The notes: a model not told the origin generated them from the sequence alone. A DNA stretch of 64,000 bases from an uncultured Ellagibacter sp. (GCF_934617235.1 NZ_CAKTTZ010000007.1:4983-68982); one strand, 5' to 3'; counted from the first letter of the stretch, positions 1-64,000 are shown. Translations and numbers: made by a program.

Positions 1-488
1 CCGACGATGCCGACGTGGAGGCCTTCGAGCCTGCCGAAACGCTCGCGAATCGTGTACAGGTCGAGGAGCGCTTGCGTAGGATGCTGATGCTTGCCGTCAC
101 CTGCGCAAATAACGGAAACGCCTGAGACATCGGCGACTTTGCGCGGAGCGCCTGCGTGCTTGTCGCGCACGACGATGGCGTCGATCTTGTACGAGCAGAG
201 CGTCTGCACGGTGTCGCGTAAGCTCTCGCCCTTCACCGTGGAGGTGGATGACCCGCCGAAATTGAGCGTGTCGCACGACAGGCGCTTCTCGGCGAGTTCG
301 AAGGAGGAACGCGTGCGGGTCGAAGGCTCGTTGAACATGTTCACGACCGTGAAACCCTTAAGCGTCGGTACCTTCTTGATGCGCCGCTCGTTCACCGCGC
401 GGAAGCTCGCCGCAGTGTCGAGAATGCGCGTGATGTCTTCTGCAGAGTAGTCGGAGATGTTGATGAGGTGCTTGTGGTTGAAAGCCAT
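1..488 (-). CDS. pyrB: Aspartate carbamoyltransferase catalytic subunit (5' part, runs off window edge)
   Basis: Manual translation from ATG at 488: MAFNHKHLINISDYSAEDI...FNEPSTRTRSSFE...KGESLRDT...AGDGKHQHPTQALLD (ATCase motifs); directly downstream of pyrR. Confidence 0.95.
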   Translation of the reverse strand, partial: MAFNHKHLINISDYSAEDITRILDTAASFRAVNERRIKKVPTLKGFTVVNMFNEPSTRTRSSFELAEKRLSCDTLNFGGSSTSTVKGESLRDTVQTLCSYKIDAIVVRDKHAGAPRKVADVSGVSVICAGDGKHQHPTQALLDLYTIRERFGRLEGLHVGIV

Positions 489-491
489 TGC

Positions 492-1100
492 CTACGCCTC
501 CTTTTCCTGATCGTGCTCGATACCAAGCGGAGCCGAGCCAGCGCGATCGCCGGGCGCCATTTCAAGAACCTCGACAGCGGAGACGCCATCGACTTCCTCC
601 AGGAAAAGGCGAACGTTCTCGTGCGATGACGAGGGCACGTTCTTGCCGACGAAATCGGCGCGGATGGGAAGCTCGCGATGGCCTCGGTCGACAAGGACCG
701 CAAGCTGCACGCAGGAGGGGCGGCCGAAATCGCTTAACGCGTCGAGCGCAGCGCGGATGGTGCGGCCAGTGAACAAGACATCGTCGACAAGAACGACGGT
801 GAGCCCGTCGATGCCGAAGCGGATGTCGGTTGAGTGAACCTCTGGGGAAAGGTGCGTCGCGAAGTCGTCGCGGTAGAAGCTGATGTCGAGCGCGCCGAGC
901 GGAACGTCCGTGCCCTCGATCTGCTTGATCTTGCTCGCGAGGCGATGGGCGAGCAAGTCGCCACGGGTGAGGATTCCCACCAAAGCGATGTTCGAGGCGC
1001 CGTGATTGGCCTCTAAGATCTGGTGCGCGATGCGCGTGAGCGATCGCTCGATTTCGTCTGCGTCCATACAGACGGATTTCACTGTAGTTGAATCTGTCAT
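492..1100 (-). CDS. pyrR: Pyrimidine regulatory protein / uracil phosphoribosyltransferase
   Basis: [48 protein letters not shown] motifs; ATG at 1100 chosen. Confidence 0.96.
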
Positions 1101-1182
1101 TCGCACCCTCTTCTGGTCAGGGATGCAGGCAGACCGCTCGGTTCTGCGATAACGCGCTTCCGTAGTGGGGAAACGCTCGCGC

Positions 1183-1217
1183 TCCTTGTCGGTCTCTCTG
1201 TACCGCTTTTAAAGGAC
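1183..1217 (-). promoter_or_regulatory. PyrR-binding RNA stem-loop in pyrR leader
   Basis: Minus strand UCCUUUAAAAGCGGUACAGAGAGACCGACAAGGA resembles the PyrR binding loop (CUUUAA..CAGAGAG..AAGG); TATACT -10 at 1226-1231 just upstream. Confidence 0.8.
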
Positions 1218-1264
1218 TGCACGCAAGTATAGGGCAGCTTCGCACAACGCGAAACCCCGAAATG

Positions 1265-2539
1265 CTACATTGGCGGAAAACGCACGATTAGATAGATGGC
1301 TGACACAGCGACCGTCGCGAGCATCGTGGGAAAGCCGACCTTGAAGAAGTGCGCGAACGTGATGACGTGGCCGTTCTTGCGCGATATGTCAGACATGACG
1401 ACGTTCGCCGACGCGCCGATCAAGGTGCCGTTTCCGCCGAGGCAGGCTCCGAGCGAGACCGCCCACCACAGGGGCGCGACGTCCATGCCGGTCGCCTCCA
1501 TGGAGAGCAGGATCGGGATCATCGTGGCGACGAAGGGGATGTTGTCGAGGAAGCTCGAGATGATGGCGGAGGCGAAGAGCAGCACGAGCATGGCGACGAA
1601 GGTCGAGCCGCCCGTGACGTCGATCAAGGCCTGCGCGAGCATGCCGATGACGCCGACCTCCGAGAGCGCGCCCACGATGATGAACAGGCCCGCGAAGAAG
1701 ACGAGCGTCGTCCACTCGACGTGCGCGAGCGCCTCCTCGATGCGCTCGCCCGAGATCAGCATGAGGACGCCCGCCGCGGTGAGGGCGACGACGCAGGACT
1801 CGATGCCGAGCGAGCCGTGGGCCATGAAGCCCACGACGACGAGGACGATCATGACGACGCTCTGGCGCAGAAGGATCGGGTTCTTGATCTGCTCGCGCTC
1901 GTCGAGGCCCGCGAGCGCGTCTTTGTGCGCGTCGTCGACATGGAGCTTTCGGCCGAAGAGCAGGTAGAACAGGGCGAGCATCACGGCGAGCGAGAGCAGC
2001 GCCGCCGGGGTGTCGTAGACGACGAAGTCGACGAATGAGTAGCCCGCCGCCGAGCCGATCATGATGTTGGGCGGGTCGCCGATCAGCGTCGCCGTGCCGC
2101 CGATGTTGGAGGCCATGATCTCGGCGAGGAAGAACGGCACCGCGTCGATGTCAAGCAGGCGGCACACCGTGATGGTCATGGGGCCGATGAGCAGCACCGT
2201 CGTCACGTTGTCGAGCAGCGCCGAGAGCACGGCGGTCAGGCAGACGAACAGCACCATGACGTGCCAAGGGTTGCCCTTCGCGAGGCGCGCGCACTTGATG
2301 GCGAGGTACTCGAAGATGCCCGAGAGCTTCACCACGGCGACGAAGAGCATCATGCCCAGGAGCACGCCGAGCGTGTTGAAGTCGACGTGGCTCATGGCCT
2401 GGTCGAAGGTGACGACGTGAACGACGAGCAGGATCATCGCGCCGACGATGGCGACGAGCGCGCGGTGCACCTTCTCCGACATGATGGCGACCATCGCGAC
2501 GACGAACACCACCACGGCCACGATTTGCATCAAATCCAT
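1265..2539 (-). CDS. ArsB/NhaD (P-protein-like) ion/anion permease
   Basis: Highly hydrophobic; LSALLDNVTT, SNIGGTATLIGDPPNI, SSFLDNIP, LGGNGTLIGASAN signatures. Confidence 0.88.
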   Translation of the reverse strand: MDLMQIVAVVVFVVAMVAIMSEKVHRALVAIVGAMILLVVHVVTFDQAMSHVDFNTLGVLLGMMLFVAVVKLSGIFEYLAIKCARLAKGNPWHVMVLFVCLTAVLSALLDNVTTVLLIGPMTITVCRLLDIDAVPFFLAEIMASNIGGTATLIGDPPNIMIGSAAGYSFVDFVVYDTPAALLSLAVMLALFYLLFGRKLHVDDAHKDALAGLDEREQIKNPILLRQSVVMIVLVVVGFMAHGSLGIESCVVALTAAGVLMLISGERIEEALAHVEWTTLVFFAGLFIIVGALSEVGVIGMLAQALIDVTGGSTFVAMLVLLFASAIISSFLDNIPFVATMIPILLSMEATGMDVAPLWWAVSLGACLGGNGTLIGASANVVMSDISRKNGHVITFAHFFKVGFPTMLATVAVSAIYLIVRFPPM

Positions 2540-2689
2540 ACCTCTACCCCACTTGTGCCGTGAATTGCAAAAACGTTCGGCATTATAGGAGTCTTTTGTT
2601 TCGAACGTGCTAACAAGTCCCGGCGATATTCCGTAAGTGGGGGCGCTCTTTCCGAGAGGGGTGCTTTTAGGAGACGAAGTACTAAGCCT

Positions 2690-3505
2690 CTATTCGCCGA
2701 AGAATGCACGCGCCGTGCGAGCTGCGGGGAGGTTCTTCCCGTTGTCCGCCGCGAAACGCATGCAACCCGCCGCAGCATCCCTGTTGCCCGCTGCAGCGTG
2801 AAGTTCACCTTCCTTGGAAGCGTAAACGACGCGCAGGCGCAGGCACTGGTCGTGGTTGTCCCAGATGGAGCGATACAGGCCAATAAGCTTTGGGGAATCG
2901 CCCGCACGTTCCGCCTCAGCGACTTCGCGCGACCACGAAAGGTACGCGCCACGCTGCTTCGTGATGAAGTCGTCCTCCAAGTTCGGCAGGGAAAGCGCCT
3001 CATCGATAAGGGCAATCACGCGATCGTTGTCGAAAAGGCTCTTCACAAGGGGAACGAGATCGGCATAGAGCGCGAGCTTGATCTCGTCAGTCGGTGCAGT
3101 TTTCACGCTGTCTTGGATCATGAGGCCGATCTTCGCCGCTTCGCTGTTCTTGCCATCGTTGATAAGCGCGCACGCATAGAAGGAAAGAAACCAAGCGGGA
3201 AGCTCTCCCAGGGGCGGCTCTGCGGATTGCGCAATCTTCGACGAGCCCGCGAGGAACGCGTCGACATTGCAGTCGTCGTTGTAGAGCGACACGAGACTCT
3301 CGAGCTTCGACTGCGCGGCGCGCGCGAACAGCCTCGTGAAGATGAAAAGGCCGGCGAGCAGAAGCACAACGGAAGCCCCAGCGCCCGCTGCGGTGAAACC
3401 CATCGCGCGGCCTTCGATGTTCGACCAGACGAAAACCACGGCAAGCGGAATCGCAACCGCAATGGCGCATGCGGCAATCTCATATCGCTTGAAGTATGTG
3501 AGCAT
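2690..3505 (-). CDS. Hypothetical membrane protein (2 N-terminal TM segments, helical possibly TPR-like C-terminus)
   Basis: ATG at 3505 (MLTYFKRY...) follows GGAAGG; the longer track ORF would overlap tRNA-Sec. Confidence 0.65.
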   Translation of the reverse strand: MLTYFKRYEIAACAIAVAIPLAVVFVWSNIEGRAMGFTAAGAGASVVLLLAGLFIFTRLFARAAQSKLESLVSLYNDDCNVDAFLAGSSKIAQSAEPPLGELPAWFLSFYACALINDGKNSEAAKIGLMIQDSVKTAPTDEIKLALYADLVPLVKSLFDNDRVIALIDEALSLPNLEDDFITKQRGAYLSWSREVAEAERAGDSPKLIGLYRSIWDNHDQCLRLRVVYASKEGELHAAAGNRDAAAGCMRFAADNGKNLPAARTARAFFGE

Positions 3506-3612
3506 GAAATTCGCCTTCCCGTCATTTGTTTTGAAGCAGTGTAGCCTAATCGTGCCGCCATAGGCACGAACCTCACGAGTTCGATATGCGAATGGGCAAG
3601 CAGCGCCGACCG

Positions 3613-3644
3613 AAAAAGAGAAAAGGGACCCCGCGGAGTCCCTT
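3613..3644 (-). terminator. Intrinsic terminator after selC
   Basis: AAGGGACTCCGCGGGGTCCCTT hairpin followed by TTCTCTTTTT on the minus strand. Confidence 0.75.
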
Positions 3645-3656
3645 GCAAGTTGCAAC

Positions 3657-3753
3657 TGGCGGAGATGCGTGCGAATCGAACACACCCGAGACGTTCTGCG
3701 CGCCTCACAACGGCTTTGAAGGCCGCGGGGCCCACCAGGACCCATCCATCTCC
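3657..3753 (-). tRNA. selC: tRNA-Sec (anticodon UCA)
   Basis: GGAGATGG..GGCCTTCAAAGCC (loop CUUCAAA)..long variable arm..GTTCGATTC..CATCTCCGCCA; 97 nt with encoded CCA. Confidence 0.95.
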
Positions 3754-3784
3754 AAAAGAAAACTCAATTTTTTGCAGCCCGCCT

Positions 3785-3813
3785 ATTCTACCGTATGCGA
3801 CCGCAATACCCAA
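3785..3813 (-). promoter_or_regulatory. Putative sigma70 promoter for selC
   Basis: TTGGGT-N17-TAGAAT on the minus strand about 30 bp upstream of the tRNA. Confidence 0.5.
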
Positions 3814-4031
3814 TAATCAAAATGCAGTAGCTAAAATTACCTGCCGATGACATTATCGCGAAAGATTTCGATTGTGTCCAATCATTGCGCACGTGAGGTT
3901 GACGGACACGAGCACTGAGGAATTCGAATCCGCAAAATCGCCACTCGGTTAACGCGTCTGCGGGATACATTCAATTTGGCGTTCGCGCAGGAAAACAAGA
4001 TGAAAGCAGGGAAAACGCCGGATATGGTGGG

Positions 4032-4071
4032 GTGTTATTGTATACTGTTCATGACACAAAACCTGACACAA
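4032..4071 (+). promoter_or_regulatory. TA promoter/operator region
   Basis: TATACT at 4041-4046, TGACACAA direct repeats at 4052 and 4064, inverted GTGTTA at 4032; GGAGG RBS follows. Confidence 0.5.
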
Positions 4072-4087
4072 CGGAGGTTTTGCCCAC

Positions 4088-4354
4088 ATGGATAAATCGA
4101 TCATCCACGTAAGAGTCGACGAGAACCTCAAGGAACAAGCCGAAGCCCTTTTCTCATCAATGGGAACGAGCATGTCTGAGGCTATCAGGATTTTCCTCAA
4201 GCAGTGCATCCTCGACCAGAAGTTTCCCTTCCAAATTAAAAGCTGCGCGCAAAAAGGCGAGAATTCCGCTTACGGCTTTTTGAAGCTCTACTCGAAACCA
4301 ATCACCCGCGATCAGGAGCGAGAAGCCTGGATCTCCTCGTTGGCGAAGAAATGA
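4088..4354 (+). CDS. RelB/DinJ-family RHH antitoxin
   Basis: IHVRVDENLKEQAEALFSSMGTSMSEAIRIFLKQ...FPF pattern; ATGA overlap with next gene. Confidence 0.85.
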   Translation: MDKSIIHVRVDENLKEQAEALFSSMGTSMSEAIRIFLKQCILDQKFPFQIKSCAQKGENSAYGFLKLYSKPITRDQEREAWISSLAKK

Positions 4355-4713
4355 TTACCGTACTCGACGAAAGCGCCATCCTTCGCTACCTGCTGGATGA
4401 CGAAAGGAAAAAAGCCCGCGAAGTTGCCGAAGTCATCAAGTCCGGCCAAGCATATTCCTACCCCGAAATCTTCGCTCGCGTGGCGGTCACCCTGCGCGAC
4501 GTGTATCAGGTGCCCCGCTCGCTTATCAGCGAAGCGCTTCTTACGCTGCTAAACGATATTTGCGTAGGCGAAGAGGACATCGTGCGTTACGCGACGCGTC
4601 TGTTCGGAACAACGCTGTTCGATTACATCGACTGCCTGCTCGTGGCGCGAAATCACCTGTACGAGCACGATGTCATCACCTTCGACAAACCGCTCATCAA
4701 ACATATGATGTAG
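4351..4713 (+). CDS. PIN-domain (VapC-like) toxin
   Basis: VLDESAILRYLLDD start, DYIDCLL, ITFDKPL acidic PIN motifs. Confidence 0.82.
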   Translation: MITVLDESAILRYLLDDERKKAREVAEVIKSGQAYSYPEIFARVAVTLRDVYQVPRSLISEALLTLLNDICVGEEDIVRYATRLFGTTLFDYIDCLLVARNHLYEHDVITFDKPLIKHMM

Positions 4714-4811
4714 GTTTATTCGTTTAACAGTACGACTTCTCGAGATTCTCAAGGACGTCCGATACCGTCAGCGTGTAGTTGTCTACGTCTGAAATCCCTG
4801 TGCGGTTCCCC

Positions 4812-5282
4812 TTAGCCCTCTTCACCGACGAAGCGATAGTCCTCCCATCCTTCGTTGGCGGAAATACGCTCGAAGAGCTCTTTGACCGACTCTCGCACCG
4901 CCGGGGTAAGCGGTGCGAAAAAGGTCGTATCAGCTGGTTGAATACCGAGGAACACGACGCGTTTTGCCATGCTCTCGATTTCACCCAGCAAAAAGGTGAT
5001 GGGAAGCGCGTGCGTCGAGATCAGGCAGTTCGTCGCGACGTCACCGGCGCTGAGATTGCGAACGGCGCCTGGCGGAAGGCCCATGTCGGCGGCATCGAAC
5101 ACGAGAACCGTGTCAGGCTCAAGCCGCCTGATCACGCCCAACTCGTCTTCGGGACACTGCCCGCCGTCGATCACCGACCAGCCATCAACCGGCGAGTCGG
5201 TCATCATCTTGGCCAAAAGCGGCCCTGCGGCATCATCGCCGCGGAGCACGCTGCCAACCGCCAAAAGCACGTTACTGCCCAT
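4812..5282 (-). CDS. hycI: Hydrogenase maturation peptidase
   Basis: VGSVLRGDDAAG, DGGQCPE, DAADMG, STHALP motifs; last gene of the hydrogenase operon. Confidence 0.92.
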   Translation of the reverse strand: MGSNVLLAVGSVLRGDDAAGPLLAKMMTDSPVDGWSVIDGGQCPEDELGVIRRLEPDTVLVFDAADMGLPPGAVRNLSAGDVATNCLISTHALPITFLLGEIESMAKRVVFLGIQPADTTFFAPLTPAVRESVKELFERISANEGWEDYRFVGEEG

Positions 5283-5706
5283 CGGTCAATCTCCCCATCA
5301 TGTACATTGCGGTCTGGGTCCTTACTTCCTCAAGAAGATCGAGGAATTGGGTGAGCCACGTAATCTCGCCCGCATAGAGCTTCGACGTTTTCTGAAGGTA
5401 GAGTGATTGGAGCTCCTTCTTCAACGCTTTGCTCAAAGTGGGCACGTGCACCTTGTCGATCTGTATCTCCCCGAAGCGCATGATGCCCTCGAGCTTGTAG
5501 CGGGCCTCGGCCGAATCGAGGTGAGACACAATCGAGCGATAGGTGTCCATCGAGCAGGACAAACACGGGCTCAAGCAATCAGCCACGCCCGTGTGATGCC
5601 CGACAGAAAGCGTGTAGTACATGATGTTGCTAACCTCTTCGGGGATGTCGACCGCGCTATCGACAAACTTAGCTGTTAGACGGTAGAACACTACTTTCTT
5701 TTCCAT
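5272..5706 (-). CDS. hycH: Formate hydrogenlyase maturation protein HycH/HyfJ
   Basis: VFYRLTAKFVD, YYTLSVGHHTGVADC, KLEGIMRFGEIQID motifs. Confidence 0.88.
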   Translation of the reverse strand: MEKKVVFYRLTAKFVDSAVDIPEEVSNIMYYTLSVGHHTGVADCLSPCLSCSMDTYRSIVSHLDSAEARYKLEGIMRFGEIQIDKVHVPTLSKALKKELQSLYLQKTSKLYAGEITWLTQFLDLLEEVRTQTAMYMMGRLTDGQ

Positions 5707-6496
5707 GCCCGTCCCCTATCGTCCTCGCCAACAAGATACCCTTGAGTTCCTCGTAGACTTCAGCTCGACGCGGATCGTCTTGCGTAGCGATCAGGTCGTT
5801 GACGCTCAATAGAACATCGTCGCTGTGCTCGAGGGCCCCCATGAATCCGTCGACAAGATCTCTGCCGTATCGGTAACCCGACATCCTGCGAGCTTCTCGT
5901 TCAAGTTCCACGCGGAGCTTGTAGGGAATATCGGGAAAAGCGATGGGGGCAACTTCCCCTTCGCCCTCGAAGTGATGAGTGGCATGCTGCTTCTGAGCCA
6001 ACTTGCCAAGCGCCATCGCGAAACCGTACACCGTCTGGCCCGGTGTCGGAGGACAGCCCGGAATGTAGACGTCCACCGGCAAGAGCTTGTCGGTTCCGCC
6101 CCACACGCAATAGTTGTCGTGGAAGATTCCGCCCGTGCATCCGCAGGCACCGTACGAAACGATGATCTTCGGATCAGGAGCAGCATCATAAGCCCTGATG
6201 GCAGGCATGCGCATGGAACGAGTGATCGCGCCCGTGTAAACCAGGATGTCCGCATGACGCGGCGTCGGAACAACCTTGATACCGAATCGCTCGACGTCGA
6301 ACACGGGGGTGATGCTCGCGAAAATCTCGATTTCGCACGCATTGCATCCGCTGCAGTCAACGCGATACACATATACCGAGCGCTTGATGTCGCTGAGCAG
6401 CTTTCCCTTCGCCTTCGCGACTTCGGCATCAACAACCTTGCGATCAAGGCGCACCTGAAGCTCTTCCGGAATCTCTTTCATAACCATAAAACTCAC
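5669..6496 (-). CDS. hyfI: Group 4a [NiFe]-hydrogenase small subunit (HycG/HyfI)
   Basis: RVDCSGCNACEIE, PRHADIL, GACGCTGG, VDVYIPGCPP. Confidence 0.92.
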   Translation of the reverse strand: MSFMVMKEIPEELQVRLDRKVVDAEVAKAKGKLLSDIKRSVYVYRVDCSGCNACEIEIFASITPVFDVERFGIKVVPTPRHADILVYTGAITRSMRMPAIRAYDAAPDPKIIVSYGACGCTGGIFHDNYCVWGGTDKLLPVDVYIPGCPPTPGQTVYGFAMALGKLAQKQHATHHFEGEGEVAPIAFPDIPYKLRVELEREARRMSGYRYGRDLVDGFMGALEHSDDVLLSVNDLIATQDDPRRAEVYEELKGILLARTIGDGHGKESSVLPSNS

Positions 6497-7011
6497 TTCC
6501 TTTCAAGCTTCACGCCCTGCATATCGAGGGTATGCTTCCGTTTACAATCGAGGCAAACGCCCACGTTTTCGTAAGCTGCACCGTCGTTGCCGATACGCTC
6601 GAGCAACGCGGCTGCGTACTCGACCTCCTTACGAGGGGCGAAGTACTGGCCGCACTCGGAGCATCTCTGCAGTTTGAAGGTGCAGGTATCGGTCAGGTCG
6701 TCTTTCGACATGACGGCGAGTTCGAATTCGGGCGTCAGCTTGATTGCGCCAGTCGGGCACCTTTCCTCACAGCGGCCGCAGAAAATGCAGCGCCCGTAAT
6801 TGATGCTCCAAACGATGGTGCCCTCTTCGGTATCGGCGTCCATCTGAATCGCGTTCGGAGGACATACTGCGGCGCATGCTGCGCACGCAATGCACAACTC
6901 ATGCGTGTGCTCGGGCTTTCCTCGCACATCTTTCGCCTGCTCAAGCGGGGCAAAAGGGTATTTCACCGTGCCTTCGCCCTGTTGCAGGATGTGCTTAAGC
7001 ATCTTTAGCAT
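6493..7011 (-). CDS. hyfH: FHL Fe-S subunit (HycF/HyfH)
   Basis: TVKYPF, CIACAACAAVCP, CIFCGRCEERCP plus a C-terminal CxxC pair. Confidence 0.9.
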   Translation of the reverse strand: MLKMLKHILQQGEGTVKYPFAPLEQAKDVRGKPEHTHELCIACAACAAVCPPNAIQMDADTEEGTIVWSINYGRCIFCGRCEERCPTGAIKLTPEFELAVMSKDDLTDTCTFKLQRCSECGQYFAPRKEVEYAAALLERIGNDGAAYENVGVCLDCKRKHTLDMQGVKLERK

Positions 7012-7026
7012 TCGGCCCTCCTTTCC

Positions 7027-8760
7027 TTAACGAACGACAAGCTCATTCATATCGCGCTTCCTGCAGCTGTCCTCGAACTCCTGTTTCGAGAGGACCTTCT
7101 GCTTGCGCTTCTTCACATCGACGATGGTGACGCGATCGGTGCACGAGTAACACGGGTCGATGCTGCCGATGACAACAGCGGCGTCGGCGATAGTATTCCC
7201 GCGAAGCATCGATCGGAGCACCGGCCAGTTGCTGTACGTCGAGGCCTTAGCGCGCCAGCGATAGCACTTCTGGTTGTCGCCCGTCATCGACCAATGCAGG
7301 TCCTCACCGCGCGGCGCCTCGGTGAAGCCAACGCCGAAGAGGTAGGGCTCATAGCTCCACGATTCGTTGAGAATGGGGCCAGTTGGTGCGCTTTCCAGCC
7401 AGAACTCGATCATATCGATGCTGTCGAAGAACTCGTCGACGCGCACGAGCGTACGGCTTTTCGCATCGCAGCCGTCATACGTACGCGCAGTCTTGTCAGT
7501 CAAGAGCTTATAGCCGTCGAACGGGTGGTCGAATCGCGAATCGCGGGTAAAGCCGCTTCCGCGAACCGTTGGACCGACGGGGCTCCAGTCGCGGGCGACC
7601 TGCTTGTCGAGGATGCCGATGCCAGCCGTACGCTGCTCGAAGTTAGCCGTCGACACGAGCGCATCGAGGAGATGCCTCACTTCCTCGCGCAGCTCGTGCA
7701 GAACCTTGATGGTCTCGAGCTTCTGTTCAGCGAGGATGTCGCGACGAACACCGCCGATAAGGTTCATGCCATAGGTTTTGCGAGCACCAGTCAAAAGCTC
7801 GGCAAGGTCCATCGCCTTCTCGCGGATGCGGAAGAAATGCATGAAGCCCGTGTCAAAGCCAGTGAAATGGCAGACAAGGCCGAGATTGAGCAGATGGGAA
7901 TGCAGACGCTCGACCTCAAGCATGATCGACCTGATAACCTGAGCGCGGAGCGGAATCTCGATTCCCATGGCATGCTCCACCGACTCGGAGTAGGCAACCG
8001 AGTGGGCAAAGCCGCAAATGCCGCAGATGCGATCGGCCAAAAACGGGACACCGTCGTAGGTCATGCGCGATTCGGCAACCTTTTCCATACCGCGATGCAC
8101 ATAAAACATGCGATAGTCGGCGTCGACGATGTTTTCGCCCTCGACGAACAGCCTGAAGTGACCAGGTTCGTCGGAGGTGATATGCAACGGGCCCATAGGG
8201 ATGGTGGTTGTCGAACCCTCAGGAGCGTCGTTCAAGAACTCGTAGTTCTCAAGATCGGTCGTCGTGTTGGGCCGGTGGCGGTAATCCATGGAGTCCTTGC
8301 GCAGCGGATAGAGCCCCTCCGGCCAATCGTCAGGAAGCACCAATCTACGGGGGTCAGGAAGCCCGATAGGAGTCAGGCCGAACATGTCGCGAACCTCGCG
8401 TTCACCCCACATGCAGGCAGGAACGCGCGCCGCCACCGAAGGGAACGTGCCCGGATCGGGATCGACCTCGCTTCGAACAACGAGAATACACGGGTCGGTT
8501 TCTTCCATCGAAAGGACGTAGTAGAGCGCATACTTGCCATTGATGGGACGCTCGTCGTTGCCTACGACAACAGAGAGCCAACCGCCACGGCGATAGTAGA
8601 GATGCTGCACAATATCGGGAGTAGAATCAGCGCGAACCGTAAGGGTGAGCTGCTCATCTGTTTGCCACGTGCTATCAAGCAAAGCACCATGGAAGCGCCG
8701 CTGGACAAATTCGACATGCGACTTACCGCATTTCGATTTGTTGGAACTTTTCTTGCTCAC
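7027..8760 (-). CDS. hyfG: Group 4a [NiFe]-hydrogenase large subunit (HycE/HyfG)
   Basis: GPLHITSDEPGHFRL, RICGICGFAH and DPCYSCTDR Ni-binding motifs, C-terminal extension; GTG start with GGAGG. Confidence 0.95.
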   Translation of the reverse strand: MSKKSSNKSKCGKSHVEFVQRRFHGALLDSTWQTDEQLTLTVRADSTPDIVQHLYYRRGGWLSVVVGNDERPINGKYALYYVLSMEETDPCILVVRSEVDPDPGTFPSVAARVPACMWGEREVRDMFGLTPIGLPDPRRLVLPDDWPEGLYPLRKDSMDYRHRPNTTTDLENYEFLNDAPEGSTTTIPMGPLHITSDEPGHFRLFVEGENIVDADYRMFYVHRGMEKVAESRMTYDGVPFLADRICGICGFAHSVAYSESVEHAMGIEIPLRAQVIRSIMLEVERLHSHLLNLGLVCHFTGFDTGFMHFFRIREKAMDLAELLTGARKTYGMNLIGGVRRDILAEQKLETIKVLHELREEVRHLLDALVSTANFEQRTAGIGILDKQVARDWSPVGPTVRGSGFTRDSRFDHPFDGYKLLTDKTARTYDGCDAKSRTLVRVDEFFDSIDMIEFWLESAPTGPILNESWSYEPYLFGVGFTEAPRGEDLHWSMTGDNQKCYRWRAKASTYSNWPVLRSMLRGNTIADAAVVIGSIDPCYSCTDRVTIVDVKKRKQKVLSKQEFEDSCRKRDMNELVVR

Positions 8761-8769
8761 TTTGGCCTC

Positions 8770-10346
8770 CTACTCTCCGATAGTCCAAGTCACGTCGGAC
8801 GCATTGAAGATACTGTCAAATAGCGCCGCACCAGGTAAGTTACTTTCGCTGGAGATGTCGTCCTGCAACACGATTTCGGTTGCCGAACCGACACCGGAAA
8901 CGACGGGTGCTGGGAGCGCAACGCCAAACCACAAGATAAGAGCCACCAGCGCAAACTCGGGAATGAGCGTGAGCGCCTTAGGCTCACCGCGCTTTAAGCC
9001 TTCAGGGGCTTCGCCCAAAATCGAGCGGAGGAACACAATCGAGAAGGCGCCCACCACAACGGTGAGGGCAAGCGCGATGATGATGATCAACCACATGAAG
9101 CCCGAGGACGCGGCAGCCACGAACGCCAGCATCTCGCTTGTGAAAAGCGCCAGCGGCGGGAATCCCGAAATGGCGAAAAGCCCAATTCCGACAAGAACGG
9201 CAGTGACGGGAGCAACCTTCACCACGCCCTTGATCTGCCCCAGATCGCTCGTCTTGAACTTCATGGCGAGATTGCCCGACATGCAGAACATAAGCGACTT
9301 TACGAGGCTGTGGAACACGCAATGCAGAAGCGCGGCTGCAACACCGATGGGGCCGCCCAGGCCAAGGCAGAGGGCAACGATGCCGATGTTCTCGCACGAG
9401 CTGTAAGCCAGCTTGCGTTTGAAGTCGGACTGCAAAAGAAGAGCAAAGGCTCCGAAGACGATCGAGGCTGCTCCGAAGATCAGCATGATGGCCTGCGGAA
9501 ACGCCGGCCCGATAGCCTGAACGGCCAGCACATAGAACCTGATGACGACAAGGATTGCGCACTTGGCGAGCGCCCCTGAAAGCAGACCCGAAACGGGGCT
9601 TGGAGCCTGCGAGTACGCATCGGGCATCCATGTATGCATCGGGAACAAGCCGGCCTTGGTACCGAAACCGATCGCGATGAACACGAAGGCGATCTGGATC
9701 AAAGCGGGGTCGAATTGACCAGCGTATGGCACGAGCGTCGACCAGAATGCCGCCTGATGCGGATTGGCCATGACGTCCGCTGCGTTCGCGTACACCAAGA
9801 GCGTTCCGTACAGGCCGAAAGCAACTCCGGCAGTGCAGACGATGAGATACTTCCATGCCGCCTCAAGCGAGATCTTCGTGTTGTACGTTCCGACGAGAAA
9901 TACCGTAGCAAGCGTCGTACCCTCGATAGAAGCCCACATCATGATAAGGTTGTTCGATGTGGCAACAAGCAGCATCGTGAAGACGAACAGGCTGAACAGC
10001 GCGTAGAAACGCTTGATTTGCTTAGCTCCGACATTCCCCTCGTCCGCGTCGTAGCGGATATGGGAAAGGGAAGCGACACCTGTAAGCAAAGCTACCGCAC
10101 ACACGATACCGACGAAGATGGAAGAGAGTGCATCGACATGAAGCCACAGGTCAAACGCGTGGACCTCTTCCCCACCGAGCACCACCGTACCAACAACGCC
10201 AGCACCGAAGACAAGCACGGCGATCAAGCACATGATTGGATCGCCTCGAACAAACCCCGAGGCGCAATGGCGGGAATCACCGCCATGAGCAGGCACGACG
10301 CCAACGGCGTTGCCAGCATGAGCAATACCAATAATGAAGCGTCCAT
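8770..10346 (-). pseudogene. hyfF: HyfF antiporter-like membrane subunit with apparent 1-bp frameshift near 10236
   Basis: ATG 10346 gives hydrophobic MDASLLVLLMLATPLASCLLMAVIPAIAPRGLFEAIQSCA* (TGA 10224-10226); the HyfF body (LEAAWKY, GFGTKAGLFPMHTWMPDA, KRKLAYSSCEN) is in another frame; span 1577 bp is not a multiple of 3. Confidence 0.78.
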
Positions 10347-10349
10347 AAC

Positions 10350-11000
10350 CTATCCCTTCAATTCCATTAAGTCGTTCGCGTCAAGAGAGTTGGTTTTGCG
10401 GAAAATCTGCCTAACCACAAGCGCCATAACAAGCACGGCGAAGATGGCATCAGTCGCGATGCCGATTTCCACCAACTCTGGCGCATGCGGTGCCAACAAG
10501 GCCAACGTAACGTGAGAGCCGTTCTCCATCAGGCAGTAACCGAAAATCTGCTTGATGATGTTGCGCTGCGAGATGATGCACGTCAGGCCGATGAAGAAGT
10601 GTGCGAGCGAAATCGCGAGCGCGGGCTTGACCTCTGCAGCCGTATACAGGTCCACATGCTTGACCGCCGCAAAGCACACCAGTACCTCAATCGCGATGAT
10701 TGCGATGCTTCGCGCGGGTGAAATCTTATTTTCGACTTCACCGGATTCCCCAAGCTTTTTAATGGTATAGAGCAAGATGCTCGGCACGAGAACGACCTTC
10801 GTAACGAATGCCGAGGCTGACCAAACAAACAGCTCGCTCGAATCCGTTGCGAAGCCAAGAGAGAGCAGCAGCAATACGAGAACAAACGATTGAAGCATGT
10901 AGAGCAAAGCGGATTTCTTGGCCGTTCTCGCGAGAACCACGACCGTCGATGTGACGATCAGCAAACCGCCTAAAATATTAACCAGCGTAAATCCTGTCAT
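10350..11000 (-). CDS. hyfE: Hydrogenase-4 membrane subunit E
   Basis: Hydrophobic; QRNIIKQIFGYCLMENGSHVTLAL, PELVEIGIATDAIF; ATG 11000 with AAGGAGG. Confidence 0.9.
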   Translation of the reverse strand: MTGFTLVNILGGLLIVTSTVVVLARTAKKSALLYMLQSFVLVLLLLSLGFATDSSELFVWSASAFVTKVVLVPSILLYTIKKLGESGEVENKISPARSIAIIAIEVLVCFAAVKHVDLYTAAEVKPALAISLAHFFIGLTCIISQRNIIKQIFGYCLMENGSHVTLALLAPHAPELVEIGIATDAIFAVLVMALVVRQIFRKTNSLDANDLMELKG

Positions 11001-11010
11001 GAGATCCTCC

Positions 11011-12468
11011 TTAATTGAGCCACGCGATGGCCACGAAACCCGAGCACACAATCAGGATGATCAGCACGATGAACACGCCGGCCATTGCCTTCGGAAGCGG
11101 GCGCGCCTCCGCAACAGTCTCGGAGGGCTCTCCGGGAAGTGTCGAGCCCATCCATTTCAAGAACCAGGCGAACGAGCAAATCGACTCGATGATGGCTACG
11201 ACAACGATGATCATGAGCGGGATGTTGCCGACAGCCGTCTCGAATCCGCCTGCCAGGATCGCGAACTTGCTGAAGAAGAGGCCGAAAGGAGGAACGCCAC
11301 CGATAGCAAGCGCCGCAACCGCAAAGGAGACCGCGATAAGTGGCGCTTTCTTCCACAAGCCGCGGATATCCGTGAGCATGCGCGTGCCCATGCAGTAGCT
11401 CAATGCACCGGCAACCAGGAAGAAAAGGATCTTCGCGAACGCATGGTTGAAGATATGGGCAATGCCGCCCTCGAGAGCCAGTTCGGAACCGAAGATTGCG
11501 AAACCGAAGCCGAGGAACATATAAGACAGCTGAGCGATGGTCGAGAACGCCAGGAGGCGCTTGATATCCTTCTGCGGAAGATACATCGAGAAGGCGAAGA
11601 CCATCGTCACGATGGCGCCCACAACGACAATCCATCCGATCACCGGGTCCACGGGACCTGCGCATATGAGAGCGCGCGCGAAGATGTAAACGCCGACTTT
11701 AACCATGGATGCACCGTGCAAGTAAGCAGAAACCGGCGTCGGCGCATTCATAGCGGAAGGCAGCCACATGTAGAACGACAGCTGAGCAGATTTGCCCCAA
11801 GCGGCAATGAGGATGCCGATCACGACAGCCGTCTTCCATCCACCTTCAAGCTGCGCGATGGCAGCAAGATCGAAGGTACCCGTCTGCATAAACAGAACCG
11901 CAGTGGCGCAGTACAGACCAAGGGAGGCTAGATGCGTGATAATCAGCGCCTTCATAGCCGCCTTCTGGGAAGCTGGCGTGTTGTAGTAGCCGATCAACGA
12001 CCAGGAGCAGGCGCCGGTGATCTCGAAAAACACGAGCTGACCCAAAATAGTGGAGCTGAACACGACGCCCGCCATCGCACCGATGAAGGCGCAGAAAACG
12101 GCATAGAAGCGCTTGCGGTGCTTGTCAGGGTGCTCCTTGTTTCCCTCATTGAGGTAAGCGGTAGCGTAAATCGTCACCAGCATGCCGATGCCAACAAACG
12201 CCGTCGCAAGAAGGGAGCTCACGCGATCGACCGTGAGTCCGAATATCGTGACCGAGTCTAGGTGCAACAGCGGAGTCGTCGCGCCTTCCATGCCGTTCAC
12301 CCAACATGATTGCATGCTGAACAGGCAGAAAAGAAGCGATATCGCGGAGGCCACAACGCACAGCCAGCGTGTCGCGGGACGTGGCGATATCAAGATCAGC
12401 AGCATCCCGATGAACGGAACCAAGATGGCCAACGCTGGAACGAGCGTTGAAATAAAGCCGATAGTCAT
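11011..12468 (-). CDS. hyfD: Hydrogenase-4 antiporter-like subunit D
   Basis: FFEITGACSWSLIGYY, AAWGKSAQL, WLPSAMNAPTPVSAYLHGASMVKVGVY, KRLLAFSTIAQL. Confidence 0.92.
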   Translation of the reverse strand: MTIGFISTLVPALAILVPFIGMLLILISPRPATRWLCVVASAISLLFCLFSMQSCWVNGMEGATTPLLHLDSVTIFGLTVDRVSSLLATAFVGIGMLVTIYATAYLNEGNKEHPDKHRKRFYAVFCAFIGAMAGVVFSSTILGQLVFFEITGACSWSLIGYYNTPASQKAAMKALIITHLASLGLYCATAVLFMQTGTFDLAAIAQLEGGWKTAVVIGILIAAWGKSAQLSFYMWLPSAMNAPTPVSAYLHGASMVKVGVYIFARALICAGPVDPVIGWIVVVGAIVTMVFAFSMYLPQKDIKRLLAFSTIAQLSYMFLGFGFAIFGSELALEGGIAHIFNHAFAKILFFLVAGALSYCMGTRMLTDIRGLWKKAPLIAVSFAVAALAIGGVPPFGLFFSKFAILAGGFETAVGNIPLMIIVVVAIIESICSFAWFLKWMGSTLPGEPSETVAEARPLPKAMAGVFIVLIILIVCSGFVAIAWLN

Positions 12469-12483
12469 CTTCAGACCTCCTTT

Positions 12484-13413
12484 CTACACACCGACGATGA
12501 GGAACACGAACGACAGAGCAGAGCAGCCGACGATCATCCAGGTGTTGCGGGAAAGACTGTTGAAACGTGTACGCATAACCGTGTTCTCGATCACGGCGCA
12601 AATAAGGAAAACGATCGTGAGCTTGATATAGAGCCAGATAGTCCCAAACACCAACGCGGGCAGCGTGAGCTCGGCCGCGTTTCCAAACGGAACGAACAAC
12701 GACACGAACAAGCCGGCCATGAGCATCTGTTTGAGCGTCATCGCGACCTTGAGGATTGCCAAGGACGGACCAGAGTACTCCGCGAGCGGGCCTTCCTGGA
12801 TTTCCTGTTCAGCTTCCGCCATGTCGAAGGGCAGCTTGCCCAGCTCGACGTAACAGCATGCCGCCATGGCGCAACCTGCAATGACGATAGCTACCGGGGT
12901 GTCGATGGCGAATGCGCGCACAGCGGTGCACATGTCGCCTAAGTTGGACATACCGGTCGAAAGCGCCACCGTGAACAGGGCAAGGATGATTGCGGGTTCG
13001 ATAAGCGCACTCACGAGCAGCTCACGGATGCCGCCGACACTCGGGTAGGCGCCTGAGGAATCGACCGACGATAGCGCGAAGAAGAAGCGCGGCAGGACGA
13101 GCAGGTAGACGACAAGGATGAAGTCGCCCAGGAGCGGGATGGGGCTTTGCAGGGTGACAAGCGGAATCGCAGCGCCTAAAAGCAAAACCGTAGCCAGAAA
13201 CAGTATCGGCATAATTCGGTACGGCAAGCCCGAATTCTCCGTACGAAGGTCCTCGCGCTTGAAGAGCTTGACCAGGTCATAGTAATCCTGCAGGATGCTC
13301 GGGCCCTTACGTCCGTGCATCTTCGCACGCAAAACGCGGCTGAAGCCGGAGAACAAAGGCGCCAATACGAGAAGCAGCAGAGGTTGGAGAATCGCCAAGA
13401 AAATTTCGTTCAT
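12484..13413 (-). CDS. hyfC: Hydrogenase membrane subunit HyfC/HycD (NuoH-like)
   Basis: RKGPSILQDYYDLVKL, GKLPFDMAEAEQEIQEGPLAEYSG. Confidence 0.92.
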   Translation of the reverse strand: MNEIFLAILQPLLLLVLAPLFSGFSRVLRAKMHGRKGPSILQDYYDLVKLFKREDLRTENSGLPYRIMPILFLATVLLLGAAIPLVTLQSPIPLLGDFILVVYLLVLPRFFFALSSVDSSGAYPSVGGIRELLVSALIEPAIILALFTVALSTGMSNLGDMCTAVRAFAIDTPVAIVIAGCAMAACCYVELGKLPFDMAEAEQEIQEGPLAEYSGPSLAILKVAMTLKQMLMAGLFVSLFVPFGNAAELTLPALVFGTIWLYIKLTIVFLICAVIENTVMRTRFNSLSRNTWMIVGCSALSFVFLIVGV

Positions 13414-13423
13414 GATGCACCAC

Positions 13424-15445
13424 CTAACCCACAGCCACAGTCAGAATCAGCGAGATTCCGAGGACGATAACGATATAGCCGATATAGCGGCGGTAGTCTC
13501 CGCCCTCGACGCTTCTCGCGGCCACGCCGATTCGCTTGGCGATGCCTGTGACACCGTCAACCAGATATTTATCGGCAACGGGCTCGAGCTTTTTCAAGAA
13601 GCTGATCAGGCCCTCATAGGCGCGCATGACAAGAGACTTGCGTTCGACAATCGCATCGCGGGCGTCGTACATGGGACCGAAGAAACCGCGGACGTTCGTT
13701 GCGAAGGTGCCTGAGGAGGGAGGCATGGAGCGATCCGGCAGATAGCCGCAGGCCCACGCGTCGTCGCGCACACCGGCGCCGTACTTAGCGTTGAAGATTC
13801 CCAAGATACCCCGGAGGAACAGGCAAAGAACAAAGAGCACAATCGCAACAACGAGGAGTGAAATCGCTGCGTACGAGCCTGGTATCGAAACGACAGTGCC
13901 AGACGCGATGGCAACGGAGGCGATGCCGAGCGTTGCGCTCGCGATATCCTGCATGATGGGAGCGAAGTACGCAATGCCCAAACCAAGCACGATGCACATC
14001 AACACGAGCAAAGCATTGCCGATAACCATGCTGGTTGGAACTTCGCGCATCTCATCGGAGAAGTCAACGCGCGGCTTGCCGGCGAAGGCAACACCGTAGC
14101 ATTTGACGAAGCAGATGACCGCAAGGGCACCGGTGATGGCCAGGGCCGCCGCGGCAAACGCCATGAAGCCCATGACCAGGCCGTCCCCCTGAAGAGCTGC
14201 CGTCAGAAGCGACTGATAGGTGAACCACTCGGAAGCAAAGCCATTCAGCGGCGGGATGGCGCAAACGCACACAGCAGCAATGAGGAACATGATTGCCGTA
14301 ACCGGCATGAACTTAGAAAGTCCGCCCATCTGATCGATATTGCGCGTATGCGAACGGTAAATCATCGAACCTGCGCCAAGGAAGAGCGCGCCCTTGAACA
14401 TCGCATGGTTGATAGTGTGGTACAGAGCAGCCATAAGACCAAGAGCGGCAACAACGGAATTACTCATCGCGCAGCCGACAAGTGCGACGCCGACACCAAT
14501 CAGGATAATGCCGATATTTTCAACAGACGAAAACGCGAGAAGCTTCTTCACGTCATGTTCCATAAGGGCATAGGCAATGCCCAGCACACTCGAGACAACG
14601 CCGATGACCAAAACCGCAAGACCCCACCACAGTTGACAATCGGATCCTGCGAGCAGGTCAAACGCTACTTTCACGATACCGAAGATACCGATTTTGATCA
14701 TGCCACCGGACATGAGCGCAGAAACGTTCGAAGGGGCCGCCGGATGGGCCTGGGGCAGCCAAGAATGGAACGGGAGCATACCGGCCTTGATGCCGAAGCC
14801 GACGAAGGCGAGGATAAACACGACCGAAGCCAGGCCGACGGGAAGCTCGAGCATTCTGAACGCGGAGAATTCGAAGCTGCCAGCCGCCCAAGCCATCACG
14901 AAGAATGCGATCATGATCATCATGAAGCCGATGTGCGCCATGACAAAGTACATAAAGCCGCCGCGTATCGACTGCTTTGTTTGGTCGAAAACGACGAGGA
15001 AGTACGACGTCAGAGACATCAGCTCGAAGAAGACCAAGAACCAAAATGCATTGTCGGATAGCACCACGAGCAACATCGAGATTATGAACAGGTGCATGTA
15101 AAAACCGATTTGGCCAACACCGTGACCACGATATTCATCAAAGTACGAGAAGCCGTAAATCCACGCCGAAACGGAGAGCAGCGAGATAACCACTACGATC
15201 AAGCCCGCCAATGGATTCCACAAGAGGGTGAAATCTGCGAACCAAAAGACGGTTGGGGCGGTGAGAATCACGGGCTCACTAAAAAGAGCAAGCATGCCCG
15301 AACCGAGGCTCGCTAAGGCCGCAAGAATGCCGAACAAGCAAGCGACAGTCTTAGAGGGACCATCCCAACGAATGAGCAAAAGGGAGAACAAGGCACCGGC
15401 GAGTGAAAGAGCGCCTGACGCCGCAAGTAATTCAACCATCATCAC
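13424..15445 (-). CDS. hyfB: Hydrogenase antiporter-like subunit HyfB/HycC
   Basis: FFELMSLTSYFLV, GFGIKAGMLPFHSWLPQAHPAAPSNVSALMSG, SSVENIG, WACGY. Confidence 0.92.
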   Translation of the reverse strand: MMMVELLAASGALSLAGALFSLLLIRWDGPSKTVACLFGILAALASLGSGMLALFSEPVILTAPTVFWFADFTLLWNPLAGLIVVVISLLSVSAWIYGFSYFDEYRGHGVGQIGFYMHLFIISMLLVVLSDNAFWFLVFFELMSLTSYFLVVFDQTKQSIRGGFMYFVMAHIGFMMIMIAFFVMAWAAGSFEFSAFRMLELPVGLASVVFILAFVGFGIKAGMLPFHSWLPQAHPAAPSNVSALMSGGMIKIGIFGIVKVAFDLLAGSDCQLWWGLAVLVIGVVSSVLGIAYALMEHDVKKLLAFSSVENIGIILIGVGVALVGCAMSNSVVAALGLMAALYHTINHAMFKGALFLGAGSMIYRSHTRNIDQMGGLSKFMPVTAIMFLIAAVCVCAIPPLNGFASEWFTYQSLLTAALQGDGLVMGFMAFAAAALAITGALAVICFVKCYGVAFAGKPRVDFSDEMREVPTSMVIGNALLVLMCIVLGLGIAYFAPIMQDIASATLGIASVAIASGTVVSIPGSYAAISLLVVAIVLFVLCLFLRGILGIFNAKYGAGVRDDAWACGYLPDRSMPPSSGTFATNVRGFFGPMYDARDAIVERKSLVMRAYEGLISFLKKLEPVADKYLVDGVTGIAKRIGVAARSVEGGDYRRYIGYIVIVLGISLILTVAVG

Positions 15446-16029
15446 AACCTCCGCTCATTCCAGGAGTCCAGCATCATCACCTCGCTGGCATTTGCGCTCA
15501 TGACGTTGCGATAGCGGGTTTCGCGATTGATTTCCTCGTCGGTGACGAGTTTAAGCGCGCCAGACAAGCAATTTGCAACACATTGGGGTTTACCAGCGGC
15601 CCCTGTGCAGAGGTCGCATTTAACAGCGATGGGAGAAACGCCAATTTCCCAAGTAATAAGGGGGCTTTGCCCCGCCGGGGCGGCGGGCGTCTTGTACATA
15701 ACGCCCGCTACACCTGAAACCGGAGTTCCCGAAGGCTCTATCGCCCCATAGGGGCAAGCGATGGCGCATAATTTGCAGCCTATGCAACGCTGTTCATCCG
15801 TGCGAACCACGCCATCTTCAGCCTTGAGTGCTTCCACGGGACACACATTTACACAAGGGGCATCATCGCAGTGGTGGCATGTCACCACCGTGGATATGCC
15901 TCTGTTCGAAACGAAAATCAGTCGATGGCGCCGCTGCATCCCGGCCCTGCGATGGCTGCTTGCGCACGCCGCTTCGCATGTCTTGCAGCCAATGCACTTA
16001 TCGGGATCGACAGCAATATATGAACTCAT
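15442..16029 (-). CDS. hyfA: Multi-[4Fe-4S] electron transfer subunit HyfA/HycB
   Basis: CIGCKTCEAAC, CHHCDDAPC..CP, CIGCKLCAIACP, KCDLC. Confidence 0.88.
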   Translation of the reverse strand: MSSYIAVDPDKCIGCKTCEAACASSHRRAGMQRRHRLIFVSNRGISTVVTCHHCDDAPCVNVCPVEALKAEDGVVRTDEQRCIGCKLCAIACPYGAIEPSGTPVSGVAGVMYKTPAAPAGQSPLITWEIGVSPIAVKCDLCTGAAGKPQCVANCLSGALKLVTDEEINRETRYRNVMSANASEVMMLDSWNERRL

Positions 16030-16071
16030 GGGCGCCTCCTTTCTCTGAATAGTCGGCAGCCGTGAGAATCC

Positions 16072-18234
16072 TTATGCCGAATACTGATGAGCCGCCTCTC
16101 GAGCCAGATGCGCCTTCATTTCCGCGTAAAGCTTCTCAGCGTGCTGTTCGGCCCAAACCTGATCTTCGATTTGGGCAACCTGGCATGCAGAGAACTTGTC
16201 TTCGGGGGTGCCCGAAAGAGGGTCGGTGGCGTGCAGCGTCAAATCATTGCACTTGCCGATCCACCACTGATAGGTCATATAGACGGTACCGGGGTTAATG
16301 CGCTCATCAACCGCTGCGCGCGTGATGACCTTGCCGCGACGCGAGTAAACCCAAACAAGATCGCCGTCCTTGATGTTGCGCTCGTCTGCGTCCTTGGGGT
16401 TGATCTGCACGAAGCCCGGTTCGTCAGCAAGCTGCGCCAGCGTTTTGCAGTTGCCGGTCATCGAGCGGCAGGAGTAGTGGCCAACCTCGCGAACGGTACA
16501 AAGAATCAGCGGGTAGCCGTCATCGGGAAGCTCGGTCGGCTCAATCCATTCGTGAGTCATGAGCTTTGCCTTCTGGTTCGGCGTATTGAACTTGCCGCCA
16601 AGGTAAAGGTCGGGAGTACCCGGATGCTCAATGGTGGGAATCGGCCACTGGGCATGACCGAGGCCTTCCATCTTCTCGTAGGTTGCGCCATAAAACAGCG
16701 GGCACAGCTCGCGAACCTCGTCCCAAATCTCTTTCGTGTTGCGATAGCGCATCGGGTAGCCCATACGCGTCGAAAGCTCCTGGAAAATCTCCCAATCGTG
16801 CTTGCATTCGCCCTTCGGGGGCACCGCTGCCGTGAAGCGCTGGAAGGTACGGTCGGATGCGGTGAAGACGCCCTCGTGCTCACCCCAAGAGGTGCCGGGC
16901 AACACGACGTCTGCCATCGCGGTCGTCTGCGTCATGAAGATATCCTGGCTGATGAGGAAGTCGATGTTCTCGAGCGTTTCCTTCATGTCGGCAGAATCGG
17001 GCTCGGTCTGCAGCGGGTCTTCGCCGAAGTTGTAGAAGGCACGGATTTTCTTTTCCTTAACGCCATGCGGAAGGTCGGTAAGCTTCGCACCCTCTTTAAG
17101 GGAGAGTCGCTCGGGCGGAAGGTTCCAAGCTTTCGCGAATTTCTCGCGGATAGCAGGGTCGGTAACTTTTTGGTAGCCCGGATACAGGCTCGGCCACATG
17201 CCCATGTCGCAGCTGCCCTGCACGTTGTTCTGGCCACGAACAGGCGCGACGCCGCAATGCGGGCGCGCAATCTGACCGGCAACGCAGGCGAGCGATGCAA
17301 TTGCGTGAACAGTATGGACGCCCTGACGCTGCTGCGTAACGCCCATGCCCCAGCCGAGGATCGCCGTATCGGCAGTTGCATAGATACGCGCGGCTTCGCG
17401 AATATCATCAGCATCGACACCGCAAATCTCAGCGGAATACTCGGGGGTATAGCGCACAACAACCTCGAGCCACTCCTCGAATCCCTCGGTATGGGCGTCA
17501 ATGAACGCCCTATCTTCGAGACCTTCCTTAATGATGACATTTGCCATGGCGTTAAGGAAAGCGAGGTTTGAGCCGTTGTTGATCTGCAAGTGAATATCGG
17601 CGATGCGCGCAGTCTCGATAACGCGAGGGTCGACGACGATGATTTTAGCGCCGCGCTCGCGGGCCTTGACGATGCGGCTCGCAACAATAGGATGGCTGGC
17701 GGCGGGATTATAGCCGATGAGCATGATGCAGTCTGCTTCCTCCATGCCTGGAATGGAAACGCTCATCGCACCGCTACCAAGCGTGTCGATAAGGCCGATA
17801 ACCGACGGGCCGTGGCACGTGCGTGCGCAGTTGTCGATGTTGTTAGTGCCGATGCAAGCGCGCGTGAACTTCTGCATCACATAGTTCGCCTCATTGCCCG
17901 GGCCGCGAGACGAGCCGGTAAGCAAAATCGAATCAGGCCCGTACTGCGCCTTGATTTCCATAAGGCGGCGCGCGGTGAAGTCGAGCGCTTCATCCCACGT
18001 AACGCGCTCGAGCTCGCCGCCCTTTTCGCGGCGAATCATGGGATGCAGGATTCGAGGCGTCAGAATCTTCGTGTCATTGATGAAATCGAATCCGCACAAG
18101 CCCTTAAGGCAAAGATTGCCTTCGTTGGTGATGCCGTTAAGCGGCTCGGCATCGACAACCATTCCGTTCTCGACAACCAGGTTCAACTTGCAGCCCGCAC
18201 CGCAGTACGGGCAAACTGCCATATGTTTTTCCAT
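16072..18234 (-). CDS. fdhF: Formate dehydrogenase H catalytic subunit, cysteine-type
   Basis: CPYCGAGC..LCLKG, NNIDNCARTCHGPS (TGC codon at the Sec position), VRGQNNVQGSCDMG; no Tat signal; ATG 18234. Confidence 0.93.
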   Translation of the reverse strand: MEKHMAVCPYCGAGCKLNLVVENGMVVDAEPLNGITNEGNLCLKGLCGFDFINDTKILTPRILHPMIRREKGGELERVTWDEALDFTARRLMEIKAQYGPDSILLTGSSRGPGNEANYVMQKFTRACIGTNNIDNCARTCHGPSVIGLIDTLGSGAMSVSIPGMEEADCIMLIGYNPAASHPIVASRIVKARERGAKIIVVDPRVIETARIADIHLQINNGSNLAFLNAMANVIIKEGLEDRAFIDAHTEGFEEWLEVVVRYTPEYSAEICGVDADDIREAARIYATADTAILGWGMGVTQQRQGVHTVHAIASLACVAGQIARPHCGVAPVRGQNNVQGSCDMGMWPSLYPGYQKVTDPAIREKFAKAWNLPPERLSLKEGAKLTDLPHGVKEKKIRAFYNFGEDPLQTEPDSADMKETLENIDFLISQDIFMTQTTAMADVVLPGTSWGEHEGVFTASDRTFQRFTAAVPPKGECKHDWEIFQELSTRMGYPMRYRNTKEIWDEVRELCPLFYGATYEKMEGLGHAQWPIPTIEHPGTPDLYLGGKFNTPNQKAKLMTHEWIEPTELPDDGYPLILCTVREVGHYSCRSMTGNCKTLAQLADEPGFVQINPKDADERNIKDGDLVWVYSRRGKVITRAAVDERINPGTVYMTYQWWIGKCNDLTLHATDPLSGTPEDKFSACQVAQIEDQVWAEQHAEKLYAEMKAHLAREAAHQYSA

Positions 18235-18263
18235 GAGAAACCCCTTACTAGCAAGTGTTGACT

Positions 18264-18794
18264 TCACGAATGCACATGCGATTCAGCGGACATTGCTGCG
18301 TGGACGCGCTTTTCTTTTGCCAAGTTGTCCAGATAATCCTGGTCGACGAGCATCAAGCCGTTTGTCAGACATGCGGTTACACAAGCAGGGCCTTCCGGTC
18401 GTTCAGCGCAAAGGTCGCACTTGATTACAACGGGAGCCCAACCGCAATTGACCTCGAGGTTGCCAAGGCGTCTCGTTTTGATCCTCGACTTGATCGAAAT
18501 CGCTCCAAACGGGCAAGCGAGTACGCAGTTGTGGCAACCGATACACTTCTCCTCGTGAACCCCTACTCGATTTTCGTCAGAGTACAAACAACCTGTCGGA
18601 CAAGATTTGACACAGGGAGCATCAACACAGTGATGGCAGGTGATCGGCGTTGATACTCTCAACGTGCTGACGAACTGCAAACGCGGCTCCCCGGGTCCTC
18701 CTGGAGCATCGTGAGCCTGAAGACACGCCGCAAGGCATGTCTTGCACCCAATGCACCTGTCAGGGTTTGCTGCAACGAATTTCCTTGCGTTCAT
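18264..18794 (-). CDS. hydN: HydN-like Fe-S electron transport protein
   Basis: FVAANPDRCIGCKTCLAAC, CHHCVDAPC, CIGCHNCVLACPFG, KCDLCAERPEGPACV; immediately upstream of fdhF. Confidence 0.8.
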   Translation of the reverse strand: MNARKFVAANPDRCIGCKTCLAACLQAHDAPGGPGEPRLQFVSTLRVSTPITCHHCVDAPCVKSCPTGCLYSDENRVGVHEEKCIGCHNCVLACPFGAISIKSRIKTRRLGNLEVNCGWAPVVIKCDLCAERPEGPACVTACLTNGLMLVDQDYLDNLAKEKRVHAAMSAESHVHS

Positions 18795-19087
18795 TCATTT
18801 TCCTTCCCCCCATTATTTGCTGATTTTCCGCGCAGTATTTGCCCCAAAGACGACTGGCAAATCACAAGAAATTCGATTTTTGTTTTACGCGTAATGAAAC
18901 TATACCGACCGAAATTTAAGCTTGTCAATTTAGTGAACAGTCGCTCGATAAGCGAGGGGTAAATCACGGTAGTCGGAGCAGATTCCCAGGTCAACTATGG
19001 TGTCTTACGCTTTTACGCGCCTGATTTCCAATGCTGTGCCCCGATTGCCCAATCACCGTTGAAAGAAGAAATATGGCATTGTAGTTT

Positions 19088-19105
19088 GTATCATATTTGT
19101 AATAC
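19088..19105. promoter_or_regulatory. Candidate palindromic operator upstream of FHL operon
   Basis: GTATCATATTTGTAATAC; 15/18 identical to the site at 21142-21159. Confidence 0.55.
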
Positions 19106-19320
19106 CGATAATTCTATTTCCCAAGTTGAGAGCGATACGAGATGCTAAATTCGGAAGATTTCCAAGTAAAAATCAGCTGATTACTCTGTCGTTTCATTAA
19201 ATTTGAACAAGTGAGTTAATTGGAATCAAATATCCCAAAAATAGGACATGTAATTTCACTCATTTTTGACTTGCATTCCCAATTATTCGGTAGAAGGCAC
19301 CGAGACAAGGGGCACTGCAC

Positions 19321-19386
19321 AAAAATAGCCTCCTGAGTATTTTGGAATAAGCGAGCTTCGTGCTCTTCCTTAACACCCAGGAGGCG
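19321..19386 (-). terminator. Long-hairpin terminator after the tig-like gene
   Basis: Minus strand GCCTCCTGGGTGTT...AATACTCAGGAGGC stem followed by TATTTTT. Confidence 0.7.
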
Positions 19387-19411
19387 ACTCTGTATAACTA
19401 GAAACTATTTG

Positions 19412-20725
19412 CTAACCCTCGATATGAATGATCGCATGCTCCGTGACGTAATCGTTTGCCTTCAGACGCATCGCAGAAAGACGCGCTTCGGGCATTTTGC
19501 CGTTTCTCTCGAAATCAAGACGGATCATTGCTTCAAGACCCGGCGATGCGGCGGCACGGAAATACTCGTTCAAGTCGTCATCGGTAAGCTCGAGATTGAA
19601 GTGCTCGGCAACGGAATCAAGTGCGAACTGACGGACCAGCTGCTCGTGCACCTGACCATTTAAATGGCGCTTGAGCTGCTGTTCTGTGACTCCCTGAGCA
19701 CGAAGGAAGTCTTCCTTGGTCATATTCTGCTCCGCAAGCTGATCTTCAAAGGCGACAAGAACGTCGGCAGTCACCGCATCATAAATCGCGTCGGAAATCT
19801 CGCCCTCGAACCGCTCGGCAAGTGCCTTTGCGCTCTGGAGATTCTTAAAATGACGGTACTCCACGGTTTTTCTGTCGGAAATCATACCGCGGATCTTCTC
19901 GCGCAATTCAGCGACACTTGATGCCTCACCTTGCATATTCTCGACAATCCACTCGTCGTCGATCGTCGGGATAATAGTCTTTTGCAGGCTTTTAACGGTA
20001 ACGGTCGAAACGTAGTGGTCCATCTCGGGCTGATTGTTTTCATCAAGCGTGAAACCCGGGGAAGAGTATTCGACTTCCTTGGTCTCCCCTACATGCATGG
20101 ACATAATTGCTTGGTCGAATTCCTCAGGCATCATATCGGCTCCCGTCGTATAGGAGCGGCCCTCAGAGCAAAGCTGATCGCAGCGCACCCCATCACGGAA
20201 GGTTTCGATCTCAAGTTCGACCTGGTCACCTTCGCGGATATCGGAATGACTCGCGTCCTCTTCCACGAAAGCATGGCTCTGAGCAAGTTGCGCCAGGTAG
20301 TTGTCGATATCCGCTTCGGTAACCACGAGAGGCGGAACGGTAATCTCGACGGGATCGTAAGAAGAAAGAGAGAAGCTCGGCTTCAGGACGCAGATAGCGT
20401 CGAAGACGAAAGGCGTATCGCGCTTGACGGTCTCCTTAATCTCGAACTGAGGTTTACCTATATATACGATGCCCTGCCCCTCTGCCGCGAAAGGAAACGA
20501 ATAGTGCGTAATAGAAGTGTTGAGATTCTCAAACACAGCCTCTCGCCCCAAACGGGCAATAGCAGCATCTTCAAGTTCCTGACCTTCTTCAGGGGTGATG
20601 TTGCTCTGATAAGCGAGGGCGATCAAGAACTGATCGATAAGCGTATTCGTATCGTTTGCCGGGATGGTGATGTGCAAACGCGAGCGGTCCTCGTCCACGC
20701 GCTCCAGACTTGCCTGCAGTTCCAT
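19412..20725 (-). CDS. Trigger factor-like chaperone paralogue
   Basis: 437 aa, acidic; VTEADIDNYL, FKBP-like GDQVELE..MPEEFDQAIMSMHVGETKEV, IPTIDDEW..SVAELREKIR; no GFRxGxxP loop. Confidence 0.8.
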   Translation of the reverse strand: MELQASLERVDEDRSRLHITIPANDTNTLIDQFLIALAYQSNITPEEGQELEDAAIARLGREAVFENLNTSITHYSFPFAAEGQGIVYIGKPQFEIKETVKRDTPFVFDAICVLKPSFSLSSYDPVEITVPPLVVTEADIDNYLAQLAQSHAFVEEDASHSDIREGDQVELEIETFRDGVRCDQLCSEGRSYTTGADMMPEEFDQAIMSMHVGETKEVEYSSPGFTLDENNQPEMDHYVSTVTVKSLQKTIIPTIDDEWIVENMQGEASSVAELREKIRGMISDRKTVEYRHFKNLQSAKALAERFEGEISDAIYDAVTADVLVAFEDQLAEQNMTKEDFLRAQGVTEQQLKRHLNGQVHEQLVRQFALDSVAEHFNLELTDDDLNEYFRAAASPGLEAMIRLDFERNGKMPEARLSAMRLKANDYVTEHAIIHIEG

Positions 20726-21141
20726 GGCTGCACCTCTTTCTATGCATAGGTATGCATGAACGATCTTGCCTGTTCAAACGAGCAGACAAGAGAAGAATGA
20801 ATGTGCCATCGGATGCATATCGCATAGAGTGATATCGCTTTTATCAGTATAGCATCACTACACGGTTTTCAGCCATTAGGACCACGCAGAGACGGGTAAT
20901 GAGTGAGGCCAGCGTTCTAGCGAGTTACCTCAATAAGGCACTTTTACGAGCATAACGAGGGAGTTAACCGCTTACAACAGATTTATTTATGTCCATTTGC
21001 CGAAAAAATAATTAATCCCAAAAAAATATTTGGACTTTTTTCGACTGGTTATAGCAAAGCAAATTATCACGAGGTCAAGCGTCCCAAAATCATGACTAGC
21101 AAGCCGAATTCAAAAGAAATTCGCATGTCATTTCAAAAAAT

Positions 21142-21159
21142 GTATCATAAATATAATAC
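21142..21159. promoter_or_regulatory. Candidate palindromic operator upstream of amiS-amiF
   Basis: GTATCATAAATATAATAC, near-perfect palindrome, matches the site at 19088-19105. Confidence 0.55.
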
Positions 21160-21303
21160 TGGAAAAATGAGACGAAATAACTCAAAGTACCTGCTTAAGC
21201 CAACCATTCGTAATAACGAAATACTCAGTATTTATGGCCCTCAACTGGTATTTTGCAAATCTCATATCTTTGCTTCCAGCTCTACCCTCTTAGCGAACCT
21301 CGC

Positions 21304-21332
21304 TTGACATTATTTGCGATCCACGAAATGAT
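21304..21332 (+). promoter_or_regulatory. Putative sigma70 promoter for amiS-amiF
   Basis: Perfect TTGACA at 21304-21309, weak -10 AATGAT at 17-bp spacing. Confidence 0.45.
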
Positions 21333-21413
21333 GATGGTGCATCGGATGCACGCTTCAGGAAATCGCAAACTTACAGGTGTAAGTTTCAACGAAACTTAGG
21401 GGGTGTTTTTCGA

Positions 21414-21950
21414 ATGACTTTGGGGTTAGGGCTTCTCTACGTCGGTTGCGTTCTGTTCATGAACGGCATCGGAACTTTGCAAAAATGGGATAGCAAAGCG
21501 ATGGCGGTGATGAACTTCTTCACGGGTGGATTGCTCGTTGTAATCAACACCGTGAACATCGCCTTCACCGTCGTCACCATGGGCGCTGCAGGTATTACTG
21601 CAGATCTCTACCCTGTCGCAACCAACATGCTCTTCGGTTTTACGTACTTGTTCGTCGGAGCCACCAATGCATTCAAGCTGAATGGAAGGCCGCTCGCTTG
21701 GTACTGCTTCTTCGTTGCAGTCAACACCATTCCTTGTGCGTATCTTTCGTTTGTCGCCAACGATCCAATCTTCGGCATCATCTGGATCATCTGGGGTACG
21801 TTGTGGTTGGCTTATTGGTTCGCTGGCGCCGAGATGAAGGTCACGCTTGGACCAAAATTCATCGGCTGGTACACGGTTGTTGTTGGCGTCATTACCTGCT
21901 GGCTCCCGGGCTATATGATGCTCGCGAACTGGTGGCAGCTCCTTTACTAA
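21414..21950 (+). CDS. AmiS/UreI-family amide/urea channel
   Basis: LGLGLLYVGCVLFMNG start, MLFGFTYL, LAWYCFFVA, IWIIWGTLW, TCWLPGY; about 6 TM segments. Confidence 0.92.
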   Translation: MTLGLGLLYVGCVLFMNGIGTLQKWDSKAMAVMNFFTGGLLVVINTVNIAFTVVTMGAAGITADLYPVATNMLFGFTYLFVGATNAFKLNGRPLAWYCFFVAVNTIPCAYLSFVANDPIFGIIWIIWGTLWLAYWFAGAEMKVTLGPKFIGWYTVVVGVITCWLPGYMMLANWWQLLY

Positions 21951-22082
21951 GTAAGGGGAGCGATTTTTTCTAGGTAGAAGCAGGATTCAGGGAGGTTTCC
22001 TGTTTCTCATAAAGGGACGGAGCAACGGCTTCGTCAAGCCAAAAGGTGAAGCGGAAACTTCACCAGACAGGAGGACAGAATT

Positions 22083-23087
22083 ATGGGTAGCAGCGGTAGC
22101 ATGAATAAGCCGGAAAATGGTTTCTTGTGCGCACTCATCCAGTTCCCCGTGCCGATCGTCAACTCCCGGGCTGACATCGACAAGCAGATCGAGAGCATCA
22201 TTCGTACGCTTCATGCGACGAAGGCCGGTTATCCGGGTCTCGAGCTCATCGTCTTCCCCGAGTACTCCACTCAGGGTCTGAACACTGCTAAATGGCTGAC
22301 CGAGGAATTCCTCTGCGACGTTCCTGGTCCCGAGACCGACGCATTCGGCAAGGCCTGCAAGGAAGCTGGCGTTTACGGCGTCTTCTCCATCATGGAGCGC
22401 AACCCCGATCCGAACAAGAACCCCTACAACACGGCAATCATTATCGACCCGAACGGCGAGATTTGCCTGAAGTATCGTAAGCTCTTCCCGTGGAACCCAA
22501 TCGAGCCTTGGTATCCTGGCGACCTCGGCATGCCCGTCTGCGACGGCCCCGCCGGCTCCAAGCTTGCTGTCTGCATCTGCCACGACGGCATGATTCCTGA
22601 GCTCGCTCGCGAAGCTGCCTACAAGGGCTGCAACGTCTACATCCGCATCTCCGGTTACTCCACCCAGGTTAACGAGCAGTGGATCCTCACCAACCGCTCG
22701 AACGCATGGCACAACCTCATGTACACCTTGGCTGTCAACCTTGCTGGTTACGACAACGTGTTCTACTACTTCGGCGAAGGCCAGATCACGAACTACGACG
22801 GCACCGTCCTCGTTCAGGGTCATCGCAATCCTTGGGAAATCGTCACCGGCGAAGTCTTCCCGCACCTCGCAGACCAGGCACGTCGTTGCTGGGGCCTCGA
22901 GAACAACATCTACAACCTTGGCCACCGCGGTTACGTCGCTCTCCCCGGCGGCGAGCCCGATGCGGGTCTCACCTGGGTCAAGGATCTTGCTGCTGGCAAG
23001 TACTGCCTGCCTTGGGAAGACGAGATGGAAATCAAGGACGGAACCATCTACGGTTACCCGACCACTGGCGGTCGCTTCGGCAAGTAA
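22083..23087 (+). CDS. amiF: Formamidase (nitrilase superfamily)
   Basis: 334 aa; FPEYS (E60), YRKLFPW, ICHDG catalytic triad with the formamidase-type CHD; C-terminus [12 protein letters not shown] as recalled for H. pylori AmiF; AGGAGG RBS. Confidence 0.96.
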
Positions 23088-23163
23088 GCTAGCAAAGACG
23101 CCTATACTTCAGTGTTCCCCTCACTTAAGTACGGTTCTTAAAGCAGCTTAAAGACCACGCACC

Positions 23164-23203
23164 GAACCCCGCTCTGACAGATGTCAGAGCGGGGTTCATT
23201 TTT
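23164..23203 (+). terminator. Intrinsic terminator of amiF
   Basis: Perfect inverted repeat GAACCCCGCTCTGACA/TGTCAGAGCGGGGTTC then ATTTTT. Confidence 0.9.
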
Positions 23204-23258
23204 GCTTTTACGAGCTCATTTTGCAAGCAAAACGCGCGATGCACAAATGAGCTCCAGA

Positions 23259-23807
23259 TTACGCTTCTCTGCCAAGGGCAAGCGCTTGCTTGTTCTTCTC
23301 GAGCATCGCGGCTTTGCGCGCGGGGACGCACTTCTCGATCGCCGCCGTGAGCACTTCGGGATTGCAGAACGGGTCCGCTGCGAACAGGGCACCCACGAGT
23401 ACGATATTGCCCAAGCCCTTAAGCCCTGCCTTTTCAGCGATATCGGCGGCGGGGATGGCCTTCACCGTGACGTCGCTGCGCTCGGGAATGTTCTGCACAA
23501 GCGTGGAGTCGGCGATGACAAGACCGCCGGGAACGACCGCGTCGATGAACTTGTCAAGCGACGGTTGATTCATCGCGACAAGGACATCAGGCGCCGTGAT
23601 GAGCGGACTGCCAATGGGCTCAGCTGCCAAGCTGACGCTGCAGTTCGCAGTGCCGCCGCGCATCTCGGGACCATAGGAGGGAAGCCACGAAACCTCGCGG
23701 TTGCCAATAAGCCCCGTATAGGCGATGACCTTGCCAGCGAAAAGTACACCCTGCCCACCGAAACCGGCAAGCACGATCTTTCGATCGGGAAACGTTACCT
23801 CTGCCAT
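23259..23807 (-). CDS. 2-oxoacid:ferredoxin oxidoreductase gamma subunit
   Basis: IVLAGFGGQGVL, WLPSYGPEMRGGTANCSV; ATG 23807. Confidence 0.92.
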   Translation of the reverse strand: MAEVTFPDRKIVLAGFGGQGVLFAGKVIAYTGLIGNREVSWLPSYGPEMRGGTANCSVSLAAEPIGSPLITAPDVLVAMNQPSLDKFIDAVVPGGLVIADSTLVQNIPERSDVTVKAIPAADIAEKAGLKGLGNIVLVGALFAADPFCNPEVLTAAIEKCVPARKAAMLEKNKQALALGREA

Positions 23808-24646
23808 TAGCGACCCCCTTCCGACGTCTCGGGATGGGCAATGGGACAGGCGGCCGAACGCGCCGAAGCAGCCTCGGCGGCATTTGCGTAACCGTCGGCA
23901 ACGACATCGCGGTAGACACCGAGCGGATAGTACGGAAGCATGTTCTCGCGCATCCACTCGAAGGCTTCTTGCGGCGTGAAACCCCAGTTCGTGGGGCATG
24001 TAGACACAACCTCGATAAACGAGTAGCCTATGCCGTCGATCTGATACTGAAACGCCTTCTTAATGGCCTTTTTCGCCTTGCGGATGTTCTTCGGGCAATC
24101 GACCGTGACGCGCTCGATGTAAGCCGGGCCGTCGAGCGTGCTTAAAAGCTCGCAAACGCGAACGGGATAGCCTGCCTTGGAAACATCACGTCCATAGGGG
24201 CTTGTCTGCGTGACCTGGTTCGGAAGGCTCGTCGGAGCCATCTGCCCGCCCGTCATGCCGTAGATCGCGTTGTTGATGAAGATGATGGTGATATGTTCAC
24301 CGCGCGTTGCCGCATGAACGGTCTCCGCCATGCCGATCGACGCAAGGTCGCCGTCGCCCTGGTAAGCAAAAACCACATGATCGGGCAAAACGCGCTTCAC
24401 GCCCGTCGCCACCGCAGGAGCGCGACCATGGGCAGCCTCGATCATGTCGTTACCGAAGAAGTCGTACGACATAACCGAACAGCCGACAGGAGCGACGCCG
24501 ATGGTCTTCCCTTCGATATCGAGCTCGTCAATCGTCTCAGCCACGAGGCGGTGCACAATGCCATGAGCACATCCTGGGCAGTAATTGGTCACCACCGGCA
24601 AAAGGGAATGCGGGCGGGAAAATACGAGTTTCTCTTCTTGCGCCAT
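23807..24646 (-). CDS. 2-oxoacid:ferredoxin oxidoreductase beta (TPP-binding) subunit, Vor-type
   Basis: YCPGCAHG, APVGCS, HGRAPAVATG, YQGDGDLASIG, YGMTGGQMAPT, CPTNW. Confidence 0.92.
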   Translation of the reverse strand: MAQEEKLVFSRPHSLLPVVTNYCPGCAHGIVHRLVAETIDELDIEGKTIGVAPVGCSVMSYDFFGNDMIEAAHGRAPAVATGVKRVLPDHVVFAYQGDGDLASIGMAETVHAATRGEHITIIFINNAIYGMTGGQMAPTSLPNQVTQTSPYGRDVSKAGYPVRVCELLSTLDGPAYIERVTVDCPKNIRKAKKAIKKAFQYQIDGIGYSFIEVVSTCPTNWGFTPQEAFEWMRENMLPYYPLGVYRDVVADGYANAAEAASARSAACPIAHPETSEGGR

Positions 24647-25713
24647 TAGAGCACCCCTCCCCTCTTCGCGGAATCCTTGATAGCGGAAAGCACCTCTTCG
24701 GGCGTCGGGATAACGCCACCGGTGCGACCGAAGAATTCAACGGGGACGCGCCCGTTCACCGCAAGGCGCACATCGTCGACCATCTGTCCCATGTTCATCT
24801 CAACCGACAGGAAGATCTTCGCATGGGAAAGCGCCTGGTCAATCGCCTTTGTCGGGAAGGGCCAGAGGGTGATCGGACGAAGGAGGCCGGCCTTTACGCC
24901 CTCTTCGCGCGCAGCCACGACCGCGCTTCGCGCCACACGACTCGATGCACCGAACGCAACGACGACGACTTCGGCATCATCGAGAATGAAGGCTTCGAAG
25001 CGCTGCTCTTTCTCGCGGATAATCTCATAGCGTGCGAAACGCTCGATGTTGAGTTTTTCAAGCGCATCAGCAGTCAGGTAAAGCGAGTTCACGATGTTGT
25101 GGGGGCGCTTGCCTTCATGGCCCGTCGTCGCCCACGGCTTCTCGGGAAGGCTTTCCTTCGGTTCCGGCAAAACGACTGGCTCCATCATCTGCCCGAGCAT
25201 GCCGTCGGAGAGCACCATAACGGGCGTGCGATACTCGTCAGCCAAGTCGAACGCGCGGTAGACGCAGTCGGCCATCTCCTGCACCGTCGAAGGAGCAAGC
25301 ACGGGCATGAAGAAGTCGCCGTGTCCCGTCGCGCGCGTGGCCTGCCAATAGTCGGATTGCGACGGTTGAATGCCACCAAGGCCCGGGCCCCCTCGCTGCA
25401 CGTTGATGATGACGCCCGGCAAATCGGAGCCTGCCATGTAGGAAATTCCTTCGCCCTTAAGCGAGATTCCGGGACTTGACGATGAGGTCATCGCACGCGC
25501 ACCGGCAGAAGCGGCACCATAGACCATGTTGATGGCCGCGATCTCGCTTTCGGCCTGCAAAAACGTCCCGCCGATCTTCGGCATGCGCTTAGACATGTAG
25601 GCCGCAAGCTCGGTCTGCGGCGTGATGGGATACCCGAAGAAGAAGCGGCACCCCGCGCGAAGCGCGCTTTCAGCGAGCGCTTCGTTTCCCTTCATGAGAA
25701 CTTTTTCAGCCAT
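24646..25713 (-). CDS. vorB: 2-oxoacid:ferredoxin oxidoreductase alpha subunit (VorB-like)
   Basis: [54 protein letters not shown]. Confidence 0.88.
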
Positions 25714-25716
25714 AAC

Positions 25717-25923
25717 TCACCTCCAAACCGAGATGGCGACATCGGGGCACATAGTCGCGCAGGTGCAGCACCCCGTGCATTTTGATTGGTCGATGCAGTG
25801 CGCCGGATGATAACCCTTAGCGGTCACCCTCGCCTGATCGAGTTCGATGATGTGGGTCGGGCATACATCTATGCACAGGCCGCAGCCTTTGCAGAAGCCC
25901 TCGTCCACGTTGATTCTTGCCAT
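25717..25923 (-). CDS. 2x[4Fe-4S] ferredoxin (delta subunit)
   Basis: CKGCGLCIDVCP and CTGCCTCATMCPD. Confidence 0.92.
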   Translation of the reverse strand: MARINVDEGFCKGCGLCIDVCPTHIIELDQARVTAKGYHPAHCIDQSKCTGCCTCATMCPDVAISVWR

Positions 25924-25951
25924 TTGACGTTAACCCCCGCCCTCTAAAAAT

Positions 25952-26683
25952 TCAGTTACTCCACGGCGTTTGCCGATAGGGATCTATTGCGTAGAGCGCC
26001 ACGTCGACGCCCTCTTGCGAAAGTCTCTCTCTCGTTGCATCTGAGCAGGTCGCAGGGACGCACACGAACACGAGCGGCAAACCCGCAGCTTGCGCCACCT
26101 CGCGGGCGAAGGGAAGCGATCGGGAAATCGACTCCTCGTTTGTATCGCCCATGAGATGAGAGTTCGCAACGACGCCCGTTGCGGAAAGCCGCGATGAGCT
26201 CTCGATTTCGAAGAGAACCTCGCAGGCTTCGCGCGCCTTGCGCGTAAGCGCCCGATAGCGGTTCACGACATACCACATCTCGTAAGGTGCCGAAGCGATT
26301 GTGCGCGAGAAGCGACCAAGCGCCGCAGCACCCGAATCGTCGCCACCCACATCGATGATGCAGAGCTCGTTTTCTTCAGACTGCGCACGCTCGACCGCAG
26401 GAACGATGGCGCCCGTGAGCGCCGGCATGTCGATGTTGCAATCGGGACCGGCGTAAACCGGCGTTATCACCGAGATGCCGGCTTCTCGAAGCGATTCAGC
26501 CTGATCGCTCGACCTGAAATAGGGATTTACCACATCAAGATCGACGAGCGTGACGCGCTTCCCCGCATGCGCTGCATCCTTCGCAAGCGCAAGCGAGAGC
26601 GCCGTCTTCCCAACTCCATAGTGCCCGCACACGATGAGCACGCCCGAGATTTGAGAAACGTCGAAACCGCGAACCTGACCCAT
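25952..26683 (-). CDS. P-loop ATP-binding protein (ParA/MinD/CobQ-like)
   Basis: GHYGVGKT Walker A, DLDVVNPYFRS, DVGGDDSGA; ATG 26683 just after acs stop. Confidence 0.8.
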   Translation of the reverse strand: MGQVRGFDVSQISGVLIVCGHYGVGKTALSLALAKDAAHAGKRVTLVDLDVVNPYFRSSDQAESLREAGISVITPVYAGPDCNIDMPALTGAIVPAVERAQSEENELCIIDVGGDDSGAAALGRFSRTIASAPYEMWYVVNRYRALTRKAREACEVLFEIESSSRLSATGVVANSHLMGDTNEESISRSLPFAREVAQAAGLPLVFVCVPATCSDATRERLSQEGVDVALYAIDPYRQTPWSN

Positions 26684-26685
26684 TG

Positions 26686-28473
26686 CTAGATAAGGCCTTC
26701 GGGAAGCTTGGGCGACTTCAAGTCCGCCCCGTCCTTCTGCCTGATCGCGACACGACGGATCTTGCCATTCACCGTCTTCGGAAGCGCATCGACATAATCG
26801 ATAATGCGCGGATATTTGTAAGGAGCCGTACGATGCTTGACCCACGCTTGCAACTCATGGGTCAGCTCGTCGGAACCGGTAAAGCCTTCCGCAAGCACGA
26901 CCGTCGCTTTAACGGCAAAGCCGCGAACCGGGTCAGGCACGCCGGTAACGGCGCATTCGCGTACCGCCTCGTGTTCGAGCAGCTCGCTTTCAATTTCGAA
27001 AGGCCCGATGCGGTAGCCGGACGACTTGATGACATCGTCGTTTCGGCCGACGTACCAGAAGTAACCATCTTCATCAACCCATGCGGTATCGCCCGTGTGA
27101 TACCAGCCGTTGTAAATCGCGTTCGCGGTCTTTTCCGGATCGCGGAAGTACTCCATCATGATGCCCGCGGGGCGCGGCTCCATGCGAATGCAGATCTCGC
27201 CAGTCTCGCCGGTGTTGCAACGGGATCCATCATCGCGCTGAATCTCGACGTCGTAAAGCGGCACGGGCTTGCCCATCGAGCCAGAGCGAGGCGTCGAATG
27301 CGTAAGGTTCGCGATGGTAAGCGGCGTTTCCGTTTGACCGAAGCCCTCGAAAATCGTAAGGCCCGTGTTTTCCTTCCAGAAGTTGAACAGGTCGGGGTTG
27401 AGCGCCTCGCCAGCCGTCGTGGAGTACTGAAGCGACGACAGATCGTAGTCCGTGAAATTCTCAGACATCATAAGACGATACATCGTCGGCGGACAGCACA
27501 AAGTCGTGACCTGGTATTTCGAAATGAGCGAGAGAATTTCGCCAGCGTTGAAGCGATCGAAGTCGTACGTGAGCACGCAAGCTTCCATAAGCCATTGCCC
27601 GTAGTACTTGCCCCACACAGCCTTACCCCAGCCCGTGTCCGCAATGGTGAAGTGAACGCCGTCGGGCTGGACGTTATGCCAGTGTTTCGCGGTGATGAGG
27701 TGCGCTACGGCATAGCCGGAATTATGGAGCACCATCTTCGGGTTGCCAGAAGTGCCCGAGGAGAAGTACATGAGCATCGGGTCCGCCGCAGCAGTTTCAC
27801 GACGCTCGAAAACCTCGCTCGCCGTGCGGACGCCGCTGTTGAAGTCCGCCCAGCCCTCACGCTCGATCGAAGCGGCACAGATTCCCTCCTCGTCGGAAAG
27901 CGCCGAGCCGACGGTGCCCGCGACAGCGACGAGGTTTCCATCAGCATCGCACTTGGTCGTGCCGCCACCCGCACCGTTGACGAGGATTCGCGAGGTGAGC
28001 GTCGGGCATTCAGCGACCACGTTGTCCACGACCTGAGCGATTTCCCCAACGGACGTGCAGATGACGGAGGTAATCGAGGCGCCGTTCAGGCGATATTCCA
28101 GGTCATGCTCCTTAAGCATGAACGTTGCAGGAACCATGACTGCACCGATCTTCGCCAACGCCGTCGCAACGAACCAGAACTGATAGTGGCGGCGCAGTAC
28201 GACGAGAACGTAATCGCCTCGTTTGATTCCCTGGTCAACTAGGAAATTCGCCGTCTTGTCGGACCAGCGCTTCATGTCGGCGAACGTGAAGATGTGCTCC
28301 TCGCCTTCGGGGTTGCACCAGACCATCGCGCGACGATCTGGGTCGTTCACCGCGATGTCGTCGACGACGTCGTAGCCAAAGTTGAAATTGTCGGGGTAAT
28401 GGACGCTGAACGTTTCGAGCTGCCCGTCGGGAGCATAGGTTTCGTCAACGTAGCGCAGATTGATATTCCTCAT
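26686..28473 (-). CDS. AMP-forming short/medium-chain acyl-CoA synthetase
   Basis: YFSSGTSGNPK, EGFGQTE, YHTGD, GRNDDVIKSSGYRIGPFEIE, LPKTVNGKI. Confidence 0.92.
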   Translation of the reverse strand: MRNINLRYVDETYAPDGQLETFSVHYPDNFNFGYDVVDDIAVNDPDRRAMVWCNPEGEEHIFTFADMKRWSDKTANFLVDQGIKRGDYVLVVLRRHYQFWFVATALAKIGAVMVPATFMLKEHDLEYRLNGASITSVICTSVGEIAQVVDNVVAECPTLTSRILVNGAGGGTTKCDADGNLVAVAGTVGSALSDEEGICAASIEREGWADFNSGVRTASEVFERRETAAADPMLMYFSSGTSGNPKMVLHNSGYAVAHLITAKHWHNVQPDGVHFTIADTGWGKAVWGKYYGQWLMEACVLTYDFDRFNAGEILSLISKYQVTTLCCPPTMYRLMMSENFTDYDLSSLQYSTTAGEALNPDLFNFWKENTGLTIFEGFGQTETPLTIANLTHSTPRSGSMGKPVPLYDVEIQRDDGSRCNTGETGEICIRMEPRPAGIMMEYFRDPEKTANAIYNGWYHTGDTAWVDEDGYFWYVGRNDDVIKSSGYRIGPFEIESELLEHEAVRECAVTGVPDPVRGFAVKATVVLAEGFTGSDELTHELQAWVKHRTAPYKYPRIIDYVDALPKTVNGKIRRVAIRQKDGADLKSPKLPEGLI

Positions 28474-28571
28474 AGGATAAAAGAACCTCTTTCAGTGCAA
28501 GCAGGGCGACATGCCCGTATCGTCTTGTAGGAACCGAAGGATTGGCGCAACCCGGATAGTACCGAGCGCGC

Positions 28572-29156
28572 CTACATAATCTCGATATCCTGAGGCTTCA
28601 AGACAATCGCGTAGAACACGCACGGCTCGCCGCCCGTAGCAATCATGCCGTGGCCGCGTCCAGAGTCGTACATCAGGACATCGCCTGGCCCCAAATCCTC
28701 GATATGGCCCTCGTAGGCGAAGCGCATATGCCCCGACACGATGCAGTCGATTTCCTGACCGCGGTGATACGAAAGGTGTATTGGCTTTTCCTGCTCTTCG
28801 GGAAGATAGGGCATCGTGACCAAGAAGGGCTCAGCGAGCTTGTTCTTGAACTGCGGCGCCTTATGCAGGTACTCGAAACCGGCGCGGCGCTTCACGGACA
28901 GGCCATCGCCCTCGCGGATGAGGGAATACCCAGTCAGATGGGGGTTCTCGCCCGTGAGCAGCTCGACAACATCCACCCCAAGGCGTTTGGCGCATTTGGA
29001 AAGGAAGGTGAAGCTCAAGTCCTGCTCGCCCGATTCCTGGGCTGCGTATTCCGAAAGCGAACGACCCGTTGCCTGGGCCATTTCTTGCATTGAAATGTCG
29101 AGATCCTCGCGCAGGGATCTAATTCGCGAAGCCACCTCTTCGATCTTCGGTTCCAT
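28572..29156 (-). CDS. XRE-family HTH + cupin transcriptional regulator
   Basis: RIRSLREDLDISMQEMA HTH; HRGQE..LGPGDVLMYDSGRGHGM cupin; ATG 29156 with GGGGAG. Confidence 0.88.
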   Translation of the reverse strand: MEPKIEEVASRIRSLREDLDISMQEMAQATGRSLSEYAAQESGEQDLSFTFLSKCAKRLGVDVVELLTGENPHLTGYSLIREGDGLSVKRRAGFEYLHKAPQFKNKLAEPFLVTMPYLPEEQEKPIHLSYHRGQEIDCIVSGHMRFAYEGHIEDLGPGDVLMYDSGRGHGMIATGGEPCVFYAIVLKPQDIEIM

Positions 29157-29259
29157 ATGCGACTCCCCCTTTCTTTTTATCTCGTACAACTATTCGTAAA
29201 CGATATCTAACGCATGGATTGTATCGCAACGTTGCGAAATGGAAGTGCTTTGATATGCA

Positions 29260-29294
29260 AATGGCGGCTAACCAGCACATGGGTAGCCGCCATT
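29260..29294 (-). terminator. Hairpin downstream of rsmB
   Basis: AATGGCGGCTA...TAGCCGCCATT inverted repeat. Confidence 0.55.
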
Positions 29295-29326
29295 ATGGAC
29301 AAATCCTTCACATTAACGGATTAACG

Positions 29327-31567
29327 CTATTCCGCTGCTTTGAGCAGTCGCACGGCGAAATGGGCATCGGGCGAGCCCGGTTTGAGCGCCGGGTTGAAGC
29401 ACGGGGCACCGCCGATCGGGGCGAGCTCGAACGAAGCGCCTTCATCGCTTGCAAGGAACGCTTTCACGACATCGATGTTCTCGGCGCGCGTGATGGTGCA
29501 CGTGGAGAAGACGATGTAGCCGCCCGGGGTGACATGCGAGGAAGCGGACTTCAGAAGCTCCAAGCCGGTCTTGGCGAACTCGTCGATCTTCTCGGGGTTT
29601 AAGCGCCAACGGATTTCCGGATGACGGCGCAGCGTTCCGAGCCCCGAGCAGGGGGCATCGATGAAGACCACATTAAACGCGCGATCCCCGATGACATCGT
29701 TTAGTTCCGTCGCGTCACCGGTAATCGACTCGGAGACGTGAACGCCGTATTCCTCGGCGCGCTCGGAAGTGATGTTCGTTTTGAACTCAAGGTTGTCCAC
29801 CGTTACGTACTCGTCGATCTGCGATCCGAAACGGCGCTGGGCGTCGCTTTGGATGAGGACCGTCTTCGTACCGCGTCCCGCGCCGATTTCGAGCAACGAT
29901 GCGGGCTTCTCTTCAGGAAGCACCAAACGCGCAATCTGCTGGGAAGACGCGTCGGAGACAAGCAGCTGCCCGGTCTGGATCATATGGCGAACGCGCCCGT
30001 CGAAGAGCACGCGTCCCTCGGAGAGGCAGTAGCAACCGGGGATGTCCTCGCCATTGACCGATACGGCAACAGGCTCGCCGTGCGCAGCCTCGATCGTCTC
30101 GACGACCTCGGATTCGTTCGCCTTCGCCGCATTGATCGCGATGAAGAGGGGTGCCGGCTCGTTCGAACCCGCGAGGTAGTCGCGCGTAGCCTCGGGGCCC
30201 AAATCGAGCAGCGCGCGTTTCGCAAGCCACTCGGGGAAGGCATGGAGACGAGCGAACGCCTCGATATCGGTACGCGGATCGCCGAAGGGGAACTTATGCG
30301 CCTTGTCGGCAATGCGGCGCAGCACGGCGTTGGCCAGGCCAGACGCCTTCGGCGCGATCGTCTTCACCAGCTCGACGCCTTGGCTGACCGCAGCGTGAGG
30401 CTCCTTCTTGAGGAAGATGATCTCGTACGTTGAGATGCGCAGCGCGTCGCGTACGTCATCGTTGATGTCGCTTATGCGGTCGAGGCAACGGTTGATGACA
30501 TCGTCAAGCGTGCCATATGAGCTCACCACGCCGAGCGTGAGGCGCGTTGCAAAGGCGCGGTCCTCGCGCGACATGCGGGAGGAGTCGATGTACTTATGGA
30601 TAAGCTCCTGTGCGAACGCGTCACGCTCGCGAACAATGGAAGTCACGCGAAGGGCAGCCTGGCGTGCAGGGGAAGCGCTGCGTTCGCCTTCCTTGTGGAC
30701 GACGCCGCTCGTACGGGGCTTGTCGCCGAAGGAGTGCTTCGCGCCGCGGCGCTCTCTGCCCTTGGGACGATTGCGGTACTTGAGCTCGCCGTCCTCGTCG
30801 AGTTCGAGCTCTCCGCGATAGACGTTAGCCTCCTGCTCGCGACCCTCGGCGAGAGCCGCATTCTGCTCGTTGGGACGCCACGGCCCACGGCGCTCGAAGC
30901 CGCGGCGATCGCCTGCGTCTTTACGGGAGAAGTCGTGATCGTCTGCACGATCTTTCTTGAAGGGTGCGTCACCTTGAGGCGCACGGTCGAAATCGCGATT
31001 GCCAGCGTCGTGCTTCTCGTAAGGTTTGCGCTCGCCGCGCGCGCCATCCCGTTTGTCGAAGGGCTTGCGCTCGCCGTCGCGCTTGTCGTAGGGTTTACGT
31101 TCCCCATCACGCTTAGCGAAAGGCTTGCGACCGTCGCGGTCACCATCACGCTTATCGTAGGGCTTGCGCTCGCCATCGCGCTTGCCGTAGGGTTTGCGGT
31201 CGTTGTCGCGAGACCCATAGGACTTGCGACCAGCATCTCCCTGCTTCGAGAAGGACTTGCCGCCCGAACGATGATCGCCATCGCGCCTGCCATAGGGCTT
31301 GCGGTCGTTTGAGCGCTCGTTGTCAAACGGTTTGCGGGAGCGGTGTTCCCCATCACGGGAAGAGCTGCCACCGCGGGAATCGCGCTTGCCATAGCTGCCC
31401 TTGCGGTCGTTGTCGCGTGATCCGCCGTAAGAGCCTTTGCGGTCTCCTCGTCCCTTCGAGCCATACGAGCCCGAATTCGAACGCCCGCGATGATCGCCCG
31501 AGCCGTTGCGTTGGCCGCCGCGGCCGCCGCGATGTTCTCCGTTATGCTGGTTGTTGCCATCAGGCAT
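29327..31567 (-). CDS. rsmB: 16S rRNA m5C methyltransferase RsmB/Sun (NusB-like domain) with long low-complexity N-terminus
   Basis: NusB-like EDRAFATRLTLG..NAVLRR; GAGRGTKT, DAPCSGLG, FSTCT; follows def-fmt. Confidence 0.85.
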   Translation of the reverse strand: MPDGNNQHNGEHRGGRGGQRNGSGDHRGRSNSGSYGSKGRGDRKGSYGGSRDNDRKGSYGKRDSRGGSSSRDGEHRSRKPFDNERSNDRKPYGRRDGDHRSGGKSFSKQGDAGRKSYGSRDNDRKPYGKRDGERKPYDKRDGDRDGRKPFAKRDGERKPYDKRDGERKPFDKRDGARGERKPYEKHDAGNRDFDRAPQGDAPFKKDRADDHDFSRKDAGDRRGFERRGPWRPNEQNAALAEGREQEANVYRGELELDEDGELKYRNRPKGRERRGAKHSFGDKPRTSGVVHKEGERSASPARQAALRVTSIVRERDAFAQELIHKYIDSSRMSREDRAFATRLTLGVVSSYGTLDDVINRCLDRISDINDDVRDALRISTYEIIFLKKEPHAAVSQGVELVKTIAPKASGLANAVLRRIADKAHKFPFGDPRTDIEAFARLHAFPEWLAKRALLDLGPEATRDYLAGSNEPAPLFIAINAAKANESEVVETIEAAHGEPVAVSVNGEDIPGCYCLSEGRVLFDGRVRHMIQTGQLLVSDASSQQIARLVLPEEKPASLLEIGAGRGTKTVLIQSDAQRRFGSQIDEYVTVDNLEFKTNITSERAEEYGVHVSESITGDATELNDVIGDRAFNVVFIDAPCSGLGTLRRHPEIRWRLNPEKIDEFAKTGLELLKSASSHVTPGGYIVFSTCTITRAENIDVVKAFLASDEGASFELAPIGGAPCFNPALKPGSPDAHFAVRLLKAAE
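31020..31210 (-). repeat. Degenerate ~30-bp in-frame tandem repeats
   Basis: Encode RKPYGKRDGE / RKPYDKRDGD / RKPFAKRDGE / RKPYDKRDGE / RKPFDKRDGA. Confidence 0.85.
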
Positions 31568-32519
31568 GGTAAGCCGTCCATTCTCCATCGTGCCCATGAA
31601 GCGCCGAAGCGCCAGCCGCGAAGGCCTGAGCATCCATTTCTTTCTTTCCGTCCGGTTTTAAGCGGAAGATCTCGAGCGCTCCGTCGGCGCACCCAAGCAA
31701 AAGCCGCTTCGACGCATAGCGCACCCGACCGGCGCCGAGCCCACTTGCAGCCGCTTTTCCGTGTTCGTCATAGTCGGCACGGCACGCGTCGAGGATGGTT
31801 GCGCCCTTGCCGAGCAAAAGGCACTTACTCGGATGGCCCGCACTCGATGCACGCACGCGTCGCGCAAGCAGATCGACACCGAGCGCAGGATTCAAATCGA
31901 GCTCGCCCTTCTCGATCTTGTGAGCATAGATCGCATCGGATTCCTTCTGAACGACCCATCTCTCTTGCCCGCGCACGATCTGCATGATCGCCGTCAAAAG
32001 CGCATGCGACCCCAAGTTTGCGAGCTCGTCGGCAAGCACGGGAAGGGATTTCTCCCCCACATTGAGCGTGCGGCATACGCAGAAGGGGCCGGTGTCGAGG
32101 CCCTCCTCCATCCGCATGATGCACACGCCCGTCTCTTCGTCATCTGCGAGAATGGCGTGCTCGATAGGAGCCGCGCCTCTCCAGCGCGGCAGAAGCGACG
32201 CATGCACGTTCAAACAGTGGTACGTGGGGCATTCAAGCACTTCCGCGGGAAGGATCATTCCATACGCCGCAACGACGATGAAGTCGGGCCGATAACGCTC
32301 GAGCGTGGCGATGACCTCGGGGTCTTTGAAGGTCGTCGGCTGCTCGACGGGAATACCCAGCTGCATGGCGGTTTCTTTAACCGGAGACGCAACGAGCTTC
32401 TTACCGCGACCGCGAACCGCATCGGGGCGCGTGTAAGCCGCGACGACGTTATAGTGTTGGGAGAGATCCTCAAGGATGGTTGCCGCCAGATTCGGCGTAC
32501 CCATGAAGACGATTCGCAT
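31560..32519 (-). CDS. fmt: Methionyl-tRNA formyltransferase
   Basis: MRIVFMGTP, NVHASLLPRWRGAAPI, GLDTG. Confidence 0.96.
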   Translation of the reverse strand: MRIVFMGTPNLAATILEDLSQHYNVVAAYTRPDAVRGRGKKLVASPVKETAMQLGIPVEQPTTFKDPEVIATLERYRPDFIVVAAYGMILPAEVLECPTYHCLNVHASLLPRWRGAAPIEHAILADDEETGVCIMRMEEGLDTGPFCVCRTLNVGEKSLPVLADELANLGSHALLTAIMQIVRGQERWVVQKESDAIYAHKIEKGELDLNPALGVDLLARRVRASSAGHPSKCLLLGKGATILDACRADYDEHGKAAASGLGAGRVRYASKRLLLGCADGALEIFRLKPDGKKEMDAQAFAAGASALHGHDGEWTAYHA

Positions 32520-33053
32520 TCAATCCACCTCGATAGAGGTGTCGCCGGGCTTAGCGCCCTTCTTGCGCGCCTCATCGTATGCCTCGAGAGCGCGGATGCG
32601 CGTTAAGGGGTCGCACGACTCGAAAAGGGTGCGCCCGTTCAGGTGGTCGATCTCATGCTGTAAGCAACGCCCGAGAAGACCGTCGCCCTCGATTTCCCAC
32701 AGCTCTCCGTCGAGGTCGTAATAGCGAACGCGAGCCCAGGGCTTACGCGAAACGGGAACAGTGATGCCAGGGCAGGAAAGGCAGCCTTCGCCTTGAGTTT
32801 CGGGATCGCCTTTAAGCTCCATGATCTCAGGGTTGACCAAAACGATGGGATTTTGCTCCTCCGAATCGTCAACATCGATGACGACCAGGCGCTTTGTCAC
32901 GCCGACTTGGGGAGCTGCAATGCCACAGCCGTTGTTGTTGTACATCGCTCGGGCCATCTGCTTGGCGAGCTTTTTCAGGCTACGATCGCCCGGCGTGCAC
33001 GGCTCGCACACCTGACGAAGAAGCGGGTCGGGGGCAATAACGATACTGACCAC
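32520..33053 (-). CDS. def: Peptide deformylase
   Basis: GCGIAAPQVG, EGCLS, QHEIDHLNG; GTG 33053 after AAGGA. Confidence 0.95.
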   Translation of the reverse strand: MVSIVIAPDPLLRQVCEPCTPGDRSLKKLAKQMARAMYNNNGCGIAAPQVGVTKRLVVIDVDDSEEQNPIVLVNPEIMELKGDPETQGEGCLSCPGITVPVSRKPWARVRYYDLDGELWEIEGDGLLGRCLQHEIDHLNGRTLFESCDPLTRIRALEAYDEARKKGAKPGDTSIEVD

Positions 33054-33226
33054 TGGCAACACGTCCTTTATTCGATTGACACACGGGCGCGCGATAACCG
33101 CGCGCCCGTCTTTTTCGCTTGCGCAATTGTGGCAAGCCCAACCGCCCCTGTCCACCCAAAAAGCCAGGTTGAACGGGAAACGAACACAATTAAGCGGAAT
33201 TGGGCCCACCTTTTGGGAAAAGGCCC

Positions 33227-34189
33227 CTAAGCGTTCGGCGTCTCGCTTTGCTTCGGAGCGTTAGGGTCGTCGGTCACGATTTCCTTGATCGACGCCGCAA
33301 GCCCGGCGATGCCCTGGATATCGGAGGGGATGATAAGCTTCGTGGCTCGACCGTTCGCAACGCACTTCAGCGCCTCGTAAGCCTGGAGGGTCAAAACGGC
33401 GTTGTCGGCGCCCGCCTCGCGCACCATCGCGATGCCTTCTGCGGTTGCGCGCTGAACGTTGCGGATAGCCTCGGCTTCACCTTCTGCTTCGCGGATCTGC
33501 TTTTCCTTTTCAGCTTCTGCAGCAAGGATGATGGCCTGCTTCTCAGCTTCAGCAGAAAGGATCTGCGCCTGCTTCTCGCCTTCAGCAACCGTGATGGCAC
33601 TCTGCTTCTGGCCCTCTGCCAAAAGCACCGCTTCGCGCTTCTCTCGCTCAGCCTTCATCTGCTTCTCCATCGCCTGCTGAATGGCTGCAGGCGGCGTGAT
33701 GTTTTTCACCTCGACGCGGTTGACCTTGATGCCCCAAGCATCCGTCGCCTCGTCGAGAATGGAACGCATCTTCGCATTGATGGTATCGCGAGAAACGAGC
33801 GTCGTGTCGAGGTCGAGCTCGCCGATGATGTTGCGGATCGTGGTCGCCGAGAGATTCTCGATTGCGACGATGGGATTCTCAACGCCGTAGCAAAAGAGCT
33901 TCGGATCGAGAATCTTGAAGAAGACGACCGTGTCGATTGAGATGGTGACGTTGTCCTTCGTGATGACGGGCTGGGGCGGGAAATCGAAAACCTGCTCTTT
34001 CAGGGAGATTCCCATGCGCACACGGTCGATGAAGGGAACCTTGATGTGCAGGCCGTTGTTCCAAGTGGTGAGATACGATCCCAGACGCTCGACGATGGCG
34101 GCTTCAGCCTGCGGAACGATCTTCACGCAGGTGACGGCCAAGACCACCACAATCACAACGAGAACGATGAGGAAGGTGAGCAGTGGCAT
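33227..34189 (-). CDS. SPFH/stomatin-family membrane protein (QmcA-like)
   Basis: N-terminal TM, IVERLG, QPVITKDNV, QMKAEREKR, AEGEAEAI repeats. Confidence 0.93.
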   Translation of the reverse strand: MPLLTFLIVLVVIVVVLAVTCVKIVPQAEAAIVERLGSYLTTWNNGLHIKVPFIDRVRMGISLKEQVFDFPPQPVITKDNVTISIDTVVFFKILDPKLFCYGVENPIVAIENLSATTIRNIIGELDLDTTLVSRDTINAKMRSILDEATDAWGIKVNRVEVKNITPPAAIQQAMEKQMKAEREKREAVLLAEGQKQSAITVAEGEKQAQILSAEAEKQAIILAAEAEKEKQIREAEGEAEAIRNVQRATAEGIAMVREAGADNAVLTLQAYEALKCVANGRATKLIIPSDIQGIAGLAASIKEIVTDDPNAPKQSETPNA

Positions 34190-34215
34190 AGCGATTCCTT
34201 TCGATAGCGGATGAT

Positions 34216-34653
34216 TTACGCTTGCGGTTCACACGGTCGTACGATGAGCTTGATGGATTCTTGGGCAACAACCTCGACGCGTGTGCCCTCGGGAAGAACT
34301 TCGCCTGTTGCCGAGCGCGCCGACCACGTCATATGGTTGGAAAGCTCGATCCTGCCGGTAAGCCCATCGTTGTCGATCACTTCGCACACGACTCCCCTCT
34401 CGCCGAGAAGCGATGGTTCCGCCGAATGGCCGCGATTACGGTATTTCACGAAAACGGGGCGCAGGAGAACAAGGCAGAGCACCGACACCACAAGGAACAA
34501 CACGATCTGCACGACGAAGCTCGCGCCGAGTAGATCGGCGACGAAGGCCACAAGAGCGCCCACGACAAACCACATCGTGATGAGGCCGAACGAAAACGCC
34601 TCGATGACTGCCATGACGCCGGCGACCACGAGCCAGAGAACAACATGCGACAT
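34216..34653 (-). CDS. NfeD-family membrane protein
   Basis: 3 TM segments plus OB-fold (GERGVV..WSARS..GTRVEVV); paired with SPFH gene. Confidence 0.88.
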   Translation of the reverse strand: MSHVVLWLVVAGVMAVIEAFSFGLITMWFVVGALVAFVADLLGASFVVQIVLFLVVSVLCLVLLRPVFVKYRNRGHSAEPSLLGERGVVCEVIDNDGLTGRIELSNHMTWSARSATGEVLPEGTRVEVVAQESIKLIVRPCEPQA

Positions 34654-34746
34654 TGGTGCACCTCCTTATTCACAGACATAGTAAGTATATCAGAGCACCT
34701 ATACTATTCTGCGGGGCACACATAACACTTTACAAGGGTTTGCAAA

Positions 34747-36633
34747 CTACAGACGGCCCTCATGCGCGACGGACTTGTGGGCGCGGCGCTTCTCGAGCAG
34801 CTCCTTTTGCAGTGCCGTCGTCGCTTGGAAGAGAAAGTCGTATTCCTCGGTTCCCGCAAGCGATTCGTTGGCAAGCTGCGCTCGAAGCTCTTCAATCGCG
34901 TCTTCGGCATCGCCTATGGCAAGCTCTTCGGTGAGAAAGCGTGCAACGTCTTCGGGAGATGCCGTCTCGGTAGAGCTTCCCCCCGCGGTGAGCACGCGCC
35001 CCGCACGGGCATCGGCGGCACTTGCGTTCGAGACGATGGCCGCAGCACTTGCCGTCGGGTCGGACGCAAGCGTGTCGAGGATGCTTGTCGCAAGCGTAGC
35101 ATGCAGCGGGTCGTGCCATTGGGTTTGCGCGAGCGCATCGGCGTGCGTCAGCGCGACGAGCGGATACTGCGAGAGAACGCTTAGAAGCTCGCGTTCGAGC
35201 CGCAAACGGTTGAGCTCGGTCTTGGAAATCGCTCGTCGTGTCGGAACCTCGACAGGAACGGGGCCGCGCGCTTCGGAAGTCTCGCCAGCATCGCCGAAGC
35301 GGGCGGGCGGCTCGAGCTTTGCAAGCGCTTCGAGCACATCTTCCTCGCGGGCACGCGTTCGGCCTGCAATCTGGATGGCATAGTCTTTGGCGAGAAGCGA
35401 ATCCTTGATCGGAGCGAGCACCGAAAGCGCCGAGGCAAGCGCTGCCGAGCGGCCCTCGGCGCTCGAGAGGTCATGCGCGGCGAGACGGCGATCGATGCCG
35501 TACTTCAAAAGGGGCTGCGCGTGCTCGATGAGCTCCTCAAGCTCGGCGCCACCGTGAGATCCCATGAACTCTGCGGGGTCAAGGTTGTCGGGCAGCGTGA
35601 CGGCGCACAGTTCGATCCGAGTCTTGCCCGCTTCGGGCGTCATCGAGGAGTCAATGAATTCAAGCGCTCGATCGGCCGCCTTTTGACCTGCGGCGTCACC
35701 GTCGAAAAGATAGACGATCTTCTTCTGCGCATGACGCGCGAGGATGCGGATATGGCGCATAGTAAGCGCCGTGCCGAGCGTGGCGACCGCGTTTCGCACG
35801 CCCCCTTCATGAAGGGCGATCACGTCGGTGTAGCCTTCGCATACGATGGCGACGCCGCTCGAAGCCATGGAGACCTTCGCCTTGTCGAGCCCGTAGAGCA
35901 CCTGCGACTTATGAAACAGCGGCGTTTCCTGAGAATTGAGGTACTTCGGCTCTCCCGTCCCGATGACGCGGCCGCCGAAGGCGATACAGTCGCCCGACAC
36001 ATCGTTTATGGGGAACATGACGCGGTTGTAGAAGCGGTCGCGCAGCTTGCCCTGGGAATCACGGCTGCAGACGTTCGCCTCGACCATTTCGTCGGCCTTA
36101 AAGCCCTTCGAGGAAAGATGGCGGGTAAGCGCACCTCTGCCAGGGGCGAACCCGAGGTTCCAATCGTTTGGAACCTTACCGCCAAGCCCACGCCCTGAGA
36201 GATACTCGCGCGCCGCCGCCGCATCAGGCGAGGTCGAACGCATCAGTTGCAGATGATAGAATTCCGCAGTTGCCTTGCAGATATCCTTCAGGCGGGCCTT
36301 CTTACTTGCGGGCGCTGCAGGTTTCCCACCCACCTCGACGATATCGATATGCGCGCGTTCGGCAAGCCTGTGGACCGCTTCAGGAAAAGAGAGGTCTTCC
36401 GCCTTCATGATGAACGCGAACACATCGCCGCCCTCACCGCAACCGAAGCAGTGCCACAGCTGCAGTGCTGGATCGATCTTGCAAGAAGGCGATTTCTCGT
36501 TGTGAAAGGGACAGCAGCACCAAAAGTCGCGACCGCGCTGTTTCACGGGAACGCGCTCGCTGAACACGGCGACGATGTCGCTCGCATCGCGAACTTTCTG
36601 GATGTCCTCGTCGGTTATGCGGCCGCCAGGCAT
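34747..36633 (-). CDS. dnaG: DNA primase
   Basis: CPFHNEKSPS, HCFGCGEGGD, PKYLNSQET, EGYTDV, FDGDAAG, DPAE. Confidence 0.97.
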   Translation of the reverse strand: MPGGRITDEDIQKVRDASDIVAVFSERVPVKQRGRDFWCCCPFHNEKSPSCKIDPALQLWHCFGCGEGGDVFAFIMKAEDLSFPEAVHRLAERAHIDIVEVGGKPAAPASKKARLKDICKATAEFYHLQLMRSTSPDAAAAREYLSGRGLGGKVPNDWNLGFAPGRGALTRHLSSKGFKADEMVEANVCSRDSQGKLRDRFYNRVMFPINDVSGDCIAFGGRVIGTGEPKYLNSQETPLFHKSQVLYGLDKAKVSMASSGVAIVCEGYTDVIALHEGGVRNAVATLGTALTMRHIRILARHAQKKIVYLFDGDAAGQKAADRALEFIDSSMTPEAGKTRIELCAVTLPDNLDPAEFMGSHGGAELEELIEHAQPLLKYGIDRRLAAHDLSSAEGRSAALASALSVLAPIKDSLLAKDYAIQIAGRTRAREEDVLEALAKLEPPARFGDAGETSEARGPVPVEVPTRRAISKTELNRLRLERELLSVLSQYPLVALTHADALAQTQWHDPLHATLATSILDTLASDPTASAAAIVSNASAADARAGRVLTAGGSSTETASPEDVARFLTEELAIGDAEDAIEELRAQLANESLAGTEEYDFLFQATTALQKELLEKRRAHKSVAHEGRL

Positions 36634-36645
36634 AGGGCGTGCCGC

Positions 36646-37377
36646 CTACTCGTCCGCTTTAGGCGACGACACAGACTCTGATGGGTCCGCCGCTGCCGCC
36701 GATGCGGGTTTGTTGCGCTTTTCGAGACGTTTTGCCTGCTCCCTTACGTGTTCGGGGACTTCCCATTGCTTATCCTGCAAATCGAGCAGAAGCTTCGCAG
36801 CGGTCGTGCGCTGCGAAAGGCGCACGCAGCCGACAGTCTCGTCGGAAAACTCGCGGGCGAAGGTGACGCGCGCCGGGAGAATCGCCGCGCCGACGGATGC
36901 GCCCACAGCTCCAAAGACGGCCGTGAACGCATTCACCTCGGCAGTGGAAACCGACACATAGGCGCGCGTGATAAGAATGAGGACGGAGCAGGCGATGGCG
37001 AGCCCCACCACCACGTAGCAGAATGCGCGGCCAGCGTCGTTTTTACCGCACACGAGAGTCGCGATGACAAGCGATGCGAGAAGCGAAACCACGGTAAGCA
37101 CGTTGCCATAAGAAACGATGGGTCCGAACATGGTCAGAGCAGCGCAGATGAAAGCGATGACGACACACGGGAGGAGCACCTTCTTCGCGATTTCGCCACG
37201 CTCGAACTCCTTTTCCGCAGAAAGGATGCGCGTGCGGACAACCTTGCCGTGAGGCCAGCGAAACGACCCGGCGGGATGCTCACGGCCGATGCCGGAGAGC
37301 TCGTCGACCTTAGACGACAATACTCCGAACAGGCCGATCGCAACAATGACGATCAAGATGATCAAAACCCACGGCAT
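36646..37377 (-). CDS. Hypothetical membrane protein (about 5 TM)
   Basis: ATG 37377 after AAGGGA; several hydrophobic segments; ends just before dnaG. Confidence 0.7.
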   Translation of the reverse strand: MPWVLIILIVIVAIGLFGVLSSKVDELSGIGREHPAGSFRWPHGKVVRTRILSAEKEFERGEIAKKVLLPCVVIAFICAALTMFGPIVSYGNVLTVVSLLASLVIATLVCGKNDAGRAFCYVVVGLAIACSVLILITRAYVSVSTAEVNAFTAVFGAVGASVGAAILPARVTFAREFSDETVGCVRLSQRTTAAKLLLDLQDKQWEVPEHVREQAKRLEKRNKPASAAAADPSESVSSPKADE

Positions 37378-37596
37378 GGACGATTCCCTTCGCGCGATGA
37401 CGATGCTTTTTGCAATGGCCCTTATGGTAGCACGACCGATTGGCGCCCGCCCCGCGAGCTCGGGCAAATGCGCAGTGCGCCTATAACCTTGCCCGAAGAG
37501 CGCAAGCCACTGCTACAATGGCGGCACACGAAGAAGGCGCGACATCGCATGCATCAAAGCCGCGATGTTTCGCTTGCGGCGAGAAGGAAGGCGAGC

Positions 37597-38826
37597 ATGC
37601 CGAAAGAAACCATTCCCTATCTTTCGATTGACGCGGAAATCGAGGCGAGCATTCTTGCCGACCGTGCTGCCGGGCGAGAGAATCCCTATCGGTTTCGCGA
37701 CGAGGACGTGGTGCGACGCGAAGCGAACCCGCATGATGTCGCGACAATTGCACGACCGGCATTCGCCCGCGATATCGAGAAGATCGTGAACGTGCCCGCC
37801 TATAACCGTTACGCGGGAAAGACGCAGGTATTCTCGTTTGTCGAGAACGACGACATCTGCCGCCGCGGCCTGCATGTGCAGCTGGTGAGCCGCGTTGCGA
37901 GGGGCATCGGGCGGCTCCTCGGGCTGAACTGCGATCTGATCGAGTCCATAGCGCTTGGACACGACCTGGGGCACACGCCGTTCGGACATGCGGGAGAGCG
38001 GTTCTTGTCGAGCTGCTACCATGAGCGCACCGGCCGCTACTTCAACCATAACGTCCATTCGGTTCGCGTGCTCGACCAGCTCTATCGCCGCAATGTGAGC
38101 CTGCAGACGCTCGACGGCGTGCTCTGCCACAACGGCGAATTCGCCCAGCAGGAACTCAAGCGCGGGCACGTTACCACCTTCGATGAGCTCGACGCGCTCG
38201 TCGAGGACTGCACGGCCAATGAGAAAGCCATCGCCACACTGCGCCCCTCAACACTCGAGGGTTGCGTCGTGCGCGTAGCGGACATGATCGCCTACGTCGG
38301 CAAAGACCGTCAGGATGCTATGGATATGGGCGCGCTCTCCTCGCTCGATGCATTCGAGTCGACGGTGATGGGCAAGGCGAACGCGCAGATCATCAACAAC
38401 CTTACGGCCGATATCGTGAACGAGAGTTACGGCACGGACCGCATCGCCATGAGCGAGGCCATGTTCGAGGACCTCAAGCGGGCGAAGCGCCAAAACTACG
38501 AGCTCATCTATAACAAGGAAGGCCTTGCCGCAAGTGACGGGATCACCGTCGGGCAGATGTTCGAGGAAGTCTACGAGAAACTGCTCGGCGACCTTATGGC
38601 AGACCGCGAGGAGTCGGCCATATTCAGGCACCATATCGATTATCTCGCGAGGAAATCGCGCTCCATCACGCGCGAGCGCTACGTGGACGCAACGGAGCCG
38701 AACCAGATTGTGGTCGACTACATCGCCTCGATGACGGACAGCTACTTCATGGCGCTCTACGCTCACCTGTTCCCGGAACGCGCGAACCAGGTTCAACTGC
38801 GAGGCTATTGCGCCGATTTGCGCTAA
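37597..38826 (+). CDS. dGTP triphosphohydrolase-like HD protein
   Basis: [54 protein letters not shown] 37597 after GAAGG. Confidence 0.9.
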
Positions 38827-39299
38827 CCGGGAAAACCGACGTCCTCGAGCAGCCCCTCCCCGTCGGCGGCGGCGGTCGCAAGCGCATCACAGCGCTCGTT
38901 TTCGGGGTGGCCGGCGTGACCCTTTACCCAGATGAAGGTCACATCGTGGGGCTTTTTCGCCTCGAGCAGGCGCTTCCACAAATCAACGTTTTTGACAGGT
39001 TCTTTCTTCGCGTTTTTCCACCCGCGCTTAAGCCAGCCCTCGACCCAATGTTGGTTGAAGGCGTTCACCACGTACTGCGAGTCGGAATGCACCTCGACGG
39101 TGCAGGGGCGTTTGAGCGCCTCAAGTGCCACAATGACGCCGAGCAGCTCCATGCGGTTGTTCGTCGTGGTCGCGTACCCCTGAGAGAGTTCGCGTTCGTG
39201 CAGCTTGCCCGCCGAATCGACGAACTGCAGCACGGCGCCATAGCCGCCAGGGCCGGGATTCCCACGAGATGAGCCGTCGGTGAAGATCGTGACTTTCAT
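38823..39299 (-). CDS. rnhA: Ribonuclease HI
   Basis: [42 protein letters not shown]. Confidence 0.97.
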
Positions 39300-39408
39300 G
39301 CCGTCCTTTCGTCTCAAGCAAACTGAGGGCGGGTCCCTTTTGCGGGTGCCCGCCCTCAGTTAAGATACCCGAGCCATCGCACGATGGGAAGGGCAAAGGG
39401 CCGAAGCC

Positions 39409-41490
39409 CTACAGATTGTACGAACGCGAGCTGTGCATGCTGAGCGCGATCGTCGAGGCGTTATGCAGAAGCGAGGAGGTCTGCGGCGTGATAATACCGC
39501 CGATGCCAAGCGCCAAGAGCGCCGAATTGAACCCAATGGTCTGTGCAAACGAGGTGTCCATTCGTCCCATGAGGCCCTGCGAGAGCTTGCGCATCTGAAC
39601 GAGCGAACTCAGATTGCCCTCTGAGAGCGTGATATCGGCAACCTCCTTGGCAATAGCAGTGCCCTGCCCCATGGCAACACCCACCGTTGCCGCAGAGAGA
39701 GCAGGGGAATCGTTCACGCCATCCCCCACCATGACCACCTTGCACCCTTCGGCCTTCAGCTGTTCAACGACCTCATGCTTGTCCTCGGGGAGCATGTCGG
39801 CACGAAACTCGGTGATTCCGGCAGCCTGCGCAACGCGGGAAGCCGTCTTCTCGTTGTCGCCTGTCAGCATGATGATCCGCTCGAAGCCGAGATTACGCAG
39901 CTCTTCGACCGCTTCGGAAACGCCCGACTTCAAAGGGTCGTCGATACCGATAACGCCGACAAGCTTGCCATCGACGGCAAGATAGAGCGTCGAGAGATCG
40001 CTCGCTTCGGCGTCGATCATCTGTTGCTCCTCCTCGGATACGACGACACCCTCGTCCTCGACGACGAAGTGCCTCGACCCGATGACCGCGCGTTTGCCAT
40101 CGAGGGAGCTTGCAATGCCGTGCGCCACGATGTACTCGACGGCGGCATGGCGTTCGCGATGCTTGAGGTTCTTTTCCGCCGCAGCGCGAACGACCGCGCG
40201 AGCGACAGGGTGCGGGAAATGCTCTTCAAGGCATGCCGAGAAGCGAAGCACTTGGGTTCGGTTCCATCCATCAAGCGCGATGATGCACTTCACCTGGGGC
40301 TGAGCCTCGGTAAGCGTGCCGGTCTTGTCGAAGACGATAGTATCGGCCTGGGCAAAAGCCTCGAAATGCTTCGATCCCTTCACCGTGAAACCAGCCTTGG
40401 CGGCCTGGCTCATGGCGGACAGCACCGAAATCGACCCCGTCAGCTTGAGCGCGCAGGAGTAGTCAACCATAAGCGCCGCAGACGTCTTCACCAAACTGCG
40501 CGTGGTGAGCGCAACGATGCCTGCGAGCAGGAAGTTCCACGGAACGATGCGATCCGCCAAGCGTTCGCGTTTTGTCTGAACATCCGATTTCATGCTTTCG
40601 GACATCTCGACCAGCGAGACGATGGAGCGGATCTTCGTCTCGCCCGTCGCCGCCTTGACACGGACGAAAATCTCTCCCTCTTCGCAGGCGGTACCCGCAA
40701 AGACGTCATCGCCGACCGTGCGTTCGACGGCAAGCGGCTCGCCGGTGAGAGTCGACTGGTTCACCATGGCCACACCGCGTTCGACCACACCGTCGACGCT
40801 TATGGGCATGCCGGTACGGACGACGACCAAGTCACCCGATTTAAGGTTGGCGGAGGGAACAGTGATTTCCCTATCCCCGTCGACAAGCTGGGCGTTTTCG
40901 GGAGCTCCGAGCAAAGAGTAGATAAGCTGGTTCTCCGAACGCGCTCGCGTGTAGTCTTCGAGCGTCTCGCCCAAATCGAGAAGGAACATCGTCGAGGCAG
41001 CTGTCGCGAAATCGCCCTTCACAAACGAGATGCCGATAGCGGCCGCGTCGAGGACGGGCACATCGAGACGCGCGTGCAAAAGCGAGTTCAAGGCGGCCTT
41101 CAGGAAAAGGCGGTAATGCCAGATGGTCCTTATGACGCGCAGCGGCGCGGGAAGGAACCACTTGCGTGCGAAGTGGGAACCGACAAGCATCGCAATGTCC
41201 ATCAACAGGGAATGCGTGCGAACCGAAAGCGCCGTCGGGCATGCGAGCTTCGCCTTCTCGATGGACGCCGCATCGACGGCATCCATCGCAGCGAGCAACG
41301 AGGCCCTTGTCTCTTCCCCACCTCCATAGGTGATGGCAAGCGATCCGATTCGCGGGTAAACGCAAGCCGAGGAGACACCAGGGCATGCCGTCATGAGCGA
41401 CTCGAGCGCATCGACGTCCGATTCCGGCACGCGACCATAGAGGCGAACGCGGATTCGCCCCGGTATCTCATGCTCAATCGTGTATTTCAT
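39409..41490 (-). CDS. Heavy-metal P1B-type ATPase (SCA-motif subgroup)
   Basis: HEIPGRIR N-domain, LTGE, DYSCAL, DKTGTLT, HP, GDGVND, HNAST. Confidence 0.92.
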   Translation of the reverse strand: MKYTIEHEIPGRIRVRLYGRVPESDVDALESLMTACPGVSSACVYPRIGSLAITYGGGEETRASLLAAMDAVDAASIEKAKLACPTALSVRTHSLLMDIAMLVGSHFARKWFLPAPLRVIRTIWHYRLFLKAALNSLLHARLDVPVLDAAAIGISFVKGDFATAASTMFLLDLGETLEDYTRARSENQLIYSLLGAPENAQLVDGDREITVPSANLKSGDLVVVRTGMPISVDGVVERGVAMVNQSTLTGEPLAVERTVGDDVFAGTACEEGEIFVRVKAATGETKIRSIVSLVEMSESMKSDVQTKRERLADRIVPWNFLLAGIVALTTRSLVKTSAALMVDYSCALKLTGSISVLSAMSQAAKAGFTVKGSKHFEAFAQADTIVFDKTGTLTEAQPQVKCIIALDGWNRTQVLRFSACLEEHFPHPVARAVVRAAAEKNLKHRERHAAVEYIVAHGIASSLDGKRAVIGSRHFVVEDEGVVVSEEEQQMIDAEASDLSTLYLAVDGKLVGVIGIDDPLKSGVSEAVEELRNLGFERIIMLTGDNEKTASRVAQAAGITEFRADMLPEDKHEVVEQLKAEGCKVVMVGDGVNDSPALSAATVGVAMGQGTAIAKEVADITLSEGNLSSLVQMRKLSQGLMGRMDTSFAQTIGFNSALLALGIGGIITPQTSSLLHNASTIALSMHSSRSYNL

Positions 41491-41502
41491 CGAGCGGCTT
41501 CT

Positions 41503-41754
41503 TTACTTCTCGTCCTTGGCTTCGGCCTTTTCGGATTCGGCGAGATTGATGTAATTTGCCTCGGCAACGATGTCGTCGACCTGGGCTTTCGCCTCTTCAA
41601 CGATGTTCTGGTAACCCTGCTTCACCTGCAGGCCCTTGGCGACGCCCTGAACGTAGCACTTCCGCGCAGTCTTAGAAGTGAGCGCCTTCACACCGACCGT
41701 ACCGGCAAGAAAGCCTGCGCCGACGAGCAAGGAGTTGAACGTTTTCTTTTTCAT
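41503..41754 (-). CDS. Small P1B-ATPase-associated protein (DUF6110/DUF1490-like)
   Basis: GFLAGTVGVKALTSKTARKCYV..DDIVAEA; AGAAAGGA RBS; directly upstream of the ATPase. Confidence 0.7.
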   Translation of the reverse strand: MKKKTFNSLLVGAGFLAGTVGVKALTSKTARKCYVQGVAKGLQVKQGYQNIVEEAKAQVDDIVAEANYINLAESEKAEAKDEK

Positions 41755-41789
41755 TACAGATTCCTTTCTGATAATTGAGCTTACGCATA

Positions 41790-41805
41790 GTTAGCCCAAG
41801 ATAAC
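41790..41805. promoter_or_regulatory. Candidate DtxR/MntR-like metalloregulator box
   Basis: GTTAG-N6-ATAAC imperfect palindrome 36 bp upstream of the metal ATPase operon. Confidence 0.45.
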
Positions 41806-41861
41806 GAACAGAAAGGATTGTAAACTGTTGGTAAGAAAAGAGCGATGGAATTCACATAAAG

Positions 41862-43346
41862 TTAACTATGGCTTTCCGCAAAATCGATGAGCTCCTGGCG
41901 GTTATGGACGCCGCATTTCGCGTAGATGCGACGCAGGTGCGTGTCGACCGTGCTTTTTGAGATGCAAAGCTCACTTGCGATGCGCTCGCCTGTACGGCCC
42001 TTGAGCGCGAGCGGTAAAACCTCCGCTTCGCGAGGGGAAAGCCCCGCTTCTGCTCCGATCTTCCGACAGGTGGCATCGAAGCGGTCAAGCGTAATGGCGA
42101 CTTGGGAGAGCGCCGAAAAGTCACGCTCGGTAAACAGATAGAGATAAGCGATCAGAGCGCACAAACCCGCCAAAGCGCACATGAAATGGGCGGCGGCGTT
42201 TCCAAAGAACACAACATCGAAGAAGTTGCCAACGACCAGCCCCATGAACTCGCCAAAGAAAAGCGCGGCAAAACCGCGCCCAAACGTGACCGCGGCATCT
42301 CCGCCATCGATCTTGCCCATGACAAGGAAAAGAGACACCATGACAACGATAAGGGAGAGAAAACCCGCCATCGCAACAGCTTCTCCCGGTACCCCGATAT
42401 CACCGAGGACCTCGACGAAGAGAAAGCCCCCCATAAGCAGGAGCACCGAAAGACGATACGTACCACCCAGGGGGCCGGTTTCCCCACCCTGAACGAAGGC
42501 AAGGCCACGCGAGAGGACAGCAAGCATCCCCCCTTCTGGACGCGGCGCATCCTTCGAAGCGAGACGTGTGCCCTCGCCCCCGAAGAGCTGCAATGCCGCA
42601 AGACAGAAGAAGATGAAGAGCACGAGCGTAACGGGAAGCGTCGGCGTGGCATCCATCCCGGGTTCCGAGCCGTACGTCTGCATGATTCCCGTCGCCAACC
42701 CGAACAGCAGCGTGCCAAAAAGAAGTCGTCTCGTGAAGCGATTCTTCGGCGCATCACCTTTGTTTGATGGCCCCTTCGTGGCAGGCAGGGCGGAGCCGAC
42801 GCGACGAAGCGCAAGCAGAAAAAAAAGCGACAGAAGAGGAAAAACGCAGATAAGCAAGCCGAGCACGGAGGGAAGCGACTCAGACCCCAAAAGGAAGCAT
42901 ATCGCAGCGCCGAGTGCGGAGCCGATAAGTGCCTCGGGGACAGAATGCTCGATTTCGAAACCGCCGAGCGCCTGGCCCCATGCGGCAAAAACAATGCCAC
43001 TTGGGGTACCGACCAACAGCCCTTCAATTAAGAGCAGCGCGCCGTTATGCGTGCCGAGCAATTGCGTCGCAAGCGACCCCGCCGCCATAAGGACAGTGCT
43101 CACGATAAGCGAGGGGGTGGAAAGCAGGCGATGCCTGAGAGGGTTCGGAGCGAACGCGCATGCAATGAGCGCGAACGCCATGAAAAACAAGGAAAAGAGT
43201 AGCTCGCCGCGTTCGAACTCGAATTCGCCGATTGAAAAAGAGCAATTCGATCCCATGTAGAGAAGCGAGATAACGCACGACTGGAAAGACGCAAAGCCCA
43301 AAATAGCGCAACGAGCGCGTCTTGCGTCGCTTGGAACTTGGACCAC
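41862..43346 (-). CDS. Multi-TM membrane-bound LuxR-type regulator
   Basis: About 12 hydrophobic segments plus LSPREAEVL..GRT..IASELCISKSTVDTHLRRIYAKCGVHNRQEL. Confidence 0.9.
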   Translation of the reverse strand: MVQVPSDARRARCAILGFASFQSCVISLLYMGSNCSFSIGEFEFERGELLFSLFFMAFALIACAFAPNPLRHRLLSTPSLIVSTVLMAAGSLATQLLGTHNGALLLIEGLLVGTPSGIVFAAWGQALGGFEIEHSVPEALIGSALGAAICFLLGSESLPSVLGLLICVFPLLSLFFLLALRRVGSALPATKGPSNKGDAPKNRFTRRLLFGTLLFGLATGIMQTYGSEPGMDATPTLPVTLVLFIFFCLAALQLFGGEGTRLASKDAPRPEGGMLAVLSRGLAFVQGGETGPLGGTYRLSVLLLMGGFLFVEVLGDIGVPGEAVAMAGFLSLIVVMVSLFLVMGKIDGGDAAVTFGRGFAALFFGEFMGLVVGNFFDVVFFGNAAAHFMCALAGLCALIAYLYLFTERDFSALSQVAITLDRFDATCRKIGAEAGLSPREAEVLPLALKGRTGERIASELCISKSTVDTHLRRIYAKCGVHNRQELIDFAESHS

Positions 43347-43488
43347 GCCAACTCCTCCTCTATCGAACGGTTAGTTAATCAGTATCCACGGAAAGCATCG
43401 TAGAGAGATGATACCCCGCCCGAAAGCAAATTGGGCACACAGCTTCAAGCCGCGTGCCCAAGGGAAGGGTCTTTCGTTGGATGGTTCG

Positions 43489-43764
43489 CTATTCGGAGGC
43501 AACAACCTTCTTCACGACGCGCTTCTTCGTGGTTTTAGGAGCCTCCTCATCGTCGGCAGATTCAGACTCGACAAGATTATCTGCAACCTCTTCTGCATCG
43601 GTTGCCTCTTCGGTCTTCTTGTTCGAACCAAGGCCTTCGCGCAGGCCCTTGACCGACTTGCCGATGGCGCTGCCGAGCTTCGGAAGGTTCTTCGGCCCGA
43701 AGATAAGAAGAACGACAACGAGAATAATAAGAAGTTCAGGGGTTCCCATTCCGAGGATTTTCAT
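43489..43764 (-). CDS. tatA: Twin-arginine translocase TatA/E
   Basis: MKILGMGTPELLIILVVVLLIFGPKNLPKLGSAIGK; AAGGAG RBS. Confidence 0.93.
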   Translation of the reverse strand: MKILGMGTPELLIILVVVLLIFGPKNLPKLGSAIGKSVKGLREGLGSNKKTEEATDAEEVADNLVESESADDEEAPKTTKKRVVKKVVASE

Positions 43765-43940
43765 TGCGATGCTCCTTTTGCATTGCCTTGCCAACGTGTT
43801 ATCCCGACTATGCAGCGAACGGCGTGAGAAGGCCATCACGCAAACCCATGATTTTGCCGCATGACAAAAAATCGTCCTTGTCATGTATTTGCATGACAAA
43901 GGCGAAATAGCAGGTCAATTAACTAATTGGGAAGTATACG

Positions 43941-44864
43941 CTACAAATGCTCGCGAACCCATTCGATATTCGACATGATAGTCGCGATCAATTCGTCGAC
44001 ATCGTCGAAGACACGCATTGGGCGCAGCCACGCGATGAACTCTACCTCGATTTCGCATCCGTAGATATTGCCATCGAAATCCAGGAGATGCGCTTCGCAG
44101 TTTGCGGTCGAACGGTCGGCAAATGTCGCCGCAACACCCATGTTGACCGCTGCCTTGTAGCGCTTCCCATCGACATGCACATAGGCGGCATAGACCCCAT
44201 CGCCAACGGCACGGAACTCATCGGGGATAGAAAGGTTGGCCGTGCGGATACCCATTTGGGCACCTTCGCCGCGACCCGATACCACCGTACCGCGTACCTT
44301 CCAAGGGCGACCGAGAAGCTTTGTAGCCTCCTCGACGTTGCCCGTTGAAAGAAGTCCTCTGATGCGCGTTGCACTTACCGGAGCCCCTTCAAGGCAAAGC
44401 AATTCATGCGGCGTGACACTACACGAATGGCGCGATCCCCATTCGATAAGCGTTTCCTCGGTACCCTTCGCACGTGCTCCGAAGCGAAAGCCTTCACCAA
44501 CATGGATACTTGCAGGTGCAAGCTCGCCGAAGGTTGAGGCGAGAAAGTCCTCAGGTGAAAGTGATGCAAATTCGCGCGTAAAAGGCAACACGGCAACGAA
44601 GTCGGCGCCCGAGGCGGCAAGAGCCCGAATGCGATCCTCATTGGTCATAAGCTTCTTTAGCTCGCCCGGTCGAAACATCTCGTCGGGGTCAAGATCGAAC
44701 GTGAGAGCAAAAGAAGCGCTTCCCCGCTTCTTGGAGTCTTCAATCGCACATGAAATCAGAGCTTCGTGACCTTTATGGACGCCATCGAAAACGCCGAAGG
44801 CGCAACAAGCTCCCTCGAAGCGCGTACGATCGAAGGCCTCATCAACGCTAAATATCTCCGCCAC
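43941..44864 (-). CDS. ribF: Riboflavin kinase / FAD synthetase
   Basis: GVFDGVHKGH, GFRFG, SATRIR, TANL, EAHLLDF. Confidence 0.94.
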   Translation of the reverse strand: MAEIFSVDEAFDRTRFEGACCAFGVFDGVHKGHEALISCAIEDSKKRGSASFALTFDLDPDEMFRPGELKKLMTNEDRIRALAASGADFVAVLPFTREFASLSPEDFLASTFGELAPASIHVGEGFRFGARAKGTEETLIEWGSRHSCSVTPHELLCLEGAPVSATRIRGLLSTGNVEEATKLLGRPWKVRGTVVSGRGEGAQMGIRTANLSIPDEFRAVGDGVYAAYVHVDGKRYKAAVNMGVAATFADRSTANCEAHLLDFDGNIYGCEIEVEFIAWLRPMRVFDDVDELIATIMSNIEWVREHL

Positions 44865-45867
44865 GTCTTACTCCTGTCTGGAAGATGCAGCAAGCCTGAT
44901 AGCGCTGCCGCTTTTCCTCGTAAGCATAAATCCCCACGAGCTTGTTGTCGACGATAATTGCGACGTGCTCGCCATCCTTCGGTTCCATCGCACTTTGACG
45001 CACACCCGCCGTGCAGGCACACATCTCGTCGGTCGCACTTGCATGCCGGCGCTCGCACAGTTCAACGGCAGTTTCCGGCAAAGGATTGCCGTTAGAAACA
45101 AGGCGCGCCCCATCGCCTTCGAGAAAGGCAAAGCGAAAACCTAGCAGCTTCACGGGATCGAGTGACGCATCCACGCCCATGCGCTCAAGCGCCTCAAGGG
45201 TTGCACAATCGTCGAGCGTCAAGAGTCCAGCACTCATGCGACGAAGAACCGCCACATGCGCAGGACAGCCCACCGCAACACCGATATCGCGCGCAAGAGC
45301 CCTGATGTAAGTCCCCTTAGAGACATGGAAATCCACGTCCCATGATACGGGAGCATCGCCCTCACCGGAAACAATGGCGACCAAGTCGGCGGAATACACT
45401 TCGATATCGCGCGGTTTCAGCTCGATGATATTGCCACGGCGCGCAGCGTCGCACGCTTTGACGCCACCCACCTTGACAGCGGAATACGCTGGCGGAAGCT
45501 GCTTTTGAGGCCCGATGAAACGGGCAAGTATCTCGCACGCAAACGATTCTTCATTAGCGGCAGAAGGAACCGCTCCGAACTTAACGGGAGTACCGTCGAC
45601 ATCGTCGGTGTCGGTGCCCACCCCGAAGGTAATTCGCACCCGGTAGTGTTTGTCGTGCCCAACCATATAATTATCGAGCCTCGTCGCAGGCCCAACGCAA
45701 ACGCAGAGCACGCCCGATGCCAAAGGGTCGAGGGTGCCGGTATGACCGACTCGGCGCTCCCCGAAGATACGACGGACCCGGTTCACGACATCATGCGAGC
45801 TCATGCCCGAGGGCTTATCCACTCCCACAACGAGCGACAAACCCGATTGTCCTCTCTTAGCTGCCAC
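44848..45867 (-). CDS. truB: tRNA pseudouridine-55 synthase
   Basis: DKPSGMSSHDVV, GHTGTLDPLASG, PPAYSA, SKGTYIRALARD; GTG 45867. Confidence 0.95.
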   Translation of the reverse strand: MAAKRGQSGLSLVVGVDKPSGMSSHDVVNRVRRIFGERRVGHTGTLDPLASGVLCVCVGPATRLDNYMVGHDKHYRVRITFGVGTDTDDVDGTPVKFGAVPSAANEESFACEILARFIGPQKQLPPAYSAVKVGGVKACDAARRGNIIELKPRDIEVYSADLVAIVSGEGDAPVSWDVDFHVSKGTYIRALARDIGVAVGCPAHVAVLRRMSAGLLTLDDCATLEALERMGVDASLDPVKLLGFRFAFLEGDGARLVSNGNPLPETAVELCERRHASATDEMCACTAGVRQSAMEPKDGEHVAIIVDNKLVGIYAYEEKRQRYQACCIFQTGVRRGGDI

Positions 45868-45999
45868 TATTATCCCTTCATACAGCAAGAAAGCGGGAGT
45901 GCTCCCGCTTTCCCTCATTGCAAAACCGATAAAATCATCCTCGCGGAACCAAAAGCCCGTCGTCGAAAAACCGTACGGAGGCCAACGACCGCAATGCGC

Positions 46000-46482
46000 T
46001 TATCGTGAGAATTTCTCTTTAAGCGCGCGCTCGACACAAGGCGGCACGAAATCTTTGATATCCCCTCCCATAGAGGCGATTTCCCGAACCACAGAGGAGG
46101 ACAGATACATGTGCTGCGGCGTCGACATGATGAACAACGTTTCCAAATTGCGATCGAGCTCATAATTGATCGCCGTCATCTGGAACTCGTATTCAAAGTC
46201 CGTGATAGCGCGCAGGCCCTTGACGACCGCGGTCGCGCCAACCTCGTGTGCGAAATCGACAAGCAGCCCATTAAATGGCTCGACGCGGACGTTTTCGAGA
46301 CCCACGGTAGCCTCTTTCACCAACGCCACGCGCTCCTCAAGCGTGAAGAGCGGGCCCTTTTTCACGGACTCGGCAACCGCAACGATAACCTCATCGACGA
46401 GCTGAGAAGCACGCGTAATCACATCGAGATGCCCTACCGTGATCGGGTCGAACGTACCGGGTGTCAATGCGCATTTGACCAT
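46000..46482 (-). CDS. coaD: Phosphopantetheine adenylyltransferase
   Basis: PGTFDPITVGH, KGLRAITDFEYE, LSSSVVRE. Confidence 0.97.
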   Translation of the reverse strand: MVKCALTPGTFDPITVGHLDVITRASQLVDEVIVAVAESVKKGPLFTLEERVALVKEATVGLENVRVEPFNGLLVDFAHEVGATAVVKGLRAITDFEYEFQMTAINYELDRNLETLFIMSTPQHMYLSSSVVREIASMGGDIKDFVPPCVERALKEKFSR

Positions 46483-46511
46483 ATAGCATCATCCTAACTG
46501 GGGTAACATGC

Positions 46512-47498
46512 CTATTCAAGCGCCTGCTTGATAGCCTTCTCCACCCTCACAAGCGCGCCTTCCATCGGACCTTCGATTGAGAAACCAGCAGCAGCCTTAT
46601 GTCCGCCGCCTCCGAATGAGTTCGCGATTGCCGCAACGTCGGTGTCGTCCTTCGCGCGGAAACTGCCGCGAATCGTTTCGGCTTGCTCGCGCAGCATGCA
46701 GGCAACGCGAACGCCCGCGATAGAGCGAAGCGTGTCGATAAGCGCTTCTGCGTCCGCCTTTACCGCATGACATTTCTCGAAATCGCGCAGGGTAACATAA
46801 CTTATCGCAGCCTGACCACCGCAGAAGAGCTTCATGTGCTTGATAGCACAAGCCTCGAGCAAAACGGATGCTTCACTGCGGTTTTGGAAGACCTCTCGCG
46901 AAACATACGAGGCATCGACGCCCGCGGTGATCATCTCCGAAGCTGACGCAAACGCACGAGAGTCAGCATTCTGATACTGGAAACGACCGGTGTCGGTAAC
47001 CAAGCCGGTATAGGCGCACAACGCGATATCGCCCGAGTTGTCGACGCGCATACATTTGGAAAGCTCCCAGATGAGCATAGTAGTTGCCGCCATCGAGGGA
47101 TTGCAATACGTAAGGGTACTCATCGTCTCGGGATAAGCGTGGTGGTCGATGGTAATCGAGTACTCCGCCTCATCGAGCAGACGCGAAGCATCCCCGATTC
47201 GCTCACGATTGGGAACGTCAACAGCGACGAACGTCCCGACTTCGCCCATGTAATCACGCGCATACACCATGTCTTCAATCCCCGGCAAAAACGAAAGACG
47301 CACGTCGGGCTTTTCAGGCTTCGCCAACACGCACGTCACCTTTTTCCCGAGGCGGCGCAGAATTCCCGCTAAGGCGAGCTGTGAGCCCAGGCAATCGCCG
47401 TCAGGGCTCACATGGCCGCAAATCACATAATCATCGCGCGATTTCAAAACCGCGGAGATCTCCGTAAGCGAAACGTTCGTTTGCGGTGTGACCGGCAT
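46512..47498 (-). CDS. nrnA: DHH/DHHA1 oligoribonuclease / PAP phosphatase
   Basis: HVSPDGDCLGS, IDHH, TDTG, GGGGHKAAAG. Confidence 0.88.
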   Translation of the reverse strand: MPVTPQTNVSLTEISAVLKSRDDYVICGHVSPDGDCLGSQLALAGILRRLGKKVTCVLAKPEKPDVRLSFLPGIEDMVYARDYMGEVGTFVAVDVPNRERIGDASRLLDEAEYSITIDHHAYPETMSTLTYCNPSMAATTMLIWELSKCMRVDNSGDIALCAYTGLVTDTGRFQYQNADSRAFASASEMITAGVDASYVSREVFQNRSEASVLLEACAIKHMKLFCGGQAAISYVTLRDFEKCHAVKADAEALIDTLRSIAGVRVACMLREQAETIRGSFRAKDDTDVAAIANSFGGGGHKAAAGFSIEGPMEGALVRVEKAIKQALE

Positions 47499-47499
47499 G

Positions 47500-47877
47500 C
47501 TACTCGTCCTCTTCTTCCTCTTTCATAATGACCGGCGGACGCTGGGATTCGCGCGCAAGGGCACCGGCGATACGCTCGGCCGTATCGACGCTTCGATCGA
47601 GCATGAAGCGCAACTCAGGGGCGACGCGCCAGGACAAACGGCGCGCCATGAGCGAGCGGATACGGCCACTCGCCCTGGTGAAAGCCTCGGCAACCTTGTC
47701 GTAGCGCTGCTTGTCCGCGGAATAGTACACGTTGCAGACGCTGCGGTCGAAAGAAACCTCGCAACCGGTGATTGTGACCATCGACAACTCGGGATCGGAT
47801 ATATCGAACAGCAGGATGCTCGCGATAACCTCGCGCGCCTGCTCGTTGACCTTGCGGCTCGAAGAACCTTGCTTCAT
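47500..47877 (-). CDS. rbfA: Ribosome-binding factor A
   Basis: ISDPEL..ITGCEVS, RVAPELRF.LD; follows infB. Confidence 0.94.
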   Translation of the reverse strand: MKQGSSSRKVNEQAREVIASILLFDISDPELSMVTITGCEVSFDRSVCNVYYSADKQRYDKVAEAFTRASGRIRSLMARRLSWRVAPELRFMLDRSVDTAERIAGALARESQRPPVIMKEEEEDE

Positions 47878-47886
47878 GCCGACCTC

Positions 47887-50646
47887 CTACTCCGTACGCT
47901 CGACCTCTTTGACGACGTAGCCTTCGATGGTATCGCCGACCTTGAGGTCCTGGTAACCGCTGATGCCGATACCGCACTCGTAACCCTGCTTGACCGTCTT
48001 GACGTCGTCCTTGAAGCGACGCAAGCTGGCGATTTCACCCTCGAAGACGACGGTGCCGTCGCGCACGATGCGCACCTTGTCCTCGCGATGAATCTCGCCG
48101 TCGGTGATGTAGCAACCGGCGATGGTGCCGACCTTGGGCACCTTGAAGGTCTCGCGGATCTCGGCAACACCGGTGTCTTCCTCGATGATATCGGGCGAGA
48201 GCAAACCGACGCGCGCAGCGTTGATGTCCTCGATCGCCTGATAGATGACGCGATACAGACGGATGTCGACCTTCTCCTTCTCAGCCTGCTGCTTGGACTT
48301 GCCGGTCGGGCGCACGTTGAAGCCGATGATGATGGCGTCGGAAGCCGCAGCGAGCGTAACGTCAGTTTCGGTGATACCGCCGACAGCAGAGTGCACGATG
48401 TTGATGCGCACCTCAGACTGATCCATCTTCTCAAAGGCGTCGCGCAAGGCTTCAATCGAGCCCTGAACGTCGGCCTTCACGATAAGGTTCAAGTCGGTCT
48501 GTTTGCCCTCTTCGATGCGGCTGAACAGATCATCCAAGCTCATGTGGGACTTGGTCTCCTGCTCGGCGAGGCGGGCACGCAGCGCACGTTCCTCAGCGAG
48601 CTTGCGAGCATCGCGCTCGTCTTCGAACACGCGGAATTCGTCGCCTGCCGTCGGGACGCTGTTCAAACCGAGAATCTCAACAGGATCGGCGGGGCCAGCG
48701 GAATCGACATGCTTGCCGCGCGGGTCAATGAGCGCACGAACGCGACCATAGGACGTGCCCGCCACAACGGTGTCGCCGGGATGCAGGGTTCCGCGATGGA
48801 TGAGCACGGTCGCAACCGGGCCGCGGCCCTTGTCGAGGTTCGCCTCGATGACGTAGCCGGAAGCCTCGGCATCGGGGTTCGCCTTGAGCTCAAGCACGTC
48901 AGCCTGGAGAAGAATCGTCTCGAGCAGGTCGTCGATGTGGAGCTTCTTTTTCGCGGAGACCTCGACGAACATGTTCTTGCCGCCCCACTCTTCGGGGATG
49001 ACGCCGTGCTCGACGAGTTCCTGGCGAACGCGGTCAGGGTTCGCGCCGGGCTTGTCGATCTTGTTCACCGCGACGACGATGGGCACATCCGCCGCCTTCG
49101 CGTGGTTGATTGCCTCGATGGTCTGCGGCATGACTCCGTCGTCGGCGGCAACGACGAGCACGATGACGTCGGTTACCTGGGCACCGCGGGCGCGCATGGC
49201 GGTAAACGCCTCGTGACCAGGGGTGTCGATGAAGGTAATCTGACGGCCGTCGATGTTGACAATCGATGCGCCGATGTGCTGGGTGATGCCGCCCGCTTCG
49301 CCCGCAGCGACGCCGGTGTGGCGGATTGCATCGAGCAACGAAGTCTTGCCGTGGTCGACGTGTCCCATAACGGTCACGACCGGCGGACGCGGCTTCAAGT
49401 CTTCCTCAGAGTCGTGGTACACGACGGCATATTCCTCTTCGGGCGAAACGACGCGCACCTTGCGACCCATGTCGTCAGCGATGAGCTCGATGAGGTCATC
49501 AGACATAGATTGCGTAAGCGTCAGCGCCTGACCGAGCATGAACAGACGCTTGATCACGTCGTTCGGCTGCACGCCGAGAAGCTCGGCGAACTTGGCAACG
49601 GTTGCACCCTGGGGAATCTCCACGACGGAATCGTCGAGCACGAGCGTGGGGTCGAGGCCCTTCTGGATGGCCTCCATCTCCATGCGCTCGCGAGCCTCGG
49701 CCTGACGCTTCTCCTTGCGCTTCTTGCGGCGACCCTCTCCCTCATGGGAGTTCGCGGCGGCGACGGCAGCACGCGCCTCAGCGAGCACCTTGTCGCGCTG
49801 GAGCTTTTCGGCCTGAACCGCCATCTGGGCATAACGATCTTCGCCCTGGCTCTGGTTTTGATTCTCGAGCTCGGGAACAACCTGCACGACGTTGCCGCGC
49901 TTGCCCTTCTTAGGACCGCGCTCACCCTTCGCGGGACGGTTGCCGCGCTCGGGCTTGGGCTTGTTGGCCTGCTCGGCCTTTTGTGCTTCGATGCGCTGCT
50001 TCTCGGACTCGATCTGGGAAAGCAGCGAGCTGAAGTTGGAAGACTTCTTGGCGGTGAGCACAGGCGCCGGGCCCTTGTGCTGCGTTGCGGGCTTGGAAGA
50101 CTTCTTGCCGCGGGAGCGCAGCGCTTCCTCGACAGCCTGTTTCTTCGCAACTTCTGCCGCCATCTTCGCCGCACGAGCCTTGGCGCGCGCTTCAGCCTTC
50201 TCGCGGGCAACACGCTCCTTCTCGGACTCGATCTGGCTCGCAAGACCCTCGAAACCGCTGCTCACAGGAGCCTTTTTCGGTTCATGCTTGGGCTTCTCGG
50301 CGCGGGCATCAGCCTCAGGCGCCTGGCCTTCGCGACGAGCACGCTCGGCTTCGCGCAGTGCACGTTCCTTCTCGACGGCAGCGCGGCGATTGGCCTCTTC
50401 CTCGGCCTTCTTGCGCTCTTCTTCCGCCTTCTCCTCGGCAAGCTGCTTAGCTTCCTCGGCATCGATCTTGCCAGCACGCTGCTTGATCTCGGGCGAAAGA
50501 TTCTTGCGAATCTTATCGACGTAGGCATCGGCAAGCATGCTCGCATGGCTTTTCGCCGGTATCTTCATCTCGTGCAACCGGTCGAGCAATTCCTTGCTCG
50601 TCATGTCGAATTCTTTCGCCAATTCATGTACTCGCATGCTGGCCAT
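47887..50646 (-). CDS. infB: Translation initiation factor IF-2
   Basis: [36 protein letters not shown]. Confidence 0.98.
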
Positions 50647-50658
50647 GTACCACTCCTC

Positions 50659-50955
50659 TTATTCTCTTCCGACGCAACGGCTCGTGTCGCGAGACATTTC
50701 GCCGGCGATGCGCTCTAAATCCTGCTCACCGAGCTTCGTGCGAAGGGCTCGGTCAAGTTTACCCGCCTTACGTGCAGCGGCAAAGCACTCCGCGGAGCAT
50801 ACATACGCACCGCGCCCGGGAGCGCGCCCCGAAGGGTCGAAGGACACGACACCTTCAGGCGAGCGAACGATGCGCAAAAGCGCGCGCTTCGAATCGGCTG
50901 TGCCGCAGGCAACGCACGTACGCTGCTTCTTCTTTGTCGGTGTCGTCTGTGCCAT
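50659..50955 (-). CDS. ylxR: YlxR (RnpM) family RNA-binding protein
   Basis: RTCVAC, LLRIVR, GRGAYVC; between nusA and infB. Confidence 0.9.
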
Positions 50956-50981
50956 TGTACGCTCCCGCAATCCCTCTACGC

Positions 50982-52199
50982 TTATTCTGCGTCATCCAAA
51001 TCGGCATGGATACCGCAGAAACGGCTGTTGGGTCGTGCATGGTTGCGGCAGCGGTTGCCCTCTTCGTCCACAAAGGCGCACAAGCCCTCTTCATCCTCAT
51101 CGATTTCGTCCTCATCGATGAGGATATTCTCGTTGCGAAGGGGCGCGCCGGCAAAGCTAGCGCTCTTGATGTCGATATGCCAACCAGTCAGTCGCGCAGC
51201 AAGACGGGCATTCTGGCCCTCCTTGCCGATAGCGAGCGAAAGCTGGTCGTCGGGAACGACGACGGTCGCGTAGTTGTTCTCCTCGTCGATGATGACCTTC
51301 GTCACCTTCGCGGGCGAAAGCGCGTTTGCCACATAGACCGCTGGATCCTCGTTCCATTGAATGACGTCGACACGCTCGTTGCGCAGCTCCTCGACGACCA
51401 TGCGCACACGGCTGCCCTTCGGGCCAACGCATGCGCCGACCGGATCGAGGTTGCGCTCGCGGGAGGCGACGGCAACCTTGGAGCGGGCGCCAGGCTCGCG
51501 GGCGATCGACTTGATCTCGACCACACCGTCATAGATTTCGGGGACTTCGATCTCAAAGAGACGGCGGATGAGGTCGGGATGCGTGCGGGAAACGATGATG
51601 GACGGACGCGCCTGGTCACCGCGAGCCTTGGGAAGGTCGCTTGCAGGGTCGCGCACGTCGATGATCAGCACCTTCAGTCGCTGGTTGTGGCGGTAGTGCT
51701 CGTTGTTCGGGCGCTCGTTACGCTCGTTGGGGAGACGTTTCAAGTCGTAATGAGGAAGCTCAGCTTCGACACCGTCGCGAATCTTGATGATGGTGAAATC
51801 GGGCGTGCCCTGGAGCACGGTACCTGTCACCAGGTCGCCCACACGATGCGAGAACTCCTGGTAGATGGACTGACGCCCCGCCTCGCGGACGATCGTGGAG
51901 ATGACGCTCTTGGCGTTTTGCGCAGCGATACGACTCACGTCGTCGGGCGTCACGTCGCGCTCGGTGAACTCGGAATACTCACCGGTCTCCGGGTCGGGTT
52001 CCCCAACGGGGACAAGCTCGTACACGTAGATCTTGCCCGTCTGGCGGTCGATGGTGACGCGAGCGTCCCATTCGAGGTCGAGAATATGCTGATAGCTTTT
52101 AGCGAGCGAAGCCTCCAAGCGCTCGATCAGGTAGAACTCGTCGATTTTGCGTTCGTGAGCGAGAGCCTGCAGCGCTTCGATCAGTTCAGAGTTAGCCAC
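50982..52199 (-). CDS. nusA: Transcription factor NusA
   Basis: [40 protein letters not shown]. Confidence 0.97.
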
Positions 52200-52217
52200 G
52201 TCTGGTCGCTTCCTTTC

Positions 52218-52685
52218 TTAGCTGAAGTCTACAGCGCCCACCACATGGGCGCGTTTGATGAGCGAGTAATCGATAGCGATGCGCGAACCGTCGATCTCGA
52301 CGAGCACGTCATCGCCTTCCATGCCTTCGAGCATGCCGGTGAATGAGCTGCGTCCGTCGATAGGAGACGACGTTTTCACCACAACCTGCTCGCCAGAGAA
52401 ACGGGTGAAGTGCTCCTTCGTTCGAAGGGGCCTATCTATTCCAGGAGAGGAAACCTCAAGCATGTAGGCACCAGGGAACGGATCGATCTCGTCCATGATG
52501 CGGTTGATCCATACCTGGGCGCTCGCGAGCTCGTCGAAGCTCACACCCTCGTCGGTGTCGATGAAGACGCGAATCGTCGGAGCCTTCTTCGACCCCATGA
52601 TTTCAAGGGACACGATTTCGACCCCGCTGGCCTTAGCTGTGGGCTCGAGCGCATCGAGCAGTTTCTGTTCTTTGGCGGTGAGCAT
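52218..52685 (-). CDS. rimP: Ribosome maturation factor RimP
   Basis: IRVFID, YMLEVSSPGIDRPL. Confidence 0.96.
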   Translation of the reverse strand: MLTAKEQKLLDALEPTAKASGVEIVSLEIMGSKKAPTIRVFIDTDEGVSFDELASAQVWINRIMDEIDPFPGAYMLEVSSPGIDRPLRTKEHFTRFSGEQVVVKTSSPIDGRSSFTGMLEGMEGDDVLVEIDGSRIAIDYSLIKRAHVVGAVDFS

Positions 52686-52751
52686 GTCGCCTCCTTCCTA
52701 TGACGTATTCGTTGCACGCTTTCGTTGCAGAGCGGTGTTTTCGCCCCAACA

Positions 52752-52785
52752 TACAAAGAAAGCGGGACGAAGCCCACTTTCTCAA
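52752..52785 (-). promoter_or_regulatory. rimP/nusA leader attenuator hairpin
   Basis: AGAAAGTGGG-CTTCGT-CCCGCTTTCT then TTGTAT; resembles the conserved rimP leader; TGGTATAAA extended -10 at about 52828-52836. Confidence 0.7.
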
Positions 52786-53013
52786 AGAAGCGAAAGTATG
52801 ATGCGCACCGCTGTGCACAGTACATTATTTATACCACAGAAAGGGAAGTTTTGGCTAGCGAGAAGCTTCGCATCGCGCAAGTTCGCCACAATCCAGCGGC
52901 AAGCGGCACGGCAAGTAGGGAAGCATTCGCCGCGTCGCTCCCCTGTTTTCGAACATTCGTGTCGCATGGGAGCTCGCCTTTGCTCAAAGTACTTGCCGCC
53001 ACGCTTATGCGCC

Positions 53014-53919
53014 TTACCCCCACATGCGAACCTCGGGTTCGAGCATAACGCCCGAGTCCTCGAACACGCGGCGCTGCACCTCGGCGATGAGCGACTGCAC
53101 ATCGGCCGCCGTCGCATCGCCAGCATTCACGACAAACCCTGTGTGCTTGGTGGAAACCTGAGCTCCGCCAACCGAAAGGCCCCCAAGCCCCGCCTGATCG
53201 ATGAGCGCCGCAGCAAAATAGCCCTCCGGGCGCTTGAAGGTGCTTCCAGCAGAAGGCATATCGATCGGCTGCTTCGCCTCGCGCTTGCTCGTAAGCTCGT
53301 CCATACGCGCGCGGATGTCCTCCTCGGGTGCAGGGGAAAGCTCGAGGGTCGCAGCAACCACGACGTAGCGCGCGGCGTCGAACATGCTGTGACGGTACGA
53401 CCATTCTGTCTCATCGCGAGGCACTTCCACGATGCGTCCCTCGGGGGTTACGCACGTGACCCGCACACACACCTGCGAGAATTCGCCGTCATAGGCGCCG
53501 GCGTTCATGATCGCGGCGCCGCCTATGGTGCCCGGGATGCCGCATGCGAACTCGTATCCCGAAAGACCCGCCGCCCGCGCCGCCTCGGCGACGTCCGCGT
53601 TCGTGGCGCCTGCTTCCGCAACGATGCGGGAGCCCTCGACGCGGATCGAAGAGAGATTGTCGCGAACCTCGATCACCACGCCGTCGACACCCTCGTCGGA
53701 TACGAGCAAATCGCTTCCGCAACCGAGGACGCGCCAAGGTTCGCCCGCCTGCTCGCACGCAAGCACAACCTGCGACACTTCCGCAACGCTGCAGGGCGAG
53801 ACGAACAGCTCGGCAGGGCCTCCGATCTTGAACGTGGTGTGGAGCGAAAGCGGCTCCGATAGGCGCACATTCGCCTTGCCAACGATGTCAGCAAGCCTCT
53901 CTGTCAGCGATTGATCCAT
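53014..53919 (-). CDS. murB: UDP-N-acetylenolpyruvoylglucosamine reductase
   Basis: HTTFKIGGPA, GIPGTIGGA.IMNAGAY, PSAGSTFK, LEPEV; ATG 53919. Confidence 0.96.
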   Translation of the reverse strand: MDQSLTERLADIVGKANVRLSEPLSLHTTFKIGGPAELFVSPCSVAEVSQVVLACEQAGEPWRVLGCGSDLLVSDEGVDGVVIEVRDNLSSIRVEGSRIVAEAGATNADVAEAARAAGLSGYEFACGIPGTIGGAAIMNAGAYDGEFSQVCVRVTCVTPEGRIVEVPRDETEWSYRHSMFDAARYVVVAATLELSPAPEEDIRARMDELTSKREAKQPIDMPSAGSTFKRPEGYFAAALIDQAGLGGLSVGGAQVSTKHTGFVVNAGDATAADVQSLIAEVQRRVFEDSGVMLEPEVRMWG

Positions 53920-54046
53920 CTTCGCGTCCTTTCCTTTCAAAATCCGATGCGGCAGCGATTGGGGCCGCGAGGGGCTGGGCAAGGGCCGTTAGCAAAAGCG
54001 GCGCCCGAGATGAGCGCCGCCGATGAGCAGAACAAACGCCCGAAAG

Positions 54047-55582
54047 CTACTTCTGCTGATGCTCCTTCTTATGGTTCAGCAGGCGGTTCAAAGCATTGAC
54101 ATAGGCGCGCGCCGAGGACACGACGATATCGTTGTCGGCGCCGCGGCCAGAATACACTTCCCCATCGGGAGCGGTAACGCGAATGGTCACCTCGCCGAGC
54201 GCGTCAATGCCGCGCGTCACACTCTGCACCGAGAACTCAGTCAAGTCGTTTTCAACCTGGACGATCTTGTTGACCGCCTTGTACATGGCGTCAATCGGAC
54301 CGGTGCCGAAATCGCACGCGGTGACAACCTGATCGGCCTGATTGCGCAGGGTGACCGTAGCCGTCGGGATCATGTCGGTACCGCAAGATATCTGCACGCC
54401 CTCGAGCAGGTACACGGCGCTCACCTGACGATCGCGCTCGTGGATAAGGCTTTCGAGATCCTCGTCGTAGACTTCCTTCTTCTTGTCAGCAAGGTTCAAG
54501 AAGTCCTCGTAGATCTTGTCGAGCGCCTCGCCCTCGAACTCGTAGCCAAGCTCCTCGAGGCGATGCTTCAGAGCCGCATGGCCGCTGCGGGCAGTAAGCA
54601 CAATCTGGCTCTGACCAGCCCCAACGTCGGCAGGATCGATGATCTCGTAGGTATCGCGCTTTTTAAGCACGCCGTCTTGGTGGATGCCCGAAGAATGCGC
54701 GAACGCGTTCGCACCGACGATAGCCTTGTTCGCCTGGACGTTCATGCCGGTGATGGAGGACACAAGGCGGCTTGCCTTGGTGAATTCCCTCGTGTTGATG
54801 TCGGTATGCGCGTTGAGTTCTTCGCCATGCATGCGGATGCCCATCACGACTTCCTCGAGCGCGGTGTTGCCCGCACGCTCGCCAAGGCCGTTGATGGTGC
54901 ACTCGACCTGGGTCGCGCCGTTCTTCACGCCTTCAAGCGCAAGCGCCGTCGCCATACCGAGGTCGTTGTGGCAGTGAACCGAGACCGTGACGTTCTCGAT
55001 GCCGCGGACGTTCTCCATAAGATACGCGATGCGGCGGCCGAATTCGGCGGGAAGCGAGTAGCCTGTGGTGTCGGGGATGTTGACGACCGTTGCGCCCGCA
55101 TCGACGACTCGCTGGATGACCTTCGCGAGGAACTCATAGTCCGAACGACCTGCATCTTCGGCGTAGAACTGCACGTCGTTCATATATTTCTTGGCATAGC
55201 GCACGCAATGTTCCGCACGCTCGAGGCACTCGTCCTCGGTAATGTGCAGCTTGTCGTGCAGATGGCTCGGGCTCACGCCGAGACCCGTGTGGATGCGTGG
55301 GCGCTTCGCGTATTTGAGCGCCTCGGCAGCGCGGTCGATGTCCTTCTCGACAGCGCGCGTGAGACCGACGACCGTCGCATCGTCGCCAGCGAGCTCGGCG
55401 ATCCGGCGAACGCTCTCGAAATCACCGGGGCTAGAAATGGGGAAACCCGCCTCGATCACGTCGACCTTCATGCGTAGTAGCTGACGCGCGACCACCAGTT
55501 TTTCTTCCGTGTTCATGGAGGCGCCCGGCGACTGCTCGCCGTCGCGCAACGTGGTGTCAAAAATATCGATCTTGCGCGTCAT
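54047..55582 (-). CDS. leuA: 2-isopropylmalate synthase
   Basis: [35 protein letters not shown] and regulatory C-terminal domain; ATG 55582. Confidence 0.95.
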
Positions 55583-55654
55583 TTCGTTGTTCCTTTCTAA
55601 AACGCTTGCGGTCTTATACCGCGGCGAACATTTTAGCGCAGGCGCTTCGTCTCG

Positions 55655-55706
55655 AAGAAAAGAAGGGCCGCTGCCCTCGGGTTTCCCCGAAATCGGCAAC
55701 GACCCT
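55655..55706 (-). terminator. Terminator after topoisomerase A-subunit gene
   Basis: Minus strand AGGGTCGTTGCC...GGCAGCGGCCCT stem then TCTTTTCTT. Confidence 0.65.
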
Positions 55707-55735
55707 CCACATTTTTTCCTAGAAACCAGGTCGTG

Positions 55736-57985
55736 TTATTCCCCCAAGTCGAACAGGCTCCTCATGTCCGTCTCTTTCATCGATGCGCCCGCTGACGGGA
55801 GACTTTGAGCGCGGAATTTCTCAAGCGGCGCCTCCCCGCCCAAGAACTCTTCCGCCTTGCCTACCATGGTCACCGCTCGATTTCCCTTGGCGGTGAACGC
55901 CTGGACACCCTGCGTGTTGTTGGTGGTCTTCGTGCGCAAAAGCGAGGTGCTGAAGTTCACGAGACGATAGTCGCTCGACACGAGTGCCAAGTCGCGGTCT
56001 TCCTTCAGCACCGTAGCGTACAATAGCTTGGCTCCGCCGTAAATCGCGTTCTTCAAGCGCTTGCGATTCGTCTTGGTGGCGTAGCCCGAAAGCGCGACGC
56101 GCGCGACGCGGCCGTTCTCGAAGACGAACAGGACGTCGGCCGTATAGTCTTCAGGGTCGATGACCCAGATCACAGACTCATCGTCATCCATTTCCAAGTC
56201 GGTAGGCAGATACGACCCCAACTGAGCGGACTTGGTATCTTCGAATGCTGCGACCTTGCATTTATACACCTGGCACAGGTTAGTGAACACAAGCAAGTCG
56301 TGCGTATTAGAGGAGTCGAACTCGATAAAGGGCTCGTCGCCGTCTTTGTACTTCAGCGTCGCAGCCTTTCGCAACACGCGCTCGGTCATCTTCTTCAGAT
56401 AGCCGTCGCGCGAGAGCATCATGGTCACGGGATATTCCTCGACCTCGGGCTCGAGGTTCACCTCGACGATCTCGGAAGGCGCAATAAGGCCGGTCTTGCG
56501 CGGCATGGCGTGTTTCTTGTTCACCGCGGCCAGCTCATCGTGGATGACATCCTTGATCTTCTTCTCGCTGGCGAGGATATCGTTGAGCTCGGCGATGTCG
56601 CCTACGAGTTTCTCGATATCCCTCGTGCGGTTCAGGATGTATTCCTCGTTGATGTTGCGCAGCTTGATTTCCGCTACGAACTCTGCCTGGACCTGGTCGA
56701 TCTTAAAGCCCTTCATAAGGTTGGGCACAACCTCGGCTTCGAGTTTCGTGCCGCGGATGATTGCGATTGCCTTGTCGATGTCGAGCAAGATCGCCTCAAG
56801 ACCGTGCAGCAGATGCAAGCGGTCGGTCTTCTTCTCCAGATCGAAGCGCATGCGGCGACGGGTCGACTCGACGCGCCACGCAACCCACTCGCCCAAGATC
56901 TCGCGCACGCCCATAACGCGCGGGTAACCGTCGACCAGCACGTTGAAGTTGCACGAGAACGAGTCCTGCAACGTGGTGGAGCGGAAAAGCTTCGCCATGA
57001 GCTGCTCGGGATCGACTCCCCTCTTCAAATCGATTGCGATACGCAGACCGGAAAGGTCGGTCTCGTCGCGAATATCGGCGATTTCGCGCACTTTACCCTC
57101 CTTGGAGAGCTTCACGATGCGCTCGATGATGACGTCGGTTTTGGTTGTGTACGGAATCTCGTACACCTCGATGATGCGCTCATCCGGCAGGTAGCGCCAA
57201 CGCGAACGGATCTGGAAGCTGCCAGTGCCGGTGTTGAAGATGCGCTCCATCTCCTCGCGGCGGTAGATGATTTCGCCGCCAGTGGAGAAATCGGGCGCGG
57301 GCATGTATTCCAGCAGATCACAGTCAGGGTCACGAAGAAAATGCATGGTCGCCGTGCACACTTCGTTCAAGTTGAAGCCGCAGATGTCGGAGGCCATGGC
57401 AACGCCGATGCCCTTGTTTGCCGACACGAGGATATTGGGGAACGTGGTGGGAAGAAGGCGCGGCTCCTTCATGGCGCCATCGTAGCTGTCCACGAAATCG
57501 ACCGGGTCCTTATCGATATCCTTGAAGATCTCGGCGCAGATCGGCGAGAGCTTGGCCTCGGTGTAGCGCGATGCCGCATAGCTCAAGTCGCCGGAATAGT
57601 ACTTGCCGAAGTTGCCCTTGGACTCGACGAAGGGCGCCAGAAGCGCCTCATTGCCCGTGGCGAGGCGCACCATGGTCTCGTAAATGGCGGAATCACCGTG
57701 CGGGTTGAGCTTCATGGTTTGGCCAACGATGTTCGCGCTCTTCTGGCGGGCACCGTTCAAAAGCCCCATCTTGTACATGGTGTAGAGGAGCTTTCGATGC
57801 GACGGCTTGAAACCGTCGATTTCCGGGAAGGCACGCGATACGTTAGTGGACATGGCATAGGGCATGTAGTTCTGCTCGAGCGTCTGCGTGATAGGCTGCT
57901 CCGTGACCTCGGAGTGCAGACCGATCACGTTGGGATTGTCCACGTGCTTTTTCTTCGGTGCAGTTTTAGTTTTCTTCTTTGCCAC
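55736..57985 (-). CDS. Type IIA topoisomerase subunit A (ParC/GyrA-like, divergent)
   Basis: DGFKPSHR, PHGDSAIYET, AASRYTE catalytic Tyr, APDFSTGG; short CTD, no GyrA box seen; GTG 57985. Confidence 0.9.
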   Translation of the reverse strand: MAKKKTKTAPKKKHVDNPNVIGLHSEVTEQPITQTLEQNYMPYAMSTNVSRAFPEIDGFKPSHRKLLYTMYKMGLLNGARQKSANIVGQTMKLNPHGDSAIYETMVRLATGNEALLAPFVESKGNFGKYYSGDLSYAASRYTEAKLSPICAEIFKDIDKDPVDFVDSYDGAMKEPRLLPTTFPNILVSANKGIGVAMASDICGFNLNEVCTATMHFLRDPDCDLLEYMPAPDFSTGGEIIYRREEMERIFNTGTGSFQIRSRWRYLPDERIIEVYEIPYTTKTDVIIERIVKLSKEGKVREIADIRDETDLSGLRIAIDLKRGVDPEQLMAKLFRSTTLQDSFSCNFNVLVDGYPRVMGVREILGEWVAWRVESTRRRMRFDLEKKTDRLHLLHGLEAILLDIDKAIAIIRGTKLEAEVVPNLMKGFKIDQVQAEFVAEIKLRNINEEYILNRTRDIEKLVGDIAELNDILASEKKIKDVIHDELAAVNKKHAMPRKTGLIAPSEIVEVNLEPEVEEYPVTMMLSRDGYLKKMTERVLRKAATLKYKDGDEPFIEFDSSNTHDLLVFTNLCQVYKCKVAAFEDTKSAQLGSYLPTDLEMDDDESVIWVIDPEDYTADVLFVFENGRVARVALSGYATKTNRKRLKNAIYGGAKLLYATVLKEDRDLALVSSDYRLVNFSTSLLRTKTTNNTQGVQAFTAKGNRAVTMVGKAEEFLGGEAPLEKFRAQSLPSAGASMKETDMRSLFDLGE

Positions 57986-58058
57986 GGTTTCCCCTTGGTG
58001 CGTATTTTTAAGGCCCACCTATCGAAGCGGGCGGCAGTTCGAGCGTTTATTACTAGCG

Positions 58059-60053
58059 TTACTGCAGGTCGAGCTGGTCGAGGTATTCCCTGCCATGCTC
58101 GGCGATGTGGCGTTTGCGGCCCTCATCGTCGTTGCCGAGCAAGAGGTTGAACATGCTTTCCATAGTGGCAACATCCTCAGGCTCCACCTTGATCAAGCGA
58201 CGCGTTTCAGGGTTCATGGTCGTAAGCCACATCATGTCAGGGTCGTTCTCGCCAAGACCCTTCGAGCGGTTGATCGAGCACTTCTGGTCGCCGATATCCT
58301 TTAAGATGTTGTTCTTCTCGAGCTCGGTGTAGGCGAAGTACGTCTTCTCCTTGCAGTTGATCTCGTAGAGCGGCGATTCGGCGATGTAGACGAAGCCCTC
58401 GTCGATGAGCGTCGGCACGAGCCGGTAGAGCATGGTCAGAATAAGCGTACGGATATGGTAACCGTCGACGTCGGCGTCGGTGCAGATGATGACCTTGCTC
58501 CAGTTGAGGTTGTCCAAATCGAAGGTGCCGAGGTTTTTCATGCGCTTGTCTTTGACCTCGACGCCGCAACCCAAAACGCGCAGCAGGTCCATGATGATGT
58601 CGGACTTGAAGATGCGTGGATAATCTTCCTTTAGGCAGTTAAGGATCTTGCCTCGAACGGGCATAACGCCCTGGAATTCGGCATCGCGCGAGGTTCGGAT
58701 GGCGCCTGCCGCCGAGTCGCCCTCCACGATGTAGATTTCGCGGCGGCCCTTGTCCTTCGAGCGGCAGTCGATGAACTTCTGCACGCGGTTGGCCATATCG
58801 GTCTTCTGCTGCAAGTTGGACTTGATGCTCTGGCGGGTTTTCTCGGCGTTTTCGCGCGAGCGCTTGTTGATGAGCACCTGATCGACGATCTTGCTCGCCG
58901 CGTCTTTGTTCTCGATGAGATAGGTCGTGAGGCGTTCCTTGAAAAACGACGTCATGGCCTGCTGGATAAAGCGGTTGTTAATCGCCTTCTTCGTCTGGTT
59001 CTCATAGGACGTCTGCGTCGAAAAGCAGTTCGTCACGAGGACCAGGCAGTCTTGTACGTCTTGCCACTTGATGGCGGACTCGTTTTTGTTGTACTTGTCC
59101 TGAGACTTGATATACGAATCAAGAGCGCTGGTCAGAGCGCTGCGAGCAGCCTTTTCGGGAGATCCGCCGTTTTCAAGCCACGACGAGTTGTGGTAGTACT
59201 CCTGCATCTGGAAGGTGCGGGAGAAGCACAGGCACGCGGTGATTTTAACGTTGTAATCGGGCAAGTCGTCGCGGTCGCGGCCACGGCGGTCCGCTTCGAT
59301 GAAGAAGGGCTCGGTCAAATACTCGGAACCGACCTTTTCCAGAACGTAGTCTTCGATGCCCTTGGGGTAGCAGAAGTCCTCTTCGGTGAAGCCTTCCGGG
59401 CCCTCGAGGCGAAGACGGAAGGTGACGTTGGCGTTGACGACCGCCTGGCGGCGCATCGTTTCGCGATACCAGTCGGCAGGGATGTCGATCGACGTGAAGA
59501 CTTCAAGGTCGGGACGCCATTTGATGGTGGTGCCGGTTCGCTTCTCGTCTGAAGGCTCAACCTCGAGCGCCTTTTTCTTGGCCCCGACAACCTTGCCTTT
59601 CTTAAAATGCAAGGAATACTTGTTGCCGTCGCGCCATACGGTGGCGTCCATGTATTCGGAGGCGTACTGCGTAGCGCACGAGCCAAGACCGTTCGTGCCC
59701 AAAGAGAAGTCGTAGTCGCCGCCTTGGTTGTTGTTGTATTTGCCGCCCGCATACAGCTCGCAAAAGACAAGCTCCCAGTTGAAGCGCTTTTCGGTAGGGT
59801 TCCAATCGAGCGGGCAGCCACGACCATTGTCCTCGACTTGGATGGAGCCGTCGGCAAAAGCTGTCAGCGTGATAAGGTCGCCGAAGCCCTGACGAGCCTC
59901 GTCAACCGAGTTCGACAGGATCTCGAAAGCGGCATGAGCGCAACCGTCCAGACCATCGGATCCAAAGATAACCGCAGGTCTAAGGCGAACGCGCTCCTCA
60001 TCTTTCAGCTGGCGAATGCTGTCATTGCCGTAATTGGCCGTAGAGTTTGCCAT
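58059..60053 (-). CDS. Type IIA topoisomerase subunit B (ParE/GyrB-like, divergent)
   Basis: EILSNSVDE, DNGRG, VEGDSA, PVRGKILN, TDADVDGYHI, KGLGE. Confidence 0.92.
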   Translation of the reverse strand: MANSTANYGNDSIRQLKDEERVRLRPAVIFGSDGLDGCAHAAFEILSNSVDEARQGFGDLITLTAFADGSIQVEDNGRGCPLDWNPTEKRFNWELVFCELYAGGKYNNNQGGDYDFSLGTNGLGSCATQYASEYMDATVWRDGNKYSLHFKKGKVVGAKKKALEVEPSDEKRTGTTIKWRPDLEVFTSIDIPADWYRETMRRQAVVNANVTFRLRLEGPEGFTEEDFCYPKGIEDYVLEKVGSEYLTEPFFIEADRRGRDRDDLPDYNVKITACLCFSRTFQMQEYYHNSSWLENGGSPEKAARSALTSALDSYIKSQDKYNKNESAIKWQDVQDCLVLVTNCFSTQTSYENQTKKAINNRFIQQAMTSFFKERLTTYLIENKDAASKIVDQVLINKRSRENAEKTRQSIKSNLQQKTDMANRVQKFIDCRSKDKGRREIYIVEGDSAAGAIRTSRDAEFQGVMPVRGKILNCLKEDYPRIFKSDIIMDLLRVLGCGVEVKDKRMKNLGTFDLDNLNWSKVIICTDADVDGYHIRTLILTMLYRLVPTLIDEGFVYIAESPLYEINCKEKTYFAYTELEKNNILKDIGDQKCSINRSKGLGENDPDMMWLTTMNPETRRLIKVEPEDVATMESMFNLLLGNDDEGRKRHIAEHGREYLDQLDLQ

Positions 60054-60455
60054 TCTCTCTCTTTCGGTGGTCGTGTTTCCTCAGCGCAACTCCAAACCCC
60101 ATCGGGTGCAGTTGCCTTCTCGCTCAGTCAGCGCTGCGCAAAAGGCGCGACGCATAAAGCGGGTCTTGTGGGCCAGGCGCTGCTGGCCGCGATTCGCAAC
60201 CATCGACTTTACCACATGCCGAGGTCGCATCAAAACGACGACACAGCAAATTCATCGGACATGCGTTCGTGTAGAAAGGCATGCGCGAATTGGTTTAGGG
60301 AATTGAGCGCGCATAAGCCGACTGGGCGCAAAGTTGTCGCCAGAAATGCGTTTCCCCTGATAGAAGCCTTACATACCAGGGGCGCCCCATCCCTTGGTTA
60401 CACCGCCTCGGAATAGGGCTCCCACAGAAATGCGATCGAGCGCAGGACCGAATGC

Positions 60456-62036
60456 CTACAGGTTGAACGACCAAACGTTCTTGAAATCGAGCGTGCTCGA
60501 AAGCTTTTGAAGGAGCTCATCGGTCACGTTGCCCTCGACGTTCATGTAGACAAGCGCCGTCTTCTCAGAGGGCTTCGTGCCGATCTGCATCGTCGTGATG
60601 TTCACGCCCTCATCGCCAAGCACCGTGCCAATCGCGCCGATGCGGCCGGGGGCGTCGACGTACTCGAACACGAGCGATTGCTTGGCGGGCGCGATGTCGA
60701 TCTTGTAATCGAGCAGCGACATGATGCGCGGGCGTTGCATCGAGCCGAAGAGCGTCGCTCCCACTTCCACACCGTCGGCGATGACCTTCACGGCAGAGGC
60801 GTACTCATCAGCATCGGCGATCGAAGCGGTATCCACCTTGATGCCATGGCGAACAGCAACCGACTCGACGTTCACCGGGGTGACCGACCCTGCGCGGCGA
60901 TACGCGAGGATTCCGTCAAGCGCGCCTGCGACCAGGATAGATGCATCGGCGTTCGCGATCGTCCCCGCAGCTTCGACGCGCAGCGTCTTCGGAATGCAAC
61001 CCAGGATCTGAGCCAGAACGCGGCCCATCATCTGGCAAGCGGGAACGTAAGGACCCACCGCGTCCATCATCTCGGGCGGAACGAGCGTCATGTTGAGCGC
61101 CGTCGGAACGATAGAACCCTCAAGGCCGCTCGAGACGTACTCCGCAATCTGCATGCCGGCGCGCACCTGCGCCTCGTGGGTGGATGCGCCCAGATGAGGG
61201 GTCAAAAGCACGTTATCGAACTCGTGCAGGGGGCTGTCGGTGCAGGGTTCCTCCTCGAACATGTCGATACCCGCGGCGAAGATCTTGCCGGCGGCGACGA
61301 AATCGGAGAGGGACTTCACGTTGTAGATGCCGCCGCGCGCCGCGTTGATCAAGACGACGCCGTCCTTCATGACGGCAAATTCTTCGGGACCGAACATACC
61401 GATGGTCTCGGGAGTCTTCGGCAGATGCACGGTGATGAAATCGGCGCGGGCGAGCACGTCTTCTGTGCGCTCGAACAGCTCCACACCCAACTGATCGGCG
61501 CGTTCGGGGCTGCAATACGGATCATGGCCGATGATCTTCATGCCGAAGGCGCGCGCACGCTCCGCCACGAGACCGCCGATGCGGCCCAAGCCAAAAATGG
61601 CGAGCGTCTTCTCGTAGAGCTCCTTGCCCAGAAACTTCGAACGCTCCCATTTGCCCTCGTGCATGCTTGCGTTCGCCTGCGGAAGCTGTCGCGCGCAGGC
61701 AAGCATAAGCGCCATGGTGTGCTCAGCTGCGCTCATGATGTTCGAGGTCGGCGCGTTGCACACGATAACACCGCGCTCGGTGGCGGCATCGAGGTCGATC
61801 GTGTCGACACCCACGCCAGCGCGCCCGATGATCTTCAGGTTGTCGGCGGCCTCGACGACGCGACGCGTCACGGGCGTCGCGGAACGCACGATGATCGCGT
61901 CATAGGGAGCAATCGTCGCGACGAGCTCGTCCTCGGCCAGGTCGAGCTTCACTTCGACGTCGTAGCCCTTCTCGCGCAGAACGTCGATGCCCTCCTTCGC
62001 GATTCGGTCGGCTACGAGAACCTTCTTGTGCGTCAT
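60456..62036 (-). CDS. serA: D-3-phosphoglycerate dehydrogenase
   Basis: GRAGVGVD, GLGRIG, INAARGG, TPHLGAST, C-terminal ACT domain. Confidence 0.96.
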   Translation of the reverse strand: MTHKKVLVADRIAKEGIDVLREKGYDVEVKLDLAEDELVATIAPYDAIIVRSATPVTRRVVEAADNLKIIGRAGVGVDTIDLDAATERGVIVCNAPTSNIMSAAEHTMALMLACARQLPQANASMHEGKWERSKFLGKELYEKTLAIFGLGRIGGLVAERARAFGMKIIGHDPYCSPERADQLGVELFERTEDVLARADFITVHLPKTPETIGMFGPEEFAVMKDGVVLINAARGGIYNVKSLSDFVAAGKIFAAGIDMFEEEPCTDSPLHEFDNVLLTPHLGASTHEAQVRAGMQIAEYVSSGLEGSIVPTALNMTLVPPEMMDAVGPYVPACQMMGRVLAQILGCIPKTLRVEAAGTIANADASILVAGALDGILAYRRAGSVTPVNVESVAVRHGIKVDTASIADADEYASAVKVIADGVEVGATLFGSMQRPRIMSLLDYKIDIAPAKQSLVFEYVDAPGRIGAIGTVLGDEGVNITTMQIGTKPSEKTALVYMNVEGNVTDELLQKLSSTLDFKNVWSFNL

Positions 62037-62151
62037 GGCGAATTCCCTTCCTCAGACAAGGCCGCTTATCGCGCGCTCGTTTCGCAAATTCGACCGCGAG
62101 GAACCACTTCCCCACGGCCGAATTCGTTTCCGTTAGAACAACTATACGGCT

Positions 62152-63234
62152 TTATGCGTTGTTTTTCTCGAACTCTTCCATGAACGAGACCAAAGCCTCG
62201 ACGCCTTCACGCGGCATTGCGTTGTAGATGCTCGCGCGCATGCCGCCGACGCTGCGATGGCCCTTCAAACTCTCGAGCCCGCGAGCCTTCGCCTCGGCGA
62301 TGAACTTCGCGTCCAAATCGGCGTCGCCCGTGATGAAGGGAACGTTCATAAGCGAGCGGAATTCCTTTTCCGCCGTGCCGCGGAAGAGCTTCGAGCTGTC
62401 AAGGTAGTCGTAGAGCAGCGCCGCCTTCTCCTCGTTGCGCTTCTTCATCGCTTCGAGTCCGCCCTGCTCCTTGAGCCATTTGAACACGAGACCGCAGACG
62501 TAAATACCGTAGGCGGGCGGCGTGTTCGAGAGGCTGCCGGCATCGGCTTGCGTCTTGTAGCGCATGATAGTGGGCGTGAACGGGAGGACATCCTCGCGAA
62601 TAAGGTCGTCGCGCACGATGACGATGACCACACCGGCGGGACCGACGTTTTTCTGCACGCCGCCGTAGATAAGGCCGTATTTGGAGACGTCGACGGGCTC
62701 GGAGAGGAACATCGAGGACACATCGGAGACAAGCGGGGTGTCGCCCGTCTCGGGAAGATGGGTATAGCGCGTGCCGTAGACCGTTTCGTTCTGGCAGATG
62801 TAGACGTAGTCAGCGTCTGGCGAGAAGGTAGCGCTGTCGAAATCGGGAACCCGCGTGAAGCCCGCGTCCTCGGAGGAAGCGACGAGGTTTGCGGTGCCGT
62901 AGAGCTTAGCTTCCTTAAAAGCCTTCTTCGACCAGTTGCCCGACACAATGTAGTCGGCCACCTTGTTGCGCATGAGGTTCATCGGAATTGCCGCGAACTG
63001 CTGGGTCGCGCCTCCCTGCAAGAAGAGCACGCGGTAGTTGTCAGGGATGCCCATGAGATCGCGAATGTCCTGCTCAGCGGTTTCGATGATGCCCTTGAAG
63101 GTCGCCGAGCGGTGGGACATCTCCATCACGGACATGCCACAGCCGTTATAATCGAGCATCTCCGCTGCGGCGGTCTTCAAGACCTCCTCGGGAAGCATTG
63201 CGGGACCTGCAGAAAAGTTGAACACCCTACCCAT
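62152..63234 (-). CDS. serC: Phosphoserine aminotransferase
   Basis: FNFSAGPA, EMSHRS, QKNVGPAG, GHRSVGGMRASIYNA; ATG 63234. Confidence 0.96.
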   Translation of the reverse strand: MGRVFNFSAGPAMLPEEVLKTAAAEMLDYNGCGMSVMEMSHRSATFKGIIETAEQDIRDLMGIPDNYRVLFLQGGATQQFAAIPMNLMRNKVADYIVSGNWSKKAFKEAKLYGTANLVASSEDAGFTRVPDFDSATFSPDADYVYICQNETVYGTRYTHLPETGDTPLVSDVSSMFLSEPVDVSKYGLIYGGVQKNVGPAGVVIVIVRDDLIREDVLPFTPTIMRYKTQADAGSLSNTPPAYGIYVCGLVFKWLKEQGGLEAMKKRNEEKAALLYDYLDSSKLFRGTAEKEFRSLMNVPFITGDADLDAKFIAEAKARGLESLKGHRSVGGMRASIYNAMPREGVEALVSFMEEFEKNNA

Positions 63235-63507
63235 AAGCGCGCTCCTTTGATCGCGAGAACTCAGACGCACTTTATTCTAATGGAGCGATTGGTGCGCGAC
63301 GCGCAAATTGAGGCTCCAATCGATAACTGGATGTCCTCACGTACCTGGGCGGACACCTTGGCCCAAAAGCGCGTCCCGCATCTCTTTTCGTGGCTGCGCA
63401 ACGCAAAGAAGGTGTGAATTTCTTGTATAATTTCATGTAAGTAAACCCATCACGCCACGTCCTAGAGCGCCCACATTTGGCGAGAAGGCATCACGGAAGG
63501 GGAACTC

Positions 63508-64000
63508 ATGGAAAACGCGATCACAAGAAGAGACGCACTCAAGCTCACAGCCACCGCAACGACGCTCCTCGTGTCGGGAGGCGCACTGGTCATGATCGCA
63601 GGTTGCGGGGCGAAAAGCACGGCGGACTCCCCCGGCAATGCCGAGCCCGCCCCAAGCGAAACGAGCTTTCGCGTGGAAGACGGGAAATGGTTTTCCGACT
63701 GGACGGAGGAAACCAAGCAGGGCATCCCATTCACCGGCTCAAAGCTCGGCATCGTTCCGAGCGGCGACGGCGAAACGCTTGCCATCGCCTACTGCAACGC
63801 CGACGGCGTGAAGCAGGTGACGCAAATCGGGCCAGCGAACGCGCCCGTGCGCGTGCACGGCGACATTGAGATGCTCGCCGCGGACGACATCGCGTCTCGC
63901 TACGTGGTTTTAGTCGATGAAGACGCTACGATCGACGCGCTATTCTTGGGCGGCATCGACCGCGCGGAAGTTTCGGGCAGCATCGCCTCGCTTATTGTCG
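63508..64000 (+). CDS. Tat-signal lipoprotein (partial, runs off window edge)
   Basis: Manual translation: MENAITRRDALKLTATATTLLVSGGALVMIAGCGAK (twin-Arg, IAGC lipobox); TATAAT at 63427-63432. Confidence 0.75.
   Translation, partial: MENAITRRDALKLTATATTLLVSGGALVMIAGCGAKSTADSPGNAEPAPSETSFRVEDGKWFSDWTEETKQGIPFTGSKLGIVPSGDGETLAIAYCNADGVKQVTQIGPANAPVRVHGDIEMLAADDIASRYVVLVDEDATIDALFLGGIDRAEVSGSIASLIV

Follow-up and report, generated by a model that had tools for sequence, protein, structure and literature searches.

Does a locus that sets a formamidase and a putative amide channel beside a formate hydrogenlyase (FHL) encode a route from formamide to hydrogen gas, or does it carry two independent functions that travel together? 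This question is raised by a mobile gene block of 19.5 kb in a gut actinobacterium, an uncultured Ellagibacter sp., which was analyzed within a stretch of 64,000 nucleotides (the window). A first-pass annotation of this DNA had regarded the linkage as undescribed; in line with this, no published description of a formamidase-FHL linkage was found in the literature. The linkage points to a route, not described before, by which formamide would yield ammonia, carbon dioxide, and hydrogen gas.

A genomic island beside tRNA-Sec

The block and the features at its left end are as follows (window coordinates).

about 3765-23258, no strand: genomic island, ~19.5 kb, beside tRNA-Sec
3657..3753, - strand: tRNA-Sec, anticodon TCA (Rfam RF01852, 70.6 bits; ARAGORN)
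4088-4354, + strand: RelB antitoxin (TIGR02384, 64.7 bits)
4351-4713, + strand: PIN-like toxin; the RelB/PIN pair spans 4088-4713
4730..4828, - strand: remnant of an iron-type alcohol dehydrogenase (Fe-ADH), 33 residues (tblastn with the G225 Fe-ADH, 58% over 33 residues; C7:9712-9810)

Genome comparison revealed that the island is not present in any of nine same-genus genomes, all of which also lack amiF and HycH/HyfG. Its tRNA-Sec-side (left) flank and its right flank (from 23259) are syntenic in same-genus genomes at 79-88% identity, and between the flanks these genomes hold other DNA, about 1 kb in G153 and G154 or 3.2 kb in G149. The tRNA-Sec gene, which is the left edge of this variable, island-holding spot, is kept at 95-98% in the nine genomes, and the DNA from there to the right flank varies. 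The right border of the island falls between the terminator hairpin after amiF and 23259. The lower G+C content that had been reported for the block was confirmed (0.48-0.58, against 0.58-0.62 in the flanks). The block thus shows the discrete borders against close relatives, the atypical composition, and the tRNA neighbor of a tRNA-associated genomic island; profile searches found no integrase among its genes, and its borders showed no flanking direct repeats. On this comparison, both arms, amiS-amiF and the FHL, reached the source genome together, as one island, and the block is best explained as an island that moves horizontally and enables its host to use formamide.

Three features go beyond the first-pass annotation: the discrete island beside tRNA-Sec, the RelB/PIN pair, and two long spacers, rich in A+T, on either side of the tig gene (617 and 688 bp). 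The RelB/PIN pair is 66-73% identical to that of G225, in which the toxin has a Pfam PIN match, and a pair occurs in the islands of all seven amiF-bearing genomes. In relatives, an Fe-ADH gene comes after hycI, and G224, G225, G227, and G172 retain intact copies of both Fe-ADH and fdhD in the interval from hycI to tig. The Fe-ADH remnant is the scar of a deletion that removed fdhD with it.

Genes and promoters of the two arms

The named genes of both arms and the tig-like gene between them, as originally annotated, all proved intact and in the order reported.

4812-5282, - strand: hycI, maturation protease (TIGR00142, 119 bits; cut-off 119.1)
5272-5706, - strand: hycH (NF011664, 149 bits; cut-off 145)
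5669-6496, - strand: hyfI, small subunit (profile search)
6493-7011, - strand: hyfH, 2x[4Fe-4S] (profile search)
7027-8760, - strand: hyfG, [NiFe] large subunit; both CxxC pairs kept, residues 246-249 and 537-540
8770-10296, - strand: hyfF (NF005044, 594 bits, just under the cut-off of 610)
10350-11051, - strand: hyfE (NF008556, 281 bits; cut-off 136)
11011-12468, - strand: hyfD (NF005097, 622 bits; cut-off 430)
12484-13413, - strand: hyfC (PF00146, 177 bits)
13424-15445, - strand: hyfB (NF005086, 672 bits; cut-off 667)
15442-16029, - strand: hyfA (profile search)
16072-18267, - strand: fdhF, FdhH-type formate dehydrogenase (TIGR01591, 857 bits; cut-off 666)
18264-18794, - strand: hydN (profile search)
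18899..18928, - strand: promoter-like site before hydN (TTGACA, 18 nt, TATAGT; 11/12 matches)
19412-20725, - strand: tig-like gene, Trigger_N and Trigger_C domains only
20806..20816, no strand: palindrome CCATCGGATGC, ~90 nt ahead of the tig start; a conserved TGnTATACT box lies upstream of the palindrome
21304..21349, + strand: amiS promoter (TTGACA, 17 nt, AATGAT) with the palindrome GCATCGGATGC (21339-21349) immediately after it
21414-21950, + strand: amiS, AmiS/UreI-family amide channel (PF02293, 171 bits, threshold 25; residues 3-172 of 178)
22083-23087, + strand: amiF, formamidase (NF009803, 610.4 bits; cut-off 406)
23164-23197, + strand: terminator hairpin that ends amiF, perfect 16+16 nt with a T-run

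The membrane arm of the FHL (hyfF/E/D/C/B, 8770..15445, - strand) includes three antiporter-like subunits (HyfB, HyfD, and HyfF), whose presence together with HyfE marks the complex as Hyf type, distinct from the Hyc type. The hydrogenase subunits matched PF00374, PF00346, and PF01058, with both the large and the small subunit of group 4a found. FdhF aligned with E. coli FdhH (1AA6) with an E-value of 5.7e-283, carries Cys in place of selenocysteine 140, and is the only protein of the source genome that scores above the cut-off as a formate dehydrogenase. Neither profile search nor tblastn found fdhD in this genome (95% complete). FdhD is a sulfurtransferase for formate dehydrogenase maturation, and E. 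coli requires fdhD for active FdhF.

AmiF scored just 244 bits under the AmiE model (cut-off 427) and aligned over its full length with the characterized H. pylori AmiF (2DYU; E-value, 3.9e-208), to which it is ~86% identical. E60, K133, and C166 (H. pylori numbering), the catalytic Glu-Lys-Cys triad of AmiF, align with 2DYU, and these three residues and W137 do not vary among 17 sequences. AmiS matched H. pylori UreI (3UX4; E-value, 3e-28) with shorter periplasmic loops: the alignment is broken at UreI residues 54-79, and the second loop has deletions. The acid-gating residues of H. pylori UreI lie in its periplasmic loops. Because most of this loop sequence is missing, including the long loops of the acid-gated subtype, AmiS looks like the ungated AmiS type.

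The tig-like product scored 155 bits against TIGR00115, under the cut-off of 180, had no FKBP_C match, and lacks GFRxGxxP, the ribosome-binding motif of trigger factor, which two other trigger-factor paralogues in the source genome carry as GFRKGKAP. By score, motif, and PPIase domain, it falls outside trigger factor proper. Its relatives of at least 58% identity were found solely beside amiF, and this island-specific paralogue, with its ribosome-binding motif missing, most likely serves the amidase arm as a dedicated chaperone. In addition, an operator-like palindrome is common to the tig and amiS promoters; its core GCATCCGATG is kept at the tig promoter in six of the seven amiF-bearing genomes, and at amiS the palindrome is positioned between -58 and -76 relative to the gene start, also in six of seven. 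The palindrome is absent from the hydN/FHL promoter, the TTGACA of which is kept in all seven. The FHL arm, with its own promoter, would presumably be switched on separately, perhaps by formate.

Distribution of the amiF-FHL linkage

The linkage was surveyed in 339 genomes of the family (Eggerthellaceae), 7 of which have amiF and 79 an FHL large subunit. In all seven amiF-bearing genomes, amiS-amiF adjoins the same trigger-factor paralogue and hydN-fdhF; these genes occur together with RelB/PIN in three gene orders. The distance between amiF and FHL genes is at most 20 kb in each of the seven, one being cut by a contig end. The whole FHL was seen in six; the seventh, G186, holds just hydN and part of fdhF before its contig stops, and neither hyfG nor hycH was found in this assembly (84% complete). 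A metagenome contig provided an eighth case. The carriers include a cultured species, Raoultibacter massiliensis. Among the 80 closest amiF loci, none of the 75 from outside the family was within 10 kb of a formate dehydrogenase or hydrogenase. The synteny put forward earlier as a check on the proposal was upheld within the family.

HyfG of the six amiF-linked FHLs formed one clade with a support of 100/100. Since the amiF-bearing genomes are kin and their FHLs form one clade, the seven cases are not independent events; the linkage probably arose once and may have been inherited after this single origin, so that the number of independent tests is well below seven. The amiF-bearing genomes belong to five genera, in which the 22 amiF-less genomes were also without FHL; gain and loss of the two are coupled in these genera. 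The dependence is asymmetric: no family amiF was seen without FHL genes beside it, and FHL occurs mostly alone (without amiF in 73 of the 79 FHL genomes). FHL-only relatives carry a CLC-family gene after fdhD/hycI in 4/4 loci inspected, and for 20 of 25 CLC orthologues hycH is no more than 5 kb away. The amiF-linked loci examined all lacked a CLC gene, so that the occurrence of this gene appears complementary to that of the linkage.

Measured against a metagenomic relative, dN/dS was 0.02-0.10 for amiF, amiS, tig, hydN, and codons 1-399 of fdhF (0.056 for fdhF), and both arms are under purifying selection. In L138, a close metagenomic relative, a prophage lies inside fdhF, with amiS, amiF, and tig intact.

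These patterns bear on whether one accessory island carries the two arms as cargo with independent functions. If so, the FHL would handle external formate or H2, as it does in the 73 genomes that have FHL alone, AmiS and AmiF would merely scavenge nitrogen, and the linkage would persist because inheritance and transfer move the block as one piece. The single clade of linked FHLs, the separate promoters with no operator in common, the many family FHLs without amiF, and the 75 extra-family amiF loci without FHL are consistent with independent cargo, as are lesions that hit the formate dehydrogenase arm (loss of fdhD; the L138 prophage) and leave the amidase arm intact. However, the set has held through at least two rearrangements, giving the three gene orders, and over divergence down to 76-80% HyfG and 37-67% Tig identity; no family amiF was found away from FHL, the hosts have neither FocA nor pyruvate formate-lyase, and fdhF is kept under purifying selection. 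We consider independent cargo unlikely. Collectively, the linkage is real and probably selected. A strict coupling of the arms appears to be opposed by the probable single origin, by a hydN promoter of its own that is free of the amiS/tig palindrome, by the loss of fdhD in the source genome and the prophage in fdhF of one relative, and by the unlinked amiF loci outside the family (75 of the 80 closest).

Formate routes in the host and comparison with known systems

Gene searches covered the source genome and four other amiF-bearing genomes (n = 5). No member of the FocA/NirC family (PF01226), no pyruvate formate-lyase over the cut-off, no urease, and no urocanase was found in any of the five. 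The source genome has no true sigma-54 activator; its best PF00158 match (34.6 bits) covers a partial domain, and comparably weak matches were seen in 14/14 control genomes. The accessories of an E. coli-like FHL, the FhlA/HyfR activator and the FocA/FocB channel, were accordingly not found, as the first-pass annotation had noted for the block. In the absence of FocA, pyruvate formate-lyase, and urease, formate made by AmiF would have no evident exit except FdhF or formate-THF ligase, another formate sink, which was present in four of the five genomes. An uptake-type [NiFe] hydrogenase and hypD are encoded elsewhere in the source genome.

The conversion of formamide to formate and then to H2 is the best reading of the island, and one that we regard as moderately probable from its gene content, all parts of which are intact and score as their families. 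AmiS would admit formamide, judging by its family and its pairing with AmiF. AmiF would hydrolyze formamide to formate and ammonia, a step assigned with high confidence from the identity to the H. pylori enzyme and the intact active site. Trapped formate would then be oxidized to CO2 by the co-transferred FdhF-Hyf, which would reduce protons to H2; this complex would be the consumer because the host lacks a FocA channel, pyruvate formate-lyase, and any other formate dehydrogenase. The net reaction would be HCONH2 + H2O -> NH3 + CO2 + H2. The host may gain nitrogen, the removal of a toxic anion, and the consumption of two protons per formamide; more speculatively, ions may move through the three antiporter-like subunits, and H2 might be recaptured by the uptake-type hydrogenase to feed the many respiratory reductases of the host. 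Formate-THF ligase, as an alternative sink, stands against this reading.

The same chemistry could chiefly serve pH homeostasis, with energy or nitrogen not the selected benefit, since AmiF would release ammonia and the FHL would consume protons, both of which would raise cytoplasmic pH; AmiF/urease in H. pylori and the FHL that acid induces in E. coli would be parallels. The closeness of AmiF to the H. pylori enzyme and the UreI family of the channel fit acid protection, as does the CLC-family gene beside the FHL in FHL-only relatives; CLC exchangers serve extreme acid resistance in E. coli. Nevertheless, the channel looks ungated and is short of UreI loop sequence, the island carries no acid-response regulator, and urease is missing, which makes acid protection as the main role quite improbable. 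Still more doubtful, and to our minds very improbable, is an FHL that runs mainly in reverse (H2-dependent CO2 reduction) or serves only to exchange H2 and formate with neighbors, with AmiF-derived formate passing through formate-THF ligase into one-carbon metabolism. The presence of this ligase in four of five genomes agrees with it, and E. coli FHL is reported to be reversible (PMC5061711). However, reverse running without a formate channel would load the cytoplasm with formate, and the gains and losses of amiF and FHL are coupled.

The formamide-to-H2 reading can be set against several known systems. The E. coli hydrogenase-4/FHL-2 operon, hyfABCDEFGHIJ-hyfR-focB, operates with fdhF. The island shares with it HyfA-I, HycH (the HyfJ equivalent), three antiporter-like subunits, an FdhH-type formate dehydrogenase, and a dedicated substrate-supply gene at the cluster end. 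Unlike in E. coli, the island operon contains fdhF, hydN, and hycI, its FdhF has Cys rather than selenocysteine, the sigma-54 regulator and FocB channel are missing, the amide channel and formamidase hold the supply position, and the whole set is mobile. H. pylori provides a characterized AmiF with the same catalytic residues and a channel of the same family; its amiF lies beside neither a channel gene nor a hydrogenlyase in the loci examined, and the island channel, unlike UreI, is short-looped and paired with amiF rather than urease. In the P. aeruginosa amidase operon, amiEBCRS, the AmiS channel gene likewise accompanies a nitrilase-superfamily amidase, but the island enzyme is of the formamide-specific AmiF type (610 bits) and not the AmiE type (244 bits), AmiC/AmiR regulators are absent, and the pair is FHL-linked.

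The fdh2-mfh2-mnh2 cluster of Thermococcus onnurineus, a formate-to-H2 cluster with a formate transporter, also joins a formate dehydrogenase, an antiporter-bearing membrane [NiFe] hydrogenase, and a substrate-entry gene, and there too formate comes from outside fermentation; it differs in being archaeal, in its hydrogenase subgroup, and in using formate itself rather than an amide precursor. PceT-type trigger-factor paralogues act as chaperones dedicated to reductive dehalogenases. Like them, the island tig stands alone, lacks the ribosome-binding motif, and is encoded beside its presumed client; unlike them, it has no evident Tat-signal client in the island. Within the family, the 73 FHL-only Eggerthellaceae possess the same operon, hydN-fdhF-hyfA-I-hycH-hycI, at 64-72% HyfG identity, with fdhD downstream and RelB sometimes adjacent, and carry the CLC-family gene where the amiF clade has tig, RelB/PIN, and amiS-amiF.

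Gene content and borders of the island

The gene list of the first-pass annotation was borne out by an ORF map and by profile scans, which gave the following features.

Features of the island (window coordinates)
4088-4713: RelB/PIN toxin-antitoxin pair, an island member
18794 down to 4812, minus strand: complete formate hydrogenlyase (FHL) operon, hydN-fdhF-hyfABCDEFGHI-hycH-hycI (ORF map and profiles)
19412-20725, minus strand: tig, trigger-factor paralogue of 437 residues, co-directional with and upstream of the FHL operon
21414-21950, plus strand: amiS, amide channel, divergent from tig (PF02293, 171 bits)
22083-23087, plus strand: amiF, formamidase, divergent from tig (NF009803, 610 bits against a cut-off of 406)

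All 13 FHL genes are intact in this genome. HyfB, HyfD, HyfE, HycH, and FdhF scored above their curated NCBIfam cut-offs, with HyfF (594 against 610) and HycI (119 against 119.1) falling slightly under theirs, and HyfG retains both CxxC nickel-iron ligand pairs. FdhF and E. coli FdhH can be aligned over their entire lengths (E-value, 5.7e-283), with a cysteine in the island protein at the position of selenocysteine 140 of the E. coli enzyme. The alignment of AmiF with H. pylori AmiF (2DYU) spans the full length, and residues E60, K133, W137, and C166 are invariant among 17 AmiF sequences. AmiS matches H. pylori UreI (E-value, 3e-28), although its periplasmic loops are much shorter. Since no urease gene was found in this genome or in four related genomes (0/5), a role for AmiS as a urease partner was rejected, and the channel is read as the AmiS-type partner of AmiF rather than as a urea channel. 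The block had been described as lacking a FocA-type channel and fhlA/hyfR. In line with this, the FocA/NirC family is absent from all five amiF-bearing genomes searched, the island holds no regulator gene, and this genome lacks a true sigma-54 activator. An open reading frame after amiF (orf209; 23181-23810, plus strand, 209 residues), with no family and no relatives, was rejected as spurious. The true gene at this site lies on the minus strand, at 23259-23999, and encodes a 2-oxoacid:ferredoxin oxidoreductase gamma subunit; its frame matches the gamma subunit from about residue 74 and lies upstream of the genes for the beta and VorB-like alpha subunits.

To the left, the island abuts tRNA-Sec (3657-3753). 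The left flank, the tRNA, and the right flank from 23259 have counterparts with 79 to 88% identity in nine congeneric genomes, while the DNA between tRNA-Sec and the right flank is unrelated and measures approximately 1 kb in two of them (G153 and G154) and 3.2 kb in another (G149), compared with 19.5 kb here. AmiF, HycH, and HyfG were found in none of the nine. These borders, together with the absence from 9/9 relatives, indicate that RelB/PIN, FHL, tig, and amiS-amiF entered, or survive, as one unit. The G+C content of the block is 0.48 to 0.58, against 0.58 to 0.62 outside it. Neither an integrase within the island nor direct repeats at its borders were found. The site bounded by tRNA-Sec and the genes for the 2-oxoacid oxidoreductase is hypervariable within the genus (1, 3.2, or 19.5 kb; loci L097, L098, and L099), and to the left of the tRNA an 864-bp stretch of the relatives is cut to 64 bp in this genome. 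A 351-residue frame (2690-3745, minus strand) overlaps tRNA-Sec at its start; it matches nothing in Pfam or NCBIfam, and its DNA is conserved in the genus at 66 to 88%. In the whole window, tRNA-Sec was the sole Rfam match at the gathering threshold, and 18700-22100 gave no match at an E-value of ≤1; the long spacers are thus not explained by a riboswitch.

Linkage of amiF and FHL across genomes

The 80 closest amiF loci were retrieved from a set with a single genome per species, each with 10 kb of sequence on either side. Only five of these are from Eggerthellaceae, and four of the five carry genes of the island, encoding AmiS, the Tig paralogue, and FHL components; the fifth is a 3.6-kb contig (L068) bearing a second amiF copy of genome G186. 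Among the 75 loci from outside the family, which include Helicobacter, Lachnospiraceae, and Atopobiaceae, none had a formate dehydrogenase or hydrogenase gene within 10 kb, even at an E-value of 1e-4. In a scan of 339 Eggerthellaceae genomes, amiF was present in 7, from 5 of 64 genera, with HycH in 78 and HyfG in 79. RelB/PIN, the tig paralogue, and hydN-fdhF lie beside amiS-amiF in all seven. The proposed synteny therefore holds within Eggerthellaceae (7/7) and fails outside the family (0/75 among the closest 80 loci). The observation was correct: the linkage is real, clade-specific, and mobile.

Gene orders at the linked loci
Order A (G134, G172, G224, G225, and G227): hydN>...hycI> (Fe-ADH> fdhD> in 4/5) <tig <PIN <RelB amiS> amiF>
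Order B (this genome and metagenome contig L138): <hycI...<hydN <tig amiS> amiF>, RelB/PIN at the far end
Order C (G186): <PIN <RelB amiS> amiF> tig> hydN> fdhF>, then contig end

The FHL operon is complete in six of the seven amiF genomes; hyfG and hycH were not found in G186, an 84%-complete assembly. None of the 22 amiF-less genomes of the five genera concerned has FHL, and amiF and FHL were thus gained and lost together in these genera. Across the family, FHL occurs without amiF in 73/79 genomes, and amiF never occurs without FHL. RelB/PIN immediately precedes amiS in orders A and C; in this genome it is located at the far end of the island. RelB also occurs in one FHL-only genome (G260), where it neighbors hydN. 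Circular permutation, combined with inversion of either amiS-amiF or tig, suffices to interconvert the three gene orders, a hint that a circular intermediate may have existed.

HyfG proteins of the six linked operons are 76 to 80% identical to that of the window, compared with 64 to 72% for all others, and in a maximum-likelihood tree of 30 HyfG sequences the six form one clade (support, 100/100). In the AmiF tree, the family's sequences fall among gut Bacillota and not with other Coriobacteriia. A separate origin of the G186 amiF is neither supported nor opposed by this tree, in which a single Eggerthellaceae group has a support of 20, in a polytomy. A single origin of the linkage is most likely, followed by spread among genera and by at least two rearrangements that did not break it up. 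A rival explanation is that two independent functions have simply hitch-hiked together. The evidence for selection on the linkage is real but modest, and the raw 7/7 overstates it.

Among FHL-only relatives, four genomes from four genera have hycI followed by fdhD and a gene for a CLC-family channel or exchanger.

CLC-family genes just after hycI/fdhD
L131: 3338-4594
L132: 7010-8266
L135: 3503-4837
L136: 6500-8404

The family holds 25 orthologues of this gene (E-value, ≤1e-60), 20 of them within 5 kb of hycH. None was found in the fetched amiF-linked loci, and the copy of G225 sits on another contig. The CLC gene takes the position held by tig, RelB/PIN, and amiS-amiF in the amiF clade, and we read CLC and tig/amiS-amiF as putative swapped modules for substrate entry or charge shunting. 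Selenocysteine machinery also occurs near FHL in FHL-only genomes. G145 has a SelB-like frame adjoining hydN (L133 14028-17501), and in G087 a tRNA-Sec gene lies approximately 6 kb beyond hycI (L131 7449-7545). In the present genome, the neighboring tRNA-Sec is that of the host, and FdhF uses cysteine.

Promoters, the Tig paralogue, and selection

The amiS promoter (TTGACA, 17 nt, AATGAT; 21304-21332) is directly followed by the palindrome GCATCGGATGC, which lies at -58 to -76 from the amiS start in 6/7 genomes. Before tig, the same palindrome core is found downstream of a conserved TGnTATACT box, again in 6/7 genomes, placing tig in the amidase regulon. The hydN promoter is separate, with a conserved TTGACA and without the palindrome. 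These promoters do not support common control of the FHL arm (hydN to hycI) with the amidase arm (amiS-amiF). The palindrome was rejected as the mark of a genome-wide regulon (5 exact copies in the genome, with approximately 2.8 expected); with one mismatch, the window holds 6 against 3.5 expected, and its weight lies in positional conservation only. A true sigma-54 activator domain is encoded approximately 6.6 kb upstream of hydN in G225 (C1:1385133-1385624); since its congener G224 has no such activator, it does not count among the module's conserved parts.

Tig consists of Trigger_N and Trigger_C domains only and scores under the trigger-factor cut-off. It is missing the GFRxGxxP motif, which we take to be the ribosome-binding signature and which is present in two other paralogues of this genome. 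Family genomes have 2 to 5 trigger-factor paralogues each; this one has five, three of them without the motif. Relatives of Tig with at least 58% identity occur beside amiF only, the island copy of G186 being at 37%. We take Tig to be a candidate dedicated, ribosome-independent chaperone of the module.

Contig L138, which extends past the fetched part, has the island in the same place on the chromosome, and its AmiF is 99% identical. Its fdhF is interrupted after approximately residue 399 by a prophage (L138 13633-21311) with genes for an integrase, a CI-like repressor with an S24 peptidase domain, RusA, ERF, and DUF1351. In this genome, fdhD was found neither by profile nor by tblastn, and 8/9 genus relatives also lack it. 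A 33-residue Fe-ADH remnant next to hycI (approximately 4730-4828) is the apparent mark of a deletion that took Fe-ADH and fdhD. Comparison with L138 gave low dN/dS values (fdhF, 0.056; hydN, 0.099; tig, 0.021; amiS, 0.078; amiF, 0.023; flanking gene, 0.036), so both arms have been under purifying selection in this lineage; the lesions in the formate dehydrogenase arm are probably recent. Synonymous divergence was very uneven (amiF, 0.17; amiS, 0.34; fdhF, 0.89; hydN, 1.17; tig, 2.09; flanking gene, 0.74), which suggests a mosaic history or a recent exchange of the amiS-amiF segment.

Formamide as a possible source of formate and hydrogen

Metabolic context was surveyed in five amiF-bearing genomes, four of them 95 to 100% complete. 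Formamide is a by-product of histidine breakdown via formimidoylglutamase and of cyanide detoxification. No pyruvate formate-lyase above the cut-off (0/5) and no urocanase (0/5) were found; fermentation formate and histidine-derived endogenous formamide are hence not expected, and the latter was rejected as a source. The island fdhF is the sole formate dehydrogenase match in this genome, where approximately 35 further FdhF matches at 24 to 31% identity belong to molybdopterin oxidoreductase paralogues, of which contig C22 holds seven. The genome also has formate-THF ligase, hypD, and a full-length uptake-type [NiFe] hydrogenase large subunit. With formate-THF ligase present and no FocA, formate made by AmiF in the cytoplasm would have two sinks, one-carbon assimilation and FHL, with no evident way out of the cell.

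The first-pass annotation had proposed that formamide is imported and hydrolyzed by AmiF to formate and NH3, the formate then passing to CO2 and H2 via FHL. On balance, we lean toward this route from formamide to formate to H2/CO2, in which FHL would dispose of, and perhaps profit from, AmiF-made formate. Such trapping of formate fits the asymmetry by which amiF never occurs without FHL and FHL often occurs without amiF (73/79). The same chemistry could instead have been selected for pH protection, NH3 being one of its products, or FHL could run mainly in reverse. An extension of the formamide-to-H2 reading, which we regard as unlikely in its entirety, would make formamide an energy and electron source for a gut Eggerthellaceae clade. 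The mobile island would yield NH3, CO2, and H2; ion translocation by the Hyf arm and/or H2 recapture by the uptake hydrogenase would power the family's many respiratory reductases; Tig would be a dedicated assembly chaperone; and CLC would fill the substrate-entry or charge-shunt role of AmiS/AmiF in sister lineages.

If the formamide route is correct, formamide would join the substrates of microbial H2 production, nitrogen scavenging would be tied to the gut hydrogen economy, and a cheap amide could be turned into H2 by a natural compact gene set. The physiological role of Hyf-type complexes, a matter of long debate, could be tested in cultured isolates, such as Raoultibacter massiliensis, and two clades, amiS-amiF-linked and CLC-linked, could be compared for how substrate reaches these enzymes. 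A literature search, with subscription journals mostly outside its scope, returned nothing linking formamidase to formate hydrogenlyase; its matches concerned kynurenine formamidase, FISH buffers, or H. pylori. FHLs are normally seen either as disposing of formate from fermentation or as consuming formate from outside; the one described here would be an FHL that travels together with an amide channel and an enzyme that generates its formate.
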